Assembly: GCA_903911245.1 (NCBI GenBank)
Contig: CAIWCR010000028.1
Span: 1-57,758 of the forward strand
Direction: 5' to 3'
From: an uncultured Parcubacteria group bacterium
GTDB lineage: Bacteria; Patescibacteriota; Minisyncoccia; UBA6257; 2-01-FULL-56-20
DNA: 57,758 nt
Part shown: one piece after another, positions 1-57,758 of the stretch
Layout of the letters: every line of letters begins with the position of its first letter
How positions within the stretch are numbered: the first letter of the stretch is position 1
Notes under the pieces: model-generated
The model's input: only the letters and a program-made list of their open reading frames with translations
What the model was told of the DNA's origin: nothing
The model's database searches: none
Translations under genes and position numbers: made by a program

Positions 1-879
<879 letters not shown>

Positions 880-1170
880 TTATTCAATAATTGCTAAAAT
901 ATCATCTTCATCCGCAACAAGATATTTTTTCCCATCAAGTTCAACCTCGTCCGGGCCATATTTTTTAAAAAGCACCGTATCACCAATTTTTACTGACATT
1001 AATTGGATTTCTCCTTTGTCGTTTTTCTTTCCAGGACCCGTCGCAAGCACTTTTCCCTTTATTGGCCGTTCTTTTTCGGCTGTTTCAGGAAGGACAATTC
1101 CTCCTTTTGTCACTTTTTCCTCTTCGAGAGGCTCAATAAATAGATGATTTGATAGTGGTTTTAGATTCAT
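880..1170 (-). CDS. groES: Co-chaperonin GroES
   Basis: 96 aa: MNLKPLSNHLFIEP...GGIVLPETAEKERPIKGKVLATGPG...GDTVLFKKYG. This is the Cpn10 signature, size and position upstream of groEL. Confidence 0.95.
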   Translation of the reverse strand: MNLKPLSNHLFIEPLEEEKVTKGGIVLPETAEKERPIKGKVLATGPGKKNDKGEIQLMSVKIGDTVLFKKYGPDEVELDGKKYLVADEDDILAIIE

Positions 1171-1225
1171 GGTTTGTAAATTATCTAAATTAATATAATA
1201 TTCAGAAAATAATAATTTTATTATC

Positions 1226-1252
1226 TTAGCAATCTCGATCCATGATTGCTAA
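1226..1252. promoter_or_regulatory. CIRCE-like HrcA operator upstream of groES
   Basis: TTAGCAATC-N9-GATTGCTAA is a perfect 9-bp inverted repeat with a 9-nt spacer. It matches the CIRCE consensus TTAGCACTC-N9-GAGTGCTAA at 16/18. It sits between the putative promoter and groES. Confidence 0.8.
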
Positions 1253-1257
1253 TGCAT

Positions 1258-1286
1258 AGTCTATCTTGAAATTTTTGGTTGGTCAA
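1258..1286 (-). promoter_or_regulatory. Sigma-70-like promoter for groES-groEL
   Basis: On the minus strand: TTGACC (1286..1281), 17-nt spacer, TAGACT (1263..1258), directly followed by the CIRCE element. Confidence 0.55.
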
Positions 1287-1351
1287 GAATTTAGACGATT
1301 AGAAAAATAAAACATATCTAATATTTAGAAGATAATGAGGCCCTAAATGAG

Positions 1352-1371
1352 TTATCCACACGTAATCCACA
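1352..1371 (+). promoter_or_regulatory. Tandem DnaA boxes upstream of dnaA
   Basis: TTATCCACA (1352..1360, perfect consensus) and TAATCCACA (1363..1371, one mismatch), about 100 nt upstream of the dnaA start. Confidence 0.7.
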
Positions 1372-1462
1372 TATTAAGATAATTTAAGGCTTTGACTCGT
1401 GGAACAGAAAGGGTACTATTGAGCCAAGGAACCGAAAAGATAATTAAAAAAATATAAAAAAT

Positions 1463-2809
1463 ATGGAACTTGAAAAGCTCTGGCAAACAACGCTCGGCGA
1501 AATGGAAATTCAACTTTCAAAAGCGAGTTTTGCCACATGGCTTAAAAATAGTCGCCTTATTGATAAAAAAGATGGAGTTTTTTATGTCGCGGTTGCTAAT
1601 AATTTTGCCAAAGAATGGGTAGAAAACAAATATCAAAAAAATATTATAGGAATTATTCGTAATTTTGATGATTCAATTAAAAAAATAGAATTTGTGGTAA
1701 ATAATCAGGAAATAAAAGATAGTCAAAACCAAAATATAAAGGAAACAGCTAAAATAGAAGCTGCCAGCCTCGACCTCAAAACCGATCCTACCACCGGACT
1801 TAATCAGAAATATGTACTTAGTTCATATGTTGTCGGCCCATCGAATGAGCTTGCTTATGCTGCAGCGTCAGCCATTGTTAACGAAATCGGTAAATATAAC
1901 CCGTTTTTCATTTATGGCGGCGTTGGCATCGGGAAAACTCATCTTATTCAAGGGATAGGAAATGAAATTCTTATAAAATATAAGAAAAAAATACGTCCGT
2001 ATTATGTTTCTTCGGAAAAATTTACTAGTGATGTTGTTTGGGGTATCCGAAATAAGAGAATGGAAGATATAAAAAAACGATATCGCGATGTCGATGTTCT
2101 TATTATTGATGATATTCAGTTCATCGGCGGAAAAGAAAAAACAGAAGAAGAATTTTTCCATACTTTTAATACTCTTTATGAAAATAATAAACAAATAATT
2201 ATTTCATCAGATCGTCCCCCGCAAGCAATTCCTACCCTTGAGGAACGCCTCAGATCACGTTTTGAAGGCGGTCTTATTGCTGATGTTACTTATCCAGAAT
2301 ATGAAACGAGAGTTGCAATCATAAAAAACAAACTTTCTGAGGCAGGTCAAGAATTAAGTGATCCTGTTATCGATATTATTGCCAAACGACTTAAAAAGAA
2401 TATACGGGAATTAGAAGGAATTATAAAAAAAATACTTTTTACGAGAGAAACTCAACATATTGAAATTACCCCTGAAATTGTTGAAGATATAATAGAAAAA
2501 GCAACAAAAAGTGGATCGCGGAAAGTAACTGATACTCAAATAATTAAGGCGGTCACCGAATATTTCAATATTTCAACTGAAGATCTTATGGGCCATAATC
2601 GGAGAAAAGAAATCGTCGAACCGCGCCAAATAATTATGTATCTTCTTCGGGATATCTTAGAGCTTTCATACCCATATATTGGGGAAAAGATGGGGAAAGA
2701 TCATACCACTGCTATCCACTCTTATGAGAAAATCAATCAAGAGGTAAATAGGAACCAATCACTTAATCAGAAGATATTAATGATTAAAGACCTAATTTAT
2801 AAGAACTAA
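1463..2809 (+). CDS. dnaA: Chromosomal replication initiator DnaA
   Basis: 448 aa with AAA+ Walker A GGVGIGKTHL, Walker B LIIDDIQF and the C-terminal DNA-binding motif GKDHTTAIHSYEKI. It is followed by dnaN. Confidence 0.95.
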   Translation: MELEKLWQTTLGEMEIQLSKASFATWLKNSRLIDKKDGVFYVAVANNFAKEWVENKYQKNIIGIIRNFDDSIKKIEFVVNNQEIKDSQNQNIKETAKIEAASLDLKTDPTTGLNQKYVLSSYVVGPSNELAYAAASAIVNEIGKYNPFFIYGGVGIGKTHLIQGIGNEILIKYKKKIRPYYVSSEKFTSDVVWGIRNKRMEDIKKRYRDVDVLIIDDIQFIGGKEKTEEEFFHTFNTLYENNKQIIISSDRPPQAIPTLEERLRSRFEGGLIADVTYPEYETRVAIIKNKLSEAGQELSDPVIDIIAKRLKKNIRELEGIIKKILFTRETQHIEITPEIVEDIIEKATKSGSRKVTDTQIIKAVTEYFNISTEDLMGHNRRKEIVEPRQIIMYLLRDILELSYPYIGEKMGKDHTTAIHSYEKINQEVNRNQSLNQKILMIKDLIYKN

Positions 2810-2940
2810 TTCATATATTATCCCGAAGTAGTTTTTTATATAAACCAATAAATATAAGCTTAAATAGAGTTATTAACAGAAAAGAGTGTATAACAGACTT
2901 AATAACAGTAATTTATTCTTATATATAATTAATTATAATT

Positions 2941-4053
2941 ATGAAGTTCATTGCATTGAGATCAAATATTAAAGAATCTATTTCAATAGCCGAAAAAGCA
3001 ATAGGAGATAATATTAATCTTCCTATCCTTAAAAATATTTTTATCGAAGCATATGAAGGCGGCGTGCGTTTTATTGCCACTAATCTTGAAATTGCGATAA
3101 CGTGTAATGTTTCTGGAAAAGTTATCGAAAGTGGAAAAATAACAGTGCCGGTAGGGCTTTTTTCTAATATTATCGCCAATATTCAAAGCGATAGGCTTAA
3201 TTTTGAAAAGAAGGGAGATAATCTTGAAATTAAAACAGATAACTATAGTGCTCTTTTACAGGGGCTCTCCGCTGATGATTTTCCTCTTACCCCTAAAATA
3301 AAAGATACTAAGAGTTTTATTGAAATTAAGGGAATTTTTATAAAAGAAGCTATTGGACAGGTAATGGCGGCATCGCAATTTTCAGATTTAAGACCAGAAT
3401 TAAATAGTATTCTCTTTGATTTTTCTATTGAAAATCTTAAATGTGCCGCGACGGATGGATTTCGATTAGCAGAAAAAACAATTTCAGCGAGTAATTTTAT
3501 TTCGAAAGATTCTGAATTATTCAGAATCTTAGTTCCATTAAAAACAAGCCAAGAAGTATTAAGAATGGTAAAAGATGATGAAATAGTCAGAATTTTTCAT
3601 GATGAAAATCAGATTTTATTTAAGACCGATTCGGTTGAACTTATTTCACGGATTATTGATGGAAATTTTCCTGATTATTCCCAATTGATTTCAAATGATT
3701 TTAATACTGAAATTTCTTTGAATAAAGAAGAATTTTTTAACGCTATTAAACTTGCTGGCGTTTTTGGGCAAAAAAATAATGAAGTAAGGATAAAAATCCA
3801 TGAGAATAAGAAAATTATAGAAATAAATTCAGCCGACCAATCGCTTGGTGAAAATAATTATCTTCTTCCCGCTAAAATTAAAGGAGATATAATGGAAATA
3901 TTCTTTAACTGGAAATATCTCGCCAATGCTTTAAAAGTAATAAAAACAGAAGATATTATTATTGGATTAGGCGAAGATGCTGCTCCGGCAATTATAAAAT
4001 CAACAAGCGATAATTCATATTTCTATATTCTTAAGCCAATTATGAAGGGGTAA
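2941..4053 (+). CDS. dnaN: DNA polymerase III beta sliding clamp
   Basis: 370 aa, a typical clamp length. Conserved position after dnaA, with a clamp-like N-terminus MKFIALRSNIKESISIAEKAI. Confidence 0.85.
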   Translation: MKFIALRSNIKESISIAEKAIGDNINLPILKNIFIEAYEGGVRFIATNLEIAITCNVSGKVIESGKITVPVGLFSNIIANIQSDRLNFEKKGDNLEIKTDNYSALLQGLSADDFPLTPKIKDTKSFIEIKGIFIKEAIGQVMAASQFSDLRPELNSILFDFSIENLKCAATDGFRLAEKTISASNFISKDSELFRILVPLKTSQEVLRMVKDDEIVRIFHDENQILFKTDSVELISRIIDGNFPDYSQLISNDFNTEISLNKEEFFNAIKLAGVFGQKNNEVRIKIHENKKIIEINSADQSLGENNYLLPAKIKGDIMEIFFNWKYLANALKVIKTEDIIIGLGEDAAPAIIKSTSDNSYFYILKPIMKG

Positions 4054-4238
4054 AATTTCCTATATAATTTATTACTAGTTTTTTATTATCCAAGGCTTGA
4101 TACGGGTCCCGGATTAATTCTTTTTTTTGGAACGATGACATATAACCCAAGCGTTGCCGGATATCGTTTTACAAATACATATGGAGCTACTTGTGGATTT
4201 GGTTTCTTTATTGTGAGAACGAGACCAACGGCATAGTT

Positions 4239-6344
4239 TTATATCCCATTTCTTTTTATCCACGCTTGCAAGCCAGTTTCCCAATTTTGAAATTGTGGAT
4301 CTAACCAAGGATTTATTGGATCGGCTCCAGTTGGATTATTTTTATCTATGTAATAAAGCTCAGAATGAACCTGATTATCAATAAGATAATTTCCCGCTAG
4401 AATCGGCTTAGAAGGGTTTACCGGATCGGGAGCGATGAATGACTCAGATGAGGCATTCTGAAGCGCCTGAGCCATAAATGAGCTCCAAATAGGTACTGCT
4501 GCAAGAATACTCGAACCGTTTTTTTGCATAGGCGAGTTATTATTATTTCCCGCCCACACTCCAACGACAAGTGATGGAGTGTATCCCATTGCCCATGCAT
4601 CGCGATAATCATTAGAAGTTCCTGTTTTTAGTGCAACATCATGTCCTGGAAAAACGGTGAGTCCTAAGCTTCCCTGGAAAAGACCACTCCGCGCATTTGA
4701 ATCAGAAAGAATATCGTTTATAAGTCGCACTGACTGGACATCGGAAACTTGAGCATTTTCATCATTATATGATTCAAGTATTTTTCCACTCGAATCTTGT
4801 ACAGTTAAAATCATCTTTTGGTTATGGAGCGTCCCTTCAGCGGCAAGTACTGAATATGCCTTTAAGAGATCAATAAGATGAACTGCCCCACCCCCAAGAG
4901 TGAGAGAAAGACCATACGCATCGGGGTTATTAAGAGTAGTAAGTCCAAAACTATTCATATTAGTGACGGTATCACGCAGGCCGACCATATAAAGCATTTT
5001 TACTGCAGGGATATTGACTGATTGTGCAAGTGCATTACGTATTGAAATTGGTCCGACAAATGTTCCTTCAAAGTTTTGAGGATGAAAACAAGCGGTATTG
5101 GTGCTATTGAAATCAGGAAGAGAAGGACATGACGAATCAGTACTGAATTCTGTTGGAACATCAAAAAGAATGCTTTGTGGCGCAAATCCTTTTTGAAAAG
5201 CCCGAAGATAAACGAATGGTTTTAGAGAAGATCCTGGTTGGCGCAATCCTTGAGTGGCAACATTGAAATTCCCCTCGTTTTTACTATCAAAATAATTTCT
5301 CGATCCTACCATTGCAAGAATTTGTCCAGTTTTTGGATCTTCCGCGACAAGAGATGCATTTTTTCCGTTATAAAGCTTTTCATTTTGGGATGCTCCAGCG
5401 CTTACCGCTGACTCTGCTTCTTGTTGGAGCGTCCAGTCGAGCGTCGTTATAACTTTCAATCCCCCGTTATCGACCATCTCCTCGCCATATTTTTGCACGA
5501 GATAGTCCTGTACTGCGGTCACGAAGTGAGGAGCGTTAATACCACTAAGAGATCGTGGCTGAAAAACTATTTTTTCAGCAAGCGCCGCATCGAGTTGTTT
5601 TTTATTTATTTTCCCAAGCTCGTACATCTTTTTAAGGACGGTTTGTTGGCGCGTAAGAAGACTACTGACATGGCTTCCCCATGGAGAATAATAGGTAGGA
5701 GCTTGCGGTAATGCCGCAAGAACGGCGCTTTGTGCAAGATCGATATTTTCCACCGCCTTCCCAAAATATGCCTCACTTGCCGATTCCACGCCGGAGGTCG
5801 TTGGGCCGTAAGAAACTTCGTTTAAATAGAGTCCCAAAATTTGATCTTTAGAATAATATTGATTGAGTTTTATTGCGAGAATTAATTCTTTAATCTTTCG
5901 TGAAAATGTTTGATCGAGTGTAAGAAAAGCGTTTCGTGCAAGCTGCTGTGTTATGGTTGATCCCCCTTGGACAATTCCCCTACTAGTAATATTCGCAAGG
6001 ATTGCCCGAAGGATACCTTTTAGGTCAAAGGCTGGTTCATTATAAAAATTCTGATCTTCGATTGAAATCGTTGCGTCTTTTAGTGTCTGCGGTATTTGGT
6101 TAAATGGAGCAACTGTTCTTTTTCCGTTTTTCGATATTTCATAGAGAAGCGCCGTTCCGGTTCTGTCATAAATTTTTGTCGATTGTGTTATCTGTTGCGC
6201 AGCAATTTCTTGTATTGAGGGAAGTGTTTTTGCAAGATAGATAATAAAAATAAAAAGAACTATCGCTAAAAAGGAGATAATAATGCCGGCAAGTTGGAGA
6301 GGGGAACCCAATTTCCTTATGTTTTTAAGTTGAAAGAATTTCAT
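4239..6344 (-). CDS. Class A penicillin-binding protein (glycosyltransferase + transpeptidase)
   Basis: 701 aa with an N-terminal TM anchor. GT51 motifs: IEDQNFYNEP, GGSTITQQLARN. Transpeptidase motifs: SSLK (SxxK), SVN (SxN), KTGT. Confidence 0.9.
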   Translation of the reverse strand: MKFFQLKNIRKLGSPLQLAGIIISFLAIVLFIFIIYLAKTLPSIQEIAAQQITQSTKIYDRTGTALLYEISKNGKRTVAPFNQIPQTLKDATISIEDQNFYNEPAFDLKGILRAILANITSRGIVQGGSTITQQLARNAFLTLDQTFSRKIKELILAIKLNQYYSKDQILGLYLNEVSYGPTTSGVESASEAYFGKAVENIDLAQSAVLAALPQAPTYYSPWGSHVSSLLTRQQTVLKKMYELGKINKKQLDAALAEKIVFQPRSLSGINAPHFVTAVQDYLVQKYGEEMVDNGGLKVITTLDWTLQQEAESAVSAGASQNEKLYNGKNASLVAEDPKTGQILAMVGSRNYFDSKNEGNFNVATQGLRQPGSSLKPFVYLRAFQKGFAPQSILFDVPTEFSTDSSCPSLPDFNSTNTACFHPQNFEGTFVGPISIRNALAQSVNIPAVKMLYMVGLRDTVTNMNSFGLTTLNNPDAYGLSLTLGGGAVHLIDLLKAYSVLAAEGTLHNQKMILTVQDSSGKILESYNDENAQVSDVQSVRLINDILSDSNARSGLFQGSLGLTVFPGHDVALKTGTSNDYRDAWAMGYTPSLVVGVWAGNNNNSPMQKNGSSILAAVPIWSSFMAQALQNASSESFIAPDPVNPSKPILAGNYLIDNQVHSELYYIDKNNPTGADPINPWLDPQFQNWETGLQAWIKRNGI

Positions 6345-6413
6345 ATTTCTCCATAAAGAGTATCAAAAAACGGCCTTCTACGCAATTATAAAAGACCGCT
6401 TTTTTGAATTTTA

Positions 6414-6596
6414 TTATTCGTTTGCTATATCATCATCGGGCTCCGCTGCTCTCTTGTCGTCTAAAAGATCATCATCGTCCTCGTCGACGTCTTCGATGTC
6501 GGGGGCGTCATCGTTTATTCCGCTTTCAAGATCTTCCTCGTCGCTTAATCCACGAAACTCAAGTTTCAAATCTTCTAACGTATTTACCATATTCAT
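6414..6596 (-). CDS. Small highly acidic hypothetical protein
   Basis: 60-aa ORF on the same strand as its neighbours, filling the PBP-ruvC gap. It is a D/E-rich low-complexity sequence with no recognisable motif. Confidence 0.3.
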   Translation of the reverse strand: MNMVNTLEDLKLEFRGLSDEEDLESGINDDAPDIEDVDEDDDDLLDDKRAAEPDDDIANE

Positions 6597-6775
6597 TGTT
6601 GGTAATGTAATTATTTATTTAATTGATTTATATGTCGAATCCGAAATATTTTTTATGATGGAAAAAATAAAGCGACCTTTTAAGAAGAAAATTCAATTTT
6701 TTCTCATCAATTTTATCCAGTATATTTAACCTTAAAAGATTGTCAAGGTCTTTTTTATTAACATTTAATATTTAG

Positions 6776-7246
6776 TTATATTATGCGTTCCCCTGCGGTA
6801 ATAATCGCAATAGCAAGGGCATCGCTTGCGTCATCAATTACCTTGAGATCGTGTTTCCCAAGGATGAGCTGAACCATCTTTAACACTGCTTTTTTGTCGG
6901 CAAATCCATATCCTGTTATTCCTGATTTTATTTCGTTTGGATTATATTCTTTAATAGGGAGCCCGTGTTCGCGCGCAGAAAGGAGAATTACTCCGCGCGC
7001 TTGGGCGACGGCGACGGCCGTTTTTTGATTTTTTACAAAATAGAGCTTTTCAACTCCCATGCGGACGGGCTTGTATTTTTTTATAAGTTTATCGAGTTCT
7101 TTTTTTGTTTCATAGAGAGCAGAGATGTCGTCGGCGCTTTTTATATCGAGCAGTCCTGCGGCAATAAAAGAAACGTCATTCCCCTCTTTGCGGACAATGC
7201 CATAGCCAATTCTTCGTGTTCCTGGGTCGATGCCTAGCGTAATCAT
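6776..7246 (-). CDS. ruvC: Holliday junction resolvase RuvC
   Basis: 156 aa with N-terminal ITLGIDPGTRRIGYGIV and C-terminal DDASDALAIAI, the RuvC catalytic acidic motifs. Confidence 0.9.
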   Translation of the reverse strand: MITLGIDPGTRRIGYGIVRKEGNDVSFIAAGLLDIKSADDISALYETKKELDKLIKKYKPVRMGVEKLYFVKNQKTAVAVAQARGVILLSAREHGLPIKEYNPNEIKSGITGYGFADKKAVLKMVQLILGKHDLKVIDDASDALAIAIITAGERII

Positions 7247-7258
7247 AAAAGAAAAAAT

Positions 7259-7798
7259 TTAATTAATACTATTGGTATAAATTTTCTGCACGTTGTCATT
7301 GTCTTCGAGTTCTTCGATAAGATGTTGTAGTTTCCCTTTTTCCTCGCTAGCTATCTCGATAGGAAACTTTGCTTTCCATTCGCTTATAGTATCCGAGCTT
7401 GGTTCGAATAGCCATTGTACGCTTCCCGATTCCGCCCATTTTCCGCCACCTTCTTTAAGGATTAATTTTATTTCCTGAACGGTCCGGTTTTTGTTGTCGC
7501 TGATTGCAAAAATAAGAATAGCGGCACCACCCGGGCCATATGCCTCAAAAAGAAGATCTTCAAGATTCTTCCCATCTTCTGAGGCGCGCTTGATTGCCCG
7601 ATCAATATTTTCTTGCGGAACCATCAATTCCTTTGCTTTTATAATGGCCGTCCGTAATCGCAGATTGAAATTAGGATTTGACTCTGTCCTTGCCGCTGCT
7701 GAAATCGCCGCGAGAAGTTTTGAAAAAAGCTTGCCGCGTTTCTGATCGGTAATTTCTTTTTTTCTTTTTATTCCTGCCCAATGAGAATGTCCTGCCAT
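7259..7798 (-). CDS. yebC: YebC/PmpR family DNA-binding transcriptional regulator
   Basis: MAGHSHWAGIKRKKEITDQKRGKLFSKL is the family-defining N-terminus. The start is placed at the internal ATG 7798; the track ORF extends to 7840. Confidence 0.9.
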   Translation of the reverse strand: MAGHSHWAGIKRKKEITDQKRGKLFSKLLAAISAAARTESNPNFNLRLRTAIIKAKELMVPQENIDRAIKRASEDGKNLEDLLFEAYGPGGAAILIFAISDNKNRTVQEIKLILKEGGGKWAESGSVQWLFEPSSDTISEWKAKFPIEIASEEKGKLQHLIEELEDNDNVQKIYTNSIN

Positions 7799-7898
7799 GG
7801 GCTTATTATATATTGAGCGCCTCAGAATAAAAAATTTCAATTATTAGGTTGGGTTTCATTTTCTTTCAAAACCGATTTTTTGTAGTATAATACAGCCA

Positions 7899-9581
7899 AT
7901 GTCAGACGAACCGAAAAAATCAGAATTACAAACGAAGATTGCCGCCCTTAGAAGGGAGGGGGAAGAGCGCGCTGCGCAGCAGCTTGCCGAAAAGCTAGGA
8001 TATCCGTATGCCGATCTTGGGAAAATGCCGGTCGCACTTGATGCTATAAAAGTTATCTCCGAAAACGAAGCGCGCGATGCGAAGATTGCAGGAATCGAAA
8101 TACGAGGACGGCAGTTGGCGCTTGTTGCAGTAAACCCGGAACTTCCCGCGACGAAAAAGATAATCGACGATCTTACAAAAAAGCGATATGAGGTGAAGGT
8201 GTTTATTGTGTCCCCTTCTGGGCTTGCTTCGGCATGGCATTTCTATAAGTTTATAAAACCGATAACGGAGAATATTACGGGTAAGGTTAATATTGCAAAG
8301 ACGAGACTTGCGGATCTCATGATGCGCCTTACGAATATCGAAGCAATCAAAAACGAGCTTGGCGAATTGGATTTTATGAAGACGTCCCCCGGGACAATCA
8401 TTGAAATTATTCTCGCCGGATCGCTCGCGATGCGTGCATCAGATATTCATATCGAAGCAGAGGAAAAGGGCGCGAAATTTCGTTTTCGTATTGACGGACT
8501 TCTCTATGATGTTTTCAGCGGTTTTCCTGTTTTTCGGTATGGTACTTTTGTTTCACATATAAAATTGCTTGCGGGTATGAAAATCAATATTCATGATGAA
8601 GCGCAGGATGGAAGATTTTCTATAAAGCTTGCCGATAAGGAAATCGAAATGCGTGTTTCGATTCTTCCCGCTGAGTTTGGCGAGACAATCGTCATGAGAA
8701 TTTTGGACCCTAAGGCTATCATGGTCGGCCTGCCTGATCTCGGTCTTCGCGAGGACAATCTTGTGCTCGTCAAAAAGCAGCTCGAAAAACCAAATGGCCT
8801 TATCTTAAATACTGGTCCGACTGGTTCTGGAAAAACGACGACACTCTATGCTTTTTTACGGACTATCAATAGTTCCGAAGAAAAAATTATCACCCTTGAA
8901 GACCCGATTGAATATCGGATTGAAGGAATTGAACAGACACAGGTTGATAACGAAGCGGGATACACGTTTGCAAACGGGCTTCGTGCCATCGTGCGGCAAG
9001 ATCCTGATATTATTCTTGTTGGTGAAGTGCGCGATCTTGAAACGGCTGATATTTCAATGCAGGCGGCGCTTACAGGGCACCTTGTTCTTTCAACGCTTCA
9101 TACCAATGACGCTATTGGTGCGGTACCGCGACTTATCAATCTTGGCGTAAAGTCGGTGAGCATTGGACCGGCACTCGCGCTTGTGATTGCTCAGCGCCTC
9201 GTTCGCGTGTTATGTCCATCCTGTAAGAAGCCGGCAACAACAGACGACGCAACAAAAGACAATATAAAGAAATTTTTAGATAAGCTTCCGGCGAAAGTCG
9301 ATAAATCGAAATACGAACATTATTCCATGTGCGAACCGGTTGGCTGTGATAAATGTAACAAAATGGGATATCGGGGCCGCGTAGGAATTTTTGAATTTTT
9401 GGAAGGAGGCCCGGATCTTGAAACGACTATTCTTAAAGAAGCATCCGAAGTTGCGCTTCGCGAAGTGGCAAAGCGCCAGGAAATGATTACAATGCAGGAA
9501 GATGGTATTTTAAAAGCGCTCCTCGGACAAACGACTCTTTCCGAAGTAGTGGGAGCGACGGGGCAAATTGAGTGGAAGTAG
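7899..9581 (+). CDS. pilB: Type IV pilus assembly / GspE-family secretion ATPase (PilB-like)
   Basis: 560 aa with Walker A GPTGSGKTTTL, Walker B/His box LVGEVRDLETA...TGHLVLSTLHTND, and the tetracysteine motif CPSC...CDKC. Confidence 0.9.
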   Translation: MSDEPKKSELQTKIAALRREGEERAAQQLAEKLGYPYADLGKMPVALDAIKVISENEARDAKIAGIEIRGRQLALVAVNPELPATKKIIDDLTKKRYEVKVFIVSPSGLASAWHFYKFIKPITENITGKVNIAKTRLADLMMRLTNIEAIKNELGELDFMKTSPGTIIEIILAGSLAMRASDIHIEAEEKGAKFRFRIDGLLYDVFSGFPVFRYGTFVSHIKLLAGMKINIHDEAQDGRFSIKLADKEIEMRVSILPAEFGETIVMRILDPKAIMVGLPDLGLREDNLVLVKKQLEKPNGLILNTGPTGSGKTTTLYAFLRTINSSEEKIITLEDPIEYRIEGIEQTQVDNEAGYTFANGLRAIVRQDPDIILVGEVRDLETADISMQAALTGHLVLSTLHTNDAIGAVPRLINLGVKSVSIGPALALVIAQRLVRVLCPSCKKPATTDDATKDNIKKFLDKLPAKVDKSKYEHYSMCEPVGCDKCNKMGYRGRVGIFEFLEGGPDLETTILKEASEVALREVAKRQEMITMQEDGILKALLGQTTLSEVVGATGQIEWK

Positions 9582-9610
9582 GTAGCGATGATTTTCAAAA
9601 GATGAATAAA

Positions 9611-9638
9611 AAAATCCCTGCAAATGAGCAGGGATTTT
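9611..9638. terminator. Bidirectional rho-independent terminator after pilB
   Basis: AAAATCCCTG-caaatgag-CAGGGATTTT: a 10-bp stem with an A-run before and a T-run after. Confidence 0.75.
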
Positions 9639-9710
9639 GCTTGTACAATGTTGCGATTGCTACGTTGTACAATATTCCGAACGTATAAGAGCATACATCC
9701 GGAGAATTAT

Positions 9711-9897
9711 ATAAAACGAGCTTGCGGCTCGCTCAAACCTGGGGGCAATTCCCTCGTAAGAGGGATTTGCGTGATCTCTTCTATCAAAAGATAAAAGAGG
9801 TTAGAATTATTCAAAGGATGAGACCAGCCGAAACCGATCCGTCCTAAATATTTAGAAATAATTCCGCCCCCAGATTTGAACGAACCAACTTAATCCT
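9711..9897 (-). ncRNA. Candidate ~190-nt structured small RNA, unknown family
   Basis: Minus-strand promoter TTGACA (9932..9927), 17 nt, TAGCAT (9909..9904). A 14-bp closing stem pairs 9866..9879 with 9733..9746, with internal hairpins. The end is a GC hairpin (9717..9731) plus UUUUAU. Three stems have mismatches that are G-U only on the minus strand. No ORF is present. Confidence 0.45.
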
Positions 9898-9930
9898 AGT
9901 GATATGCTAGCATAAAGAAAATTACTTGTC

Positions 9931-10056
9931 AAGGGCTTCGCATTTTGTCTCGAAGGAGGGGTTCTCTCAACTCCTTCGAGACAAAACCGCTACGCCTGGT
10001 GGAGAGGGGCGGGAAAATGATCCCCTTAGTAGGCAAAACAGCCCTTCATTCATATG
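9931..10056. other. Second structured element (three-way-junction-like), strand unresolved
   Basis: An outer helix AAGGGC (9931..9936) / GCCCTT (10051..10056) encloses a perfect 16-bp hairpin (9943..9958 with 9971..9986) and a GGGG-N12-CCCC hairpin. It lies in the ruvB upstream region. Confidence 0.35.
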
Positions 10057-10129
10057 TAAAAGACGGAGAAGCTCCTTATTTTCTATTTATTTAATAAATT
10101 TAGTGTATTATGTAGGTACTCATTTAAGT

Positions 10130-11134
10130 ATGTCTAAAAAACTGGCTGAAAATCAGAATAAAGACGATCAAAATATCGATCTCACCCTCCGTCCGACGGC
10201 GTGGGACGAATATGTTGGTCAGGAAAAAATAAAAAACAATCTCAAGGTTATTCTTGAGGCCGCAAAAAAGAGGAATGAATCGGCTGACCATCTTTTATTT
10301 TCTGGTCCGGCAGGATTAGGGAAAACGACGCTCGCCTATCTCGTTGCGCGTGAGCTTGGCGGAATGATAAAGACGACATCGGGTCCCGCAATTGAAAAAA
10401 CGGGAGACCTTGCAGCGGTTTTGACCAATCTTAGCCCTGGAGAGATTCTTTTTATCGATGAGGCGCACCGAATTAATCCGATGATTGAGGAAGTTTTGTA
10501 TCCTGCAATGGAATCGCGGAAACTTCATCTCATGGTCGGCAAGGGTCCCGGTGCACGAACTCTTTCGCTTGACCTCCCTCCGTTTACGCTTATCGCTGCG
10601 ACAACGCGAGAAAATCTTTTATCACAACCATTGCGCTCGCGATTTGGTGCGACACTCAGGCTTAATTTCTATGACATTGATGACATCAAAAAAATATTCA
10701 ATCGTTCGGCGAAGATTTTCAATATTGATATTTCTCCTGAGGCGGTTGAAATTCTTTCGCGTGCATCGCGTGGAACGCCACGTATTGCAAATCGTCTTTT
10801 GAAGCGTGCTCGTGATTTTGCCGAAGTGCGTGGAACAAAAGTAATCGATGAAAATGCAGCTCGAAAGACGCTTGAAATGCTTGAAATTGATGAGGTCGGT
10901 CTTGAACCACAGGACAGGCGGCTTTTAATGACAATTATTGAAAAATTTAACGGCGGGCCGGTAGGAATCAATACGCTTACTGCTGCACTTTCTGAAGAAC
11001 GAGGCGTGATTGAGGATATTTATGAGCCGTATCTCATGACGCTCGGCTTTATCCAGCGTTCTTCCGGCGGCAGAATTGTTCTTCCGGCGGCTTATAAACA
11101 TTTAGGAATAAGAAGTCGCGAGGAGCTGTTGTGA
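10130..11134 (+). CDS. ruvB: Holliday junction branch migration ATPase RuvB
   Basis: LRPTAWDEYVGQEKIK, Walker A GPAGLGKTTLA, Walker B LFIDEAHR, sensor GTPRIANRLL. The start is set at ATG 10130; the alternative-start extension in the track ORF from 9926 covers the hairpin element. Confidence 0.93.
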   Translation: MSKKLAENQNKDDQNIDLTLRPTAWDEYVGQEKIKNNLKVILEAAKKRNESADHLLFSGPAGLGKTTLAYLVARELGGMIKTTSGPAIEKTGDLAAVLTNLSPGEILFIDEAHRINPMIEEVLYPAMESRKLHLMVGKGPGARTLSLDLPPFTLIAATTRENLLSQPLRSRFGATLRLNFYDIDDIKKIFNRSAKIFNIDISPEAVEILSRASRGTPRIANRLLKRARDFAEVRGTKVIDENAARKTLEMLEIDEVGLEPQDRRLLMTIIEKFNGGPVGINTLTAALSEERGVIEDIYEPYLMTLGFIQRSSGGRIVLPAAYKHLGIRSREELL

Positions 11135-11135
11135 T

Positions 11136-11702
11136 ATGATATTTATCAACGAGTGGCTGCCAAATCCTGTTGGCGTAGATACAAAAGGTGAATTTATTGA
11201 ACTTTTCAATAATGGAAAAACACCAATAGATCTGACTGGGTGGTCGCTTATAATAAAAAATGGAAAACATTTTTTGCTCTCTGGACATTATCTTTCGGCG
11301 GGTAGTTATCTTATTCTTCCGCGCGCTGAAACAAAATTGACCCTGAAGAACGCCGATGAACAATTGTCGCTTTATAGTGCGAATGGAACACTTATCGATC
11401 AATCAAATTTTTCCGGCGCTGCGCCAGACGGACAGAGTTTTAATCGTATTAATTATGGATCCGATGAATCACAACATTTCGCGTTTGGAGTCCTAACGCC
11501 AGGCAGGGCGAATGATAACTCGTTGCAGATTTCCTTAGTGGCGGACCATTATCCCCTGGGCGTTCCTATTAATCAAACATCAATAAGCATAATTCAGTGT
11601 ATCTTTCTCCTTATCGGCACTGCTGCTCTCATTGCTGGACTTATCATGTATACTATAAAGCAAGATGAAAACGCATCGAACCTTTTCTTCGAAAGAGACT
11701 GA
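11136..11702 (+). CDS. Lamin-tail-domain (LTD) protein with C-terminal TM helix
   Basis: INEWLPNPVGVDTKGEFIELFNNGKTPIDLTGWSL is the LTD signature. There is a hydrophobic helix near the C-terminus. Confidence 0.7.
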   Translation: MIFINEWLPNPVGVDTKGEFIELFNNGKTPIDLTGWSLIIKNGKHFLLSGHYLSAGSYLILPRAETKLTLKNADEQLSLYSANGTLIDQSNFSGAAPDGQSFNRINYGSDESQHFAFGVLTPGRANDNSLQISLVADHYPLGVPINQTSISIIQCIFLLIGTAALIAGLIMYTIKQDENASNLFFERD

Positions 11703-12126
11703 AGAAATCGGCGAAGAAATTGCCAAGGCATTGATTGTTTCCGAATCGAAAACTCGTAATCATAAAGGAGCAATTATTTTTGCGCTTCATGGAGATCTTG
11801 GTTCCGGAAAGACGACTTTTACAAAAGGATTTTTTCGCGGACTTGGGATTAAGAGTCGCGTGAAGAGTCCGACATTCGTTATTATGCGTCGAAGCGCGAT
11901 TCATGGAAAAAACTTTAAAAATATTTTTCATATAGATGCCTATCGTCTTCGTGTGCTGAAGGATTTTTCAGCGCTCGACCTTAAAACTATTGTTGCCGAT
12001 GAAAAAAATATTATTCTTATTGAGTGGCCAGAGAATACAGAAGGCCTTATTCCTCGCACGGCACATAAATTAGAATTTCAATATGGAAAAAAAGAAAATG
12101 AAAGGATTATAAAACATAAAGCATGA
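11665..12126 (+). CDS. tsaE: tRNA t6A37 biosynthesis ATPase TsaE
   Basis: 153 aa with the P-loop HGDLGSGKTTFTKG and LIEWPEN motifs. Confidence 0.85.
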   Translation: MKTHRTFSSKETEEIGEEIAKALIVSESKTRNHKGAIIFALHGDLGSGKTTFTKGFFRGLGIKSRVKSPTFVIMRRSAIHGKNFKNIFHIDAYRLRVLKDFSALDLKTIVADEKNIILIEWPENTEGLIPRTAHKLEFQYGKKENERIIKHKA

Positions 12127-13052
12127 CAAACTACTCTAAGCGACTACTTCTCATTGACGCCAATTCGGTTATCCATCGGTCGTTTCATGCTCTTCCTCCG
12201 TTTACGGCGCCTGACGGGAGTCCTACGGGCGCTATTTACGGCGTGGCGAGCATTCTTTTGAAGTTATGGCGCGAAGATAAGCCTGATTATGTTGCGGCTC
12301 TTTTTGATCGGCCAGAGCCGACTTTTCGTGATAAAAAATATGCAGAGTATAAGGCACATCGTCCGCCAGCGCCGGACATTCTCATTTCTCAGCTCATTGA
12401 AATGCATAATCTTTTTCACGTGTTTGGTGTCGCGACATTTGAAAAGCCAGGATTTGAAGCAGACGACCTTATTGCAACGCTTGCAACGCGTTTTAAAGAA
12501 GAGAATGATTTGCAAGTTGTTGTTCTCACCGGTGATCGTGACACGCTTCAACTCATAGAAGGGAATAAGGTGGTGGTGCAAACTTTTAATAAGGGAGTAA
12601 GTGACACGACGATCTATGATGAACAGGCAGTAATAGATAAATATGGATTGCCGCCGAAAACGATTATCGATTACAAAGCGCTTTCCGGTGATTCGTCAGA
12701 TAATATTAAAGGGGTTCCGGGTGTGGGACCAAAAACAGCAACAGAACTTCTAAAAAAATTCGGAAGCGTTGAAGGTATTTATGAAAATCTTTCGTCAGAT
12801 CCGAAGCTTGAAAAACGATTTGGGCCGTTTCGTAAAGAGGCCGAACTTTCAAAAGAGCTCGTTATTCTCGAAAAAAACGTTCCTATGGGCGACATAAAAC
12901 TTGAAGACCTCGCGATTCATAATGACGAAATGGAGATAATTGGCTACTTTGAGAAAAAAGGATTTTCAACACTCATGAAGCGGTTTGTGACAAAAGAGAT
13001 AGAGACAAAAGAAGATCCAAAACCGAAAAGTATTCAAGGGAGAATGTTTTGA
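12123..13052 (+). CDS. 5'-3' exonuclease / flap endonuclease (stand-alone Pol I N-terminal domain)
   Basis: LLLIDANSVIHRSFHALP, LTGDRDTLQL and GDSSDNIKGVPGVGPKTATELL (H3TH) motifs. At 309 aa it has no polymerase domain. Confidence 0.88.
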   Translation: MTNYSKRLLLIDANSVIHRSFHALPPFTAPDGSPTGAIYGVASILLKLWREDKPDYVAALFDRPEPTFRDKKYAEYKAHRPPAPDILISQLIEMHNLFHVFGVATFEKPGFEADDLIATLATRFKEENDLQVVVLTGDRDTLQLIEGNKVVVQTFNKGVSDTTIYDEQAVIDKYGLPPKTIIDYKALSGDSSDNIKGVPGVGPKTATELLKKFGSVEGIYENLSSDPKLEKRFGPFRKEAELSKELVILEKNVPMGDIKLEDLAIHNDEMEIIGYFEKKGFSTLMKRFVTKEIETKEDPKPKSIQGRMF

Positions 13053-13094
13053 GTCAAGACGAGGAAAATATCTTATTAGCTATAATTTTAAAAA

Positions 13095-13114
13095 AAGACC
13101 GCCGAGAAGCAGTC
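13095..13114. terminator. Bidirectional terminator between the convergent exonuclease and rnj genes
   Basis: AGACCGC-cgagaa-GCAGTCT stem, with an A-run upstream and a T-run downstream. Confidence 0.55.
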
Positions 13115-13154
13115 TTTTTTTGTGGGGAGAAGGGATAAGAATATAATTAAATTT

Positions 13155-15137
13155 TTATACCTCAATGATAACAGGGAGTATCATCGGTCTGCGGCGAGTT
13201 TTGTTGTAGAGGAATTGTCCGACCTGATCACGAATGAGGGTTTTTAGGTAATCCGGATCGGGACTTTCATGGCTGGGGAGACGAGAAAGAAGTAGTCGGA
13301 TGCGCTTTCGTATTTCTTCGAGCATATCCTGGTTTTCTTTGAGGTAGATGAATCCGCGTGAAATGATATCAGGATTTTTAAGTAAGGTTCCCTTGTCGTG
13401 GTCGAGCGTCATGATAATGACGAGCATTCCTTCCTGTGCGAGGGCGCGACGATCGCGAAGAACTATTTCCTCAACATCGCCGACGCCGAGGCCGTCCACC
13501 ATAACATAGAATGCTGGTACCGTTTCTTTTGTGATTTTGAATGCATCCTTAGTGAGCTCTGCCACTTGGCCATTATCCATAAGGATTGTGTTTTCCTTTG
13601 GAACGCCGACCTCTTGTGCTGAAAAGCCATTTGTGGCGCGCATGAAATAATATCCATGGATCGGCACAAAAAATTTCGGTTTAATAAGCGACGTTACGAG
13701 TTTTACATCTTCTTTTGGTGCATGTCCTGAAGCGTGAATATCAATTAGATTTGAGTGGTATACAATTGCGCCTTGTCGTGCGAGGTTGTCTTTCAAATAT
13801 TGAACGCTACGTTCATTTCCTGGGATGACCGATGCTGAGAGAATGAACGTATCCCCTGCTTTTGCTCGTAAGTGTGAGTGTTCGCCATTGATTATTTTCA
13901 TAAGGCTGGCATTTGATTCTCCTTGTGCGCCAGTTGAAAGGACCATGACTTTGTCGTCGCGAAGTCTGTGAATTTCTTCAAGCGAAACAATGGTTCCTTC
14001 TTTTGCTTTGATAAACCCAAGATTCTGAGCGATTTGTACGTTTGCTTTCATTGAGTAGCCAGAGAATGCCACCTTTTTACCAAGCTTCTCGGCAATTTTT
14101 ATAATCTCGGCAATTCTTGTGAGGAGTGACGAGAACGTCGCGACAAAAATTCTTCCTTTTGCTGCCCGAAAAAGATCTTCAAGATTTTTTTCTACGGTTC
14201 TTTCTGATACGGAGTGCCCCGCTTTTTCTGCATTTGTACTGTCGACAAAAAAACTATGGATTCCCATCTTTCCGATTTTTTCGAGCTCTTTCAATCCTTG
14301 CGGTTCATCTTTTTCGTTATAGTCTACGCGAAAATCTCCGAAGTGAACCATGTTTCCAACAGGAGTTTTCAAAACAACGCCGGTTGTTTCTGGGATGGTA
14401 TGAGGAACACCGAAGAAGAGCGCGCTAAAGTAATTAGAAAGCTTCATCTCGTCGTTGTTCTTTACCACCTGAATTTTCATTTTCGGTGAATTTGGAAAAT
14501 CTTCTCGTCTTTTTTCGATGATCCCTTTTGTGATTGACGTTGCATAAATTGGAGGATTGCCAAGTTTCTCTAGAAGATGTGGTAGGCCGCCGATGTGATC
14601 ATAGTGTCCATGCGTGATGATGATGGCCTGGATGTTCGCTTTCTTTTTTTCGAGATAGGAGATGTTTGGAATAATATAATCGATGCCGGGAGTTTCCTCT
14701 TCGGGGAACTGAAGGCCCATATCAATAATTATGATTTCATTTTTATACTCGAAGAACATACAGTTGCGGCCAATCTCTTCTAATCCTCCAAGCGGCACAA
14801 AACGTACAGCATCGGCATTTGTTTTTTCATGAGGAGAAGACGCGTCATGGTGCTGTAGAGATGTTCGCGAGGGGGACGCGTGTGATCCACCGAATTTTCT
14901 TTCGGAAGATGCGGATCGACCTCGTTTTTCTGAGGTTTTCGCATTGCGATTTTGGGGCGACGAACTATAACTTGTTTTCCATTCAGATTTTTTTACTTGA
15001 TCTTGGGCCGGCGGCAGTTGATGTTTTACTTGAGAGGAATCAGAAGTCCTCCGTATTTCCGGCGGCTTTATCCTTTGTCTCTCCCCTGAAAGATGGGGTC
15101 TTTCAGGTTTTTGCGATGATTCGTTTTTTCTTATCAT
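13155..15137 (-). CDS. rnj: Ribonuclease J with a ~110-aa basic Ser/Lys/Arg-rich N-terminal extension
   Basis: Metallo-beta-lactamase motif ITHGHYDHIGGLP, beta-CASP region, and a C-terminal domain ending ...RRRPMILPVIIEV. Confidence 0.9.
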   Translation of the reverse strand: MIRKNESSQKPERPHLSGERQRIKPPEIRRTSDSSQVKHQLPPAQDQVKKSEWKTSYSSSPQNRNAKTSEKRGRSASSERKFGGSHASPSRTSLQHHDASSPHEKTNADAVRFVPLGGLEEIGRNCMFFEYKNEIIIIDMGLQFPEEETPGIDYIIPNISYLEKKKANIQAIIITHGHYDHIGGLPHLLEKLGNPPIYATSITKGIIEKRREDFPNSPKMKIQVVKNNDEMKLSNYFSALFFGVPHTIPETTGVVLKTPVGNMVHFGDFRVDYNEKDEPQGLKELEKIGKMGIHSFFVDSTNAEKAGHSVSERTVEKNLEDLFRAAKGRIFVATFSSLLTRIAEIIKIAEKLGKKVAFSGYSMKANVQIAQNLGFIKAKEGTIVSLEEIHRLRDDKVMVLSTGAQGESNASLMKIINGEHSHLRAKAGDTFILSASVIPGNERSVQYLKDNLARQGAIVYHSNLIDIHASGHAPKEDVKLVTSLIKPKFFVPIHGYYFMRATNGFSAQEVGVPKENTILMDNGQVAELTKDAFKITKETVPAFYVMVDGLGVGDVEEIVLRDRRALAQEGMLVIIMTLDHDKGTLLKNPDIISRGFIYLKENQDMLEEIRKRIRLLLSRLPSHESPDPDYLKTLIRDQVGQFLYNKTRRRPMILPVIIEV

Positions 15138-15167
15138 ATTAGTTTATTTTTTATTACAACATTATTG

Positions 15168-15251
15168 TGCCCCCCAGAGGATTTGAACCTCCACGTCCTT
15201 GCGGACACACGCACCTGAAGCGTGCGCGTCTGCCAGTTTCGCCAGAGGGGC
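15168..15251 (-). tRNA. tRNA-Leu(CAG), class II with long variable arm
   Basis: Folded by hand. Acceptor GCCCCTC/GGGGGGC, 3-bp D-stem, anticodon stem CACGC/GCGTG with loop TTCAGGT (anticodon CAG). Variable arm GTCC-GCAA-GGAC, T-arm GGAGG-TTCAAAT-CCTCT, discriminator A. CCA is not encoded. Confidence 0.9.
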
Positions 15252-15457
15252 AGATTATAGAACCCATCTCAAACGCCGCGACACATTATTACATACCAGT
15301 GTTTATGAAAGCGATTTTTGAGATAGGTTCTAAGGCGTGAAATTTAAATTTTTACAACAGCGCCGTCTCGAGGGTGGTGATGGGCGCTTTGGAGGGAACT
15401 ATCTTAGAAGCTGTAGTATATCACGGAAACAAGGAAAAGGTCAAATTTGGGAAATTA

Positions 15458-17110
15458 TTATTTTAGCACTCTTGTCATGTTAAGGTACCAATTCCCCGCG
15501 TTTTTAAATCTATCTGACGGGTCAGAGAGAACGTCGGTTGCGATACCATGAATGGTTTTGTTGGTTATGTAGAGGTAATTGGTCGAGTAGAGAAAGACGG
15601 CGGGATAATCGAAGGTGATTATATTTTGAACATTTGCAAACTGGGCGGCCCTTGCCTCATTATCGGGATTTCCACGAATAGTATCGAGAAGTGAATTAAC
15701 TTTAGGATTATTATACATTGCGAGATTGAGTCCGGGAGCGAGTGATTGAGTTGAATCCCAAAATGGATAAAGATCGGAGCTTGGCCCAAGGACAATTCCA
15801 AAGAGAAGTGCGTCATATGTGCGATTCGGTATAATATTTTTTGCGATATTATCGGGTGAGTCGGGGATAATGGTCACTTGTACCCCCATTGTTTTCCAAG
15901 ACTCTTTTATGATGTCGGCCGTTTTTAGGAGGAAAGAAACCTGAGGGACGACAAGTGTTATTGAAAGAGGGATGGAGGATTTTCCAATATTCTTTATGCG
16001 AAGTCCTTCATTGGTTATTTTCCATCCTGCGTCGTCGAGCGTTGTTGAGGCGAGGTCGAGCGAAGATAACGTTGGGGTCGATGCATTATATGCTGCATCA
16101 TAGGGAATCGGTCCATCGTCTGGTTTTCCATATCCGCCGAGTACCTGGTTTACGAGCGTGTTTTTATTGATCACTAGAGAGAGCGCTTTTCGTACGGCTA
16201 CATCTTCGAGCGCCGGATTTTTTGTTTGGTTTAGAAATACGGCGTAATAATTTGGAATTCGGAACGCGAAGAGATCATATGGCCTCTTTATATTAGTAAT
16301 ATTTTCAGGCGAGATACCGCCAAATCCATCAACTTGTCCTGAGTTGAAGTTTTGTATCAGAAGATCCTTGTTGTTTGAAAATTGGAAATCAAAATTTTGA
16401 ATAAGGGGTTTTGTTCCAAAATAGCCATCCCACGCCTTGAGGTGATAGGAAGTAATAAATCCATCGGGGCGTTTTTCGTACGAAGAAAATGAATATGGGC
16501 CGCTCCCCACGGGCTTCAAGTTATAATCCGAAAGTCGCCAATTACCGGGGGGGATATCAGCAAAAAGATGCTTGGGAAGGATGTAAAGGCCCTTGAGGTT
16601 GTCGCCGAAAAATGCGTATGGTTTTACCAGTGAAAATTGGAGTTCGAGCTCGCTTATGCGACTTACTGCAACCCCCGCCCAGCTATCTGAGAGAGGAGAA
16701 TCGGAGTCTTTATTCTGAATTTCTTGGACGGTAAATATTACGTCATCGCTCGTGAGTCGTGTATCATCTTGCCAATGCAAGTTTTCCTTGAGACGAATCG
16801 TCCATGTTTTTGTATCAGACGAAATCTCAATTTTATCGGCAATATCGTAGATGTTGCTATAAACCATTCTAACAAGGTCGCGATCGGTTTCGCTTTTAGC
16901 AGTGACTGGATTGACATACTCTGGCTGTCCTATAATGCCTTCGGTGTATTGCCCTCCCGATGCAGGAACAGCTCTCGTTTTTTCTATTATTATTATTCCT
17001 GCAATAGCACCGATACTTACAATGATTACTGCTGATGCGAGCCAAAAGGAAACGCGTTCTCTTTTGGTGAAGGCAGCGAAAACTTTTTTGAAAAATGATA
17101 GTGTGAGCAT
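15458..17110 (-). CDS. ABC transporter substrate-binding protein, family 5 (peptide/nickel type), membrane anchored
   Basis: 550 aa with an N-terminal TM helix. Size and overall sequence character match SBP_bac_5 proteins. No cognate permease lies in the window. Confidence 0.65.
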   Translation of the reverse strand: MLTLSFFKKVFAAFTKRERVSFWLASAVIIVSIGAIAGIIIIEKTRAVPASGGQYTEGIIGQPEYVNPVTAKSETDRDLVRMVYSNIYDIADKIEISSDTKTWTIRLKENLHWQDDTRLTSDDVIFTVQEIQNKDSDSPLSDSWAGVAVSRISELELQFSLVKPYAFFGDNLKGLYILPKHLFADIPPGNWRLSDYNLKPVGSGPYSFSSYEKRPDGFITSYHLKAWDGYFGTKPLIQNFDFQFSNNKDLLIQNFNSGQVDGFGGISPENITNIKRPYDLFAFRIPNYYAVFLNQTKNPALEDVAVRKALSLVINKNTLVNQVLGGYGKPDDGPIPYDAAYNASTPTLSSLDLASTTLDDAGWKITNEGLRIKNIGKSSIPLSITLVVPQVSFLLKTADIIKESWKTMGVQVTIIPDSPDNIAKNIIPNRTYDALLFGIVLGPSSDLYPFWDSTQSLAPGLNLAMYNNPKVNSLLDTIRGNPDNEARAAQFANVQNIITFDYPAVFLYSTNYLYITNKTIHGIATDVLSDPSDRFKNAGNWYLNMTRVLK

Positions 17111-17165
17111 AAAGAAGAGCCGATTTCTTAATACCGGGACATTGCCGCGATGCTAGGAATAAATA

Positions 17166-17384
17166 CTAATGGATCCCTGCGGAAAGTCCGTATACTGCTA
17201 CAATCGCTAACGCAACAACAAGCACAATCGTCGTGTAAAAGATTATTTTTTCTGCGCCACGGCGAGCCTGGTAAAAACCAATTCCTTCGCCGCCGAGAAG
17301 TCCGGACATGCCGGATGAGCGCTCCTGAAGAAGAATAAGTACGATAATAGCGATCGAGAGGACTATTTGGATAAGTGCAATCAT
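17166..17384 (-). CDS. secG: Preprotein translocase subunit SecG
   Basis: 72 aa with two TM helices and the LLQERSSGMSGLLGG motif typical of SecG. Confidence 0.8.
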   Translation of the reverse strand: MIALIQIVLSIAIIVLILLQERSSGMSGLLGGEGIGFYQARRGAEKIIFYTTIVLVVALAIVAVYGLSAGIH

Positions 17385-17416
17385 GTTTTTTAAAGTCTAG
17401 TTGGGATTCGGATGCT

Positions 17417-17791
17417 TTATTTTTCCACCGCGAGATGGATTACGAAGTTTATGATTCCGAGAAGAAGCGTAGCATAAATGAGTGCCGGAATGCTCTCTAT
17501 AGTAATGCTTCCCTTCAAAATGTCAATGTGATTTCCGAGAAATTGGAGAACAAGGAGAATTGCAGCGTTTACCACAATAATGCCGAGGCCAAGGGTAAGA
17601 ACAATGATAGGGCCGAAGATGAGCGTAAGAATTGGTCTCAGGATTGCGTTTAAGAGCATAAGAACAAGGGCGATGATGATAAGCTGAGGAATGGAATCGC
17701 TGATGACAAATCCTGGTATGTAATGGCTCGCCACCCAAAGCCCAAGGGTGTTTCCGGCGATAATAATAATAATTCTTCCGAGCCAGTGCAT
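17417..17791 (-). CDS. YvlD/DUF360 (phage_holin_4_2 family) membrane protein
   Basis: 124 aa with four hydrophobic helices and LLNAILRPILTLIFGPIIVLTLGLG, typical of this family. Confidence 0.65.
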   Translation of the reverse strand: MHWLGRIIIIIAGNTLGLWVASHYIPGFVISDSIPQLIIIALVLMLLNAILRPILTLIFGPIIVLTLGLGIIVVNAAILLVLQFLGNHIDILKGSITIESIPALIYATLLLGIINFVIHLAVEK

Positions 17792-17933
17792 AGAAATAGT
17801 ATAGCATGAATATATGATTTGGTGTTGCTGATAATATGAGTGTCATATGTTTGAAACGTCGTATCGTCGCGATAATCTCGTATTATGGTGCTTGCCCTGG
17901 CTTTTTTGAAAAGACTTGCTATAATAGACAGCA

Positions 17934-18068
17934 ATGTCACGTACTTATAATCCAAAAAAGAAAAAGAGAGCCCGCACGCATGGCTTTTTGGCGCGCGCTG
18001 CGACGCCGACGGGGCGAAGGGTTCTTGCGCGCCGCAGGGCAAAGGGGAGAAAGAAGTTAACGGTATAG
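17934..18068 (+). CDS. rpmH: 50S ribosomal protein L34
   Basis: My own translation gives [44 protein letters not shown] (44 aa). It is too short for the ORF track. The order rpmH-rnpA-yidC-jag is conserved. Confidence 0.93.
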
Positions 18069-18088
18069 CCGCATATTAAAGCAGTATC

Positions 18089-18403
18089 ATGCTTTCTCAA
18101 TCATCGCGCCTTCCCTATCGCGAGTTTCGTTTGCGGGGGTATCGCACTATACCAACCCCTTTTTTTGTTTTGAAAATAAAAAAGGGAGCTGGGGTTGAAA
18201 ATAGACTCGGGGTTGTGATAAGTGCCGCCGTCGAGAAGAAGGCAACGCGCAGAAACTTCTGGAAACGCCAGACAAAATCAATGTTCGCGTTGCTTCCTCC
18301 CATGGGTATCGATTTTCTGATTATCTTTTCGGGGGGCGTGAAGCAATGCACTATAAAAAAATTTAAGGAGGAATTTCTCCGCGTAGCGCATACCGCACAT
18401 TAA
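18089..18403 (+). CDS. rnpA: Ribonuclease P protein component
   Basis: 104 aa and basic, with the RNR-like motif KKATRRNFWKRQ, positioned after rpmH. Confidence 0.85.
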   Translation: MLSQSSRLPYREFRLRGYRTIPTPFFVLKIKKGAGVENRLGVVISAAVEKKATRRNFWKRQTKSMFALLPPMGIDFLIIFSGGVKQCTIKKFKEEFLRVAHTAH

Positions 18404-18407
18404 TATT

Positions 18408-19115
18408 ATGATTTATCTTTATAACGTCATTTTCTATCAGCCGATTCTCAATGTTCTTGTATTTTTTTATAACACGATTGCACTTCGCGACTTTGGTCTT
18501 GCAATCATTTTGACCACGCTTCTTGTGAGAATTCTCCTCTTCCCGTTCTTCCATAAGAGCTCTCATCAGCAGATGGTGATGCAGCGCATCCAGCCGAAGA
18601 TAAAAAAGATCCAGGAGACGCACAAGGATGATAAGGAAAAGCAGGGACAGGCGCTCATGGATCTTTACAAGGAGCATGGCGTAAATCCTTTTTCGGGGTT
18701 TTTGCTTCTTATTATTCAACTTCCCATTCTCATCGCGTTGTATCAAATTGTGCAATCGAGTTTTGGGGCGGACGTTCTCAATCAGCTTTATTCCTTTATT
18801 GCGACGCCGGGGACTATCAACTCGACATTTTTAGGAATTATTAATCTCAGTGATAAAAATTTAATATTGGTTGTCGGCGCTGCTGCCGCACAGTATTTCC
18901 AGGCAAAACTTGCTATTTATCAGGTAAAAGGAGAAGCTCCGTCGCAGGCTCAGAAGATAGCGAAGCAGATGGCGATCATGGGGCCACTTCTTACGATTTT
19001 TATTTTCTATAATTTCCCGGCGGCGGTTGGTCTCTATTGGCTCGTCTCATCAGTTTTTTCCGTTTTTCAACAAGTGATCATCAATAAGAATTTGAAGGAA
19101 AAATACGGGGAATAG
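18408..19115 (+). CDS. yidC: Membrane protein insertase YidC (short Oxa1-like form)
   Basis: 235 aa and polytopic, with MQRIQPKIKKIQETHKDDKEKQGQALMDLYKEHGVNP, the conserved YidC coiled-coil/TM2 region. Confidence 0.9.
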   Translation: MIYLYNVIFYQPILNVLVFFYNTIALRDFGLAIILTTLLVRILLFPFFHKSSHQQMVMQRIQPKIKKIQETHKDDKEKQGQALMDLYKEHGVNPFSGFLLLIIQLPILIALYQIVQSSFGADVLNQLYSFIATPGTINSTFLGIINLSDKNLILVVGAAAAQYFQAKLAIYQVKGEAPSQAQKIAKQMAIMGPLLTIFIFYNFPAAVGLYWLVSSVFSVFQQVIINKNLKEKYGE

Positions 19116-19358
19116 GACTACGCACTTTCATTTTCAAGGGAGGGGTACCGCGGGAACTTCATTTTTCTAAGCTTGCAACTCGCTAAGAAGAATTGGTCGC
19201 TCTCTTAACTCCTTTAAAAATGAGAGTGCTCCGTTTGTGGCAGAAATTCTTATTTATTAGCTTCTTTGTCGTTAAGAAATTCTAAACGCTTGCGTTTTTG
19301 CGGGAAAAATGAAATAGTGTATAGAATAAACAATCTATAGGAAATTACAAAAACAGAC

Positions 19359-19829
19359 ATGTGGGAACCGCTTATTAAAGGAATTGTTGACCGTATGGGT
19401 TTTCGGGATTACCAGCTTGAGGTATCGCCGGAGGAGGGTCGTGCTTCGCTTTTTATCTATGAAGATTCGGCAACATTCAAGGAAAACTTGCCGGTGATTG
19501 TTGACTCACTGAATCACCTCTTACAGATGATAGCGCGAAAAAATCAAAGCAAGGCGCTTTTTTTGGATATCAATCGTTATCGACAAGAGCGTGAGAATCT
19601 TATAGCCGAGCTTGCAAAGGCAGCGGCAAAGAAGGCGCTTGCTACCAAGGGAGAAATTCTTTTGCCTGCTATGAACTCGTATGAGCGGAGATTGGTGCAT
19701 GTAGCACTTGCGATACATCCTGATGTTATGACGGAGAGCGCAGGGGCCGGAAAAGGAAGATATGTAATAATAAAGCCGATTGATTTTAAGAAAAAGGAAG
19801 AGCAGGATAAGACGGAAGAAAGCGAATAG
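19359..19829 (+). CDS. jag: Jag/KhpB-like RNA-binding protein (KH + R3H domains)
   Basis: R3H motif SYERRLVHVAL. It sits after yidC as in many bacteria. Confidence 0.8.
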   Translation: MWEPLIKGIVDRMGFRDYQLEVSPEEGRASLFIYEDSATFKENLPVIVDSLNHLLQMIARKNQSKALFLDINRYRQERENLIAELAKAAAKKALATKGEILLPAMNSYERRLVHVALAIHPDVMTESAGAGKGRYVIIKPIDFKKKEEQDKTEESE

Positions 19830-19849
19830 AAAACTGTGATTGGATACAT

Positions 19850-19874
19850 AAAATCCCCGCGTGCGGGGATTTTA
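19850..19874. terminator. Bidirectional terminator between jag and the T4SS-like operon
   Basis: AAAATCCCCGC-gt-GCGGGGATTTT between convergent genes. Confidence 0.7.
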
Positions 19875-19894
19875 TGTGCTCGTCATAGAGATTC

Positions 19895-21166
19895 CTATAG
19901 TTTTATCGAATAAAGCTTTTGATCGTATCGATTTACGAAGAAGAGCGCGTTATTAAACACTTTTATTCGTGAGACATCCATGGTTTGGTTTTGGTCGTTG
20001 AATAGTGTAGTGACGCTTCCGTTTGATGTATTGATTCGGTAGATATTGTCAGACGTAAAAAAAGACATCTGTTCGTAGTCGTCAGGAAGTCGTGCGGAGG
20101 AAATCATATTTTGATCTCGTGGTACGCCGCAATAAAGCGCGAGATAGGACGATGAAGATGCGGTAGTGGCCGGCAATGAAGTCGTTGACGTTGCTGGACG
20201 TGCCAGGCTGGTGTTGGTTGCAACGGTAGATGGTGTCGCATTGTATTGGCTAAACAAGCATTTTCCAGGCATCGTGAGAAACCCGAACCGTTGCAGAATG
20301 CTTCCTGACTCGTCGATGAAGCGAAGTGAGCCGCCATATTGTGAAGAATCTCCCGTAAAGAGAAGTCCGATGGTGGTTGTGGCAGTACTCCATAATGCCT
20401 CCATCCCTCGTTGATCATTAATAACGGGATTCAGGCTTTTTTTCTGAAGATTAAATGACCATATTGATCCAAAGGAATAGACACTGGGATTATCATAAAG
20501 TAAGACGTCATTTTTTGTTCTCCATAGCAATGAAAGATCTTGAACGTGCAATGTTGTGACAATTACAACATTATTTTTTGTTTTTGAAGCATCAAGCGTT
20601 GTGAGTGCTTCGGTCCCGTTTGAATTGTTTTTTAAATACATTATTCGATAGTCGGAGGGAGACCACTGCGGAGAGATCATTCCCACGACAAGAGGTGTCC
20701 ATGTTTTTGTTTTCATATCAAATATGCTCGTCTGGGGGCTTTGTCGATCGCCAAAATTAATCAGTATCTTTGTGCCGTCATACGAGAACCCGGTGCTTAT
20801 TATGTTTTTGATTTTTGAGGAACTAATATTATCGGCATTATTGTTGGTTATGGTGGCGATGGTTCCGTCGGGGCTGACTACGATTGTGACATTATTACTT
20901 ACAAAATAATCGAGAACCGATATGTTTGGCGTTGAAATGGTAAGACTTTTTGCGGACGCCGATGACGCGCTACTGTTGAAAATAGAAGAGCTGGGGGATG
21001 ATCCATTCTGATTAAATGCCGTACCGATTCCTGCGGTCGTTGGAAGTGATCCTGTTTGTCCTGTCTCGCTCGACTGATTATTGCTTTGGGCAAAAAGGTA
21101 AAAAGCAGTTCCGATAATGCCGACGCTAACAAGTGCAATGACGAAATAGATAAAGACTTTTTTCAT
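19895..21166 (-). CDS. Membrane-anchored secreted protein, possibly beta-propeller (PD40-like); last gene of the T4SS-like operon
   Basis: N-terminal TM helix and an S/T-rich linker. ISPQWSPSDYRIMYL resembles TolB/PD40 repeats. Confidence 0.5.
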   Translation of the reverse strand: MKKVFIYFVIALVSVGIIGTAFYLFAQSNNQSSETGQTGSLPTTAGIGTAFNQNGSSPSSSIFNSSASSASAKSLTISTPNISVLDYFVSNNVTIVVSPDGTIATITNNNADNISSSKIKNIISTGFSYDGTKILINFGDRQSPQTSIFDMKTKTWTPLVVGMISPQWSPSDYRIMYLKNNSNGTEALTTLDASKTKNNVVIVTTLHVQDLSLLWRTKNDVLLYDNPSVYSFGSIWSFNLQKKSLNPVINDQRGMEALWSTATTTIGLLFTGDSSQYGGSLRFIDESGSILQRFGFLTMPGKCLFSQYNATPSTVATNTSLARPATSTTSLPATTASSSSYLALYCGVPRDQNMISSARLPDDYEQMSFFTSDNIYRINTSNGSVTTLFNDQNQTMDVSRIKVFNNALFFVNRYDQKLYSIKL

Positions 21167-21210
21167 GTTTATATTATAACGCTAATTGGTTTTTAAGGTT
21201 GTATGATGTC

Positions 21211-21738
21211 TTATTCGTCTTTCTCGTCGGGTTGAATTGGAAGCTGTATCGGTGCTTGTGGGGTTGCTCCGCCATTTGAGCCGCCACTCCCGTTTGCTCC
21301 TGGCGTTGTTTGTGTTGTTTGTCCTCCTACTGGCGCTGCTTGTGTTGCTGGTTGTGTCTGAGGAAGTGGCGATAATGACGGAATATTTAATCTAATAAGT
21401 TCAGGATTAATGGTTTTTAAAATCAATGCCGCGCTCGCTAAAAGAACAAGTCCTAAAAGCGCACCCACAATCCAATCTTTTCCATCCGATTGCGCGGAGG
21501 GATTTCCTGCTGCAATCGCATATTTTACGCCACCCCAAACAATTGCGCCGAAAGCGAGAATACCTCCTATGAGAAGAGCAAATGAATAAAAGTTAGCAAC
21601 AACCGCTCCGGGATTATTACTGGTGGTATAGGTGCCTGGTATATTTACACTGATATTTACCGCCTCTGCCGTAATGGCAAAAATCCAGCCGAGAGCAGCT
21701 ATGGAAAAGACGGTCCATCCTTTTTGAGCGCGGCTCAT
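21211..21738 (-). CDS. T4SS pilin-like protein (TrbC/VirB2-type)
   Basis: Signal/TM helix followed by two hydrophobic helices around GGILAFGAIVWGGVKYAIAAGNPSAQSDGKDWIVGALLGLVLL. The tail is Pro/Gln/Thr-rich. Confidence 0.55.
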   Translation of the reverse strand: MSRAQKGWTVFSIAALGWIFAITAEAVNISVNIPGTYTTSNNPGAVVANFYSFALLIGGILAFGAIVWGGVKYAIAAGNPSAQSDGKDWIVGALLGLVLLASAALILKTINPELIRLNIPSLSPLPQTQPATQAAPVGGQTTQTTPGANGSGGSNGGATPQAPIQLPIQPDEKDE

Positions 21739-22442
21739 TGTAATTGTTTTTGATAGGTAAGATTTTTGGAGGCACTTGCTGATTGTCCCGTGTTCTTATC
21801 TTGAGCATTAAGAGAGATTGCAATGGTCGAGCCCGAAGGCGCCTGATTTGGAAGATTAATCTGAAGAATATCGGGGTTTTCGGTATTAGATCCCGTCTGT
21901 CCATTTACTGACCATGTGAAAGAAAGGTTTTCGGTTGGTGTATTGAAAAAAAATGCGAGCGCGGTTGCGGTAGCATTTTGTCCCGAAAATTGATCCGACG
22001 GATAAGGAGTAGCGATAACGACACCAGGATTGATTACGGGAATATTTATTTGATGTACTAGATAGCCTCCTGAATAGTTCGGGAGCGCCACTTTTAATGT
22101 TTCCATTTCTGGCGCGCTTCCAAAGGGATAGAATGCTATTCGCTGTACGCCGACCCCACCGCCAATGAGCGTGTCATCGAGGTACCAATAAATCGATTGA
22201 TTTGAGATATTTATTATTTGTCCTCCCGCAACGAGTTCGAGCGATGCTACGATTTGAGATTGAGATCCAGGGAGAATCTTTCCTTTATAAGATGATGGGG
22301 CGTAGCTGTTTCCCGCGTTCCATGAAAGAAGGAATTGTGGCTGTGCCTGTTGTGCTCTCACTGACTTTCCTATAAGAAAAAAAGATGCGCACAAGAGCGA
22401 TGCGACGGAAATTATTATAATTTTGGTTCGGCGATTTTTCAT
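21735..22442 (-). CDS. Secreted hypothetical protein
   Basis: 235 aa with an N-terminal signal-like helix. Its start codon overlaps the preceding gene by 4 nt (translational coupling). Confidence 0.55.
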   Translation of the reverse strand: MKNRRTKIIIISVASLLCASFFLIGKSVRAQQAQPQFLLSWNAGNSYAPSSYKGKILPGSQSQIVASLELVAGGQIINISNQSIYWYLDDTLIGGGVGVQRIAFYPFGSAPEMETLKVALPNYSGGYLVHQINIPVINPGVVIATPYPSDQFSGQNATATALAFFFNTPTENLSFTWSVNGQTGSNTENPDILQINLPNQAPSGSTIAISLNAQDKNTGQSASASKNLTYQKQLQ

Positions 22443-22511
22443 TCTTTTATTATACCATAACCATTCAATACCATTGTGTGACTTCTTGTTTTGGGTCGAT
22501 TATCGTGCCTC

Positions 22512-23258
22512 TTATTCCCCTACTTCTTTTAGGTCGGGTAATTTTAACTGCTCTTTCTTGGTCCTTTCAGCTTTTTCTTCCGGTGATGGAATTTTATTAT
22601 TTGCCTCATTGTTTTCCTCCTCTATGTTTTCATCTTTTTGTATCTGGCCGGCCTGCTCTTCTTTTGGATTAAAGAGATCTTCCTTTGTTTTTTCTATGGG
22701 CTCCTTTTCCATGCCAAATACTTCGTCTGAGATGCCCACTCCGGATTCATCTTCCTTGTTGTTGGGGGATCCTTCTTCTCCTGCTCCGCTCATATTTCCC
22801 GCTCCCCTTGTCCTTCCTGCGCCGCCAGCTGATCCTGCGGTTTCCGTTTCCACGCTTGCTGAGTGCCTGGTAGCTCCAGTTGTTTCCGTTGCCTCTGTCT
22901 CGGCGCTGCCCACGGATCCCCTCCCTCCCTTCGCGGCTCCTGCCATTTCGGTTGCTTTTTCGAGTTCCGGATGGCGATCAATCCATACTGTGACAACCCA
23001 GGCAAAAAGCTCGGTTGGTAACGCCTGCAGTATGGGAACGAGTCCACATGCATAACCAATAGCATTTGTTACTACCACCGAAGTCCCTCGGAGACCTTTC
23101 ATATAGAGGTAGAATGCCATCAAGCTGCCAACAATAGGAGAAGTAATATCCCCTACGAGTGGTATAAGATTTACGATGCTCACAAGGAAAAGGGCAATTC
23201 CTATTAAAATTGCTTCAACCAACGAAATTTTTGGTTCGGGCTTTTGTTCTTCGGCCAT
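22512..23258 (-). CDS. Polytopic membrane protein with acidic low-complexity C-terminal tail
   Basis: 248 aa with 3-4 TM helices, then a G/A/T/E-rich and K/E-rich tail. Confidence 0.55.
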   Translation of the reverse strand: MAEEQKPEPKISLVEAILIGIALFLVSIVNLIPLVGDITSPIVGSLMAFYLYMKGLRGTSVVVTNAIGYACGLVPILQALPTELFAWVVTVWIDRHPELEKATEMAGAAKGGRGSVGSAETEATETTGATRHSASVETETAGSAGGAGRTRGAGNMSGAGEEGSPNNKEDESGVGISDEVFGMEKEPIEKTKEDLFNPKEEQAGQIQKDENIEEENNEANNKIPSPEEKAERTKKEQLKLPDLKEVGE

Positions 23259-23272
23259 ATTTTATTTCTCCG

Positions 23273-25009
23273 TTATTGGATTCCTTCCGCCCTTTCTTCG
23301 AGTAGCTGTTCTGGATTTGTGGTGATTATCTGATCTTCAAAGAACGAAGGAACGATTTGGATGGTTACATGTTTTTTTCCAGCAAAGAAAATTCCCGTAC
23401 CAACTTCAGCGCCAAGGAGAAAATTCTTTTCGGTATTGGTGAGATCAAATGCCTTCACAACGATATCGATGGTTGCAGGTGCCTGTTTCAAGAGAAGCTG
23501 GATGGAAGAATTAGTGATGATGGGACGTCCATACGGTGAGCGTAAAAAATCTTCGACATCCTGCGTGATTGTAGTAATGCCGAGATAGTATTTTCGCGAA
23601 CGCTTCACGAGTCCAAAGAGGAACGTCGCGCTGTCCTCGTTCTTCATCATGATCCACGCTTCATCGATGAAGAGAAGTCGTTTTGCAAGCTTTGCACGAA
23701 CGAGGCTCCAAATGAAATTGAGGACAACAAACATTCCCACCGGTCGCAGCTCTTCTTCGAGGTCTCGGATAGAAAAAACGATAAGACGGTTTGAGATATC
23801 AATATTTGTTGGTTGATTCAAAAATCCAGCAAAACTTCCTTTGGTATATTTATATAATTTTTCCGCCATACCACGCCCGCCTTCGAGGTTTCTCAGTACG
23901 GTTTCGAGGTCTCCCAAAAGCGGAGGTTCCTTTCCTGTGAAGTCCATGTCAACGATGATCTCGCGCGAGGCATATGTTTCGGTAATGGCGCGATCAAGAA
24001 GCGCATCTTCTTCTGGTGTTACTTTTCCGAGCATGAGCTTGAGAAGACTTGCGATGGTTACAATGTGTGATCGCAGAACATCGGAGGCTGACTCCCCTTC
24101 CGGAATAAGAGGAAGATCAAATGGATTGATATGTTCGTGCGAGGAAAGAGAGATATTGAAGATGCTTCCACCGAATGTTTCGGCAAGGCGTTGATATTCG
24201 TTTTCCGGATCGATGACGATAACCATTTCGATGCCCGCCATGAGTGAGCGGATAATTTCGAGTTTTGTCGCGTATGATTTTCCGGATCCTGCTTTTGCGA
24301 AGACAACTTGGTTTGCGTTTTCAAGCGAAAAGCGATCGAAGATGACGAGATTGTCATTATATAAGTTGATGCCGTACATAATCCCTTGGTTCGATGTAAG
24401 GTCTTCGGAAACAAATGGAAAGAATGATGAAATGGGGCCAGTGTTCATCGGAGAGTAAACACGAATATCGTCTTTATTGGTCGGGAGAATAGAAAAGAGG
24501 CCCTCAAGTTGTTCGAAAAGCGCCGGCTTTATATAGATGAGTTTTGCCTCCATCATGCTTACAAGTTTGCTTTCGAGTCTTGAGAGCTCGTCTTCGGTGT
24601 CTGCATAAAGAACGATATAGACGCCGGTATCAAAAAGTTTTTCTTGTGATTGCTGGAGGGAGTCGCGCAACGCATCCACGTCCTGCATGGCGGTTTCAAG
24701 CATCGGATCTCGTACGAGGCCTCTGTCCGCTTGATCGTTCCGTTGAGATTCGAGCTGTCCTGCTTTTTTGCGGAGATTTTTGAGAGCGGTGCCGGTATCG
24801 ATGGGATTTATAAAAATAGAAATATCAAACAGGTTGGGGAGATTGATGACTTCCTCAAACCATCCTGTTGAAAGGTAGCGTGGGTAGGAAAGTATAAAAA
24901 AGGCCTTTGCAAATTTATCACCGATTTTCAGATAGTTCGGAAAGACTTGAGCTCCGGCGGGAGCAATAATCTTTTTTACATTTTCAAAATTTTCCTGTTT
25001 TGGGTCCAT
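23273..25009 (-). CDS. VirB4/TraC-family T4SS ATPase, ATPase portion
   Basis: Walker A FAKAGSGKSYATK, Walker B LLFIDEAWIMM, 578 aa. The N-terminal domain is encoded by the preceding ORF. Confidence 0.85.
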   Translation of the reverse strand: MDPKQENFENVKKIIAPAGAQVFPNYLKIGDKFAKAFFILSYPRYLSTGWFEEVINLPNLFDISIFINPIDTGTALKNLRKKAGQLESQRNDQADRGLVRDPMLETAMQDVDALRDSLQQSQEKLFDTGVYIVLYADTEDELSRLESKLVSMMEAKLIYIKPALFEQLEGLFSILPTNKDDIRVYSPMNTGPISSFFPFVSEDLTSNQGIMYGINLYNDNLVIFDRFSLENANQVVFAKAGSGKSYATKLEIIRSLMAGIEMVIVIDPENEYQRLAETFGGSIFNISLSSHEHINPFDLPLIPEGESASDVLRSHIVTIASLLKLMLGKVTPEEDALLDRAITETYASREIIVDMDFTGKEPPLLGDLETVLRNLEGGRGMAEKLYKYTKGSFAGFLNQPTNIDISNRLIVFSIRDLEEELRPVGMFVVLNFIWSLVRAKLAKRLLFIDEAWIMMKNEDSATFLFGLVKRSRKYYLGITTITQDVEDFLRSPYGRPIITNSSIQLLLKQAPATIDIVVKAFDLTNTEKNFLLGAEVGTGIFFAGKKHVTIQIVPSFFEDQIITTNPEQLLEERAEGIQ

Positions 25010-25018
25010 GGTATCTTT

Positions 25019-25696
25019 TTATTGTTGCATATCGGCGTTTACAAATCCTTTTCGCTCGATGGTCTGCGGGTTATAGAAATTATAAAAAAGCTCTATCAAC
25101 TGTTCATTTTCAAGGGTTTCCGCCTCGAGGCCAATAGCGAGAAGACCGTTCATTACCTGGCTTGTCCTTTGGGAAAGCTGGATAAGATTGTTGTTGAATG
25201 CTTCTTCCTCGTTCTCGCCGCTTTCTTTTTCATCTTTCTTTTTCCCGAGAAACGGGAACATGCCGGAAAGTGTGTTTTTGCTTGGTAGAACGCTTAAGGG
25301 ATAAAACGGCACAACAACAAAGAACGCTTTTTCCATAATCGCGTTCTTCTTTACGAAGCCATCGATAAAATTGATGTATTCATCGATTTGATTTTGAAGG
25401 ATTGGCGACGACTCTGCTTCTTTTCTCGTGCGGAGCGTTGCGATATATTTTTCGATATTAACCTTGCGTGAGTGAATTATGATCTGAAGAGGATACGATA
25501 TTCCATTGAGAAAATTTTGATATCCCTGTGTGATAACGGATTGTTCAGCTTCTGATTTGAGGGCAAAATTAACGCCGCCCACCATAACTACTTGATGCAT
25601 GCTTCCGTCATTCATAATGACGGCATTTTTTTTGATCTCCTTGATGTCGATAAGATCGAGCGAATTTCCTGAATCTTGTTGTAGTGGTATTGGCAT
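25019..25696 (-). CDS. VirB4-like N-terminal domain protein
   Basis: 225 aa. It is in the same frame as 23273..25009 and separated from it only by TAA plus three codons. Together they total 803 aa, the usual VirB4/ConE/PrgJ size. Confidence 0.5.
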   Translation of the reverse strand: MPIPLQQDSGNSLDLIDIKEIKKNAVIMNDGSMHQVVMVGGVNFALKSEAEQSVITQGYQNFLNGISYPLQIIIHSRKVNIEKYIATLRTRKEAESSPILQNQIDEYINFIDGFVKKNAIMEKAFFVVVPFYPLSVLPSKNTLSGMFPFLGKKKDEKESGENEEEAFNNNLIQLSQRTSQVMNGLLAIGLEAETLENEQLIELFYNFYNPQTIERKGFVNADMQQ

Positions 25697-25752
25697 TGTT
25701 ATATCGTTTCGTTCATTTTCGCATAAATTAATGAACCTGTCATTTATTTATT

Positions 25753-26241
25753 TTATCGATAATCAACGCGTTTTGCAGCGTTGCGATCGCCGGCGGGCTT
25801 TCGGAAAATCTGATAACGATCAGTTATCTGTCGGTTCGATATCTTTGTTCCTGTTGTTGTCCCCGTTTGAAGGCCTTCCCAGCTTTTATGAAGCGCCATT
25901 CCTGCGGCGATGTCCTCAATGGCGGCACCGATGCCCGGATGGTCTTCTTTTTTTGTTTGTCGCTGTTCCGATTGCCAGAGGTAGATTTGTGGCTTCCAAT
26001 AGAAGTTGATTGCTGCAAGGGCGACGTTCAAAAGCGGTCGGCCATCAAGCTTGACGAACGCAAGCGAGATGGAAGCGCCCATAATAATGGAGGCTATAAT
26101 TGCCCAAAGCCAGGTTGCGATCATAAAATAAAGTATGCCGCATACGCCTCCGGCGATACCGACATAGATAAATTGACGAATGGTAAGAGGCCCTACGACC
26201 TTATCTTCCGATTCAATGAACTGAGGAACCTGGAATTGCAT
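25753..26241 (-). CDS. PrgI-family (VirB3-like) membrane protein
   Basis: MQFQVPQFIESEDKVVGPLTIRQFIYV followed by two TM helices, the characteristic PrgI N-terminus. Confidence 0.6.
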   Translation of the reverse strand: MQFQVPQFIESEDKVVGPLTIRQFIYVGIAGGVCGILYFMIATWLWAIIASIIMGASISLAFVKLDGRPLLNVALAAINFYWKPQIYLWQSEQRQTKKEDHPGIGAAIEDIAAGMALHKSWEGLQTGTTTGTKISNRQITDRYQIFRKPAGDRNAAKRVDYR

Positions 26242-26330
26242 AAGAATATTATACCCCGATTTCTCGCAAAACGCGAAAAGATTCCTGATTTTTACCGACG
26301 ATTATTCGTGTCTTAAAAACAAGAATAAAA

Positions 26331-27596
26331 TTATTTGTCTGATTTTGGCGGAATTGGAATACCCGAAGAAGGGGTGGAAGAAGCTGATCCTTTTGGAACT
26401 AAATCGGCCTCAGAATAATCTTTCTGAATGATCTTTGGCGTCGGTGAGGCTTTTGGTGGTTGGTTCACCGGGATTGGGGCGGTGAAGATGTCAGAAATTG
26501 GTGTTGGCCGGTTATTGATTTTATTTGACGGAAACGAAGACGAGAACGAAGGAAAATCAACCGGAATTGGTGCTGGAGCTGATATCGGCGCTGGTGGCGT
26601 AGAAGCGGAAGGAATAACTTTTGCCGGATCAGTTGTTTTTTCTATTGGAATTCTCGTTGGGGCCGATTGTTTTTCCATAGAAATTCCAGAGGACTGAACT
26701 GGAGCAGTGATTTCGGTAACGGTTCTATTTTTTCCAGGAACCGGAATTGCTTGCGCGTCAAACTTCTCAGTAGGGAGCTTTGATGATAATGATGGAGAGT
26801 CGGGAACATTCTTTTTTGGAAAATCAGATGAGATCTTTTCGGTTTTCTTTCCGAAGATTTGCGCAATTGGACCAAATTCTAATATCGCCGCTTTTTGTGG
26901 CAGCGGTTGAGGGGCCTTTGATAGTCCCTTTAGTTTATCGTCGGAAATATCAATGTGGAATTCTGACGTTTTTTTATTCGATTCAAATGATGCGTTTTCT
27001 TGAAGAATGACCGGTTTTGGCGCTTCTTTTTCGGCGGCTTTCACTGGAGTCGATGATGGCTGTTGAGGCGCTGTGGGAGTTTCTGAAGATAATGAAATTG
27101 GCTTTGCGGGTGCAGAAATTTCGGAAGTCGAAGGGAATGATACCGGCTGGGGTGTTGGCGTCTTTGTGATTGGCGCCGGAGTCGAAGGTATTGCAACGGG
27201 CTTTTGGATTTCCTCGATCATGGTTGGTTTTTCGTCGACAGACGACGTCTTTGTTTTATATGCCGACCCATTTTTTGCTTTATAGGCTTCGTTTATATCT
27301 TTTTGTAGAGGAATAAAAATTCTTGCACTTATTGTTTTTGTTATTAAATCCGCAATTCTTAGATCAATATTAATAGCGCTGCTTATTTCTTTTGGCATGT
27401 CGTCGGAGTGAATGAGGCCCATAAGAACATATCCAGCGATTTTTGCGATAGTATAAATTTTTTCATTAGCAATGTGTTCCCCTTCGCAGGTTTTCCAAAT
27501 AAAATCAGAATTTACTTCAGAACACAAAGCTTCCCGAATATTATCGGGCAAAGCATCCCATCTTTTAAGGGCTTGTTCTTGGGTTATTGTAGTCAT
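26331..27596 (-). CDS. Pro/Ser/Thr-rich protein with a structured ~110-aa N-terminal domain
   Basis: 421 aa with long PxP/S/T low-complexity stretches. It is tightly packed in the operon. Confidence 0.55.
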   Translation of the reverse strand: MTTITQEQALKRWDALPDNIREALCSEVNSDFIWKTCEGEHIANEKIYTIAKIAGYVLMGLIHSDDMPKEISSAINIDLRIADLITKTISARIFIPLQKDINEAYKAKNGSAYKTKTSSVDEKPTMIEEIQKPVAIPSTPAPITKTPTPQPVSFPSTSEISAPAKPISLSSETPTAPQQPSSTPVKAAEKEAPKPVILQENASFESNKKTSEFHIDISDDKLKGLSKAPQPLPQKAAILEFGPIAQIFGKKTEKISSDFPKKNVPDSPSLSSKLPTEKFDAQAIPVPGKNRTVTEITAPVQSSGISMEKQSAPTRIPIEKTTDPAKVIPSASTPPAPISAPAPIPVDFPSFSSSFPSNKINNRPTPISDIFTAPIPVNQPPKASPTPKIIQKDYSEADLVPKGSASSTPSSGIPIPPKSDK

Positions 27597-27598
27597 GA

Positions 27599-29806
27599 TT
27601 ATGGTGTTGCGGGTGGTGGAGGTGTCGCGGCAGTGGGTGCAGTTCCGGAGAAAAGGACGTTATTTGCAAGCGACCTTTGAAAAGTTTCATGTTTATCTCT
27701 TAGTTTTTGCAACTCTGCATCTCTTTGAACTATTGAGATGCTAGTATTGTTTAATATTCTCCTGGACTCCCCCATGAACTCGCCACTATAAATGCCCTCA
27801 AATTTGTGAAGCGTTGGAGATTTCATGTTTTGTAATAGACTCGAAGTAAGCTGGGGGGCGGTCTTAAGGAATCCTCGGGCAAGCGCTTTTGAAAGTTCGG
27901 TTTCTGCTGCGAAGATATTATTTACATTCATTTTTTGTACGTCGGCTTTTCCTAGTGTTCGAACAAATTTTTCGACAGCCTCATCCAGATCTTTTGTGTC
28001 GGTTGTTGTTCCTGCTATAAGGGCTCTTTCCGCATCGCGTATTTCTTTATTGCTTCCGAGAACCTTATTTGCATTGACTCCCAATAATCCCTGACCGAAG
28101 CGCTTCATGACGTCGGGATTCTCATCCAAAAAGACTTTCACGTTTTTACCATTAATATTCTCATCTCCTTTTAGCTCTCCTTTTTCTACCAGTTTTGAGA
28201 TAGCGGCAAGCTGATCTTCCTTGTTCATTGAACCGATAAGAAGCCTCTTGAGCTCTTCTGGATTATCGGAAAGTTTTTTCTTTGACTCATCAACCAATGC
28301 TTGATTGGTACTTGCCTTGCTAATAGCGCGTCCAGCAAGAGACTCTCCGCGCCTTACAATACCACCAAGAGCTCCTCCAAGGAGGGGGAGTCTTTGAATT
28401 TGTCTCCCAATTCTTCCTTCTTGCAATCCAGCAGTAATCTTTTCGCCCCCTGCTTTTTGATATGCAAGGCGTGAGCCCTTCTTTCCTTGTTTTAGGCTGT
28501 AGTTTCCAGCTGATGCTCCAATCGATTTCATCGCGCCAACGGTAGCCGATGATCCAGTTATGGAGAGCTCATTTGCTGCTATCATTCCTCCGATCATGAG
28601 GCCGACAAGCACTATTTCATTTAGAATATTACCGACAAGAGGAGCAAAGCCGCCTAAGCCATTGCTGTTCGCTTGTTCCGTAGCAGTGGTATTGTTACTA
28701 CCAAAAAGCCCTTTGTAGGTATCGGCACCAGCGGTGGCAGATGTTGAGTTACTCATTTGGGAACTTGTCATGATCGCAAGCCACATGAAAAAAAGAACAA
28801 CAGGGGCGAAGAATGTCCACCGAATAAAGCTCCCCCACCATCGCGAAAAATAGCTTTGTGTGTTTGGAAACACCCATAACATCCAGGCAAGCGGTAAGAG
28901 AACAGCAAGAATGGCGATGTATACATAGCGGACAAGAAGCATGAAAATAAATGTTGCGAGTGTCATAACGATGACAATCATTGCGCCGGCAAGAAGAATA
29001 AGTCCGAACGTGGGACCAATAATTTTGGAAATATCACCCCCCATGCCGGATGCAATTGTGTTTGACGTCTGGGCGGTATTCAAAAAGTCTCTCTGTGGTT
29101 GAAAGGCGCTCGCAAGGGCTGTTGCGAATGACTTTGCACCTTCAAGGGTGCTTACGGTGCCGCACCCGCCGCCCGTTTGAACGCATCCAAGGAAGTAGGT
29201 TGTAAGTTGATTCGAAAAGTTAAAAATAGGTTGCACGATGACAAGGCCGAAATTTACAAGAATTGCCATCACGACAAGTTTCCAAAGAAGTTGTTTTATT
29301 CCGTAGCTTTCTCTTCGGAGAATAGTTGCAATAGCAATCACGATAATGCCGAAGACAAAGCCGAGGTTTGCAAGTGAAAGCGCCGCTGAAAATCCTACCT
29401 GTATAATAGGTGCGTTAAATACTCCCGCGTTTATGTTGAGTATTTCGCCGACAAAGTATGCCTCTAAAGCAACAATAAGCCCACAGACCCATCCAACAAA
29501 CCAGGCGATATAGTAAAAGATCTGACCAATGAGAAAAAAGGCAACTTCGGCAATCATGTTTCCGCCCCCTTTATAAATGGGGGACCCACCACCGGGCGGA
29601 TCAGAGGGCACTGTACACTTGCCACTTACGCAGGTCATGGATGAAACGCAAGTGTTTTCGGGAGTTGCGGGTGTTCCGCCGCAGGCTCCCGTAGACGTAC
29701 CGGCGTCGGCGGCAGACACAAAATGGATCGGCGCAAGAAAGGCAGCGAGTCCGATGACTACGATCGAAAGGATTAAAAGATTTCTTTTGAGATTATTTTT
29801 CTTCAT
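27599..29806 (-). CDS. VirB6/TrbL-like polytopic membrane protein
   Basis: 735 aa with a signal peptide, a Cys-rich exposed segment, at least 7 TM helices and a long soluble C-terminal domain. Confidence 0.55.
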   Translation of the reverse strand: MKKNNLKRNLLILSIVVIGLAAFLAPIHFVSAADAGTSTGACGGTPATPENTCVSSMTCVSGKCTVPSDPPGGGSPIYKGGGNMIAEVAFFLIGQIFYYIAWFVGWVCGLIVALEAYFVGEILNINAGVFNAPIIQVGFSAALSLANLGFVFGIIVIAIATILRRESYGIKQLLWKLVVMAILVNFGLVIVQPIFNFSNQLTTYFLGCVQTGGGCGTVSTLEGAKSFATALASAFQPQRDFLNTAQTSNTIASGMGGDISKIIGPTFGLILLAGAMIVIVMTLATFIFMLLVRYVYIAILAVLLPLAWMLWVFPNTQSYFSRWWGSFIRWTFFAPVVLFFMWLAIMTSSQMSNSTSATAGADTYKGLFGSNNTTATEQANSNGLGGFAPLVGNILNEIVLVGLMIGGMIAANELSITGSSATVGAMKSIGASAGNYSLKQGKKGSRLAYQKAGGEKITAGLQEGRIGRQIQRLPLLGGALGGIVRRGESLAGRAISKASTNQALVDESKKKLSDNPEELKRLLIGSMNKEDQLAAISKLVEKGELKGDENINGKNVKVFLDENPDVMKRFGQGLLGVNANKVLGSNKEIRDAERALIAGTTTDTKDLDEAVEKFVRTLGKADVQKMNVNNIFAAETELSKALARGFLKTAPQLTSSLLQNMKSPTLHKFEGIYSGEFMGESRRILNNTSISIVQRDAELQKLRDKHETFQRSLANNVLFSGTAPTAATPPPPATP

Positions 29807-29813
29807 CCTTTTA

Positions 29814-32084
29814 TTATTGTGCCGTTACTCGACATACTGCCGATTCACTATCGGTCGATTCACTAACGAAAACATTGTATGTTCCTGCGGTATCATACGT
29901 TCCAGAAAAGGTGGAGCCTATCGAAGCTGCTGAAACGGCACTTGGTGCATTCCATCTATAGGTTGGAGCGTTACCACTTGAATCATATGTTCCGCCACCT
30001 GCAGAAAGGTTAAACGGTGCTCCAATCGAAACTGTTTGCGAAGAAGGAGAACAGGCAAGTGGGCCTACAACAACGATCTGACAACTCGAAGTCGTATCGT
30101 TTATTGATTCACCAACAACGACATTATATGTTCCGGCATTGCTAAAGCTCGTGTTGAAGGCGCTCCCCTTGGAGGTGGTGATATCTGCTCCTGGTGCGCT
30201 CCATGTATAAACCGGAGAGTTTCCCATCCCGTCATACGGGCCGCCGTCAACCATGAAGCCCACCAATGTCCCAATAGTAGTGTTTGATGAAAGAGTAGAG
30301 CATGATAGTGGGGTCACGGGAAGCGTATTTGCTTCGGTGGATTGAGTGATTCCCGAAAGGCCGCTGTCGCCATTTCCATTTAGGGCGTTGTTGATTGATT
30401 GTGTGGCAGAGTCTGCAAGCTTGCTTAAAAGTGATTCTGCAAGAGCGACCGCAAGCCCCTCGATACCTTGTGCGTTTATGGTCAAGTCGAGCGGGCTTTT
30501 TATGGTGTTCGAAAGTGCATCCGACACTGTCTTTCCGGGAGTTGTTACGATCGGATCGCTTCCATTAGCGCATTTTCCTCCATTGGGCGTGAGAACAGCG
30601 GATCCGGTGCTCCAGCTATAATGAGATCCATTTTTGGGATCGCTCTTGTCGGCACATATTCCCGGGGGGATAAATCCATTTCCTGAAACTGCCTCGTTTT
30701 GTTTTGCCTTTTCTGCTGCGTCTGCCGCTAGTCTTGATTTGTCAAACCCGCTGAAAAATTGGATATGAATATCGTTGAAAAGATAATTTACATATGATCC
30801 CCAGCCGCCTCCCGCCTGAATGCTTTGGGAAAGCCCTTGTATGCTTGATTGGCTTACGGTACAGGTTTGAAACCCGTTCGATTGTGTTGATGGAGCGTTT
30901 ATCCTGAGTGCGCCACTAAGAATGGGTCCATAGGATGGACATACGCCAGTAGATACCATATTGTCGAGCGCAGCATTCCCCGCTGCGGTATAAATGTTTA
31001 CAAAAGTACTTACCCAATTGGTTATGAACTGCGGAGCTCCGCTTCCTTGTACCCACGCAAGTACTTTATTCTGTATGAATCGTATGAGCGTATTTTTCAC
31101 GAGTTGAAGGGCGAGCCTCATGGCAAAGTCCTTAAGCTGATTGAGGATAACTCCAACATCAATTACGGGGAGACTTGCATAGGTTGTCTTTATTCCCAAG
31201 AGACTTCCTATGACAGCAAATCCTTTTGGAGTAGATTCGAATTGTGTGTTTTTGAAGGAGACGGCGTTATTTTGCATCGCTTTCTGGAGCTCGCTCTGAA
31301 AAGTCTGCACGGCGAGATTGGTTTCTTTATCCTTCGATCGGAGAATAAGCGAGGCTTTTACTGGATCTTGTGTCGCAACACTTGCCGTTTGGGCAGTATT
31401 CTTTTCGTATACCAAAAGCTTGACGAGGCTTTTCTGGAAGCTGACAAGCGAAGCTGGTACGGTAAGGCGTGTAATATCATTCAGTGAATCAATGATCGAT
31501 GGAGTGACCGCTCCCATGATGGATGGATCGAGATCGGAAGATCCTTTATTAGCGTTGATTGCGGCTTGGGCAATCGCATCTTTGATGCCGTTTTTTACAA
31601 AATTTTTATTAAGGGAATCATTTACGGCGCCAACATAGGTCGTGATATCCTGCTGTGAATAAGTCTTTGTAATATTAACGGTGATTTTATTGGCCTCAAG
31701 ATTCCAATCAGGGGCCTTGAAGTTTTTGAAAGCATCGGCATTTGAAAGCGCGGCGATCATCTGTGCCTGATTGGGTTGAGACATAACTTGGTTTCCGTTT
31801 GCATCGGTAGTGGGCCCTTGGGGATTTGCATTCATGATGCCGTTCAACATGGTATCAGTAAGGGCGCCAGTGAGATTATTGGGATCGTTCGTTATTTCAG
31901 GGGTTAGATTGGCGCCGGTTTGTTGCGCGAGAAAAGCATTGTTTCCAACGGGCGAAGGATTGGTATTTTCCGCGATATTGCTCTCCGTTTTTTGATTTGC
32001 AAGAGACGAAAAAATCAAGACCGAAGCAGTCGCTCCAATCGCCAAAATTAAAAATCCGGCAATCAGTTTTTTAACATCAAGCAT
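29814..32084 (-). CDS. Large membrane-anchored surface protein with two C-terminal PKD/Ig-like repeats
   Basis: The start is set at ATG 32084 (MLDVKKLIAGFLILAIG, a TM helix). Repeats: YTWSAPGADITTSKGSAFNTSFSNAGTYNVVVGES and YRWNAPSAVSAASIGSTFSGTYDTAGTYNVFVSES. Confidence 0.6.
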   Translation of the reverse strand: MLDVKKLIAGFLILAIGATASVLIFSSLANQKTESNIAENTNPSPVGNNAFLAQQTGANLTPEITNDPNNLTGALTDTMLNGIMNANPQGPTTDANGNQVMSQPNQAQMIAALSNADAFKNFKAPDWNLEANKITVNITKTYSQQDITTYVGAVNDSLNKNFVKNGIKDAIAQAAINANKGSSDLDPSIMGAVTPSIIDSLNDITRLTVPASLVSFQKSLVKLLVYEKNTAQTASVATQDPVKASLILRSKDKETNLAVQTFQSELQKAMQNNAVSFKNTQFESTPKGFAVIGSLLGIKTTYASLPVIDVGVILNQLKDFAMRLALQLVKNTLIRFIQNKVLAWVQGSGAPQFITNWVSTFVNIYTAAGNAALDNMVSTGVCPSYGPILSGALRINAPSTQSNGFQTCTVSQSSIQGLSQSIQAGGGWGSYVNYLFNDIHIQFFSGFDKSRLAADAAEKAKQNEAVSGNGFIPPGICADKSDPKNGSHYSWSTGSAVLTPNGGKCANGSDPIVTTPGKTVSDALSNTIKSPLDLTINAQGIEGLAVALAESLLSKLADSATQSINNALNGNGDSGLSGITQSTEANTLPVTPLSCSTLSSNTTIGTLVGFMVDGGPYDGMGNSPVYTWSAPGADITTSKGSAFNTSFSNAGTYNVVVGESINDTTSSCQIVVVGPLACSPSSQTVSIGAPFNLSAGGGTYDSSGNAPTYRWNAPSAVSAASIGSTFSGTYDTAGTYNVFVSESTDSESAVCRVTAQ

Positions 32085-32182
32085 TTCATTAAATATACTC
32101 CATTCAAATGAATATGGGTAACGCGATTTATCCACAAAGGCATTTGTGGATAATAAAAAGGAGAAGGGAGTCGCGGACAGGG

Positions 32183-32989
32183 CTATGAGACTTTAAAAAA
32201 TTCCCTTGCAATGAGAATAATATCTTCTACAGAAAGATTCTGGGGACGATGCTGTGGATTGATTTTTATCTTTTCAAGAACAGTGACAATTTTCTTTTTT
32301 TTGTGCTCGCTATCCCCTTCCATAATTATGTTTTCATATACATTATTAAGAATTGTTTTTCGCGGTTGAGAAAATAGCGCTCGCACAGCGGCATAATAAT
32401 ATTCCATGTTACATGCTGGACGATTGTCTTTCTTTACAAGGAGAATAACCGCTGAATCAATTTTTGGCATTGGAGAAAAATCTTCTTTTGGTACGTTTAT
32501 AATGATGGTTGGCTTTGCCCAAAATTGAACACTTGCGGCAAGGCGGTTCATCTTTGGCGGTTGCATGGTAATTCGTTCGGCAACTTCTTTTTGGATCATA
32601 AGGACGGTGCGTTCCGGTTTGTTATTGAGTTCGCTTATGACACGGAGAAGATATCCTGTTATGTAATAAGGAATATTTCCGACGACTTTATATTTTGACT
32701 CTTTTTGTTCCTCTATTAATAGAGGAAGCTTTATGAGCGCGTCACCAAAAACGATTTCGATTTCTCCATTGTTCTCGAATTGGTTTTTTAATGCCTCATA
32801 TAGTTTCTCGTCTTTTTCAATAGAAATAACTTTGAGATTTCCGGTTTCTATTTTCAGCTTTTCGGTAAGCTCGCCATGACCCGGTCCGATTTCAAAAACA
32901 ACGTCACCGTCCTGGAGCGCGACCGAGTCTATTATTTTTTCTGCCACCCTTTTATTTTTTAGGAAATGTTGACCAAGTTTTTGTGTCAT
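32183..32989 (-). CDS. rsmA: 16S rRNA (adenine1518/1519-N6)-dimethyltransferase
   Basis: LGQHFLKNKRVAEKIIDSV, SAM motif VFEIGPGHGELT, NIPYYIT. Confidence 0.9.
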   Translation of the reverse strand: MTQKLGQHFLKNKRVAEKIIDSVALQDGDVVFEIGPGHGELTEKLKIETGNLKVISIEKDEKLYEALKNQFENNGEIEIVFGDALIKLPLLIEEQKESKYKVVGNIPYYITGYLLRVISELNNKPERTVLMIQKEVAERITMQPPKMNRLAASVQFWAKPTIIINVPKEDFSPMPKIDSAVILLVKKDNRPACNMEYYYAAVRALFSQPRKTILNNVYENIIMEGDSEHKKKKIVTVLEKIKINPQHRPQNLSVEDIILIAREFFKVS

Positions 32990-34936
32990 TTAATATGTAA
33001 TATAATCTTCTTCCTCATAATCGTCATCTATGTCATTTGAGGAGCTATTATTATTCCACGCCTTGTTTTGAAAAACCATATACTTTTCGGGTATTTCTCC
33101 AATGAATCGTGAAGGAGTTCCATGGAAGCTTATCGCGAGATCTTTTCGTGCGCGTGTCATGGCAACATACATGAGTCGCCGCTCTTCTTCAAGCGAGCGC
33201 TCATCACCGAGCGATCGGCCATGCGGAAGAATCCCTTCTGACGCTCCGATAATAAAAACGGAGTCGAACTCAAGTCCTTTTGCAAGATGGATCGTAAGAA
33301 GGCTCACTGCCGCGCCCAATACTTCATTTTGTTTCGTAGTAATTCTTCCTTTATTATTCTCATCATCGACCGCTTGAAGAAGGCTTACCTTTTCGAGAAG
33401 CTCGCTTAAGCTTTCAAATTCTGAAGCGAATGCGATGAGTTCGGCGATATTCCCCTCTCGTTCTTCGGCGTTTGTAAAATTTTCTTCGAGGTAGTCAAAG
33501 TAGTGATACGTTTCCAAAAAGATTTCAATGATTTCTTGCGGAGAAGTGACGATTTTCCCCTTGAAGAGATCTCTGAATTCGGAAAATTTCTTTTTTGAAA
33601 GATTTTTTTCGAGCCGTTCTTTACTTGGTTCGTCGGACGGGTTTGAAACCCATCGCAATGCTGCGACAACATCTTTTACTTCGCGGCGTTCATAGAATTT
33701 TAATCCGCCTAATATCTGATAACGGATATTGTTTCGTATAAGCGCTTGCTCGATTGCGCGCGACTGGGCATTGGTGCGGTATAGGACGGCAATACTTTCG
33801 TTATTAGATTGGTTTTTCAGTTTTTGTATTTCTCTTGCCACCCATTCTGCTTCTTCGTTTTCGCCCCATGCCTCAAATAACTTTATGGCATCGCCAGGCT
33901 TATTTTTGGTCCATAATGTTTTGGGAGCCCTGAAGCGATTATTTTTTACGACACTCCCTGCGGCATTGATGATATTTCCGGTTGACCGATAATTTTCTTC
34001 AAGAAAGAAAACCTGCGCGCCCGGCCAATGTTTTTCGAAATTGAGAAAGAGACCAATGTCAGCATAGCGCCAGCTATAAATAGTTTGCTCGTCGTCCCCT
34101 ACCACGCTCACGTTTCTATGTTTTCCAGCGAGGAGCTGTATGAGTTCATATTGCCGTGGATTGATGTCTTGATATTCATCGACAAGAATGGCATCAAAGC
34201 GATTTTGATATTTTTCGAGAATATCGGGATACGACTTCATTGCTGCCACCGTTTTTTCGATGAGATCATCGAAGTCGAACGCATTGTTTTCGATGAGCGC
34301 TGATTCGTATCTTTGAAAAACTCTTTGCGTCGTCATGGTTTTCTCATCAGACACTTCAAGTGATTGATCGAATCCCCTCATGTTTTTTATCTTCGAAATT
34401 CCCTGTGCAAATATGACTGGCGTTTCCTTTTCTTTTTTTCTTTCTTCTTTGCTTGCCTCGCTTTTTGGAAGAATAGCCTTGACTGCTTTTTTTACCAAGC
34501 TGAAAGAATCGTGATCGTCAAAGATGGTGAAATTCGGTTTTCTCTCGAGCGCCCGGCATTCCTCCCGTAGGATTCGTGCGCCAAGCGAATGGAACGTTCC
34601 GATGAAAGGACCTTTTGATTTACTGAGGGAGTCCCCGTTTTTTGATTCGATGAGTAGCTGGGCACGGTCAGCCATTTCTTTTGCCGCCTTATTGGTGAAG
34701 GTTATCGCACAAATTTTCCATGGTGGGATACCGCTCTCTATTAAATACGCAATTCGGCCTATGAGTGTCTTTGTTTTTCCCGTGCCAGCGCCGGCAACAA
34801 TAAGAAGCGGCCCAAAAGACGCCTCGGCCGCACGTTTTTGTTCGGTATTGAGTGGAAATTGTAACTGTTCACCTTTTTCTTTTTTTTGAAACAAGGGCGC
34901 TCTGTCTTTCTCCCCTGTTGAAATCTTTTTTGTCAT
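32990..34936 (-). CDS. UvrD/PcrA-family superfamily 1A DNA helicase
   Basis: Walker A AGAGTGKTKTL, motif II ILVDEYQD, motifs V/VI LLTIHLAKGLEF and YVAMTRAR. 648 aa. Confidence 0.9.
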   Translation of the reverse strand: MTKKISTGEKDRAPLFQKKEKGEQLQFPLNTEQKRAAEASFGPLLIVAGAGTGKTKTLIGRIAYLIESGIPPWKICAITFTNKAAKEMADRAQLLIESKNGDSLSKSKGPFIGTFHSLGARILREECRALERKPNFTIFDDHDSFSLVKKAVKAILPKSEASKEERKKEKETPVIFAQGISKIKNMRGFDQSLEVSDEKTMTTQRVFQRYESALIENNAFDFDDLIEKTVAAMKSYPDILEKYQNRFDAILVDEYQDINPRQYELIQLLAGKHRNVSVVGDDEQTIYSWRYADIGLFLNFEKHWPGAQVFFLEENYRSTGNIINAAGSVVKNNRFRAPKTLWTKNKPGDAIKLFEAWGENEEAEWVAREIQKLKNQSNNESIAVLYRTNAQSRAIEQALIRNNIRYQILGGLKFYERREVKDVVAALRWVSNPSDEPSKERLEKNLSKKKFSEFRDLFKGKIVTSPQEIIEIFLETYHYFDYLEENFTNAEEREGNIAELIAFASEFESLSELLEKVSLLQAVDDENNKGRITTKQNEVLGAAVSLLTIHLAKGLEFDSVFIIGASEGILPHGRSLGDERSLEEERRLMYVAMTRARKDLAISFHGTPSRFIGEIPEKYMVFQNKAWNNNSSSNDIDDDYEEEDYITY

Positions 34937-35404
34937 TATGCTATAATAGCACTATTACTATTTTCTTAGGAAAACTCAAGAGGGATTACCTGTCATTGGG
35001 AGTGACACTTTTTTTTGTGGCAGTCTCATTCTTTGCTTTTTTACCTACCTCCAATATTGGATTGATTAAGGAGGATGGAAGTCTTCGGATTGCAAAAGCA
35101 GGCTCCGCAATCGCCCCGACGACTTCAGAAAGTGCATCACTCAGTGCTTCGTCGTGTCTATTCTCATCTGGGACAATACAAGAAGTAGGAGTTGCGTTAT
35201 CCTCGCCTGAGTTTTTGTCACTAGGAGAATTAAAAGATCCCGGCATTCTTATGGGCACGACATCAAGTCGGCCATCGGCAATTATTTCTGAGGCGTCAGG
35301 AATTGGTCATGAGTCGGGGCTTGCGTCTTCCTTATCTCTCAATGCCTGGTGGTAGCACTTCCTTTTCCTTTCTGTAAAGTTTACCCCGATAAAGATCGGG
35401 TTTT

Positions 35405-36277
35405 TTATACGTCTTCTCGTATTCGATAGCTAAATGCTTCGGCGAGATGTTCTGCGGCTACTGTCTCTTTTTTATCGAGGTCTGCGATGGTGCGTGCCAC
35501 TTTAAGGATTCGATAATAACTTCGCGGGGAAAGCCACCCCTTTTCAAAATTTTCAAGAAATTTTTCAGCATCAGCCTCGAGGTTTATAAGCTGTTCCGTT
35601 TCGCGCGAACCCATTTCTGAGTTTGTTTCTATTTTTATGTTTTGACTATCAAATCGTTTACGTTGGGTTTCTCTTGTTGATGCCACCCTCTCTCTAATAG
35701 AAAGATTTACCGACTCAGGGCAGCCCCCTTTTCGCAGTTCGTCTATTTTGACGCCACCGACTTTTATCTGGATATCGATACGATCAAGAAGCGGTCCGGA
35801 AATTTTCTTTTGATATTTAATTACTTCATAGGCAGAGCACGTACATGGATGTTCGGAATTGCCATAATATCCGCATGGACATGGATTCATTGCCGCGATA
35901 AGTGTAAATTTTGCCGGAAACAGTAAACTGCGTTTTGTTCTTGCAACATGAACCATTCCTGATTCCATTGGTTGACGAAGTGCTTCCAGTGCGTTTTTTT
36001 GAAATTCGGGGAGCTCGTCAAGAAAAAGAATGCCACGATGAGAGAGGCTGATTTCTCCGGGCTTTGGATCTTGTCCTCCTCCAATGAGCGCTGCGACGGA
36101 TGTTGTCTGATGCGGCGATCTGAATGGGCGTCTGCGAATGAGACCGTGAGAGCCAAGGCCGGCAGCGCTCCATATTTTTGTAACCTCGATCGCTTCGTTT
36201 ATTGTAAGATCGGGCAAAATTCCACCAAGCGCCTGAGCAAGAAAACTTTTTCCTACACCGGGAGGTCCTATCATCAG
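35405..36277 (-). pseudogene. comM: comM/yifB 3' portion (290 codons from Walker A to stop), separated from its 5' portion by the inserted element
   Basis: Reads (L)MIGPPGVGKSFLAQALGGILP...ILFLDELPEF...LIAAMNPCPCGYYG...AEHLAEAFSYRIREDV*, the Mg-chelatase-like AAA+ ComM C-terminal two thirds. It has no native start codon or N-terminal domain. Confidence 0.9.
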
Positions 36278-36298
36278 GGCGTTGGGGTCGCTATTCAA
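36259..36298. other. attL junction (host half-site + AG + element half-site)
   Basis: CGGGAGGTCCTATCATC-AG-GGCGTTGGGGTCGCTATTCAA, with AG at 36276..36277. The element-side arm 36281..36298 is the inverted repeat of 52890..52907. Confidence 0.7.
36281..36298. repeat. Left terminal inverted repeat (attP half-site P')
   Basis: GTTGGGGTCGCTATTCAA. Its reverse complement TTGAATAGCGACCCCAAC matches 52890..52907 (TTAAATAGCGACCCCAAC) at 17/18. Confidence 0.85.
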
Positions 36299-36434
36299 CC
36301 ACCAATAAGGCGTATTCCCAATGTGGATAAGTTATTTGTCAGAAGAGTGTATACTTATAATAATCCCGCATGGGAGGGGGATGTCCCGTTAGGGCATCGC
36401 AAAAGAATCAGCGAAGGCTGGTTCTTTTGTTTTT

Positions 36435-37220
36435 CTATCCAATCAACTTTTTACCAAATCCCTTTACCGCACCTTCGGCCGAACACCGATATTTGCTTTG
36501 GATATTATCCACGACGGTTTTTAAAAAGTTTTCTCGCAACGCTGGAAATCTGCCATAAGATTGAAGAATGTCTAGTTTGGTCGCTAGAGTTAATAAATCT
36601 GCAAATTCCAATCCCGCTATCATTTTCTCCTTCCCTTTAATTTTTAGTTCTTTAGAAGTTAAGAATTTTTGAATGTTGTATGGATGACGATAATAAGTGC
36701 CGGACTCATAAAAGTTTTTATAGGCTTCTTTAAGAGCTAAATCTTCTCGTTCCCCCCTCGTTTCGGCAATAACATCTCCAATCGCATTGTTTTCTTCAAG
36801 GCAAAAGGTGTATCTCTCTAAGAGAATATTGAGACAATAATGATAAGGGTGATAAGCTGTCTGTTGATGTTTTTCTGCATGAGTTTTTTTATCCAATACA
36901 ATGGCGCATATTGTGTAATCTAAATCCTTAAACAAACTGATAAAGGATTTGTTAAACTCCCTTTTAACCTCATCGTTGTTCAACTTTGTAAATACTCCTC
37001 GCTGGTTTACTATATCGTCTCGGTGGAGAACGGGCAGCTCATCTGAGTCGTCGGCAATCAATCGCTTAATTTTTATCAAAGTAGGCTGCAGCATCTCAGC
37101 GTTTGTTTTCTCGCTGATAATAACCCCAGTCAGGCCGAGATATCTACGGGCAGGATCATCCGACAACGAATAATTATGCGTTCCCGATTCATCTATGTAG
37201 AGTCTAAATTTTTTTGGCAT
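36435..37220 (-). CDS. DUF3800-family protein
   Basis: 261 aa. N-terminal FRLYIDESGTH is the DUF3800 hallmark (IDESG). Confidence 0.7.
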   Translation of the reverse strand: MPKKFRLYIDESGTHNYSLSDDPARRYLGLTGVIISEKTNAEMLQPTLIKIKRLIADDSDELPVLHRDDIVNQRGVFTKLNNDEVKREFNKSFISLFKDLDYTICAIVLDKKTHAEKHQQTAYHPYHYCLNILLERYTFCLEENNAIGDVIAETRGEREDLALKEAYKNFYESGTYYRHPYNIQKFLTSKELKIKGKEKMIAGLEFADLLTLATKLDILQSYGRFPALRENFLKTVVDNIQSKYRCSAEGAVKGFGKKLIG

Positions 37221-37321
37221 TTCAGGATAGGCAAATTTGGGGTGGTAAATTCATTCTTATTAAGAATGAAAGACCAGCGCACAAGTTCACTGGTCTTTCG
37301 TGTTTGCAAAAAACTAACTCG

Positions 37322-37615
37322 CTACGCGCGACACTCTGGGAGTGTCAGCAGATTATCGCGCCTTGTGGAATCGGGAATCGTTCTTACGAATTTCTTTCCG
37401 CCACGCAGGAATGTTTCGAGGTATGCTTTTCGTCTTCCATCAGGAGTCTGAACATAAGCCACTCCACCACGGTCAATAAAGATGACCATCTGCAATAGAG
37501 TATACTTACCATTCAAGGACGTGGAATCCTCAATCCATCCAAACGAGGAAATTGCCTCGTGCGGATTTTCGTGATAACCATGATCCTTATTAATACACAC
37601 AATTCTTAATACCAT
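37322..37615 (-). CDS. DUF3892-domain protein
   Basis: 97 aa with IVCINKDHGYHENPHEAI...KFVRTIPDSTRRDNLLTLPEC. This matches the family pattern (CINKD ... PHE ... YLRT.PD...NNLL.LPEC). Confidence 0.65.
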   Translation of the reverse strand: MVLRIVCINKDHGYHENPHEAISSFGWIEDSTSLNGKYTLLQMVIFIDRGGVAYVQTPDGRRKAYLETFLRGGKKFVRTIPDSTRRDNLLTLPECRA

Positions 37616-37766
37616 TTTTTGGATTTGCGAATTAGCCCATACGAGTTATACTGATTATAGCCCGTATGGGTCGTGGGATATCGGGCGACCGATTAACGAT
37701 GGGACACCGATTTTTCCACTATTGTTTTTTTCAAGAGGTCTGGATTTACGTCCGGACCTTTTGAGT

Positions 37767-38135
37767 TCAAGTCTTTGCAATAAGTTTAATCACAAACAAC
37801 TTGCCAAAATTTGGATCCTCAATCTCCTCGGGAGAATATCTTCCCGCGTATTTTTGAGGATCAATAGAATATGAGGCGAGGAACGACCTCGCCGAAAAAT
37901 ATGCTCCCTTTTCGTCGGGGCGTTTTTTTAGTTTGAACATTCCCTCGCTTTCTTTTTCCACTAGCTTTATCCCTATTACTTGAGCTTCTTTATCAAAATA
38001 AAGCTCTACTCCCATATAATTGTCCAATTTATAGCGATGATGCATTCCAGAAGACAGCCCCAATCCCCCACTCCTGTTTATCGTCACTTGTGGCGTAAAT
38101 TTCCCTTTTTTCGCAATAAATTTCTCAAAATTCAT
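37767..38135 (-). CDS. Hypothetical protein
   Basis: 122 aa on the same strand as its neighbours, with no recognisable motif. Confidence 0.45.
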   Translation of the reverse strand: MNFEKFIAKKGKFTPQVTINRSGGLGLSSGMHHRYKLDNYMGVELYFDKEAQVIGIKLVEKESEGMFKLKKRPDEKGAYFSARSFLASYSIDPQKYAGRYSPEEIEDPNFGKLFVIKLIAKT

Positions 38136-38441
38136 ATATTTTTTAATATTATTTTTGTTTCGACTCCTATATTATAGATTAGTTTTTTATAAAATGCAAG
38201 CTCTAGTTTCTTTAAAAAACCGCGCATGACTCACTGGCGTACCCTATAATTGCGCCATTCTTATAACTATAACGTACAAATAAATCCAAACGTTACGTTC
38301 GGTTTTATAATTTAAAACGCTAAAAGTCTATTGAATGTCATGGTTTCAATTAGACAGCCTATTATCACCGCTTCATTCTTAATTTCCCTACTTTTGAAAA
38401 ATGTGGGAAGAATATTTTGAATGAGACGCGAAGTGATATTT

Positions 38442-38846
38442 TTATTGTCGTAGAAAAGAAATTATTTTTTCTAATGTCATCACATTCTTTCCCTGAAGTT
38501 GACGCTCCCATACCCTAAGAACGAGCCATCCTTGTCTTCTAAGTTCTGCGCGATTTCTCCTATCCCTATTGATATTGCTCTGTATTTTTATTCGCCAGAA
38601 TTTTGGGAGTCGATCACGGTGTCGGGAAAATTGATGACCATGCCAAAAATCGCTGGCAATAAAGATGGCACGTTTCCTTTTTGGTAGTGCGACATCAGGA
38701 CTCCCTGCTGCTTTCTTGTAATGTTTTTGAAAATATATTTTATTTGAACGCAGGGCTGAAAATACCAAATTTTCTATCTTGGTGTTTTTGGGACGGATAC
38801 GAGATATTATCTCGCTCCGCTTTTCTTTTGAAAATATGTCAGCCAT
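38442..38846 (-). CDS. vsr: Very-short-patch repair endonuclease (Vsr)
   Basis: MADIFSKEKRSEIISRIRPKNTKIE...GSPDVALPKRKRAIFIASDFWHGH...FWRIKIQSNINRDRRNRAELRRQGWLVLRVWE aligns by eye along the whole of E. coli Vsr. Confidence 0.88.
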   Translation of the reverse strand: MADIFSKEKRSEIISRIRPKNTKIENLVFSALRSNKIYFQKHYKKAAGSPDVALPKRKRAIFIASDFWHGHQFSRHRDRLPKFWRIKIQSNINRDRRNRAELRRQGWLVLRVWERQLQGKNVMTLEKIISFLRQ

Positions 38847-38862
38847 TTATAAATCAATCGCG

Positions 38863-39372
38863 CTAATAGCCCACAATCATAATCCCCGCCAGTGGTAAAT
38901 TCCACCTATCCGAGGCGTAAAGGGTGTTAAAGAAGTTTACAACCGCATTGAAATTGTCGTGACTGCGGTAGTCGTTTCTTACACAGATAATCAGATAATC
39001 AATGTCATGCATTACACATGCCTGAAACAAATCTTTGAGGAATTGATAATTTGTGACACCTCTTCCGGCCTCGACTTCGATGACGGTTTTTGAATTTTTA
39101 TTCCACCCGTCAGCATCGAAAGACTTTTCTATTCTGCCGTTTTGTCCGAACAAAACAGGGATACTTATTTTTTGATTTTTACTCTTACCGGATTCCACTT
39201 CAAATCCAATCTTTTCTAAGTCTTTTTTTAGAATCCCGAGTACGGTGTTGCTGTTGAATTTGTGCGCTGGCGAAGAAATTTTAGAATCATTCGGTACAAA
39301 GACGTCATCAATGATTTTCCTCAGGTGAATTGGCGCTTCTTTTGATTTTGGATAAAATTGCCATTTGGTCAT
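38863..39372 (-). CDS. PD-(D/E)XK restriction-endonuclease-like protein (BamHI-type D...E-x-E signature)
   Basis: FDADGW...TVIEVEAGRGVTNYQFLKDLFQACVMHDIDYLIICV. The start is set at ATG 39372 (MTKWQFY), 19 nt after the upstream stop. Confidence 0.5.
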   Translation of the reverse strand: MTKWQFYPKSKEAPIHLRKIIDDVFVPNDSKISSPAHKFNSNTVLGILKKDLEKIGFEVESGKSKNQKISIPVLFGQNGRIEKSFDADGWNKNSKTVIEVEAGRGVTNYQFLKDLFQACVMHDIDYLIICVRNDYRSHDNFNAVVNFFNTLYASDRWNLPLAGIMIVGY

Positions 39373-39391
39373 TGTAGAAAGATGGTGAAAT

Positions 39392-40006
39392 TTATAATAA
39401 AGGAACGATGCTCCCAACGTTTCTGCCATTTATTTTGTTTTTTACAACCTTGAACGAGGTAGGAGCTTCTAACCCGATAATCATCATCGGTACAGTGAGA
39501 ACATTATTGAGAGGAATCAGATATCGGCAAACTTTCTCGAATTCTCCGACAGCGCTATCAAATGCGCCGGCAATTTTCAGTTTTTTTGTAGTGCAAATCA
39601 CGACTCCAACCTCCGTCTGGACGGCTTTTTTGACATGGTTCATCTCGCTCGCTAGTACCGGCTTCAGCAAGTTCCATGCTATGGCTTCCCCGTGGTTAAA
39701 GGCGACCTCAATCGAAACCGAATCTTTTGCAAAATCAAGCCTCCATTTTTTTTCTTTCATGTATCCTTCTTGCTGGAATATTGGTGCTTCTTTTAGCCAG
39801 CCCTTTTCGATAAAGCGTTCCTTGAGAAGATCGTTTATGGCATACGAAAGACTCATCTTCTTTGAATATTTTGATTCGTGTCTCGTCTGGATGTCTGCAT
39901 CGGATATGCCCAAGATAACGTCGGTAAGCTCCTTATATATGGAAGCATAGCGCTCTTCGTTGAGGATTATGTCACCGTTCCTATGTGCTTTGGTTACAAA
40001 TTTCAT
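39392..40006 (-). CDS. BglII/BstYI-like restriction endonuclease family protein
   Basis: WRLDFAKDSVSIEVAFNHGEAIAWNLLKPVL resembles the BglII core (IDF.KD.V.IEVQFGKY.F..YDL). The third catalytic position is Ala here. Confidence 0.5.
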   Translation of the reverse strand: MKFVTKAHRNGDIILNEERYASIYKELTDVILGISDADIQTRHESKYSKKMSLSYAINDLLKERFIEKGWLKEAPIFQQEGYMKEKKWRLDFAKDSVSIEVAFNHGEAIAWNLLKPVLASEMNHVKKAVQTEVGVVICTTKKLKIAGAFDSAVGEFEKVCRYLIPLNNVLTVPMMIIGLEAPTSFKVVKNKINGRNVGSIVPLL

Positions 40007-40180
40007 GGGATAGAAATTAATGGATTAATATCTAAAGGATAGATCAAAACTAGCCGATAGTCGATCTGTCATGTTATTGTTTACCAGGTGTGGGTTTTAA
40101 AACCTGTGTATTACTCGATCTTGATCAAATAATGTCTTTGTGATAGGATTTCTATAAATGATTTTAATTTTATTAACACA

Positions 40181-41455
40181 ATGACTTCAAGGAATAAAGG
40201 GACGGATAAGGAGCTTCGGGTGGTAGAGCTTTTTGCAGGAGTCGGCGGGTTCCGGCTCGGGCTTTGCGGTACTGCTAAAAAACCATTCAAAGGATATAGG
40301 ATTGTTTGGGCAAATCAATGGGAGCCTTCTGGTCGCACCCAGCATGCTGCTATGGTTTATTCCGAGCGATTCCATAACGGGGCAAAACCCAACGAATATT
40401 TTAATGAGGATATAAACAAGGTTGTCGAGATTAAAAATTTTCCAGTTCCGGACCATGATTTATTGGTCGGCGGCTTCCCCTGTCAGGATTATTCAGTCGC
40501 CCGGACATTGAGTCATGCTGCGGGTATCGAAGGGAAAAAGGGTGTTCTCTGGTGGGCAATCCATAAGATTCTCCAAAGGAGGGCGCCTCAGTATGTCATG
40601 CTGGAAAACGTCGATCGCCTCTTAAAATCTCCGGCTTCCCAGCGAGGGAGGGACTTCGGTATCATACTAGCTTCCTTATCCGATCTCGGGTACGCCGTGG
40701 AATGGCGGGTTGTGAACGCTGCAGATTATGGAATGCCCCAACGCAGGAAAAGAACTTTTATTCTGGGCTATAAAAAAGGAACTTCTCTCTATAATAAACT
40801 GACCCATGCAAAACCACTGGACTGGCTAACCAAAGACGGCGTCGTCGCTGATGCGTTCCCAGTAAGGGATTTTGAAGTTGCTTTCATTCCTCGATTCATA
40901 GAGATAGAAGGAAGCCTCGATGAAGTTTCAAAAAAATTCAAATTCTCCTTTGAAAACTCCGGCCTTATGTTTGGACGGAAATTTATAACTACTAAAACGA
41001 CGCCTCATGATTATGAGACGACAACTCTCGGCTCAATTCTGCTTCCTATTGAAGCGGTTCCAAAAGAATTTTTTATCTCAAAAAGTGAACTGGCCCAATG
41101 GAAGCGTCTGAAAGGTAGTAAAAAAGAAATTCGTTCTTCGAAAAACGGCTTTACTTACACTTACGCCGAAGGATCAATGGCTTTTCCTGATTATCTCGAC
41201 CGACCGTCACGCACTATCGTGACGGGAGAAGGAGGCCCCTCACCTTCCCGCTTTAAGCATGTTATAAAACAAGGAATCCATTATCGAAGACTTGCTCCAA
41301 TTGAGCTTGAACGTCTTTGTATGTTTCCGGACAATCATACCTCCTATCCCGGGATAGGAGATGCAAAGCGTGCATTTTTTATGGGTAATGCCCTAGTTGT
41401 CGGCGTTATCGAAAGACTCGGCCAATCTCTTCTAAAAGCCAATAAAAATCTCTAG
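40181..41455 (+). CDS. dcm: DNA (cytosine-5)-methyltransferase
   Basis: Motif I ELFAGVGGFRLGL, motif IV GGFPCQDYS, motif VI MLENVDRL, motif VIII QRRKRTFILG, motif X GNALVVGV. Confidence 0.93.
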   Translation: MTSRNKGTDKELRVVELFAGVGGFRLGLCGTAKKPFKGYRIVWANQWEPSGRTQHAAMVYSERFHNGAKPNEYFNEDINKVVEIKNFPVPDHDLLVGGFPCQDYSVARTLSHAAGIEGKKGVLWWAIHKILQRRAPQYVMLENVDRLLKSPASQRGRDFGIILASLSDLGYAVEWRVVNAADYGMPQRRKRTFILGYKKGTSLYNKLTHAKPLDWLTKDGVVADAFPVRDFEVAFIPRFIEIEGSLDEVSKKFKFSFENSGLMFGRKFITTKTTPHDYETTTLGSILLPIEAVPKEFFISKSELAQWKRLKGSKKEIRSSKNGFTYTYAEGSMAFPDYLDRPSRTIVTGEGGPSPSRFKHVIKQGIHYRRLAPIELERLCMFPDNHTSYPGIGDAKRAFFMGNALVVGVIERLGQSLLKANKNL

Positions 41456-41702
41456 TGCTCTATCTATTAGTTTATTAATTTGTTCTGCAATGCCAAAGAA
41501 CTTTTAGTTTTAATATGGATAAGGCAAAGCCTTTGCCCATAGCCCATAGAAAGCCGGCTCCACACTATAAAAACCACGCCTAGACCAAAATTTGTGGCTT
41601 AATCACCATTCAAAAACGAGCATAAGTTCTAAATTTGTAATATTCAACCAAGGGGACTTTCCATATTTCCGAAAAAGAGTTTTAGTTAGCTCTAATCGAA
41701 AT

Positions 41703-41849
41703 ATGAAAAAAGATAATAATAAATTTGCAAAACTCTGCCGAAAAATAATCGAGCATCTTAACCATTGTGAGGTATTCGAGAAAGAAGAAGAGGAAATGAT
41801 GAAATTAGCAAAAGAGCTTCTGATTGTCACATCAAAACAAATAGATTGA
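41703..41849 (+). CDS. Small hypothetical protein (48 aa)
   Basis: The ATG at 41703 gives MKKDNNKFAKLCRKIIEHLNHCEVFEKEEEEMMKLAKELLIVTSKQID, followed by the hairpin repeat. No homology was recognised. Confidence 0.3.
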   Translation: MKKDNNKFAKLCRKIIEHLNHCEVFEKEEEEMMKLAKELLIVTSKQID

Positions 41850-41858
41850 GAATTTTCA

Positions 41859-41899
41859 GTTTTTCGGTTTTTCTTTCCCTAGGGAAGCGGAAAACCGAA
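41859..41899 (+). repeat. Hairpin element copy A (terminator-like), related to 51021..51065
   Basis: TTTTCGGTTTT...TTCCCTAGGGAA...AAAACCGAAAA, with an 11-bp outer and a 5-bp inner stem. It lies 10 nt after a plus-strand stop codon. Confidence 0.6.
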
Positions 41900-41931
41900 A
41901 AGCTAGTATCTATCGGATTTCCGTTTTTACC

Positions 41932-42180
41932 TTACTGTTCCCTATCCCCTCCTTCCTTTCTCATGAGATATATCATCCATGCGTAATCAAGTGGAATATA
42001 CTCAATAATATATCCGTTTTCGCACTTTGCTGAACATTCTTCAACGATTTCTAGGACATCGTGTTGCTCGTCCATTGTTAGCTTCTTACCTATATGCTTC
42101 TCGAGTTCGATAATCAAATGGTCCAACATTGCCATCTCTTCTTGTACGGCCGTCTTCTTTTGCAGTTTGAAGAACATCAT
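41932..42180 (-). CDS. Hypothetical protein (82 aa)
   Basis: Last ORF of the XRE-ImmA-SppA minus-strand block. No motif was recognised. Confidence 0.4.
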   Translation of the reverse strand: MMFFKLQKKTAVQEEMAMLDHLIIELEKHIGKKLTMDEQHDVLEIVEECSAKCENGYIIEYIPLDYAWMIYLMRKEGGDREQ

Positions 42181-42254
42181 CCAAGATGTATTTGGGAAGC
42201 ATGTCTTTAAGTTTGATTTTCTTTTGTCGTTTATTCATAAGGCTTTGTTACAAA

Positions 42255-43070
42255 TTACTGGCACAACGTAACATCTTCCCCTATTTTTCCCTTGAGATAA
42301 TTTTGAACGTCATAAATATTTCCGATTTTATCAATCAGCTTGTTTTGTAGTGCCATCTTACCGAGCATCGAAGAACCATCAGCAATTGTGGTTACGCTTG
42401 CCACGGAGAGATTGCGATTCCGTGCTACGGAACTGATGAAGTTCTGCATCATGATATTAAGATCTCGCTGAAATAATGCCTTTTCTTCTGTTGTAAGCGG
42501 GGTATCTGGATTCCCGGCATCTTTATACTTCCCGGCAGTAAGTGAAACGAACGTCTGACCATTTTGTTCATTTTGTTTAACATTATCAAGATATGATTGC
42601 GTAACTCCGATATCAACGAGGGTTGAATTTGCGGACGCAAAGATCGTTTCTGCGCCTGTTGCAGCCCAATAGGCTGCTGATGTGCCCATGTCTCCCACAA
42701 GAGCTACGGTTGGCTTGTTGGCATGTTTCAATGCGGTTGCAATATCTTCTCCAGCCACCGGGTTTCCGCCAAATGAATCAATGTGCAAAACAATGGCTTT
42801 GATATTTGGATCAGCATCCGCCATCTCAATCTGCTGGCGTATATCTTCGGAGGCTGTCTGATTGAGCGTGTTTGATGCGTCGTTGCCGTTTTCATTCGGA
42901 TAATAGACGACCGAACCGTAAAGCTGTACCACTGCTACATTGCAACTTTTTGGTTGCTGGTTCCAATATTCAGAAAGACTAATGACGCCACCAATAAGAA
43001 TGGCGAGGGCGACTAGTCCAAGAACCGTAACCATCAAAGATTCTTTTGTTGATTGAAGATTGAATTTCAT
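42255..43070 (-). CDS. sppA: Signal peptide peptidase SppA-type (S49) serine protease, membrane anchored
   Basis: N-terminal TM helix, IKAIVLHIDSFGGNPVAGEDI, and GDMGTSAAYWAATGAETIFAS (catalytic Ser context). Confidence 0.8.
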   Translation of the reverse strand: MKFNLQSTKESLMVTVLGLVALAILIGGVISLSEYWNQQPKSCNVAVVQLYGSVVYYPNENGNDASNTLNQTASEDIRQQIEMADADPNIKAIVLHIDSFGGNPVAGEDIATALKHANKPTVALVGDMGTSAAYWAATGAETIFASANSTLVDIGVTQSYLDNVKQNEQNGQTFVSLTAGKYKDAGNPDTPLTTEEKALFQRDLNIMMQNFISSVARNRNLSVASVTTIADGSSMLGKMALQNKLIDKIGNIYDVQNYLKGKIGEDVTLCQ

Positions 43071-43098
43071 ATTTTAAGGGATAATGAATTTAAGTTTT

Positions 43099-43608
43099 TT
43101 ATTTTATAAGTTTCAGATTAATAAGTCTGAAATTCATAGCTTGTTCGCTCACGCCATATTTTTTAGCAAGGACTTTTAAATGCTTTGTTGAAAAATCGCC
43201 TTTCACTATTTTTCGAAAATCTTTTTCCATATTTGTCTTTGGCATTAAAATTGCCGCTGCATATCTGTCGGCTTCTTTCTCTTTTATATTTCTTAACGGT
43301 TTATCACTTGGATTTCTGTGTTCGAGATAATCGACAAATGCTTTTTGCGTATGATGCAAGAAAAGATGACCCAACTCGTGAGCAATCGTGAATCTTTGTC
43401 TCGTTACTGCTTCTTTGCTGTTGAGTCCTATTAATGCCTCACCTTTTTTTCTAATAAGGAGACCAGAAAATTCTTCGCTTGGTGCACGACTTATGCGGAT
43501 ATTACATTTTTTTGCAATATCTTCTACGGGAACGGGAATTGATTCAATAGCAAGAGATTGCAATAGTTCATCAGCCTTATTTTCAATGCGTTGTATTATT
43601 TTATCCAT
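43099..43608 (-). CDS. ImmA/IrrE-family (M78) metallopeptidase
   Basis: HELGHLFLH (HExxH) in a 169-aa protein. It overlaps the upstream XRE gene by 8 nt. Confidence 0.85.
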   Translation of the reverse strand: MDKIIQRIENKADELLQSLAIESIPVPVEDIAKKCNIRISRAPSEEFSGLLIRKKGEALIGLNSKEAVTRQRFTIAHELGHLFLHHTQKAFVDYLEHRNPSDKPLRNIKEKEADRYAAAILMPKTNMEKDFRKIVKGDFSTKHLKVLAKKYGVSEQAMNFRLINLKLIK

Positions 43609-43960
43609 GATTTTTGAAAAGATCTTTTGCCCACATTACTGCCTTCTCATCTTCCTTGGCTATTGATTGTAAATCGATTTTACTGAGGGAAAAACCACGA
43701 GGAATTATTGGAAAGAAGTTTTCTGTTTTACATCCGAGGAGGCAGGCAAGTTTCCATAAAAGTACCGCGTTGACGTTATTTCTGCCCGTTTCGATTTGTG
43801 TCAGTGCTTCACGGGTCATGCCCAACTCTGCCGCCACTCGTGCTGCGCTATGATTCTGTTTCTTTCGTATCTCCTGAACCTTTCTTCCGATTCCCTTTTT
43901 TATTTCGGAATCGGGTGATGTCCACTCCTTATTTATTGTACCCTTCTTTTTTGTTTTCAT
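43601..43960 (-). CDS. XRE-family helix-turn-helix transcriptional regulator
   Basis: IGRKVQEIRKKQNHSAARVAAELGMTREALTQIETGRNNVNAVLLWKLACLLG. The start is set at ATG 43960. Confidence 0.85.
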   Translation of the reverse strand: MKTKKKGTINKEWTSPDSEIKKGIGRKVQEIRKKQNHSAARVAAELGMTREALTQIETGRNNVNAVLLWKLACLLGCKTENFFPIIPRGFSLSKIDLQSIAKEDEKAVMWAKDLFKNHG

Positions 43961-44000
43961 TTTATTAAAACGTGCAAAACTTGTTTTATATAGTACCATA

Positions 44001-44017
44001 TGTTACTCACAGTAACA
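44001..44017. promoter_or_regulatory. Candidate operator palindrome in the divergent XRE / M16-operon control region
   Basis: TGTTACT-cac-AGTAACA, with 7-bp perfect arms, about 40 nt upstream of the XRE start and about 85 nt upstream of the M16 gene. Confidence 0.4.
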
Positions 44018-44100
44018 AATGACACATCTAATTCCGTTGCTATTTCGAGAAGATATAACCATACTTAAGAAGTTGAATGAAGAAAATAAGATAAGCTTCA

Positions 44101-45354
44101 ATGAAAATAAACGAAACAGTAAGAAAAGACGGACTTCGCATCATTACATGTCATGTTCCTCAAAAAAAGACCGTTCTTGTGGAACTTATTGCTCGAGTTG
44201 GTTATGCATGCGACCCAATTAATAAGCCAGGTCTTTTTCATACACTTGAACACATGGTATTTGAAGGAACGGAAAAACGTACTGCAAAGGAATTATCGGC
44301 ATTTGCCTCCAAAAATTTTTTTGGCAACAATGCTTCAACTGGGACACTTGCAACGACCTATGAGGTGACAACGATAGATAGAAAATTTCCACTGGCGTGT
44401 GAGTATCTTTGCGATATTTATTTCAATGCGACGATACCCGTCCCAGGACTGAAAAAAGAAAAAGGGCCTATCTTACTCGAAATCGCAAGAAAAAAGGATT
44501 CTGACAATTCCATCGGAAGCATGGCCTTGAATGAGTGTTTATACAAGGAAAATCCATCTCGTTGCGATGGCGTCGGTACTTCGGCCGGAATAGGAAGAAT
44601 TCATCGTGCCGATCTTATAGATCAAAAAAATAAATGGTATATTCCCTCGAATACCATTGCGCTTGCGGTCGGAAACATAAATCATGACGATTTCGTAAAA
44701 GAAATAAACAAGCGAATTCCGTTGTCCTTGAAAAAAGTTTCTTTATGCCAATGGGGCGACGAAGCGAACGATCCTCCTGTAAAAAAGGAAATGATCATTA
44801 AAAAACCGAAGCGCGAGAAAACAATGCTTTTTCTTGGATGTAAAATTCCCAAAAATCTTGATGTACGACAGGAGGAAGCATTTTCTTTGTTTAGTAAATT
44901 AATTGGCCGTGGATTCGATTCACCCCTCTGGCATGAAATTAGGGAGAGAAGAGGCTTGGCATATAGTATTCAAAGTAACTATTCTGGAATCGCCGGCTTG
45001 AGTAGTAGATTTATCGTATACGCTGAGACGAGCCAGTCAAAATCGTCACAAGTCGAAAAATTGATATGGCAGGTACTTGTGAAGCCTCTTCCTGATAATG
45101 GCAAATTCGAGGAATTAAGAGAGAAGGTATTTAATGCGTTTGAGGTGGATGTTATTGAAAACAACGAACTCGATTACTTCGAAGGTCTTATATGGAAAAA
45201 GATAGTCGATGGAGATCCGGTAAAAATGGCGGAACAGGAAGATAAAAAACGCCTTAAGGCGATTGCCAGTCTTTCGCTGAAAGATCTTGAAGCGGTTCGG
45301 AAGCAATTTATTCGTCCAGAGCGATTCGCGAAAGTTCTTATAGAACCAGAATAA
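44101..45354 (+). CDS. M16 (pitrilysin/insulinase) family zinc peptidase
   Basis: LFHTLEHMVFEGTEKRTAKEL contains the inverted zinc motif HxxEH. 417 aa with two M16 lobes. Confidence 0.8.
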   Translation: MKINETVRKDGLRIITCHVPQKKTVLVELIARVGYACDPINKPGLFHTLEHMVFEGTEKRTAKELSAFASKNFFGNNASTGTLATTYEVTTIDRKFPLACEYLCDIYFNATIPVPGLKKEKGPILLEIARKKDSDNSIGSMALNECLYKENPSRCDGVGTSAGIGRIHRADLIDQKNKWYIPSNTIALAVGNINHDDFVKEINKRIPLSLKKVSLCQWGDEANDPPVKKEMIIKKPKREKTMLFLGCKIPKNLDVRQEEAFSLFSKLIGRGFDSPLWHEIRERRGLAYSIQSNYSGIAGLSSRFIVYAETSQSKSSQVEKLIWQVLVKPLPDNGKFEELREKVFNAFEVDVIENNELDYFEGLIWKKIVDGDPVKMAEQEDKKRLKAIASLSLKDLEAVRKQFIRPERFAKVLIEPE

Positions 45355-45408
45355 TGTTTTGTTTTGTTAATTATTAAAGAGTCGAAACAAAAATAATCAA
45401 TATCGATC

Positions 45409-46320
45409 ATGAGAGAACCCATTATCAGCGATCAAGATTTTATAAGGCGTCTTTCGGAAGAAGAAAGAAAGCACGCAGGGTTTATTTCGACAAAAGAGAT
45501 TTTCCCTTTGGTTTGCGAACATGCGGCGCTTTTGGAGAGCGGTATAAAACCTGTCGGCGCCATCCCGACGGGTTTTATAAAACTGGACAAAGCGCTCATC
45601 GGATTGAAAAAAGCGGATCTTATCGTTGTCGGCGCAGAACCTTGCGTAGGAAAGACTGCCTTTGTTCTTAGTCTTGCGGAGAATATGGCGCATAAGGGGA
45701 TGAAGGTTGGAATCTTTTCTCTCGACACGTTAAGAGAAAAAATAATGCAGCGGTTAATAGCGATTCGAACATCAATTCCATTATGGCGCATCGTCACTGG
45801 TCGGTTAAATAAGGGCGACATGAAGCGTATTGAGCAATGCGCCGAGAGTTTCAAGAAGTTACCATTATATATCGACGACGAGACAGATCTTGATGTTTTG
45901 GAACTACGTTCAAGAGCGACTGAACTTAGGGATAAAGATGGATTGGATTTTTTGATAGTGGATTGTTTTCAGTTTATCCGTTCATTTGATAATGAACCCC
46001 ATAATCTAAACAGGGTCGCTTGTGGTCTCAAAATGATTGCCGTTGAATTGAATATCTCCATTGTTATTACTTTGAATATGGAACGAAAGCAATCCGATCA
46101 TCACTTTCCGAATTTTCACGACATCCGCCAATGGTCACTGGATCGATATGCGGATGTTGTATTAATGCTTCGTCAAAGTAATCAATTTGAGGTCGATGGA
46201 TCCATACGACCGATTGACATCTTTGTTTTAAAGAATAAAAATGGTCCAACAGGGATGGTTGAGCTTGGTTTTGATTACGAGTTGGCGAGTTTCATCGACG
46301 CGGTAGAATCAAAGAAATAA
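45409..46320 (+). CDS. DnaB-family helicase C-terminal (RecA-like) domain protein lacking the N-terminal domain
   Basis: GAIPTGFIKLDKALIGLKKADLIVVGAEPCVGKTAFVLSLAENMA (Walker A), LDFLIVDCFQFI (Walker B), VLKNKNGPTGMVELGF. It aligns by eye with DnaB residues ~180-470. Confidence 0.8.
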   Translation: MREPIISDQDFIRRLSEEERKHAGFISTKEIFPLVCEHAALLESGIKPVGAIPTGFIKLDKALIGLKKADLIVVGAEPCVGKTAFVLSLAENMAHKGMKVGIFSLDTLREKIMQRLIAIRTSIPLWRIVTGRLNKGDMKRIEQCAESFKKLPLYIDDETDLDVLELRSRATELRDKDGLDFLIVDCFQFIRSFDNEPHNLNRVACGLKMIAVELNISIVITLNMERKQSDHHFPNFHDIRQWSLDRYADVVLMLRQSNQFEVDGSIRPIDIFVLKNKNGPTGMVELGFDYELASFIDAVESKK

Positions 46321-46330
46321 CATAATTAAT

Positions 46331-47089
46331 ATGTCTCAATACTATAAGCCACAAAAAACAAGAAATCTTTTTGATCCAAAGTCAAAAGAGCCTTTTGTGG
46401 TAAGCCGAAGCGGAATCGATCTCTTTATACAATGTCCGCGATGCTTTTATCTCGACAAGAGGCTTGGCACCGCACGACCACCGGGATTCCCCTTCAGTTT
46501 GAATTCTGCCGTAGACGCTCTTCTCAAAAAAGAATTTGACATGCATCGAGCTAAGGGATCGACCCATCCGCTTATGGAAGAATATGGTATTGATGCCGTA
46601 CCTCTCGCAGATGAGAGACTTGATGAGTGGCGTGATTCATTAAGGAATGGGATAAAATATTTTCATGAACCAACGAATCTTATAATTCGTGGCGGTATTG
46701 ATGACGTATGGACAAGGCCAAACGGAGAATTGTATATCGTGGATTATAAAGCAACGTCAAAAAACGAAGAGGTTAACCTTGATGCCGAATGGCAAGATGG
46801 CTACAAACGACAAATGGAAGTGTATCAGTGGCTTTTCCGAAAAAATGGATTCAAGGTGTCAAATACGGGATATTTCGTTTATTGCAATGGAGATACCGAT
46901 AAAGAAGCGTTTGATGCCAAGCTCGAATTTGATATCAAAGTTATTCCTTATGAAGGCAATGATGAATGGATCGATGGCGTCATAACGGATTTGCACAAAT
47001 GTTTAATGGAAAAGAGTGTTCCGCGAGCGAAAGATTCCTGTGATTATTGTGCTTATTTCGAACGCCGGGCGTATCATGAGAAAAAATAA
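46331..47089 (+). CDS. Cas4/RecB-like PD-(D/E)XK nuclease with 4-Cys cluster
   Basis: N-terminal CPRCFYL, core GGIDDVW...LYIVDYKAT, C-terminal CDYCAY. This is the Cas4/AddB-type arrangement of one N-terminal and three C-terminal cysteines (the third Cys is not unambiguously placed). Confidence 0.65.
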   Translation: MSQYYKPQKTRNLFDPKSKEPFVVSRSGIDLFIQCPRCFYLDKRLGTARPPGFPFSLNSAVDALLKKEFDMHRAKGSTHPLMEEYGIDAVPLADERLDEWRDSLRNGIKYFHEPTNLIIRGGIDDVWTRPNGELYIVDYKATSKNEEVNLDAEWQDGYKRQMEVYQWLFRKNGFKVSNTGYFVYCNGDTDKEAFDAKLEFDIKVIPYEGNDEWIDGVITDLHKCLMEKSVPRAKDSCDYCAYFERRAYHEKK

Positions 47090-47109
47090 AAAATTTAATT
47101 AATTTAAAA

Positions 47110-47736
47110 ATGTCGAACAAATATTTTTTACAACTTGAAAAAGAATTCGGAAAATATGGTAGCTGGGCTTTGTGGGATAAGGACGGTAAAATTGAGCCAT
47201 TTGTTCAAATAAAAAATTCCGTACGTTTCATAAAAGATTCTATTAATCCGAATATTGTTTTTATGGGATTAAATGCTAGTCGTGATTTAAAAAAAGAAAT
47301 CGATTGGGCAAATTATCACTCAGATTTGAAACCTAAAAAGGGACGAACATGGAAGAAGGCTTCTTGTCGCAGGTTAGCAGAAATTATCCAACAGAAAGAG
47401 TTTTTTCCGTTTCGGGGTGCATATATGACCGATATTATTAAAACCAGATACGATTCGACAAGTGGAAAACTCAAAATATTTCTTAAGACTCATAAAAGCA
47501 TTCTTAACAAGAATAAAAAACTACTTGAAAGAGAGATGAAAATGCTTCAGAAAATTTCTGGTTCAAATAAATTTGTAATTATCTGCATTGGTGATGATAG
47601 TTTTGAAATTACTAAACAAATATTGGGAACGAATGAGAATTTATATAAAATTCCACATTATGCGATGCGTGGAATTGATGATGAAATAAGAGAAAAAATA
47701 CAACAAGGGCTAATAAAAATAATTAAGAAGCTATGA
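47110..47736 (+). CDS. Uracil-DNA-glycosylase-superfamily-like protein (tentative)
   Basis: The motif order is reminiscent of the UDG fold: IVFMGLNAS (motif A-like), GAYMTDIIK, FVIICIGDD, IPHYAMRG (motif B His). The call is weak. Confidence 0.35.
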   Translation: MSNKYFLQLEKEFGKYGSWALWDKDGKIEPFVQIKNSVRFIKDSINPNIVFMGLNASRDLKKEIDWANYHSDLKPKKGRTWKKASCRRLAEIIQQKEFFPFRGAYMTDIIKTRYDSTSGKLKIFLKTHKSILNKNKKLLEREMKMLQKISGSNKFVIICIGDDSFEITKQILGTNENLYKIPHYAMRGIDDEIREKIQQGLIKIIKKL

Positions 47737-47916
47737 TTCTGTTTCCGCGAACTCTTTTGGATTCATCCTGCGATATCTGATTTTGTTCTCGATTAAATGG
47801 ATGATACATCCGTCATTACTACAATTCGAGCTAGGGCATTTTGCGCAAGTCGGAACGAGGCATGAATATCTTTTTATGTTTTCTTCCCCCAAGTTTATCA
47901 AGCGACATCATTGTCT

Positions 47917-48183
47917 TTATTGGTTATTTCTATCTTCATTTATTGAATTCTGCTTAGATTGTACGGGCTTAATTCCTGCGCTCCATTTCCATACTTTCAC
48001 AGCCAACCAAGCCCCCGCAAGACCTCCTGTGATTTCTCCGATGGAAATTATTGCCTGCATTGTTTCTGCTGAGGAGTTCTCAAACATGAGACCGAGACAC
48101 AAGACAACACTAACGGTAATTATTTTCCCGGCTACGACAAAAGTAATAAGACCACCGATCAAACCAATTATTTTTTTCACCAT
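47917..48183 (-). CDS. Small membrane protein (88 aa, 2-3 TM helices)
   Basis: Hydrophobic segments IIGLIGGLITFVVAGKIITVSVVLCLGLM and ISIGEITGGLAGAWLAV. It lies downstream of the nuclease-like gene on the same strand. Confidence 0.5.
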   Translation of the reverse strand: MVKKIIGLIGGLITFVVAGKIITVSVVLCLGLMFENSSAETMQAIISIGEITGGLAGAWLAVKVWKWSAGIKPVQSKQNSINEDRNNQ

Positions 48184-48272
48184 TTATTTTTCTATTTTTA
48201 ATTTTTCCGACCTTTACCACCGCATCGAGCTAATTAAAAATCGGTTTTGTAAAAAAGAAAACAAATCTGTCG

Positions 48273-48803
48273 TTATATGTGGTTTTCGTTCGTTTTCTCT
48301 CGGAGTATCTTTTGTGCCATAGCCATTGGGTCTTTACTAAAAACTATATCCCAGCGGTTTTTTAACTTTTTCAATTCTGGCAGTTCCTTCTCGAGCCAAA
48401 AAACTCTTTTGCCTTTTTCTATCGTCTGTTTGGACTTCTTTGATCGTTTAAGAAATTTCTTATACTCATTCTCCACTTTCTGATTCAATAGGTTTTTAGG
48501 AATTATGTAATATTCAATATGCTGATTTTCAGGAATGGAATGGACGGCTACAAATATATAAAATGACCTACCCCATTCTTTCTTTACTTGGAGAGGCCTG
48601 CTGCCCATCTGCCAACTATTCTCAGTTAATTCAACGGTTCTTGTTTTAACTTGTATATCAACGGAGTCATATTCATTGCTTGCAACGATATCCACTCCTG
48701 CGGTGTTTCTCAGGGTAACAGCAGCAATGAAGCCTCGCCGTGAAAGCTCCCCTGCTACAAAATATTCCCCTGCTATTCCTGAAAAAATTTGTTTCGTTTT
48801 CAT
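48273..48803 (-). CDS. PD-(D/E)XK nuclease-fold protein (DUF4365-like N-terminal domain)
   Basis: GIAGEYFVAGELSRRGFIAAVTLRNTAGVDIVASNEYDSVDIQVKT has the G.GE...L...G / D-I-V / QVK pattern. The start is set at ATG 48803. Confidence 0.5.
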   Translation of the reverse strand: MKTKQIFSGIAGEYFVAGELSRRGFIAAVTLRNTAGVDIVASNEYDSVDIQVKTRTVELTENSWQMGSRPLQVKKEWGRSFYIFVAVHSIPENQHIEYYIIPKNLLNQKVENEYKKFLKRSKKSKQTIEKGKRVFWLEKELPELKKLKNRWDIVFSKDPMAMAQKILREKTNENHI

Positions 48804-49111
48804 TGGATACAAAAAACCCATCACGTGAGCGATGACTCCGAAGAGTCACCCATAGCCCTTTCGAGCTATGACCTGTTGAAGATGCTCCCACATGATGGGG
48901 TCTTTTTCTTCAACAGGATTTTTGCCATGCCAAACGGTTGTTTGGTTTAGGCAATGCTATTCAGTTGTAATTTTAGAATATCACGATTATAGAAAATTCG
49001 GAATGCTCCGTCCAAGGCTTTTGAAAAAAACAAAAAGCAAACAAAATACAAATATTTGACTCATGAAAACGATTATTTTTTTATATCGATTTTTTCCACA
49101 AGCTCTTTCTC

Positions 49112-49139
49112 TTGACTAGCGAATCTAGTGCGATATACT
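49112..49139 (+). promoter_or_regulatory. Sigma-70-like promoter inside the element's 0.9-kb non-coding region
   Basis: TTGACT (49112..49117), 16-nt spacer, TATACT (49134..49139). Confidence 0.5.
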
Positions 49140-49288
49140 ACCGAAGTAGGTGGCTCTTGAGAAAAAAGAAAAGAGCAGATCCATTGAAAAGTCCAGACCT
49201 TGGGCGAGGACGTTGCGGGTAGCGAATCATCCGGTGAACTCCTAATATACTTGGAGAGTAGAGCCATGATTGTGAGGATGAGGAGTTA

Positions 49289-49371
49289 GGGCTGCAAACT
49301 AAAAAGCGAGTACATAATCAAATCAACAGGTCGTTGTTTGTGTATTCACTTTTCGGTTTGCGGCCCTTTTT
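49289..49371 (+). terminator. Long imperfect hairpin plus T5 (terminator/attenuator or 3' end of a ~230-nt RNA)
   Basis: GGGCTGCAAAC (49289..49299) pairs with GTTTGCGGCCC (49356..49366). The stem continues inward (AAAAGCGAGTACA / TGTATTCACTTTT). It is followed by TTTTT. The G-U pairs exist only on the plus strand. Confidence 0.5.
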
Positions 49372-49601
49372 GATAAATATCTCCAGAGCACCGCTCTAAA
49401 TTGAAAGAGCAGAGCTCTCAAAAACTTAAAAGCATTATAGCTTCTCGGTTCCCTACCCTTACGGACAAGGAATCGAACAAGCTGTTTTTTGACCTGAACG
49501 AACTCAGTGATTTTTTGGTACGCCTATTTATTAAGCATCAGAAAGGAAGGGGTCCTCCCGAATGAGATGCAAATGGGCTGAAATAAATAAATTTTTAAAT
49601 A

Positions 49602-49754
49602 ATGCAAAAGAAACAAAAAAGACGGGCGAACAAAAAAGCCCGAAAAGAGGTTAAGGATTCTTTAAAGAGTGAGTACGAGATGGTCGGTGAGGTAGTCGAA
49701 CAAGATAAACATATTTTGAATGCGATGAGCATTCTACTAACAGAAAATGAATAA
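49602..49754 (+). CDS. Small basic protein (50 aa), possible accessory/DNA-binding factor
   Basis: The ATG at 49602 gives MQKKQKRRANKKARKEVKDSLKSEYEMVGEVVEQDKHILNAMSILLTENE. Its stop overlaps the start of the next gene by 8 nt. No SD is visible. Confidence 0.3.
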   Translation: MQKKQKRRANKKARKEVKDSLKSEYEMVGEVVEQDKHILNAMSILLTENE

Positions 49755-51018
49755 AATAGAAATATTAAATATATTAAATCGCGACAAGATTCTCCGTGGC
49801 GAATCTGCGGGAGACGTGGCAATCCAATGTCCGTTTTGTAGGGCTGTCACAGCGACAGGAGAAAAATATCTCACGATGATTATCAATTCTGATACTGTTA
49901 GAAGCTACTGCGGAGAGTGTCGCAAATCAGTTAGTTTTGATGAGCTTCTTGAGGTTCTGGAAATAAAAACGAGTCCTACGTTATCGAAATCGGAAGCAGG
50001 GTTGCAATTATCAAAGACGGAGCTGTCCATCGGGACGGAAGAATATGAAAGTAACCGATTCGTGCCGGAGAACCATCGGAACCTTGTCGCATCCGGCATT
50101 ATGGAAATCGAATGGCTTGTCGAGAATATCGTGGCAGTCGAAGGCTATACATTAATTTCCGGTGCCCAGCAGTCAGGGAAAAGTCTAATTGCCCTCCTGC
50201 TTGCGAATACGGTAACCACGGGCAATCCCCTTTTTGGAAAATTTGTAGCAAAAAAGGGAAGGGTTCTTTTTGTCGACGAGGAAAACGGAAGGACGAGGCT
50301 GGCTGCACGTACAAACCTCCTCGGGATTCCGGCTGAATGCGAGATAGAATATCTGATTAATAAGAGCATTATGGTCGACTCCCTGAAAGATCTTACAAGA
50401 CTGGTGGCTCTTTGTCAGAAGAAAAAATATTCTCTTATCATCTTTGACTCGCTGGTTAGATTCTTCAGAGGCAATGAGAATGAGGCTGGTGTCATGTCTG
50501 AAGTGAATCGATGCTTTAATGCTCTTAGGGCTACCGGCGCAGCTATTGTGGCGCTTGCTCATAACAAGAAATCGGGATTTGACGGAGCTTCTGAATTAGG
50601 AAGTATGGTTCGCGGCTCATCGGAGATTGTTGCCGCTCCCGACTGTCATATCGCCCTTAAGAAGATAAAGAATGTCATCGAGGTTCGTCAGCCGAAATTC
50701 CGCGATGGCGATCCATTCCACCCTTTCAAGCTGAATATTATTGGGGATAAGACGTTTATCAAAATTACTTATGATGGACAGTTAGATGAGGAGAAATCAA
50801 AGAAAGAAGAAACGGCAGATGCAGTCGTCAGTCTTTTACAGGAAGGTGAATTGCCGAGAGATGTCATCGTCGAAAAATTGAAGGATATTGCAGGAGAAGG
50901 CGTTATTGGAAAAGTTCTCACCGAACTTCTTAAGACAAAAGCGATACAGCGCCGGAGTGGAGATAATAATAAGCATTTCTATTCGCTGATGGAAGAATCC
51001 GCGGACGAACAGGTGTAG
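49747..51018 (+). CDS. RepA/AAA_25-type RecA-like ATPase with N-terminal zinc ribbon and C-terminal winged-helix-like tail (element replication protein)
   Basis: CPFC...CGEC zinc ribbon, Walker A ISGAQQSGKSLIAL, Walker B-like RVLFVDEENG and LIIFDSLVRF. 423 aa. Confidence 0.65.
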   Translation: MNKIEILNILNRDKILRGESAGDVAIQCPFCRAVTATGEKYLTMIINSDTVRSYCGECRKSVSFDELLEVLEIKTSPTLSKSEAGLQLSKTELSIGTEEYESNRFVPENHRNLVASGIMEIEWLVENIVAVEGYTLISGAQQSGKSLIALLLANTVTTGNPLFGKFVAKKGRVLFVDEENGRTRLAARTNLLGIPAECEIEYLINKSIMVDSLKDLTRLVALCQKKKYSLIIFDSLVRFFRGNENEAGVMSEVNRCFNALRATGAAIVALAHNKKSGFDGASELGSMVRGSSEIVAAPDCHIALKKIKNVIEVRQPKFRDGDPFHPFKLNIIGDKTFIKITYDGQLDEEKSKKEETADAVVSLLQEGELPRDVIVEKLKDIAGEGVIGKVLTELLKTKAIQRRSGDNNKHFYSLMEESADEQV

Positions 51019-51020
51019 TT

Positions 51021-51065
51021 TTTTGGTTCTTCCTTCCTTAGGGAAAGAAAAAACCGAAAAACCAG
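51021..51065 (+). repeat. Hairpin element copy B, related to 41859..41899
   Basis: TTTTTGGTTCTTCCTTCCTTAGGGAAAGAAAAAACCGAAAAAC is 34/43 identical to copy A in the same orientation. It also lies directly after a plus-strand stop codon. Confidence 0.6.
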
Positions 51066-51145
51066 AAATCCCACACAAAATCGGAAATTATTTTGTTTTC
51101 CAAAGAACTAGAGGTTTAATTAGGGCATAAATAAAAATTAAGTCA

Positions 51146-52780
51146 ATGGAGCGTACCGCATTACAAATTGCAAAAGAAGTCATAACGGAGAGCTATATTA
51201 AAAGCTGCTATTATGCGCGCGTCTCCAGTGACGAGCAAAAAGAGAATGAGACCATTGAAAGCCAGAAGAATGAAATAAAGAAAGTTATTGCTGAAAATGG
51301 AGAGAAGTTGGTTCGGGAATATATTGACGATGGCGTCTCTGGGGCGTTATCGCACAGGCCGGCATTGGACCGGCTTCGTGATGATGCGAAGCTCGGAGTA
51401 TTTAATAAGGTTTATATCCTCTCCCCCGATCGTCTCTCTCGAGAATTATTTTTACAACTTGTGGTCGTAAAAGAATTACAGGCCTATCGCATCGAAATTG
51501 TTTTTCTAAGTCAAAAATTTGGAACAAGCTCAAGTGATAAGCTCTTATTTCAGATGCTTGGAGCGGTTTCCGAATTCGAGCGGGCGCAGATTTTGGAACG
51601 TACGAGGAGGGGGCGCAGATATAAGGCAGAGATTCGGCAGGAGTTTGTCGGATATCAGCCACCTTACGGATATAGCTATACAAGGAAAGAAAAAAGTTCC
51701 GATGGTCGGGGAAGTATTGAGATAGACGACAATGAGGCGAAGATCGTCAAGATGATGTTCCAATGGGTAAGCGAAGGAATGTCAGCAAGGAATGTAGTGA
51801 AGCAACTGACAGCGATGAGGGTTCCCACGAGGAGAGGAGGAGCAACATGGCGGAACAGTTCCGTCTTTAGGATTCTAAAGAGGTCTGAATATCTAGGTAC
51901 GTTTTACTACAATCGTGTGGAATGTATAGAGACTGCAAATCATCGCACGGAGGAAAAATATCGTACAAGTTCCAAGACGGGGAGGGCGTTACGACCGAAG
52001 AATGAATGGATAACGATACCTCTCCCCCATCTCCGACTTATCTCCGACAGCCTTTTTTGTTCCGTACAAGAACAGCTCAAAAAGAACATCGCGTTCTGTA
52101 AGCGCAATGCAAAAATGGATTATCTGCTTTCTGGCGCAATGATGAAGTGCCAGAAATGCGGAAGTTCGTATTTCGGAAATACCATGCACAGCAAGCCGTT
52201 TTATTCGGACAGTAATAAGAGGAATAAATTTCCTCTTATAAGAGACTGCGATGCTCCTTCTGTTTCTGCTCCGCGTATTGAGATTCTTGTATGGGACACT
52301 ATCGTTGAGCTTCTCAATAATCCAGATCTTTTCAAAAAATACTTAAAAGAGACAGTCGTTACTAATGCTGAAAAACCACAGGAGCTGACCATCCTGGAGA
52401 ATCAATTAAAAAATCTCCAGACGGAGGAGGACAGAATCATACATGGCTATCAGAAAGGACTTATAACTGATGAAGTAAAGATTAAGAGCATTATCCAGAA
52501 AATCAAAGAGGATAAAAAATTAACCTCCGAAAATATTGCGAGGATTAATGGACGAGCTGGGAAGAAAAAGAAATCTCAATTGCCCAAGAGCTTGAAGGGT
52601 GTTTGTCGGATGGTGCGGAGGCGACTAAAACAACTGGACTTTGAAGGTAGGCGGCAGCTTATCCGAGAATTGGTCAAAGAGATTTTGTTCGACGGAAAGA
52701 AAGTCGTAATACGAGGATATCTCCCCTCTCCTACGGGAAACTTAACAAGGACGGAGTTTGAGATCGGCAAAAAGATTTAA
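51146..52780 (+). CDS. Large serine recombinase (integrase)
   Basis: The resolvase domain has the catalytic Ser context YYARVSSDEQ. A recombinase domain, a zinc ribbon (CQKCGSSYFG) and a coiled-coil region follow. 544 aa. It ends 130 bp from attR. Confidence 0.92.
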   Translation: MERTALQIAKEVITESYIKSCYYARVSSDEQKENETIESQKNEIKKVIAENGEKLVREYIDDGVSGALSHRPALDRLRDDAKLGVFNKVYILSPDRLSRELFLQLVVVKELQAYRIEIVFLSQKFGTSSSDKLLFQMLGAVSEFERAQILERTRRGRRYKAEIRQEFVGYQPPYGYSYTRKEKSSDGRGSIEIDDNEAKIVKMMFQWVSEGMSARNVVKQLTAMRVPTRRGGATWRNSSVFRILKRSEYLGTFYYNRVECIETANHRTEEKYRTSSKTGRALRPKNEWITIPLPHLRLISDSLFCSVQEQLKKNIAFCKRNAKMDYLLSGAMMKCQKCGSSYFGNTMHSKPFYSDSNKRNKFPLIRDCDAPSVSAPRIEILVWDTIVELLNNPDLFKKYLKETVVTNAEKPQELTILENQLKNLQTEEDRIIHGYQKGLITDEVKIKSIIQKIKEDKKLTSENIARINGRAGKKKKSQLPKSLKGVCRMVRRRLKQLDFEGRRQLIRELVKEILFDGKKVVIRGYLPSPTGNLTRTEFEIGKKI

Positions 52781-52889
52781 TTTTTTAAAATTACAAAATT
52801 TTATTCCAGTGCTATTAGTTAGGCATGGCATTATCTGACGAGACAGTGCAAGAAATACACAAGAAATCCAAAAAGCGGAGCAGTTGAAG

Positions 52890-52930
52890 TTAAATAGCGA
52901 CCCCAACATTAGAACGTTATGACCACCGGA
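52890..52930. other. attR junction (element half-site + AG + host half-site)
   Basis: TTAAATAGCGACCCCAACATT-AG-AACGTTATGACCACCGGA, with AG at 52911..52912. Confidence 0.7.
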
Positions 52931-53572
52931 CGCAGCAATAGTAAGCGCGCGTTTTGCATTTTCTTGACCTTTGATTTCAGAAAAGTCCGGCGTTGTATTT
53001 TTCACTATCCCCTCTTCCTCGAATACTTTTGGTATTATATTTTTCTTTTCCTCCAAAAACGCGATGGCATCACCAAGATTTTCCAAAGGAATTATTTTTA
53101 TATTTTTTACGACCGCTGCCTCATTTGCATTTTTTGCCGGAAGAAAAATATATTTAAAATGTAATCCTGCTGCCATTTGTGCAGCGCTCAATGCTCCACT
53201 TATTGGACGAAGTCGTCCATCAAGTGCGAGCTCCCCTAAAAATATTTTATCGCGTGTTTCAAATTCATTTATTTGTTTTGTCGCAAGAAGATATCCGACG
53301 GCAATTGCGAGATCATACTGCGATCCCGCTTTTTTCACATCGGCCGGAGCGAGGTTGATAGTAATTTTTCTATTCTCTCTATTTGGTGGTTTTATGTTGG
53401 AATTTTTAAGTGCAGAATTTACTCGTTCCTTCGCCTCGTTAAGAGCCTTGTCGGCGAGACCAACAATATTAAAAGCATGGAGACCAATATTGAGATCGGC
53501 TTCGACTTCAATGAGTCGAGCATCAATCCCTTCGAGTTCTGCGGAATATACTCGCGCAAGATTTTGTATCAT
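52913..53572 (-). pseudogene. comM: comM/yifB 5' portion (220 native codons); the ORF then runs 56 codons into element DNA (to 52742)
   Basis: MIQNLARVYSAELEGIDARLIEVEADL...DLAIAVGYLLA...LGELALDGRLRPISG (Lon-protease-like ChlI N-domain) ...DFSEIKGQENAKRALTIAASGGHNV, then the non-homologous tail LMLGSLFNFNCS... Confidence 0.9.
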
Positions 53573-53618
53573 GCAATATGTTTATCATGGTCATAATTAA
53601 AAAAAGATAAAAAGAAAA

Positions 53619-53637
53619 CCCACGAGATCGTCGTGGG
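53619..53637. terminator. Hairpin terminator downstream of the dksA-like gene
   Basis: CCCACGA-gatcg-TCGTGGG, with a T-rich tract on the minus strand (GGGTTTTCTTTTT). Confidence 0.55.
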
Positions 53638-53675
53638 CTTTCTTTAGTTTTATAAAAATAACTTTCGGAAAAATA

Positions 53676-54011
53676 TTATTGAGATTCTGTTTTGCAGTTT
53701 TTACAATAACGAGATTCTGGGTCTATGTCAAGTATCGATGATTCTATTTTTTCAGAACACTTCTCGCAGAGACCGTACTTTTCAGAGCGAATTTTTTCGA
53801 GAGCACTATCGATTTCATTAAGTCGATTTTTTAGATCATTGATCACCGCGAGTCGGTTTCCAAAATCTTCAGTCTTATCAGATTCATCAGATTCATCATC
53901 GGGCTCGCTTCCAAAATCGACGGGAGTCTCATTTTGTTTTATTTCCGAAACGCAAAGTAATCGTTCTTTCTCGAGTGCCTCTTTATATTCTTTTATTTTT
54001 TCTTGATTCAT
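53676..54011 (-). CDS. DksA/TraR-family C4 zinc-finger protein
   Basis: Coiled-coil N-terminus and CEKCSEKI...CKNC at the C-terminus. The start is set at ATG 54011. Confidence 0.75.
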   Translation of the reverse strand: MNQEKIKEYKEALEKERLLCVSEIKQNETPVDFGSEPDDESDESDKTEDFGNRLAVINDLKNRLNEIDSALEKIRSEKYGLCEKCSEKIESSILDIDPESRYCKNCKTESQ

Positions 54012-54255
54012 AATACCTGAAAGAATAGTGTTTTTAAAAAAGGAAGTCAATTTTATCCACTTTTCTAAAATGTATTGATATGGCCGAATGGCCGCGCGAT
54101 GAGTATTGGTGAATTCTGAACTCGCAGATATTTCCCATTAGGGTGGCGAATTTTATCATTTTTTAATCATTTTTTAATGAAAATTTAATATATGGATGAA
54201 TATAATAAAATTGTCCTCAGGTTCGACATTATCCGAAAAACGTCAACAAAATGGC

Positions 54256-54350
54256 AGTATAAATTTCCGGAATATTTCCGGAAATAATCCGGAAATTGCC
54301 GGATTATGGATTGCCGGATTATTTTGCCTGATTCGCGTTTGCCGGATTCG
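54256..54350. repeat. CCGG-centred short repeat block
   Basis: (T/A)TCCGGAA units at 54265, 54276 and 54287 (TTCCGGAA, TTCCGGAA, ATCCGGAA), including the 14-bp palindrome TATTTCCGGAAATA (54273..54286). These are followed by four direct repeats TTGCC(G/T)GATT at 54296, 54311, 54324 and 54339. Confidence 0.8.
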
Positions 54351-54397
54351 GCGTTTTAGAGGTCAGAAACGCCGTCATTGCTAGTGATAAACATTTT

Positions 54398-54720
54398 TGT
54401 TTGTCTAAAATGTTTGTCGACAAACATTGTTTGTCGGCAAACATTGTAATTTAGCGAAACAGGCATTTATGCTAAATTATGAGGGTTTTATCTATATTAT
54501 CGACTATTTTGCCTGATGGTATCCCAATGGCATTGTTTGTCGACAAACAATGCCATTGGGGAAGTTGAAATGTTTGTCGGCAAACATTTCAACTTTTGGT
54601 CGTTTTTCGTGTTGGCAATGTTTGTCGGCAAACATTGCCAACACATGAATAGTCAGAAACGCCGTCTTTTCTAGAAAAAACTGACTTTTCTATTTTCAAA
54701 TGTTTGTCGACAAACATTTA
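54398..54720. repeat. Array of six TGTTTGTCGRCAAACA palindromes with variable self-complementary flanks
   Basis: Cores start at 54411, 54428, 54534, 54571, 54619 and 54701, plus a half-site at 54398. The extended palindromes are 20, ~22, 38 (perfect), 34, 36 and 22 bp. Confidence 0.9.
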
Positions 54721-54755
54721 TTATTAGTAATAATCATATTGCCGAGTATATAAAT

Positions 54756-55136
54756 ATGACAAACAAGACGGAGATCGGATTGCGAGGAGAGAATTTGGCG
54801 TGCGAGTTTCTTGTACGGAAAAAATATAAAATTCTAAAAAGAAACTATCGCGAAAAATTTGATGAGATTGATATTATTGCCAGGGCAATAAATGGAACGC
54901 TTGTTTTCTGCGAAGTGAAGACGCTTTCTCAGAAAGTTGATTTTAAGAACGTACTCACGCCGGAAGATAATATGACGAAAGAAAAAATCAAAAAGATAAA
55001 ACGATCATCTGAAATGTTTGTTGGTAAGCATCAAGACTTAATAATTGAAAAAGTCGGTTGGCAAATTGATTGTATTGTAGTCGTGATTAATGAAGAGAAG
55101 GGGAGTCATGAACTCCGTCATTATGAAAATATATAA
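54756..55136 (+). CDS. yraN: YraN-family (UPF0102) PD-(D/E)XK endonuclease-like protein
   Basis: GLRGENLACEFLVRKKYKILKRNYREKFDEIDIIA...LVFCEVKT is the family signature. Confidence 0.85.
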   Translation: MTNKTEIGLRGENLACEFLVRKKYKILKRNYREKFDEIDIIARAINGTLVFCEVKTLSQKVDFKNVLTPEDNMTKEKIKKIKRSSEMFVGKHQDLIIEKVGWQIDCIVVVINEEKGSHELRHYENI

Positions 55137-55218
55137 AACAATCTAATTTATTTTATGTCAAATAATAAATTTTGGCATTTTTTCGATATGTTCGCGTTCA
55201 TGTTCATTTTCGATTACA

Positions 55219-56766
55219 ATGAACGATATGGAAACAAAAAAAAGAACGGTACTTATCGTCCTTGATGGCTGGGGCATTGGGAGCAACAACGAATCGAATC
55301 CGATATATGTTGTGAAGCCTCCGACGTTTCAATGGCTTGAAGAAAATTATCCCGCGACAAGTTTGCAGGCGTCTGGCATTGCTGTTGGTTTGCCGTGGGG
55401 AGAAGTTGGAAACAGTGAGGTTGGTCATTTGATGCTTGGCGCCGGAAAAGTCTTGTATCAATATTATCCGAAGATTACGATGTCGATTGAAGATGGAAGT
55501 TTTTTTGAAAATAAATCATTAAAGGATGCGTGTGTTCATGCACGTGAAAATAATAGTGCAATAAATTTCGTTGGTCTTCTTACGAAGGCAAATGTTCATG
55601 CATCGTTAAATCATCTCCAGGCGCTTATTAAAATGGCGCGTGATGAAAAAATAGAAAAAATAAATCTTCATCTTTTTGCCGATGGGAAGGATAGCCCGCC
55701 GCATACGTTTGAAGAGTTTTTCAAAGAAGTTCCTCGTGAATATTGTGCAAGCGTGATTGGTCGCTACTACGGCATGGATCGTGATGGTAATTGGCGACTT
55801 ACACAAACGGCATATCAGACGATGACGGGAAAAATGGGGAAGATTGTCGAAAGCCCTGATGCGATTGTTCAGATGACGTATCATAATGGCAACACCGAAG
55901 AATATCTTCCGGCAATGCGCTTCGCTGACGATAAAAAAATAACTGACGGCGACGCGGTCGTATTTTTCAATTATCGCGAAGATAGTATTCGGCAAATCGC
56001 ATCCGCTTTTATAATGAAAGAATTCGATAAATTTCCTGTTTTAAATTTTCAGAATCTCTATATTGCGACCATGACTCATTATGATGATCATTTTTTGGTT
56101 CCGATTGTTTGTCCGAGCGACACCGTGACGACGCCAATAGGGAAGGTAATAAGTGATCTTGGCATGGCGCAGCTCCGCATCGCGGAAACATATAAATACG
56201 CTCACGTTACGTATTTCTTTAACGGTCTTCACGAGCCTCCTTATAAAGGGGAATATCGAACATTGGTTCCATCGCTTTCATCGCTCCATCATGAAGAGCA
56301 TCCAGAAATGATGGCATCGGCGATTACTGATCGTCTTATTGAAGCGATACAGAGCAGGGGATTCGATTTTATTCTCGTGAACTATGCCAATCCTGATACT
56401 ATCGCTCATACTGCCGATTATAATGCTGCGGTCGAAGCAGTGCATGTTATTGATCGTGAGATTGCTCGCGTACTCAAAGTTGCGGAAAACAACGAGACTA
56501 TTCTTATCATTACGTCCGACCATGGAAACATAGAGGAGATGATCAATCAATCGACAGGGCTTCCTGAGAGTCAACACGACGCGAGCCCTGTCCCGTTTTA
56601 TTTTGTTGCGGATGGATATAAAGGAAGAAAGTTTACGAATTATGGCCGGCTCGCTTTTGAAACTGCTGGCTCACTTGCGGATGTTGCTCCTACTATTCTT
56701 GAAGCGATGGGAATTCAGAAGCCGGACGAGATGACAGGGAGAAGTCTTTTGGAAGAGATAATATAG
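55219..56766 (+). CDS. gpmI: 2,3-bisphosphoglycerate-independent phosphoglycerate mutase
   Basis: LIVLDGWG, NSEVGHLMLGAG, and ITSDHGN near the C-terminus. 515 aa. Confidence 0.92.
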   Translation: MNDMETKKRTVLIVLDGWGIGSNNESNPIYVVKPPTFQWLEENYPATSLQASGIAVGLPWGEVGNSEVGHLMLGAGKVLYQYYPKITMSIEDGSFFENKSLKDACVHARENNSAINFVGLLTKANVHASLNHLQALIKMARDEKIEKINLHLFADGKDSPPHTFEEFFKEVPREYCASVIGRYYGMDRDGNWRLTQTAYQTMTGKMGKIVESPDAIVQMTYHNGNTEEYLPAMRFADDKKITDGDAVVFFNYREDSIRQIASAFIMKEFDKFPVLNFQNLYIATMTHYDDHFLVPIVCPSDTVTTPIGKVISDLGMAQLRIAETYKYAHVTYFFNGLHEPPYKGEYRTLVPSLSSLHHEEHPEMMASAITDRLIEAIQSRGFDFILVNYANPDTIAHTADYNAAVEAVHVIDREIARVLKVAENNETILIITSDHGNIEEMINQSTGLPESQHDASPVPFYFVADGYKGRKFTNYGRLAFETAGSLADVAPTILEAMGIQKPDEMTGRSLLEEII

Positions 56767-56919
56767 AGGGAAACAATGGCGGAAGCGGTGACGTGTTCGT
56801 TGCTCCTGCTTTTGTTTGTGAAAAAATTTATAGTTTGACTCAATGGCGCATTCGGGTGTATATTATAGAGAGACAAATGGTCACTTCTAATATGAAGAAC
56901 TTAAGAATAAATCATTACT

Positions 56920-57758
56920 ATGGATTATATATCACTGTCGGGATCGGCAGCGGCTCTTTTGGTCGGCTTTGCGGCGGGGTATTTTGTTCGCCGTTTTTGG
57001 GCAACTAAGAAGATTGGGTCGCTTGAGGCGCAGCTTGAAGGAAGGGTTCGGGAAGTAGAAACAAAAGCAAAAGAAATTGTTTTAGAGGCAAAAGAAAAAG
57101 CGGCCTCTCTTTTGGTTGATTTTAAAAACGAAGAGCGGGATCGCCGAAAGGAACTTGAATCGCTTGAATCGCGGGTTTTGAGCCGTGAAGAAATGCTTGA
57201 TAAAAAAGAAGTCGGTCTTTCTACTCAGGATGAAAAAATCCGTGCACGCGAAGAACAGGTGCATATAAAGGAGGGCGAGATTGAGAAGAAAAAAGCAGAG
57301 GCTCAGACGATGCTTGAAAAAATAGGCGGACTTTCCGCTTCTCATGCACGTGAAGAAATTCTTCGTCAAGAAAAGGAAATTCGTTCAGGCGATCTCGCGC
57401 ATGCCATTCAGAAAATGGAGAAAGAAAATCGCGAGGAAATGGAAAAAAGGGCAGGGGACATCATTACTACGTCTCTTCAGCGATATGCTCGCGCGCATGT
57501 TTCCGAGGTTACCACAACTATTTTCCCATTGGCGGATGACGATCTGAAAGGAAAGATTATTGGTCGTGAAGGAAGAAATATCCGCGCACTTGAACGCGCA
57601 ACCGGCGTTGAGTTTATTATTGATGAAGCTCCGGATGGCGTTATTATTTCGTCATTTGATCCGTATCGTCGCGAAGTCGCCAGGCTTGCGCTCGAAAAAC
57701 TCATGAAAGACGGACGAATACAGCCTGCCAAAATAGAAGAGAAGGTTGAAGAAGCAAA
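56920..57758 (+). CDS. rny: Ribonuclease Y, N-terminal 279 codons; continues past window end
   Basis: My own translation from ATG 56920 shows a TM helix ([19 protein letters not shown]), a long coiled coil, and the KH domain [28 protein letters not shown]. There is no stop before the window end. Confidence 0.9.

Follow-up and report, generated by a model that had tools for sequence, protein, structure and literature searches.

Results

The comM gene is divided at its Walker A motif

The window, by which we mean the whole 57,758-nucleotide stretch of DNA analysed, carries two minus-strand open reading frames that are halves of one YifB/ComM gene, separated by an insert of 16,635 bp (36278–52912; Table 1). 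The N-terminal half ends ...AASGGHNV at the junction, beyond which its reading frame runs on for 56 codons into the inserted DNA (to 52742), and translation of the C-terminal half starts LMIGPPGVGKS. Rejoined in frame, 52913–53572(−) and 35405–36277(−) give a 510-aa product identical to that translated in the initial annotation, which had proposed a single split gene. This product matches the NCBIfam YifB model TIGR00368 over its full length (557 bits against a cutoff of 362.4; model positions 1–499 of 499) and contains all three YifB/ComM domains, the profiles singled out beforehand for such a search: ChlI (residues 23–148), Mg_chelatase (196–398, model 1–204 of 207) and Mg_chelatase_C in Pfam, with the Mg_chelatase match continuing unbroken over the junction at residue 220. 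Its top database relatives are uninterrupted 510-aa proteins of 77–80% identity and 100% coverage; the source names of the homologs, Liptonbacteria/Paceibacterota, lie within the Patescibacteria group, in keeping with the candidate-phyla-radiation (CPR) type of host that had been suggested. Comparison with relatives also yielded a locus with an intact comM (L001), in which tblastx aligned positions 10001–10672 with 53572–52901 of the window and 10655–11539 with 36283–35399, and which is colinear with the window on both flanks (UPF0102 upstream, UvrD/KsgA downstream). Together these data confirm that the two reading frames belong to one gene. Its halves contain no stop and no frameshift, and at 150 columns invariant in 60 intact orthologs they show 0 deviations, the intact orthologs themselves having a mean of 0.73 and a maximum of 4.

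Table 1. Features of the inserted element and of the comM halves that flank it (window coordinates)
Feature	Position	Strand	Remarks
comM (yifB) C-terminal half, aa 221–510	35405–36277	−	Walker A GPPGVGKS to stop; AAA+ and Mg_chelatase_C
attL	36255–36295		B arm ...GGAGGTCCTATCATC, core AG (36276–36277), P′ arm GGCGTTGGGGTCGCTATT (36278–36295)
DUF3800	36435–37220	−	
DUF3892	37322–37615	−	
Uncharacterised ORF, 122 aa	37767–38135	−	
Vsr mismatch endonuclease	38442–38846	−	
Uncharacterised ORF, 188 aa	38863–39429	−	
BglII-like restriction endonuclease	39392–40006	−	
C5 cytosine methyltransferase	40181–41455	+	2e-161 against type II model
SppA-like S49 peptidase	42255–43070	−	Membrane-anchored
ImmA/IrrE M78 peptidase	43099–43608	−	
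XRE-type HTH	43601–43999	−	
M16 peptidase	44101–45354	+	
DnaB_C helicase	45409–46320	+	
PD-(D/E)XK Cas4-like exonuclease	46331–47089	+	
Uncharacterised ORF, 208 aa	47110–47736	+	
Uncharacterised ORF, 183 aa	48273–48824	−	
LOOT RNA (Rfam RF03000), full length	48831–48953	−	Terminator-like hairpin follows
AAA_25 (RepA/primase-helicase-like) ATPase	49747–51018	+	N-terminal Cys4 motif
49-nt hairpin between AAA_25 and LSR genes	51017–51065		Second copy, 80% identical, at 41858–41906
Large serine recombinase (LSR), 544 aa	51146–52780	+	Resolvase + Recombinase + Zn_ribbon_recom
attR	52893–52935		P arm AATAGCGACCCCAACATT (52893–52910), core AG (52911–52912), then B′ arm AACGTTATGACCACCGG...
comM (yifB) N-terminal half, aa 1–220	52913–53572	−	Lon-like ChlI domain, ends ...GGHNV

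Attachment sites and a large serine recombinase delimit the element

The only block common to the two junctions is the AG core, and there is no long direct repeat. Positions 36281–36295 are a perfect inverted repeat of 52893–52907, such that the reconstructed attP consists of 15-bp perfect inverted repeats at equal distance from the core, and attB, which lies in the codons immediately preceding Walker A, is partly symmetric (GGNGGTC...). This anatomy is that of sites used by large serine recombinases. The attB and attP strings predicted in the initial annotation are exactly those that the sequence yields, with one refinement: the crossover falls at the ‘CT’ of codon Leu221 and, given the AG dinucleotide that both junctions share, can be placed only to within those two positions.

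The element was described at the outset as self-contained and ending in a recombinase gene, and both att sites and an LSR gene at its very end are indeed found. The LSR matches PF00239 (7.5e-33), PF07508 (1.9e-21) and PF13408 (2.5e-07) and keeps 38 of 38 columns that are invariant in a 27-sequence alignment, including Y23, R25, S27 (within the motif YARVSSDEQ), R71, D95 and R96. By its domains and catalytic residues it is an intact member of the family. Its closest annotated phage relatives are Wolbachia WO recombinases, that of WOVitA2 being 32% identical over 92% (E 3e-64). A search of the small element ORFs for a recombination directionality factor (RDF), a class of proteins too diverse for homology to be decisive, gave no HTH_17/Xis-like or other match; in the relatives L006, L007 and L171 an HTH_17 gene lies just upstream of the LSR gene, and it is absent from that position in the window.

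The island carries replication, regulatory and defence genes

An AAA_25 ATPase gene adjoins the LSR gene in the window as well as in L006 and L191, and its product is likely the replication initiator of the element; the 49-nt hairpin that separates the two genes is possibly a terminator or operator. The XRE and ImmA genes form an ImmR/ImmA-like regulatory pair divergent from the replication genes, and the segment 38442–41455 constitutes type II restriction-modification cargo together with Vsr, i.e. defence cargo. The LOOT RNA scores 85 bits against a gathering threshold of 46.4 and covers positions 1–121 of the 121-position covariance model. Further copies occur in L020 and L221, and paired-stem substitutions distinguish these copies and that of the window from one another.

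No capsid, portal, terminase or tail protein turned up when 19 of the element's 20 ORFs of ≥100 aa were compared with Pfam and PHROGs. The S49 protein, the sole match to a phage head maturation protease, was rejected as such because it scores 144 bits as SppA versus 30 bits and has a transmembrane helix; with no virion genes, a tailed prophage was likewise rejected. Relaxase, coupling protein and T4SS genes are lacking between 36278 and 52912, which rules against an integrative conjugative element. The PilB-like T2SSE (7899–9581) and the VirB4-like protein with PrgI (23273–26241) bear out the pilB and T4SS-like genes reported earlier for the window, and the VirB4-like/PrgI genes belong to a stretch beyond the element that is colinear with host DNA. 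There were no matches to transposase families or Tni-type genes in the element, the LSR being its sole recombinase, so that an AbaR-type Tn7-like island, which would require TniA/TniB/TniC-type proteins, was also rejected.

The integrated form is found in independent assemblies

Exact 56-nt copies of attR occur in L004 and L005 and of attL in L175–L178, so that six independent contigs, from at least five other samples, have the same junctions. An assembly chimera, or a pair of separate comM paralog fragments, might be suspected from the way contigs of other samples break within the element (at window positions 50434, 36754, 36976 and 37202). This explanation is very improbable. Junctions that are 100% identical in independent assemblies are no assembly artefact, contig L174 and the AAA_25 domain both span the break at 50434, the flanks are colinear with those of the intact-comM relative, and the rejoined protein matches Mg_chelatase and TIGR00368 without a break over the join and aligns end to end with its orthologs. 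Because the interior is poorly assembled in other samples, members of the population may differ in the genes that it contains.

Every assembly that carries the locus (at least five) has the integrated state, and the known copies of the identical element all lie in the same host background. No intact comM allele of >80% identity was present among 5.8 billion proteins, no attP-type junction in IMG/VR or among the fetched loci, and neither an attB (empty-site) nor a circular form in the assemblies, the protein database or IMG/VR. As these are assembled data, excision at low frequency would be compatible with the result.

Other elements use the same site in comM

About 10 other elements interrupt comM within the same codons at Walker A (aa 217–224; L008/L009/L179, L170/L171, L010, L014, L185, L190, L191, L196 and L006/L007), two of them in Omnitrophota and one in Pacebacteria. 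Their LSRs are 34–48% identical, the comM junction directly abuts the 3′ end of the LSR gene, and they share a common register and a conserved P-arm motif. Further LSRs have target sites in comM near aa 32, 318 and 350. The cargo of elements using the Walker A site is heterogeneous, which suggests that mobile elements use this attB generically and that it is not part of a regulatory circuit integrated into the host.

Discussion

Our analysis points, with a probability of roughly 80%, to a 16.6-kb integrative island, neither a complete phage nor conjugative, that resides in the chromosomal comM gene of a Parcubacteria-type CPR bacterium. We propose that the island's own LSR recombined the attP of the element with the comM attB just before the Walker A motif. 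In the integrated state ComM would be inactive, because the AAA+ β1/P-loop is severed from the N-domain. High conservation of this DNA segment, together with a presumed dispensability of comM, may account for the use of the Walker A site.

Interruption of comM is well known from other bacteria, as the initial annotation had noted: the gene is a mobile-element target whose interrupting elements often carry defence systems (PMC11472951). ComM has a helicase activity that promotes the integration of transforming DNA in other bacteria, and its loss lowers transformation with heterologous DNA; an anti-curing rationale for the interruption, derived from work on Acinetobacter and Legionella, has been proposed (cited and discussed in PMC11472951). 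By analogy, knocking out ComM may shield the present island from deletion by transformation-mediated recombination. The AbaR/AbGRI and other islands of Acinetobacter baumannii comM resemble it in target gene family. AbaR moves by Tn7-like transposition (TniABC) without an LSR, whereas the element in the window uses an LSR and gave no Tni-type matches, and the position of insertion differs as well, phage-collection records from Acinetobacter being split near aa 283–288 of the query. Frequent defence cargo is a further shared trait (PMC11472951).

Another precedent is the sr1WO group of Wolbachia phage WO, whose LSR is reported to integrate into a gene called ‘magnesium chelatase’ in the source (PMC9203015). 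By that account, the likeness extends to LSR-mediated insertion with parts of a Mg-chelatase-type gene left on either side, and the LSR gene occupies the extreme end of the element, as in the window. The sr1WO elements differ in being complete tailed prophages, with head, tail and eukaryotic-association modules, in an alphaproteobacterial endosymbiont, whereas the present element has no virion genes and a CPR host. The novelty claimed for the arrangement must be tempered: our literature search found no paper on an LSR element in comM of a CPR bacterium, but the Wolbachia precedent and the roughly 10 same-site elements show that the arrangement is not unique and joins a class of gene-splitting insertions that is already familiar. 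An XRE repressor gene paired with that of an ImmA/IrrE metallopeptidase, next to replication genes, recalls integrative elements of the ICEBs1 type, which are under ImmR/ImmA control and differ in their tyrosine-type rather than serine recombinase and in the relaxase, coupling protein and T4SS that are missing here.

Removal of the island by recombination at the att core would restore the comM reading frame exactly and regenerate a functional gene. Elements that do so include A118/phi10403S in comK of Listeria and, in B. subtilis, SPβ (SprA) in spsM and skin (SpoIVCA) in sigK, in which experiments have established excision, the signal that triggers it and the RDF. The present element shares with them the LSR, the insertion within a coding sequence and the predicted in-frame restoration, and with the Listeria case a competence-related target; it differs in being non-phage, in its target gene and phylum, and in that its excision is predicted from sequence alone. 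The integrase of A118 is a serine recombinase (PMC3556126).

It is pertinent to ask whether the island still moves. Neither the LSR nor the att arms nor comM shows decay, and the element encodes an ImmR/ImmA-type switch; for these reasons the island probably retains the capacity for excision, although an insertion that took place very recently would explain the undecayed comM equally well. All samples show the integrated state, and the element has no recognised RDF and no transfer or virion genes, as would be expected if a single integration had become fixed in the lineage and the recently inactivated comM were heading for decay; we consider such immobilisation unlikely, given a full-length LSR with all family-invariant residues, att inverted repeats perfect over 15 bp and comM halves free of stops, frameshifts and deviations at invariant columns.

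The same intact LSR, att arms and comM halves (0 of 150 deviations), together with exact restoration of the reading frame, an XRE/ImmA pair that faces the replication genes, and PilB-like and T4SS-like genes in the host, would also fit a programmed reversible switch akin to active lysogeny. Excision, e.g. through ImmA-mediated derepression, would then restore ComM and the recombination of taken-up DNA, and would be followed by reintegration, as for the Listeria comK prophage, or by terminal loss, as for skin in sigK and SPβ in spsM. We regard this as less probable still than immobilisation: at least five assemblies contain the integrated form alone, the protein database holds no intact allele and IMG/VR no attP, no RDF candidate was recognised by homology, and cargo at this site is heterogeneous. 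Slightly more speculative again is a broader scheme in which LSR islands specialised on comM at three or four or more att positions, in ultra-small, DNA-scavenging CPR bacteria and Omnitrophota, would serve as reversible gates for recombination that depends on ComM, with ImmR/ImmA-controlled excision and a role for LOOT RNA in element control or replication.

Little has been described of the mobile elements of CPR bacteria, and the integrative island in comM represents a fully delimited case, with exact att sites, an intact recombinase and defence cargo. The comM segment coding for Walker A emerges as a common landing site in CPR bacteria and Omnitrophota for LSRs related to the integrases of Wolbachia phage WO, and the orphan LOOT RNA is now placed in a definite genomic context, that of LSR islands within comM. 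The LSR and its reconstructed attP and attB could serve as an integration tool in organisms for which genetic methods hardly exist. Loss of ComM is noteworthy in cells thought to depend on DNA uptake and, if excision should prove to be regulated, the island would be a switch of competence and recombination.

Results

The two comM (yifB) fragments in the window, which the initial annotation had read as one gene split at its Walker A motif, rejoin in frame to encode 510 amino acids. The N-half encodes the Lon-like N-domain and ends in the residues ...KRALTIAASGGHNV, and the translation of the C-half opens LMIGPPGVGKSFLAQ... and runs to the stop. In the rejoined protein all three expected Pfam domains (ChlI, Mg_chelatase and Mg_chelatase_C) were matched, the Mg_chelatase model (positions 1-204 of 207) spanning the join as a single unbroken match, and the NCBIfam YifB family model TIGR00368 scored 557 bits (cutoff 362) over positions 1-499 of 499. 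Among 5.8 billion proteins searched, intact 510-aa orthologs aligned at 77-80% identity with 100% coverage; their source names are YifB/ComM from Liptonbacteria, Paceibacterota and Parcubacteria, all within the Patescibacteria group. The closest locus with an intact comM (L001, GCA_009712145.1) reads GGHNILMIGPPGVGKS at the insertion site; its positions 10001-10672 align with window 53572-52901 and 10655-11539 with window 36283-35399, and colinearity extends to either side of the gene, to UPF0102 upstream and to UvrD, KsgA and two large proteins downstream. Because the family match is full length, intact orthologs exist and the flanks are colinear, the fragments are one gene rather than paralogs, and the 16,635 bp that separate them are an insertion. 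An ATG-start version of the C-half (289 aa) is on record; a record look-up of the TTG-start version (297 aa) found no entry.

Features of the window and of comparison loci, with coordinates
Feature	Locus	Position	Description
dnaA	window	1463-2809	
tRNA-Leu(CAG)	window	15167-15251	single tRNA
Host operon	window	21211-32135(-)	
VirB4/TraG-P-loop gene	window	23273-25009	in host operon
PrgI-like gene	window	25753-26241	in host operon
comM C-half	window	35405-36277(-)	aa 221-510
Element	window	36278-52912	
49-nt hairpin	window	41858-41906	between methyltransferase and S49 operon; -25.8 kcal/mol (z -4.9)
LOOT RNA	window	48831-48953(-)	full length
49-nt hairpin	window	51017-51065	directly between AAA_25 and LSR genes; -17.4 kcal/mol (z -2.2)
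LSR gene	window	51146-52780	three LSR domains
comM N-half	window	52913-53572(-)	aa 1-220
attL	window		...GGAGGTCCTATCATC-AG-GGCGTTGGGGTCGCTATT
attR	window		AATAGCGACCCCAACATT-AG-AACGTTATGACCACCGG
attB	reconstructed		contains GGAGGTCCTATCATCAGAACGTTATGACCACCGG
attP	reconstructed		contains AATAGCGACCCCAACATTAGGGCGTTGGGGTCGCTATT
LOOT RNA	L020	6268-6383(-)	
LOOT RNA	L221	879-1007(-)	
LSR ORF open into comM	L006	1940-4438	
LSR ORF open into comM	L007	777-3275	
Surface-glycan genes	L170	418-9117	Pacebacteria

The dinucleotide AG is the sole block common to the element ends (attL and attR) at the crossover, and no long direct repeats are present at the junctions. The reconstructed circular site (attP) carries perfect 15-bp inverted repeats symmetric around AG, and the reconstructed empty site (attB) shows weak symmetry. 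Such a layout is standard for the sites of large serine recombinases (LSRs). The possibility that the junctions are an assembly chimera, raised by the initial annotation, was not borne out: the 56-nt attR junction recurs identically in contigs L004 and L005 and the 56-nt attL junction in contigs L175-L178. Together these contigs represent at least five assemblies of related samples other than that of the window, and the gene order of the window is also seen in one more record, ERZ1426629. The other-sample contigs with identical junctions all end inside the element, at window positions 50434, 36754, 36976 and 37202; position 50434 is the exact start of three of these contigs and 36754 that of two, and contig L174 and the AAA_25 domain both bridge 50434. 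These breaks suggest low or uneven coverage, or cargo variants that coexist between the same element ends, rather than chimerism.

The insert is, as proposed, a self-contained element that ends in an LSR gene; it is delimited by the att sites, and its LSR keeps all residues invariant in a 27-member alignment. It also encodes an AAA_25 primase/helicase-like ATPase, a DnaB_C helicase, a Cas4-like PD-(D/E)XK nuclease, a divergently transcribed XRE and ImmA/IrrE pair followed by an S49 peptidase with an N-terminal TM helix (144 bits as SppA vs 30 bits as head-maturation protease), an M16 peptidase, a type II restriction-modification system (C5 methyltransferase, 2e-161 against the PADLOC type II model; BglII-like endonuclease; Vsr), DUF3800, DUF3892 and several ORFs of no assigned family. 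No capsid, portal, terminase, tail, relaxase or T4SS genes were found within the element. Both a prophage, for which structural genes are absent, and an ICE, for which transfer genes are absent, were therefore rejected, and a replication module with defence cargo, lacking virion and transfer genes, is best named an LSR-driven integrative island. GC content was rejected as an island marker, the island (0.400) not being distinct from its flanks (0.422 and 0.400). A 49-nt hairpin occurs in two copies that are 80% identical; the pair may be bidirectional terminators or a shared operator.

Inside the element lies a LOOT RNA (Rfam RF03000; 85 bits vs a gathering score of 46.4), followed by a terminator-like hairpin. 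LOOT RNA was found in 3 of about 16 comM-linked elements, the others being L020 and L221, LSR elements that adjoin comM at other positions (aa ~32 and aa ~318, respectively), and a model built from two copies gave no match in the remaining fetched LSR loci. The copies differ by visible substitutions in paired stems. The ORFs downstream of LOOT are not homologous among the three elements, so no conserved LOOT-protein pair was seen. The main text of the paper on the motif's discovery is silent on LOOT (PMC5737381).

The T4SS-like genes noted earlier in the window are confirmed as VirB4-like and PrgI at 23-26 kb, in host DNA and not in the element. Their operon also encodes large proteins (773, 735 and 421 aa) that have no family matches except a weak PKD match, and its partial colinearity with L001 indicates a conserved host T4SS-like cluster outside the island. 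The comM locus and dnaA are about 33 kb apart, which places the island fairly near the likely replication origin.

Discussion

Classical gene-restoring LSR elements are those in comK (such as Listeria A118), spsM and sigK. The integrase of A118 is a serine recombinase (PMC3556126). In the present case it is established that the element is inserted between att sites, that its recombinase is intact and that excision at these sites would restore the ORF exactly; ComM would be inactive while split, and the element is probably still able to excise. The initial annotation went further and proposed that excision serves as a switch for ComM function. Continued function is favoured by the perfect att repeats and by the rejoined ComM itself, which shows 0 deviations across 150 columns that do not vary in 60 intact orthologs (at these columns single orthologs have 0.73 deviations on average and 4 at most), but a very recent insertion accounts for the undecayed comM equally well. 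Moreover, the integrated form alone was seen in the data examined, and the database of 5.8 billion proteins holds none with more than 80% identity to the rejoined ComM. The attP site was not found in IMG/VR (0 matches to the degenerate pattern GCGACCCCAA-N(6-10)-TTGGGGTCGC), none of the 269 fetched loci contains the exact attB or attP string, and nothing credible as a recombination directionality factor or excisionase was recognised among the small element ORFs (Pfam, E<=0.1). On this balance a regulated switch is improbable, with about one chance in ten.

The same site in comM is used by other elements. LSR homologs with 34-48% identity adjoin comM fragments cut at the same residues (aa 217-224) in L008/L009/L179, L170/L171 (Pacebacteria), L010 and L014 (Omnitrophota), L185, L190, L191, L196 and L006/L007. 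The crossover common to these junctions in the comM register falls at codon positions 1 and 2 of Leu221, mostly CT, and the P-arm consensus is roughly ATGWTKGGGWCGCWAT. Among the 166 loci of LSR relatives with enough downstream sequence, comM abuts the LSR 3' end in 21 (some redundant). Different LSRs use aa ~347-357 (L069, L078, L079, L085, L118 and L159, from Clostridium sp. LY3-2, C. tepidiprofundi, Dehalococcoidales and Chloroflexia (two Chloroflexi), and two IMG/VR contigs), with both comM halves visible about 11 kb apart in L079; aa ~318 (L221/L222); and, at the conserved IVGLPD motif, aa ~32 (L020, a Nealsonbacteria genome). In a distance-based NJ tree without support values, the Walker A-site LSRs do not form one clade and are scattered in a 47-member subtree beside 26 LSRs without adjacent comM. 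Nor is an element backbone conserved among the comM-inserted relatives: AAA_25 alone recurs, weakly (L191, L006), and other cargo is unrelated, which indicates a shared LSR/att module and not a single element family.

Two further observations concern individual relatives. In one relative (L006 and L007) no stop codon closes the LSR ORF ahead of the junction, and the reading frame runs on through the comM C-half (called as an 832-aa fusion of LSR and ComM, P0204), so the recombinase would have one C-terminus when integrated and another when excised. In L170 genes for surface glycans (Laminin_G/GDSL protein, Wzi-like, NTP-transferase, GHMP kinase and epimerase) occupy the 10 kb on the upstream side of the LSR that adjoins comM; should they belong to the element, its cargo would be cell-surface modification and not restriction-modification.

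The closest annotated phage LSRs are the recombinases of Wolbachia phage WO (WOVitA2, 32% identity, E 3e-64). Most sr1WO recombinases are reported to integrate in the Wolbachia magnesium chelatase gene, leaving gene portions at both flanks, and WOVitA2 is among the sr1WO genome maps (PMC9203015). No comM fragment is recognisable beside the WO LSR in GenBank and IMG/VR records, which stop 99 nt past it. In Acinetobacter, AbaR (Tn7-like) and a range of elements with defence cargo are known to insert in comM, and the proposed rationale is that after ComM loss transformation removes fewer mobile elements (PMC11472951). The suggestion that such an arrangement had not been described for this kind of organism needs qualifying: a literature search found no paper on comM elements of this sort in CPR, but sr1WO insertion in magnesium chelatase is published (PMC9203015) and the same comM site is used by other elements. 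The LSR island in the comM of this CPR bacterium is genuine and has clear limits, and it is of a kind already known; of added interest are the evidence that its site is also used by other elements, whose hosts include CPR, Omnitrophota and other lineages, the relationship to WO, and the LOOT RNA.

Follow-up and report, generated by a model that had tools for sequence, protein, structure and literature searches.

The question raised by this locus is how the two halves of a single gene, comM (yifB), have come to lie on either side of a 16.6-kb block of other genes in the chromosome of a member of the Patescibacteria (CPR), and at which base pairs the DNA was exchanged. The window, by which we mean the whole stretch of DNA that was analysed, comprises 57,758 nucleotides from an uncultured Parcubacteria group bacterium (contig CAIWCR010000028.1). 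Our answer is that a non-viral island very probably entered this chromosome by conservative site-specific recombination, by means of its own large serine recombinase (LSR, 51146-52780). The features on which the argument turns are the following.

35405-36277, minus strand: C-terminal part of comM/yifB, from the Walker A motif (MIGPPGVGKS...), with the core CT, which is AG on the plus strand, included; translation and tblastn
36252-36301: attL, with B arm 36252-36275, core AG 36276-36277 and P' arm 36278-36301 (strong symmetry 36281-36299)
36278-52910: integrated island of 16,635 bp, measured from core to core; scanned with Pfam, PHROGs and PADLOC
51146-52780, plus strand: large serine recombinase of 544 residues; PF00239, PF07508 and PF13408
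52887-52936: attR, with P arm 52887-52910 (strong symmetry 52889-52907), core AG 52911-52912 and B' arm 52913-52936
52911-53572, minus strand: N-terminal part of comM/yifB, covering the ChlI/Lon-like domain as far as ...GGHNVL, core included; translation and tblastn

The split gene can be read directly from its two translated parts. The N-terminal part, read on the minus strand from 53572 to 52911, specifies the first 218 residues of a YifB/ComM Mg-chelatase-like AAA+ ATPase and ends ...AASGGHNVL, and rejoining it to the C-terminal part at AG produces an in-frame ComM/YifB of 510 residues that TIGR00368 recognises at 557 bits (cut-off 362.4). When the rebuilt ComM is used as a tblastn query, residues 1-224 are matched at 99.6% on the N side and residues 219-510 at 99.7% on the C side. 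Among 5.8 billion proteins, the six intact homologues closest to it, with source names Candidatus Liptonbacteria, Paceibacterota and Parcubacteria, cover 100% of the query at 76-80% identity; the five closest are likewise 510 residues long (77-80%) and the sixth has 513 (76%). The flanks of the window match the surroundings of three intact loci (L001-L003), in which comM, a UvrD/PcrA-like helicase and RsmA are neighbours. Because the break points are set by the end of comM homology and by the synteny of the flanks, they owe nothing to the inverted repeats considered below. The codons at the target site read ...GGHNV-L-MIGPPG..., placing it immediately before the Walker A motif.

On the plus strand attL reads ...GGTCCTATCATC-AG-GGCGTTGGGGTCGCTATTCAA..., with AG at 36276-36277, and attR reads ...TTAAATAGCGACCCCAACATT-AG-AACGTTATGACC..., with AG at 52911-52912, in both cases exactly to the base as in the original prediction. 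Joining the left part of attR to the right part of attL rebuilds an attP that reads, in the direction of the LSR gene, GTTAAATAGCGACCCCAAC-ATT-AG-GGC-GTTGGGGTCGCTATTCAAC, the flanks directly at the core being ...CCCCAACATT-AG-GGCGTTGGGG.... One arm (52890-52907) matches the reverse complement of the other (36281-36298) at 17/18 positions with AG at the centre of the dyad, as had been claimed; with one extra base 18/19 positions match, 15 nt are exact, and AG is central in the 8-nt spacer ATTAGGGC (ATT-AG-GGC). The remaining halves give an attB, GGTCCTATCATC-AG-AACGTTATGACC, with dyad matches of 8/12 and 11/18, the values given earlier, and of 14/24 when extended further. A resemblance proposed between the P and B half-sites was likewise recovered, with 8/12 matches between CTAATGTTGGGG and CTGATGATAGGA.

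In order to estimate how often such symmetry arises by chance, each position of the window was scored as a dyad centre with 24-nt arms (57,698 positions), giving a mean of 6.1 and a standard deviation of 2.2. A score of at least 18, that of attP (18/24), is reached at 2 of the 57,698 positions and a score of at least 14, that of attB (14/24), at 94. Imperfect inverted repeats thus surround an identical, non-palindromic 2-bp core, the arrangement by which serine integrase sites are recognised, and there is no target duplication. The LI-integrase model also expects a 5-bp inward shift of the outer motif between attP and attB, of which inspection by eye gave no clear signal.

The recombinase gene lies inside the island, with 110 nt between its end and the P arm of attR. 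As judged from its domains, catalytic residues and predicted fold, the 544-residue product is a full-length large serine recombinase. It matches PF00239 (Resolvase) over residues 23-161 (E 7.5e-33), PF07508 (Recombinase) over residues 196-314 (E 1.9e-21) and PF13408 (Zn_ribbon_recom) over residues 332-386 (31.4 bits, cut-off 25.3). The catalytic motif is YARVSSDEQ (R-x-S-x-x-Q), and its R25, S27 and Q31 do not vary among 24 relatives. Asp replaces Cys as the third zinc ligand, and since the two closest relatives aligned, P0122 and P0130, have Asp as well, the replacement is probably tolerated, a trait of the lineage and not a sign of decay. An AlphaFold2 model (mean pLDDT 77.8) places long antiparallel helices at residues 412-436 and 443-470, a predicted coiled-coil arm. 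Foldseek aligns this model with full-length SPbeta, PhiC31 and Bxb1 integrase-att complexes at E values of 2e-22 to 3e-16, a range that extends from 2e-22 to 1e-11 when the LI integrase-attP structure is included (entries 9dxh, 9tep, 9iu2 and 4kis). The closest relative in sequence, P0122, is 48% identical and all others among 5.8 billion proteins are at 40% or below; in 50,697 phage records the best matches are WO recombinases, at 30-33% identity over 74-97% of the protein.

Relatives of this recombinase (34-48% identity) abut a comM gene broken at about residues 219-224 in nine loci (L006-L009, L011, L014, L016, L017 and L024), and two of these retain both junctions, L014 (Ca. Susulua stagnicola) and L016 (Ca. 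Harrisonbacteria). When the junctions of either locus are aligned in register, precisely 2 nt agree at the core and the bases next to them differ, the pair being TT in L014 and CT in L016, and AG in the window is likewise a 2-nt identity flanked by mismatches. In both relatives the core occupies positions 1-2 of the codon preceding the ATG of (L/F)-M-(I/V)-G-x-P-G, the same place as the CT of the window. The rebuilt attP dyads about these cores score 16/24 (L014) and 13/24 (L016), and the attB dyads are weak, at 8/24 and 11/24. The LSR gene is found beside the N-junction of comM in the window, L006, L011, L016 and L017; L008, L014 and L024 have it beside the C-junction. At the core the comM strand reads YT in either orientation, the oppositely oriented L008, L014 and L024 included, as expected if the core dinucleotide alone sets polarity. 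One further relative, L026, abuts comM at residue ~33, so that the wider family has more than one site in this gene.

The geometry of the P arms is also kept across the family. The motif TTGGGGTCGC / GGACGCAAT recurs, with variants TTGGGGTCGC(A/T)AT and GGACGCAATAT and the complement ATTGCGTCC. We have written it as a strict attP pattern, T[TA]GCG[AT]C-N20-G[AT]CGC[AT]A, for which ~0.1 chance matches are expected in the 1.74 Mb of DNA that was fetched. Three uninterrupted palindromes were found, in L020 (centre TG), L025 (AG) and the viral contig L093 (AG), each of them between the 3' end of an LSR gene and a point ~1.6 kb downstream, and each with its 2-nt centre 9 nt from GCGWC, the same distance as in the window. 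The attP of the window fits the core of the pattern, GCGAC-N20-GTCGC, in the same register; its arms, TAGCGAC/GTCGCTA, depart from the flanking bases that the strict pattern demands. The proposal that this locus holds an LSR together with its att pair is therefore borne out by a full-domain recombinase, a split comM, relatives at the same comM codon and palindromes that resemble attP.

We turn now to the state in which the island is found. The attR junction is identical, with 0 mismatches across the site, in the independent assemblies L004 (ERZ18625109) and L005 (ERZ27313079). In all, the LSR with the attR junction is present in three other assemblies and the gene order of attL in one, ERZ1426629, on a 10.8-kb contig available as a gene table only, where DUF3892, DUF3800, the C-half of comM and UvrD follow in the same order as on the attL side. 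All four assemblies with the LSR have it integrated, with no sign of excision. Exact-pattern scans returned 0 matches to a free attP, with three candidate crossovers, in viral contigs, and 0 matches in metagenome contigs either to an empty attB or to an attP whose 8-nt spacer was left free; DUF3800, the gene at the left end, was also sought in another setting that would expose attP, and the integrated arrangement is the only one on record. Assemblies from other metagenomes break at the same internal positions, 50434 and ~38.2 kb in the coordinates of the window.

For serine integrases recombination between attP and attB is unidirectional and reversal needs a directionality factor. Two small ORFs that had been put forward as candidates for this factor, 49401-49565 and 49602-49754, have no family match in Pfam or PHROGs even when the thresholds are loosened (Pfam E up to 1, PHROGs E up to 0.05). 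A further four (48892-49059, 49073-49267, 41932-42180 and 41592-41849) gave no usable match either, so that among these six small ORFs the earlier statement that no recombination directionality factor can be named still stands. Relatives have an HTH_17 (L008) or HTH_36 (L006) gene immediately upstream of the LSR gene, of which there is no counterpart upstream of the LSR gene in the window.

Together, the exclusively integrated state in four assemblies, the lack of a free attP or empty attB in the contigs scanned, the lack of an identifiable directionality factor among the small ORFs and the absence of transfer or packaging genes from the island in the Pfam and PHROGs searches lend some weight to the view that the att sites are a fossil, that is, that the island integrated in the manner proposed and is now fixed, neither excised nor transferred, in which case the att pair might be unusable as a tool. 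We regard this as possible, if rather unlikely. Metagenome assemblies seldom contain excised forms, and their absence is for this reason weak evidence. Against a fossil, the recombinase ORF is intact with its catalytic and family-invariant residues all present, and the att sites still carry 18/19 arm symmetry. Moreover, LSR integration requires no accessory factor (PMC12286644), and on that account use of the pair as a tool would depend on the integrase alone.

Less room is left for the view that the same system exchanged strands elsewhere than at AG. In register, attL and attR have three blocks in common, CAT (36272-36274 / 52907-52909), AG and CGTT (36280-36283 / 52915-52918). CGTT had been named in the original prediction as the alternative crossover; it is indeed identical in register, but 5 bp separate it from the dyad centre. 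The CAT block had not been listed. An in-frame comM results under any choice, with HNALMIGPPG for CGTT and HNVLMIGPPG for AG or CAT. The junction would read ...ATCATCAGGGCGTTATGACC... under a CGTT crossover and ...ATCATTAGAACG... under a CAT crossover. The DNA of the intact loci L001-L003 is CTG/CTC ATG at the site, which fits AG and CGTT alike. Because the nearest intact comM is just 80% identical in protein, the crossover has been assigned by symmetry and by comparison with relatives.

An exchange in CGTT, most notably at its TT (AA on the gene strand), draws on the fact that this AA, at -7/-6, is common to the junctions of the window, L014 and L016, all three complete elements, so that identity alone does not single out the core. 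The AA is, however, explained by the resemblance of the half-sites, the comM codons CAT AAY against the P' arm, and CAT is not common to the junctions of L014 or L016. Whichever block is used the dyad centre of attP stays on AG, leaving an exchange in CGTT or CAT 2-5 bp off centre, and the attP-like sites of L020, L025 and L093 have their 2-nt centres at the same 9-nt distance from GCGWC. Serine recombinases cut at the dyad centre, an established mechanism that is seen in solved integrase-att complexes, and it is for this reason that AG is preferred. From the symmetry of the sites we place the crossover at AG with high confidence; all other exchange points taken together are improbable, and an exchange in CGTT or CAT in particular is very unlikely.

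The genes carried between the sites bear on what kind of element this is. Those to which a role could be assigned, together with one ORF in their midst, are listed below.

38442-41455: type II restriction-modification cargo, comprising Vsr, an ORF of no assigned function, restriction endonuclease and methyltransferase
38442-38846, minus strand: Vsr nicking endonuclease
38863-39429, minus strand: ORF of no assigned function in the restriction-modification region
39392-40006, minus strand: BglII-like restriction endonuclease
40181-41455, plus strand: C5 cytosine methyltransferase
43099-43608, minus strand: ImmA/IrrE M78 metalloprotease
43601-43999, minus strand: HTH_3 repressor-like gene
45409-46320, plus strand: DnaB_C helicase, in a replication/recombination module at 45409-47089
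46331-47089, plus strand: PD-(D/E)XK Cas4-like nuclease, in the same module
49747-51018, plus strand: AAA_25 (RepA/primase-helicase-like) ATPase, directly upstream of the LSR gene

Further island genes encode an M16 peptidase, an S49 peptidase, DUF3892 and DUF3800. An HTH_3 gene together with ImmA/IrrE forms a switch pair such as prophages and integrative elements typically carry. Searches of the 24 island ORFs with Pfam and PHROGs found no capsid, portal, terminase or tail genes, the sole match in a structural category being the S49 peptidase, which resembles a head-maturation protease. Lacking these genes and having replication genes of its own, the element is an integrative island and not a recognisable prophage. 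The order AAA_25 then LSR is also found in the relative L008. When 23 island proteins were compared by tblastn with 89 loci, AAA_25 was found in L028 along with weak ImmA and methyltransferase matches, and nothing else was in common; by this sequence comparison the LSR travels with unrelated cargo across the members of its family.

That comM was instead interrupted by a Tn7/AbaR-type transposon or a tyrosine integrase, or that the arrangement is an assembly chimera, is scarcely credible, for although in Acinetobacter comM also receives AbaR-type islands (PMC11441513, PMC4774983), domain scans of 36278-52910 reveal no transposase, TnsABC or tyrosine integrase genes, the common core is just 2 nt and a 5-bp target duplication is absent, independent assemblies repeat the attR junction to the base and another has the gene order of attL, and an LSR gene stands at the junction here as in the nine comM-junction loci of its relatives.

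Integration by the island's own LSR could then have proceeded as follows. Recombinase dimers would bind the ~50-bp near-palindromic attP on a circular form of the island, and further dimers the weaker dyad of attB inside comM. All four strands would be cut at the central AG/CT, and the half-sites swapped by subunit rotation and religated. The products would be the attL (AG at 36276-77) and attR (AG at 52911-12) of the window. Nothing more of the target than the 2-bp core would be duplicated, and the non-palindromic core would fix the orientation. Integration would split ComM, the branch-migration helicase of natural transformation (bioRxiv 10.1101/147660, PMC6158740).

A broader reading joins these elements into an undescribed class, non-viral and self-replicating integrative elements of CPR bacteria with conserved ends, swappable cargo, a comM-homing LSR and an active, orthogonal att pair; taken as a whole we hold this to be doubtful. 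Were it true, the conserved ends would be attL-DUF3800-DUF3892 and AAA_25-LSR-attR, with the restriction-modification genes as an example of the cargo, and the assembly breaks at 50434 and ~38.2 kb would represent cargo variants in natural populations. The comM-homing LSR lineage would be common to Patescibacteria, Omnitrophota and Acidobacteriota. If the pair is active today it would add one more sequence-defined and probably orthogonal serine integrase, with a ~50-bp attP and a 40-bp attB, from a phylum that is thinly represented among characterised integrases. CPR bacteria rely heavily on DNA uptake, and it is therefore of some ecological interest that the disabling of comM by mobile elements, a known habit, reaches them.

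The habit itself is documented in distant hosts. Insertions at the orthologous place in comM are known from Aggregatibacter, Acinetobacter, Mannheimia, Francisella and Pseudomonas (Croucher et al. 2016, PMC4774983), to which the window adds a mobile element at that place in another such host, and insertion there has been proposed to shield an element from deletion mediated by transformation (PMC4774983), a rationale that may apply to the present island. AbaR islands, unlike that of the window, use a Tn7-like transposition module and not an LSR.

Closer in kind are the sr1WO recombinases of phage WO, which integrate into the Mg-chelatase gene of Wolbachia (PMC9203015). As here, an LSR targets a host Mg-chelatase gene and halves of the gene lie on both sides, a likeness at the level of the gene; in contrast, the sr1WO elements are complete tailed prophages whereas the island of the window is devoid of virion genes, and the relationship in sequence is distant. 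With A118/LI, PhiC31, Bxb1 and SPbeta SprA the recombinase has in common the domain order (catalytic, recombinase, zinc ribbon with coiled coil) as well as dyad attP and attB sites about a 2-bp non-palindromic core, and Listeria phage A118 (LI integrase) also targets a competence gene, comK. It differs from the characterised serine integrases in that its aligned identity to them is 15-18% in the fold search, its target gene is another one, and it is known from sequence alone. Apart from an inovirus survey, a narrow literature search returned no paper that brings CPR, prophage and serine recombinase together.

The nearest parallel is the survey of Durrant et al. (2022, PMC10083194), in which thousands of LSR/attB/attP combinations were predicted by swapping junctions around a dinucleotide core, Mg-chelatase/ATP-dependent-protease-like (YifB/ComM) genes were the most enriched target, accounting for 12.4% of predicted site-specific LSRs, and competence genes were enriched overall among LSR targets (PMC10083194). 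The present case is alike in having an LSR at the edge of the element, an attB in a YifB/ComM-type gene and att sites deduced by exchange of halves. Target, site architecture and enzyme class are thus already known from thousands of predicted LSR/att pairs, and the locus poses no new mechanistic question. What sets it apart from those LSRs is an uncultured patescibacterial host and a recombinase with no relative above 48% identity among 5.8 billion proteins; its distinguishing features are the CPR host, an LSR distant from those that have been characterised, and a non-viral island that looks competent for its own replication.

The zinc ribbon of the 544-aa large serine recombinase (LSR; residues 335-375, window 52149-52270) has the form C-x2-C ... 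D ... C, in which the third Cys is replaced by Asp. This substitution is common to two related proteins, P0122 and P0130, and is absent from the other 21 aligned relatives. For the closest LSR relative (48% identity; loci L006:3290-3330 and L007) the position equivalent to the 2-nt AG/CT core, located by alignment on both the motif of the P arm (the attP half-site) and the comM codon, reads AT at the one junction present on the contig. Because this dinucleotide is palindromic, orientation control should not be expected there, judging from the sequence of that single junction.

Other relatives are also found in comM. In Ca. Nealsonbacteria (L026:11509-13071) an LSR relative has comM immediately after it, starting at about residue 33 (…NIVGLPDKAV…); this marks a second insertion site in the gene, an N-terminal one. 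In elements of opposite orientation (L008:1940-4438 and L009:777-3275) the LSR ORF reads in frame across attL into the C-terminal half of comM, so that gene predictions show a single 832-aa recombinase-Mg-chelatase 'fusion', P0204. Uninterrupted attP-like palindromes were observed at three further loci.

Uninterrupted attP-like palindromes, each with the family arm motif and adjoining an LSR gene
L020:11499-11546, attP-like palindrome
L025:13141-13190, attP-like palindrome
L093:4157-4200, attP-like palindrome

Two of the three lie on large Acidobacteriota chromosomal contigs, of 381 kb and 1.48 Mb, where an intact attP might have come to lie within a nested element or in some other way.

Within the island itself, a 49-nt hairpin-forming repeat occurs in two copies of 80% identity. 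The ORF at 41592-41849 is followed by one copy (window 41858-41906), and the AAA_25 gene, which encodes a RepA/primase-helicase-like ATPase, by the second (window 51017-51065). Both copies resemble terminators of a common type. The S49 peptidase at window 42255-43070 matches the phage head-maturation protease phrog_53 (E 2e-46), despite which no capsid gene is found anywhere in the island. Adjoining the methyltransferase gene are two overlapping ORFs on the minus strand (window 38863-40006), one of them BglII-like and the other, of 188 aa and with no family match, possibly a second endonuclease subunit or specificity partner. Elsewhere, the G+C content of window 1001-4000 is 31-33%, markedly below the window average of about 42%.

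In three independent assemblies with identical LSR and attR (including loci L004 and L005) the contig starts at exactly window 50434, within the AAA_25 gene, and a fourth contig, bearing the attL side, stops ∼1.9 kb inside the island (window about 38200). Both island ends appear to be conserved whereas assemblies break in the middle, which suggests that cargo variants occur in natural populations.

Follow-up and report, generated by a model that had tools for sequence, protein, structure and literature searches.

Between a DksA/TraR-like ORF and the YraN/UPF0102 gene of this Parcubacteria contig lies an intergenic region (54051-54755) in which a 16-nt core is repeated six times. The question raised by this locus is what reads these sites: a partition protein of the ParB family, a dedicated regulator, the initiation apparatus of replication, or the nucleic acid itself through folding. 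An earlier note on the whole stretch analyzed here (57,758 bp, hereafter the window) had placed the cores at 54411, 54428, 54534, 54571, 54619 and 54701, and all six were recovered at these starts. The six exact copies of TGTTTGTCGRCAAACA lie within 54411-54716 and none is present elsewhere in the window; the same six were the sole matches when up to two mismatches were allowed, and also when the window was scanned with the generic pattern TGTTTNNCGNNAAACA and up to one mismatch. Only 0.07 copies are expected by chance, and none of 100 shuffled sequences attained six. Canonical chromosomal parS, TGTTNCACGTGAAACA, is a 16-bp palindrome. The core is identical to it in 12 of 16 positions, as the note had stated, with the outer TGTTT/AAACA and the central CG unchanged and all differences at positions 6, 7, 10 and 11. 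No site within two mismatches of canonical parS was found in the window.

The six sites differ in their surroundings. Site 1 (54411-54426, TGTTTGTCGACAAACA) and site 2 (54428-54443, TGTTTGTCGGCAAACA, with an asymmetric centre) are separated by a 1-nt gap and fold together into a single 17-bp stem; this adjacent-pair layout recurs in two relatives (L188, L190). The three extended palindromes previously described around cores, 34-38 bp long, are indeed present and belong to sites 3, 4 and 5. The core of site 3 (54534-54549) is embedded in a perfect 38-bp palindrome at 54523-54560, CCCAATGGCAT-core-ATGCCATTGGG, with gapless 19-nt arms that are 100% complementary. Site 4 (core 54571-54586) lies inside a 34-bp palindrome at 54562-54595 and site 5 (core 54619-54634) inside a 36-bp palindrome at 54609-54644, GTGTTGGCAA-core-TTGCCAACAC; these have perfect 15- and 16-nt arms, respectively, around a non-palindromic TCGG centre. 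On the plus strand site 4 is followed by TTTTGGTCGTTTTT, giving a terminator-like match at 54560-54597. Site 6 (54701-54716) is promoter-proximal, with 39 nt between its end and the yraN ATG.

Further elements accompany the cores. The half-site noted earlier at 54398 exists, and turned out to be one arm of an everted pair, GATAAACA-TTTT-TGTTTGTC (54387-54406), at the edge of the array nearest the dksA-like gene. The pair is kept as GAYAAACA-N3-5-TGTTTRYC in L034, L047, L049, L050, L074, L112, L183, L185, L188, L190 and L192. Repeats of the TTCCGGAA / ATTGCCGGATT type at 54262-54350, between the dksA-like gene and the array, form a second conserved cis element, with related CCGGCAAT repeats in the same place in L034, L049, L050, L074, L112, L183, L185, L188, L190 and L192. 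A 67-nt direct repeat on the plus strand has copies at 54362-54428 and 54652-54718 (76% identity); a core site stands at the end of each copy, suggesting that the array grew by segmental duplication. A degenerate site, TGTTTGTTGGTAAGCA, is located inside yraN on the plus strand (55015-55030, codons M87-H92, MFVGKH), and a full site occupies the equivalent yraN codons in L042, L049/L074, L050, L188 and L190.

Whether relatives conserve the array had been left as a question, and they do so at the same syntenic position. In some 20 CPR genomes, belonging to Saccharibacteria, Paceibacterota, Parcubacteria and Colwellbacteria, arrays of 1-11 sites immediately precede yraN. A scan of GTDB genomes with an 18-mer query returned 29 loci, 17 of them in CPR and mostly intergenic arrays; each of the 12 non-CPR matches was a single copy within an ORF. 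Of 19 CPR array loci that were compared, 17 have yraN next to the array, and dksA-like-comM occupies the opposite flank in 8-10 of the 17 yraN-linked loci; long contigs (L183, L188-L190, L192) supplied more examples upstream of yraN. Among 82 CPR sites the consensus is TGTTT-NN-CG-NN-AAACA: positions 1-5, 8-9 and 12-16 are essentially invariant and variation is confined to positions 6, 7, 10 and 11 (GT > GC > AG > CA). Site spacing in CPR has modes of 37 and about 51 bp and is irregular overall (17-135 bp), with an exact 37-bp period in L035 and L056. Asymmetric CPR sites favour one orientation relative to yraN (25 versus 5). The array can nevertheless be lost or reduced: in L185 the synteny is intact and the array has been lost to an inserted ORF, and some other relatives are left with 1-2 sites.

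Palindromic repeats with variable flanks could also belong to a REP/MITE-like mobile element or to a CRISPR/TIGR-type guide array, and arrays of TIGR stem-loops whose palindromic edges vary are known from CPR (PMC12045711). The motif, however, forms one locus per contig with constant synteny across CPR classes, and the complete 808-kb Saccharibacteria chromosome has a single matching locus. Collections of viruses, phages and plasmids (IMG/VR, INPHARED, PLSDB) contained no arrays. Since the motif is confined in this way and absent from those collections, the dispersal that the earlier note had named as evidence of a REP/MITE-like element is not seen, and a phage or plasmid origin was ruled out. 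TIGR-Tas and CRISPR were ruled out by the lack of cas and tas (Nop-domain) genes among the neighbours and by the irregular spacing; it is moreover the stem apex that is conserved, rather than box C/D-like motifs with spacers. We therefore regard the chance of a mobile repeat or guide array as practically negligible. A literature search with the motif string returned cloning primers only.

The extended palindromes raise the possibility that the hairpin or cruciform is itself the functional form, acting as terminator or insulator, as a multi-hairpin RNA, or as a substrate of a YraN-type nuclease. The stems are strong: folded as single-stranded DNA, the palindromes of sites 3, 4 and 5 gave -18.9, -14.9 and -18.1 kcal/mol (z about -8), and one of them is terminator-like. 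In 13 of 78 CPR sites perfect pairing continues for 7 or more additional bases on both sides, where a cross-paired null gives 0.3%, and the shared orientation of asymmetric sites also speaks for this reading. Intrinsic terminators and REP/BIME elements resemble the array in having palindromes with variable stems, and one site here is followed by a T-run; they differ in that the array is undispersed, its core sequence is shared across phyla, and most of its copies have no stem extension or T-run. About 80% of the 78 CPR sites have no extension. In the closest relatives compared, whose YraN is 62-65% identical, the array layout is kept and no arm exceeds 2 bp. This weakens the earlier argument that covarying arms reveal selection for hairpins or cruciforms. 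The flanks are self-complementary, as was claimed, but those of sites 3 and 5 are not independent, because both contain TGGCA(W)-core-(W)TGCCA. The arms of the core are conserved across CPR phyla in sequence, beyond what pairing would demand. No Rfam family matched the window region or 14 related loci at gathering score, with sub-threshold hairpin noise only. As to a nuclease substrate, the YraN of L. pneumophila is reported to be a single-stranded DNA nuclease of relaxed specificity. A functional hairpin is thus very improbable.

Arm extension also occurs sporadically at the canonical parS arrays of other phyla, so that variant and canonical arrays alike occasionally grow long perfect palindromes; such growth seems to be common to parS arrays in general. 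At canonical arrays a T-run is commoner after extended hairpins (7/15 versus 57/299), and no such enrichment was found after extended CPR hairpins. A terminator explanation of the outer arms accordingly fits about half of the extended canonical sites and not the CPR sites. As the nearest relatives lack the long arms and canonical parS arrays elsewhere have them, these arms are a lineage-specific add-on that is dispensable for the core function.

The relation to parS proved stronger than identity in 12 of 16 positions had implied, since canonical and hybrid half-sites were found within the arrays of relatives. In L042 (Saccharibacteria) two perfect TGTTTCACGTGAAACA sites are interleaved with TGTTTGTCGGCAAACA and the hybrid TGTTTGCCGTGAAACA, and further hybrid sites are present in L058, L046 and L052. 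A contig of Candidatus Moranbacteria carries about 15 canonical parS in 1 kb, approximately 1 kb upstream of dnaA, so dense parS arrays are in use among CPR. The variant core also occurs beside true parAB genes in another phylum. A non-CPR lineage placed near Methylomirabilota/Binatia carries the GT/AT variant in the classical gap between rsmG and parAB: two copies of TGTTTATCGACAAACA are located between rsmG and parA (L176), and TGTTTGTCAATAAACA is located between gidB and parA-parB (L191); no canonical parS was found in 17.8 kb of the L191 origin region. The ParB of L191 has GLDRSSIANALRLL where B. subtilis Spo0J has GKSRPHIANHLRLL.

For comparison, canonical tandem parS loci were collected from metagenomes. 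There soj or spo0J lay nearby in 77 of 120 loci, with a median distance of 113 bp to the nearest site, and a spacing of 35-50 bp was normal for tandem arrays upstream of parAB, as it is in CPR. Other features shared with parS are that each genome has a single cluster, lying within some 50 kb of dnaA, and that a site copy is found inside the coding sequence of the adjacent gene, here yraN; B. subtilis likewise has a parS inside spo0J. There are also differences. Positions 6, 7, 10 and 11 are degenerate in CPR, whereas positions 6-7 of canonical parS are CA and strongly conserved. The CPR arrays lie beside yraN and never beside parAB, and yraN was found next to none of the canonical tandem parS loci. 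Finally, in one relative (L185) the CPR array is gone.

In the search for a binding protein, Spo0J and Soj sequences were used as tblastn queries and matched the 77 control loci; the matches from these loci (54 ParB and 67 ParA sequences) were then built into HMMs and applied at E <= 1. The absence of parAB from the window, pointed out previously, was borne out, with neither a ParA nor a ParB homologue found. The ParB homologue that the note proposed to look for was found neither in the window nor in the CPR DNA surrounding such arrays (about 330 kb), where ParA was not found either, and tblastn likewise gave zero matches in the CPR DNA searched. No parAB was present in the 10-kb flank of one Moranbacteria dnaA. 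No conserved gene that might encode the binder lies beside the CPR arrays other than yraN, the dksA-like gene, comM, nusA and RNHCP. A RecA similarity between L117 and a Saccharibacteria locus was uninformative.

The copies are few and form one probably origin-proximal cluster rather than being dispersed, the place of oriC being estimated from GC skew. The gene dnaA is at 1463-2809, so that the distance of about 53 kb given before is correct; it becomes about 37 kb without an inserted element. Could the array region itself be the chromosomal replication origin, or part of it, beside DnaA boxes and an AT-rich unwinding region? In the window the DnaA-box-like TTATCCACT is found at 54053 (8/9 match), AT-rich 11-mer repeats are found at 54156-54189, and genes diverge here. 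In L034, L037, L044, L045, L058 and L035/L056 the arrays are accompanied by DnaA boxes that match perfectly or nearly so, two or three of them in some relatives, and a conserved block of about 50 nt with DnaA boxes is common to L044, L045 and L058. The window, however, has only the single 8/9 box in this region, and none is near the array in L042, L049 or L050. From about 2 kb onwards cumulative GC skew climbs steadily until the window ends, without a turn at 54.4 kb, and is positive even across minus-strand genes; it puts the origin near dnaA, which has two DnaA boxes just upstream, and not at the array. On loci of 14-20 kb local GC skew merely follows gene orientation. GC skew thus does not support an oriC at the array, and we consider this location extremely improbable.

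The neighbouring genes offer a different explanation. The yraN gene (54756-55136, plus strand; UPF0102, a PD-(D/E)xK nuclease; Pfam PF02021, E = 8e-20) is divergent from the DksA/TraR-like zinc-finger gene (53676-54050, minus strand), which lies upstream of comM. The 5′ fragment of comM (aa 1-223) is at 52742-53572 on the minus strand and its 3′ fragment at 35408-36283. Homologues of the dksA-like gene adjoin the array in 10 loci, and a homologue gave a faint match to zf-dskA_traR. In a predicted promoter at 54707-54734 (TCGACA-16 nt-AATAAT), the -35 hexamer TCGACA belongs to site 6. The end of the proximal site is 37-39 nt from the yraN ATG in the window, L188 and L190, and 24-47 nt in most loci.

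The array could therefore be a cluster of operators at the divergent yraN(-nusA-infB)/dksA-like-comM promoters, bound by a dedicated dimeric factor that is not a ParB. The A/T-rich flanks around TGTTT-N6-AAACA recall CRP-type sites, and a possible reader is a CRP/FNR-type regulator of a 5-N6-5 site, whose target genes would be the recombination functions of transformation. The array is tied strictly to yraN, irrespective of what lies on the other flank; the spacing between the proximal site and the yraN ATG is fixed, and this site overlaps the predicted -35. In L058 a lone copy stands at the start of an RNHCP-X-AlkD-like operon, which the array of L044 also faces. The lack of parAB nearby and the loss in L185 fit this explanation too, and YraN and ComM are described as a nuclease/helicase pair acting on transformation D-loops (bioRxiv 10.1101/2024.02.06.579203). 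Against it, up to 11 tandem sites would be unusual at a promoter, the central CG is invariant, unlike a CRP-type spacer, and the arrays have no conserved regulator gene beside them. The perfect canonical parS and hybrid sites within these arrays count against it too, as does the finding that another phylum has this variant next to parAB, in the place of parS. Such a dedicated operator cluster is a possible reading, although an unlikely one; the multi-operator alternative mentioned in the earlier note is probably right in part, for the promoter-proximal site, which overlaps the predicted -35. Two other regulators were also considered. The repair and recombination neighbours made a LexA/SOS box of Patescibacteria a candidate, but the LexA motif of this group, of the GAAC-N4-GTTC type, does not fit. 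A LacI/PurR-type site, presumably of opposite half-site polarity, was ruled out on that ground.

On balance we lean towards the array being a CPR variant of parS that serves to load a ParB-family protein. A ParB-type protein probably loads here, because the position of the cluster is conserved throughout CPR and its sites are a diverged form of parS. Each 16-bp TGTTT-NN-CG-NN-AAACA site on double-stranded DNA would be bound by a helix-turn-helix dimer of the ParB family, and the protein would load at these sites and may spread or slide outward, so marking an origin-proximal locus. The array takes up the divergent promoter region that separates yraN(-nusA) from dksA-like-comM. The last site overlaps the predicted yraN -35; therefore the bound protein probably also represses or modulates the flanking recombination genes, as do KorB or some ParB-parS systems, and the promoter-proximal site is probably a yraN operator as well. 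We infer ParB as the binder, a role in segregation or SMC loading, and the regulation of yraN. The idea of a lineage-specific centromere or ParB-like array thus gains from the kinship with parS, the single locus and the conservation, and loses from the linkage to yraN and from the searches, in which no ParB was found.

Several observations count against a ParB-loading array. The neighbour is yraN and never parAB, which suggests a gene-specific regulatory role, and a fixed site orientation is unneeded for a symmetric dimer site. The loss in L185, the variability at positions 6-7, here the most variable of all, and the GC skew, which puts the origin near dnaA, also count against it. A further reading is a rewired parS/ParB module, or a non-ParB protein that took over parS-like DNA: a centromere once linked to parAB would have become a KorB-like silencing hub on the yraN(-nusA-infB)/dksA-comM promoters. 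This we hold to be quite unlikely.

Known systems help to place the array. KorB of the IncP plasmid RK2 is a member of the ParB family; its operators (OB, TTTAGCSGCTAAA) lie at or near promoter -35 elements, so that a ParB-family protein doubles as a repressor, and the proximal site of the array may resemble this arrangement. OB shares the half-site TTTAGC with the CPR variant TGTTTAGCGCTAAACA (L040, L047, L049, L074, L112, L183), but it is 13 bp long with a central base, and OB sites are plasmid-borne operators that occur singly at scattered positions, not in tandem. The present analysis found no KorB-like gene. The sopC site of F consists of tandem 43-bp units with a 16-bp inverted repeat in each. 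Regular tandem units with one short palindrome each are also seen in L035 and L056 with their 37-bp period; the sequences are unrelated, however, and the CPR array is chromosomal and syntenic, without adjacent sopAB/parAB or a plasmid match. ParB-dependent control of neighbouring genes is described for the parS near comCDE of S. pneumoniae (PMC4488948) and for parS3/parS4 of P. aeruginosa (PMC5521831). In those species parS lies by promoters, including those of competence genes, and here the transformation genes yraN and comM are the neighbours; there the sites are single and canonical and ParB binding has been demonstrated, whereas here regulation would follow from position.

A large part of bacterial diversity belongs to CPR/Patescibacteria, almost none of which can be cultured alone. 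No description of chromosome segregation or centromeres in CPR was found in the literature searched, and the array, conserved and readily recognised by its consensus, offers a concrete candidate for a centromere or ParB loading site in these organisms. It is also a natural experiment on the drift of parS specificity at positions 6 and 7, and it provides an unexpected physical link to the YraN/ComM module of transformation and recombination. Should the rewired module prove true, one DNA element would control both the state of the chromosome origin and the recombination arm of transformation, and its mechanism would include the site within yraN, the directionality of the array sites and the long hairpins that appear sporadically.

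The 705-bp gap (54051-54755) between two divergent genes, a DksA/TraR-like zinc-finger ORF on the minus strand (53676-54050) and YraN/UPF0102 on the plus strand (54756-55136), contained six exact copies of TGTTTGTCGRCAAACA. They start where the earlier note had placed them, at 54411, 54428, 54534, 54571, 54619 and 54701. No further copies with up to two mismatches were found in 57,758 bp (chance expectation 0.07), and the looser pattern TGTTTNNCGNNAAACA returned the same six sites over the window. Perfect or near-perfect palindromes of 34-38 bp enclose three of the six cores; as single strands these extended palindromes fold at -15 to -19 kcal/mol. The half-site reported at 54398 is present, not as a lone element but as one arm of an everted pair, GATAAACA-TTTT-TGTTTGTC (54387-54406). 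On the dksA-like side of this pair lie TTCCGGAA / ATTGCCGGATT repeats (54262-54350) and an AT-rich block. The region is identical in four contigs from other samples and is therefore not an assembly artefact. A 67-nt direct repeat (54362-54428 and 54652-54718, 76% identity), which starts with GTCAGAAACGCCGTC and has a core site at its end, suggests that the array may have grown by segmental duplication.

A scan with ATGTTTGTCGRCAAACAT of GTDB genomes, one for each species, gave 29 loci. Twelve were single copies within ORFs of unrelated bacteria, and 17 came from Saccharibacteria, Paceibacterota, Parcubacteria, Colwellbacteria or unclassified Patescibacteria. The majority of the 17 CPR loci are intergenic arrays of 2-11 sites. 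Conservation in relatives, which the earlier note had named as a check, was evident: a yraN homologue lies directly downstream of the array in 15 of the 17, and in about half the opposite flank is a dksA-like gene and then comM, as in the window. YraN homologues on long contigs led to further arrays (loci L183, L188-L190, L192), and scanning metagenomes added L074 and L112. The best-named YraN matches put the window organism among Paceibacterota/Minisyncoccia. The array is found across the CPR/Patescibacteria lineage in conserved synteny, and its surroundings are of two types: comM and the dksA-like gene pointing away on one side with yraN, nusA and infB on the other, or RNHCP pointing away, then DnaA boxes, the array and yraN. 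L040 is an exception, with the array upstream of nusA without yraN. A second repeat family, of ATTGCCGGATT / CCGGCAAT type, occupies the same place as in the window, between the array and the dksA-like gene, in L034, L049, L050, L074, L112, L183, L185, L188, L190 and L192. The array itself has been lost from L185, where an inserted ORF takes its place and CCGGCAAT repeats and everted half-sites are retained.

Several further features of these loci were recorded. yraN stands directly before nusA (and infB) in L034, L035, L040, L042, L047, L049, L050, L056, L074, L183, L188 and L192; the place upstream of nusA is held by rimP in most bacteria. The window differs, yraN being followed there by iPGM and RNase Y. 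L035, a contig of 2.4 kb (RFLC01000268.1) placed in a 'Candidatus Pacearchaeota archaeon' bin, has the bacterial CPR synteny of yraN, array and dksA-like gene and is probably mis-binned, since it hardly differs from locus L056 of Saccharibacteria. A short motif, (A)TGTCGCAAAA(T), recurs near arrays in the intergenic regions of L035, L056, L049, L074 and L058 and is absent from the window.

A mobile or dispersed repeat was ruled out by the lack of viral, plasmid or phage arrays. Tandem copies of the 16-mer were absent from IMG/VR, where it occurred just as scattered single chance matches, and plasmid and phage records gave no match to the array region. Nor is the motif dispersed in the manner of a REP/MITE-like element, since it occupies one locus in the window and one in a complete 808-kb Saccharibacteria chromosome. 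A known RNA element was likewise rejected, no Rfam family reaching its gathering score in the array region. A literature search for the motif returned cloning primers only.

Across 82 CPR sites, variation falls at positions 6, 7, 10 and 11, with essentially none at 1-5, 8-9 and 12-16. The half-site types are GT (85), GC (30), AG (24), CA (13) and GG (5), CA being the half-site of canonical parS. The array sites are continuous in sequence with parS, and the kinship that the earlier note had drawn from the core was strengthened by perfect and hybrid parS sites inside CPR arrays: in L042, from Saccharibacteria, TGTTTGTCGGCAAACA and the hybrid TGTTTGCCGTGAAACA are interleaved with two perfect copies of TGTTTCACGTGAAACA; five hybrids are present in L058, and others occur in L046 and L052. 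On contig L086 (the same as L186), about 15 perfect canonical parS lie within 1 kb of non-coding DNA beside a tRNA (1044-2035), ~1 kb upstream of a dnaA whose product shares 81% identity with a Candidatus Moranbacteria protein; parAB were not found within 10 kb of this dnaA. It is thus a habit of CPR to carry dense parS arrays.

As a control, metagenomes were scanned for pairs of TGTTTNNCGNNAAACA sites spaced by 12-42 bp, which gave at least 120 loci (L062-L181). Among the matches listed, all sites were canonical in 111 loci, and soj or spo0J was present in the fetched stretch of 77, the median distance to the nearest site being 113 bp. Tandem parS with ~39-bp spacing upstream of parAB is therefore the ordinary bacterial pattern, which the CPR arrays resemble (spacing modes 37 and ~51 bp). 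The variant site is also found at a genuine parS position beside parA-parB in an uncultured non-CPR lineage. Two TGTTTATCGACAAACA lie between rsmG and parA in L176 (166-222), and a relative, L191, reads dnaA-rnpA-yidC-gidB-TGTTTGTCAATAAACA-parA-parB (site region 10479-10535), with no canonical parS in 17.8 kb. This lineage is near Methylomirabilota/Binatia. Its YidC shares 58% identity with proteins of Methylomirabilota, Binatia and Tectomicrobia, and its ParB helix reads GLDRSSIANALRLL.

The best-supported reading, which we moderately favour, is that the array is a CPR variant of parS. A ParB-family protein would load on sites with relaxed positions 6 and 7, and the array would have left parAB for the promoter region of yraN / dksA-comM, probably serving there as an operator too. 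By inference, it would act in segregation or SMC loading.

Its position was compared with the replication origin. DnaA boxes lie beside several arrays; the window array region has one only (8/9 match). GC skew rises from ~2 kb to the window end, is positive even over minus-strand genes and does not turn at 54.4 kb. The array is therefore origin-proximal and not the origin itself. Its distance to dnaA is 53 kb, in agreement with the earlier note, or ~37 kb after removal of a 16.6-kb element in comM. Two DnaA boxes were seen just upstream of dnaA (1352 and 1363; 1352-1371), and a perfect inverted pair, TTATCCACA-N8-TGTGGATAA, at 32128 and 32145 (32128-32153). In L044 (~520-570), L045 (~390-440) and L058 (~2100-2145), a conserved block of ~50 nt with 2-3 boxes (TGTGGATAACTATGGGTATAAC...TGTGGACAAGTG) adjoins the array. 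Parallel copies of parS-like half-sites (TGTTTACAC / TGTTTTCAC), arranged as direct repeats, come after this block.

The outer arms, whose covariation had been read as selection on hairpins, are statistically real. At least seven extra perfectly complementary bases per side were found at 13 of 78 CPR sites, in at least eight genomes, compared with 0.3% in a null that paired left and right flanks from different sites. As a conserved function they did not hold up: in the nearest relatives, whose YraN is 62-65% identical, the array layout is the same and no arm exceeds 2 bp, so the arms are not conserved between orthologous sites. They are sporadic at canonical parS of ordinary bacteria too, where, among the matches listed (L062-L181), arms of at least 7 bp occurred at 15 of 305 sites vs a null of 0.07%, the longest reaching 20 bp per side at one site. 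A T-run followed 7 of 15 extended vs 57 of 299 short canonical sites listed, which suggests that some are terminators built around parS; extended CPR sites had no T-run enrichment. The arms could be explained as local, facultative hairpins or as a by-product of mutation at a perfect palindrome, where template switching extends quasi-palindromes, and would not be the conserved function.

HMM searches at E <= 1, with models from 54 ParB and 67 ParA control sequences, found no ParA or ParB homologue in the window, as the earlier note had stated, or in ~330 kb of CPR DNA around arrays, and among the control matches listed no canonical-parS locus had yraN. This fits a plain centromere poorly, as do loss of the array in L185 and the features that follow. 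In several CPR yraN (L042, L049/L074, L050, L188, L190) a full site is kept within the reading frame at exactly the MF[VA][GA]KH codons (ATG TTT GTC GGC AAA CAT, MFVGKH); the window has a degenerate copy, drifted to TGTTTGTTGGTAAGCA (55015-55030). This resembles B. subtilis spo0J, which contains parS. Asymmetric sites in 18 CPR array loci share one orientation relative to yraN (25 vs 5), with the TGTTTGTC (GT) half distal to yraN and the variable half (GC/AG/GG) towards it. In the window and in both of its nearest relatives the last site ends 37-39 nt short of the yraN ATG (24-47 nt in most loci), and in the window its TCGACA forms the -35 of the best predicted promoter. The in-yraN sites, orientation bias, -35 overlap, array loss and lack of detected ParA/ParB argue that the bound protein, whatever its identity, would also regulate yraN, and probably dksA-comM. 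The main rival is a non-ParB regulator of the yraN / dksA-comM recombination genes, which we consider rather unlikely.

A recent study describes YraN and ComM as a nuclease/helicase pair that processes the natural-transformation D-loop (bioRxiv 10.1101/2024.02.06.579203). The two halves of comM (35408-36283 and 52901-53569) are separated by the integrated element (~36284-52900), so that in this strain the ComM partner of YraN is disrupted. At the element's end lies a large serine recombinase (51146-52780); the element's cargo comprises DUF3800, a BglII-like restriction enzyme with a C5 methylase, S49, M78 (IrrE-like) and M16 peptidases, a DnaB_C helicase, a Cas4-like PD-(D/E)xK nuclease and an AAA_25 protein. 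A LOOT RNA (RF03000; 48831-48953, minus strand, 85 bits) is also inside it.
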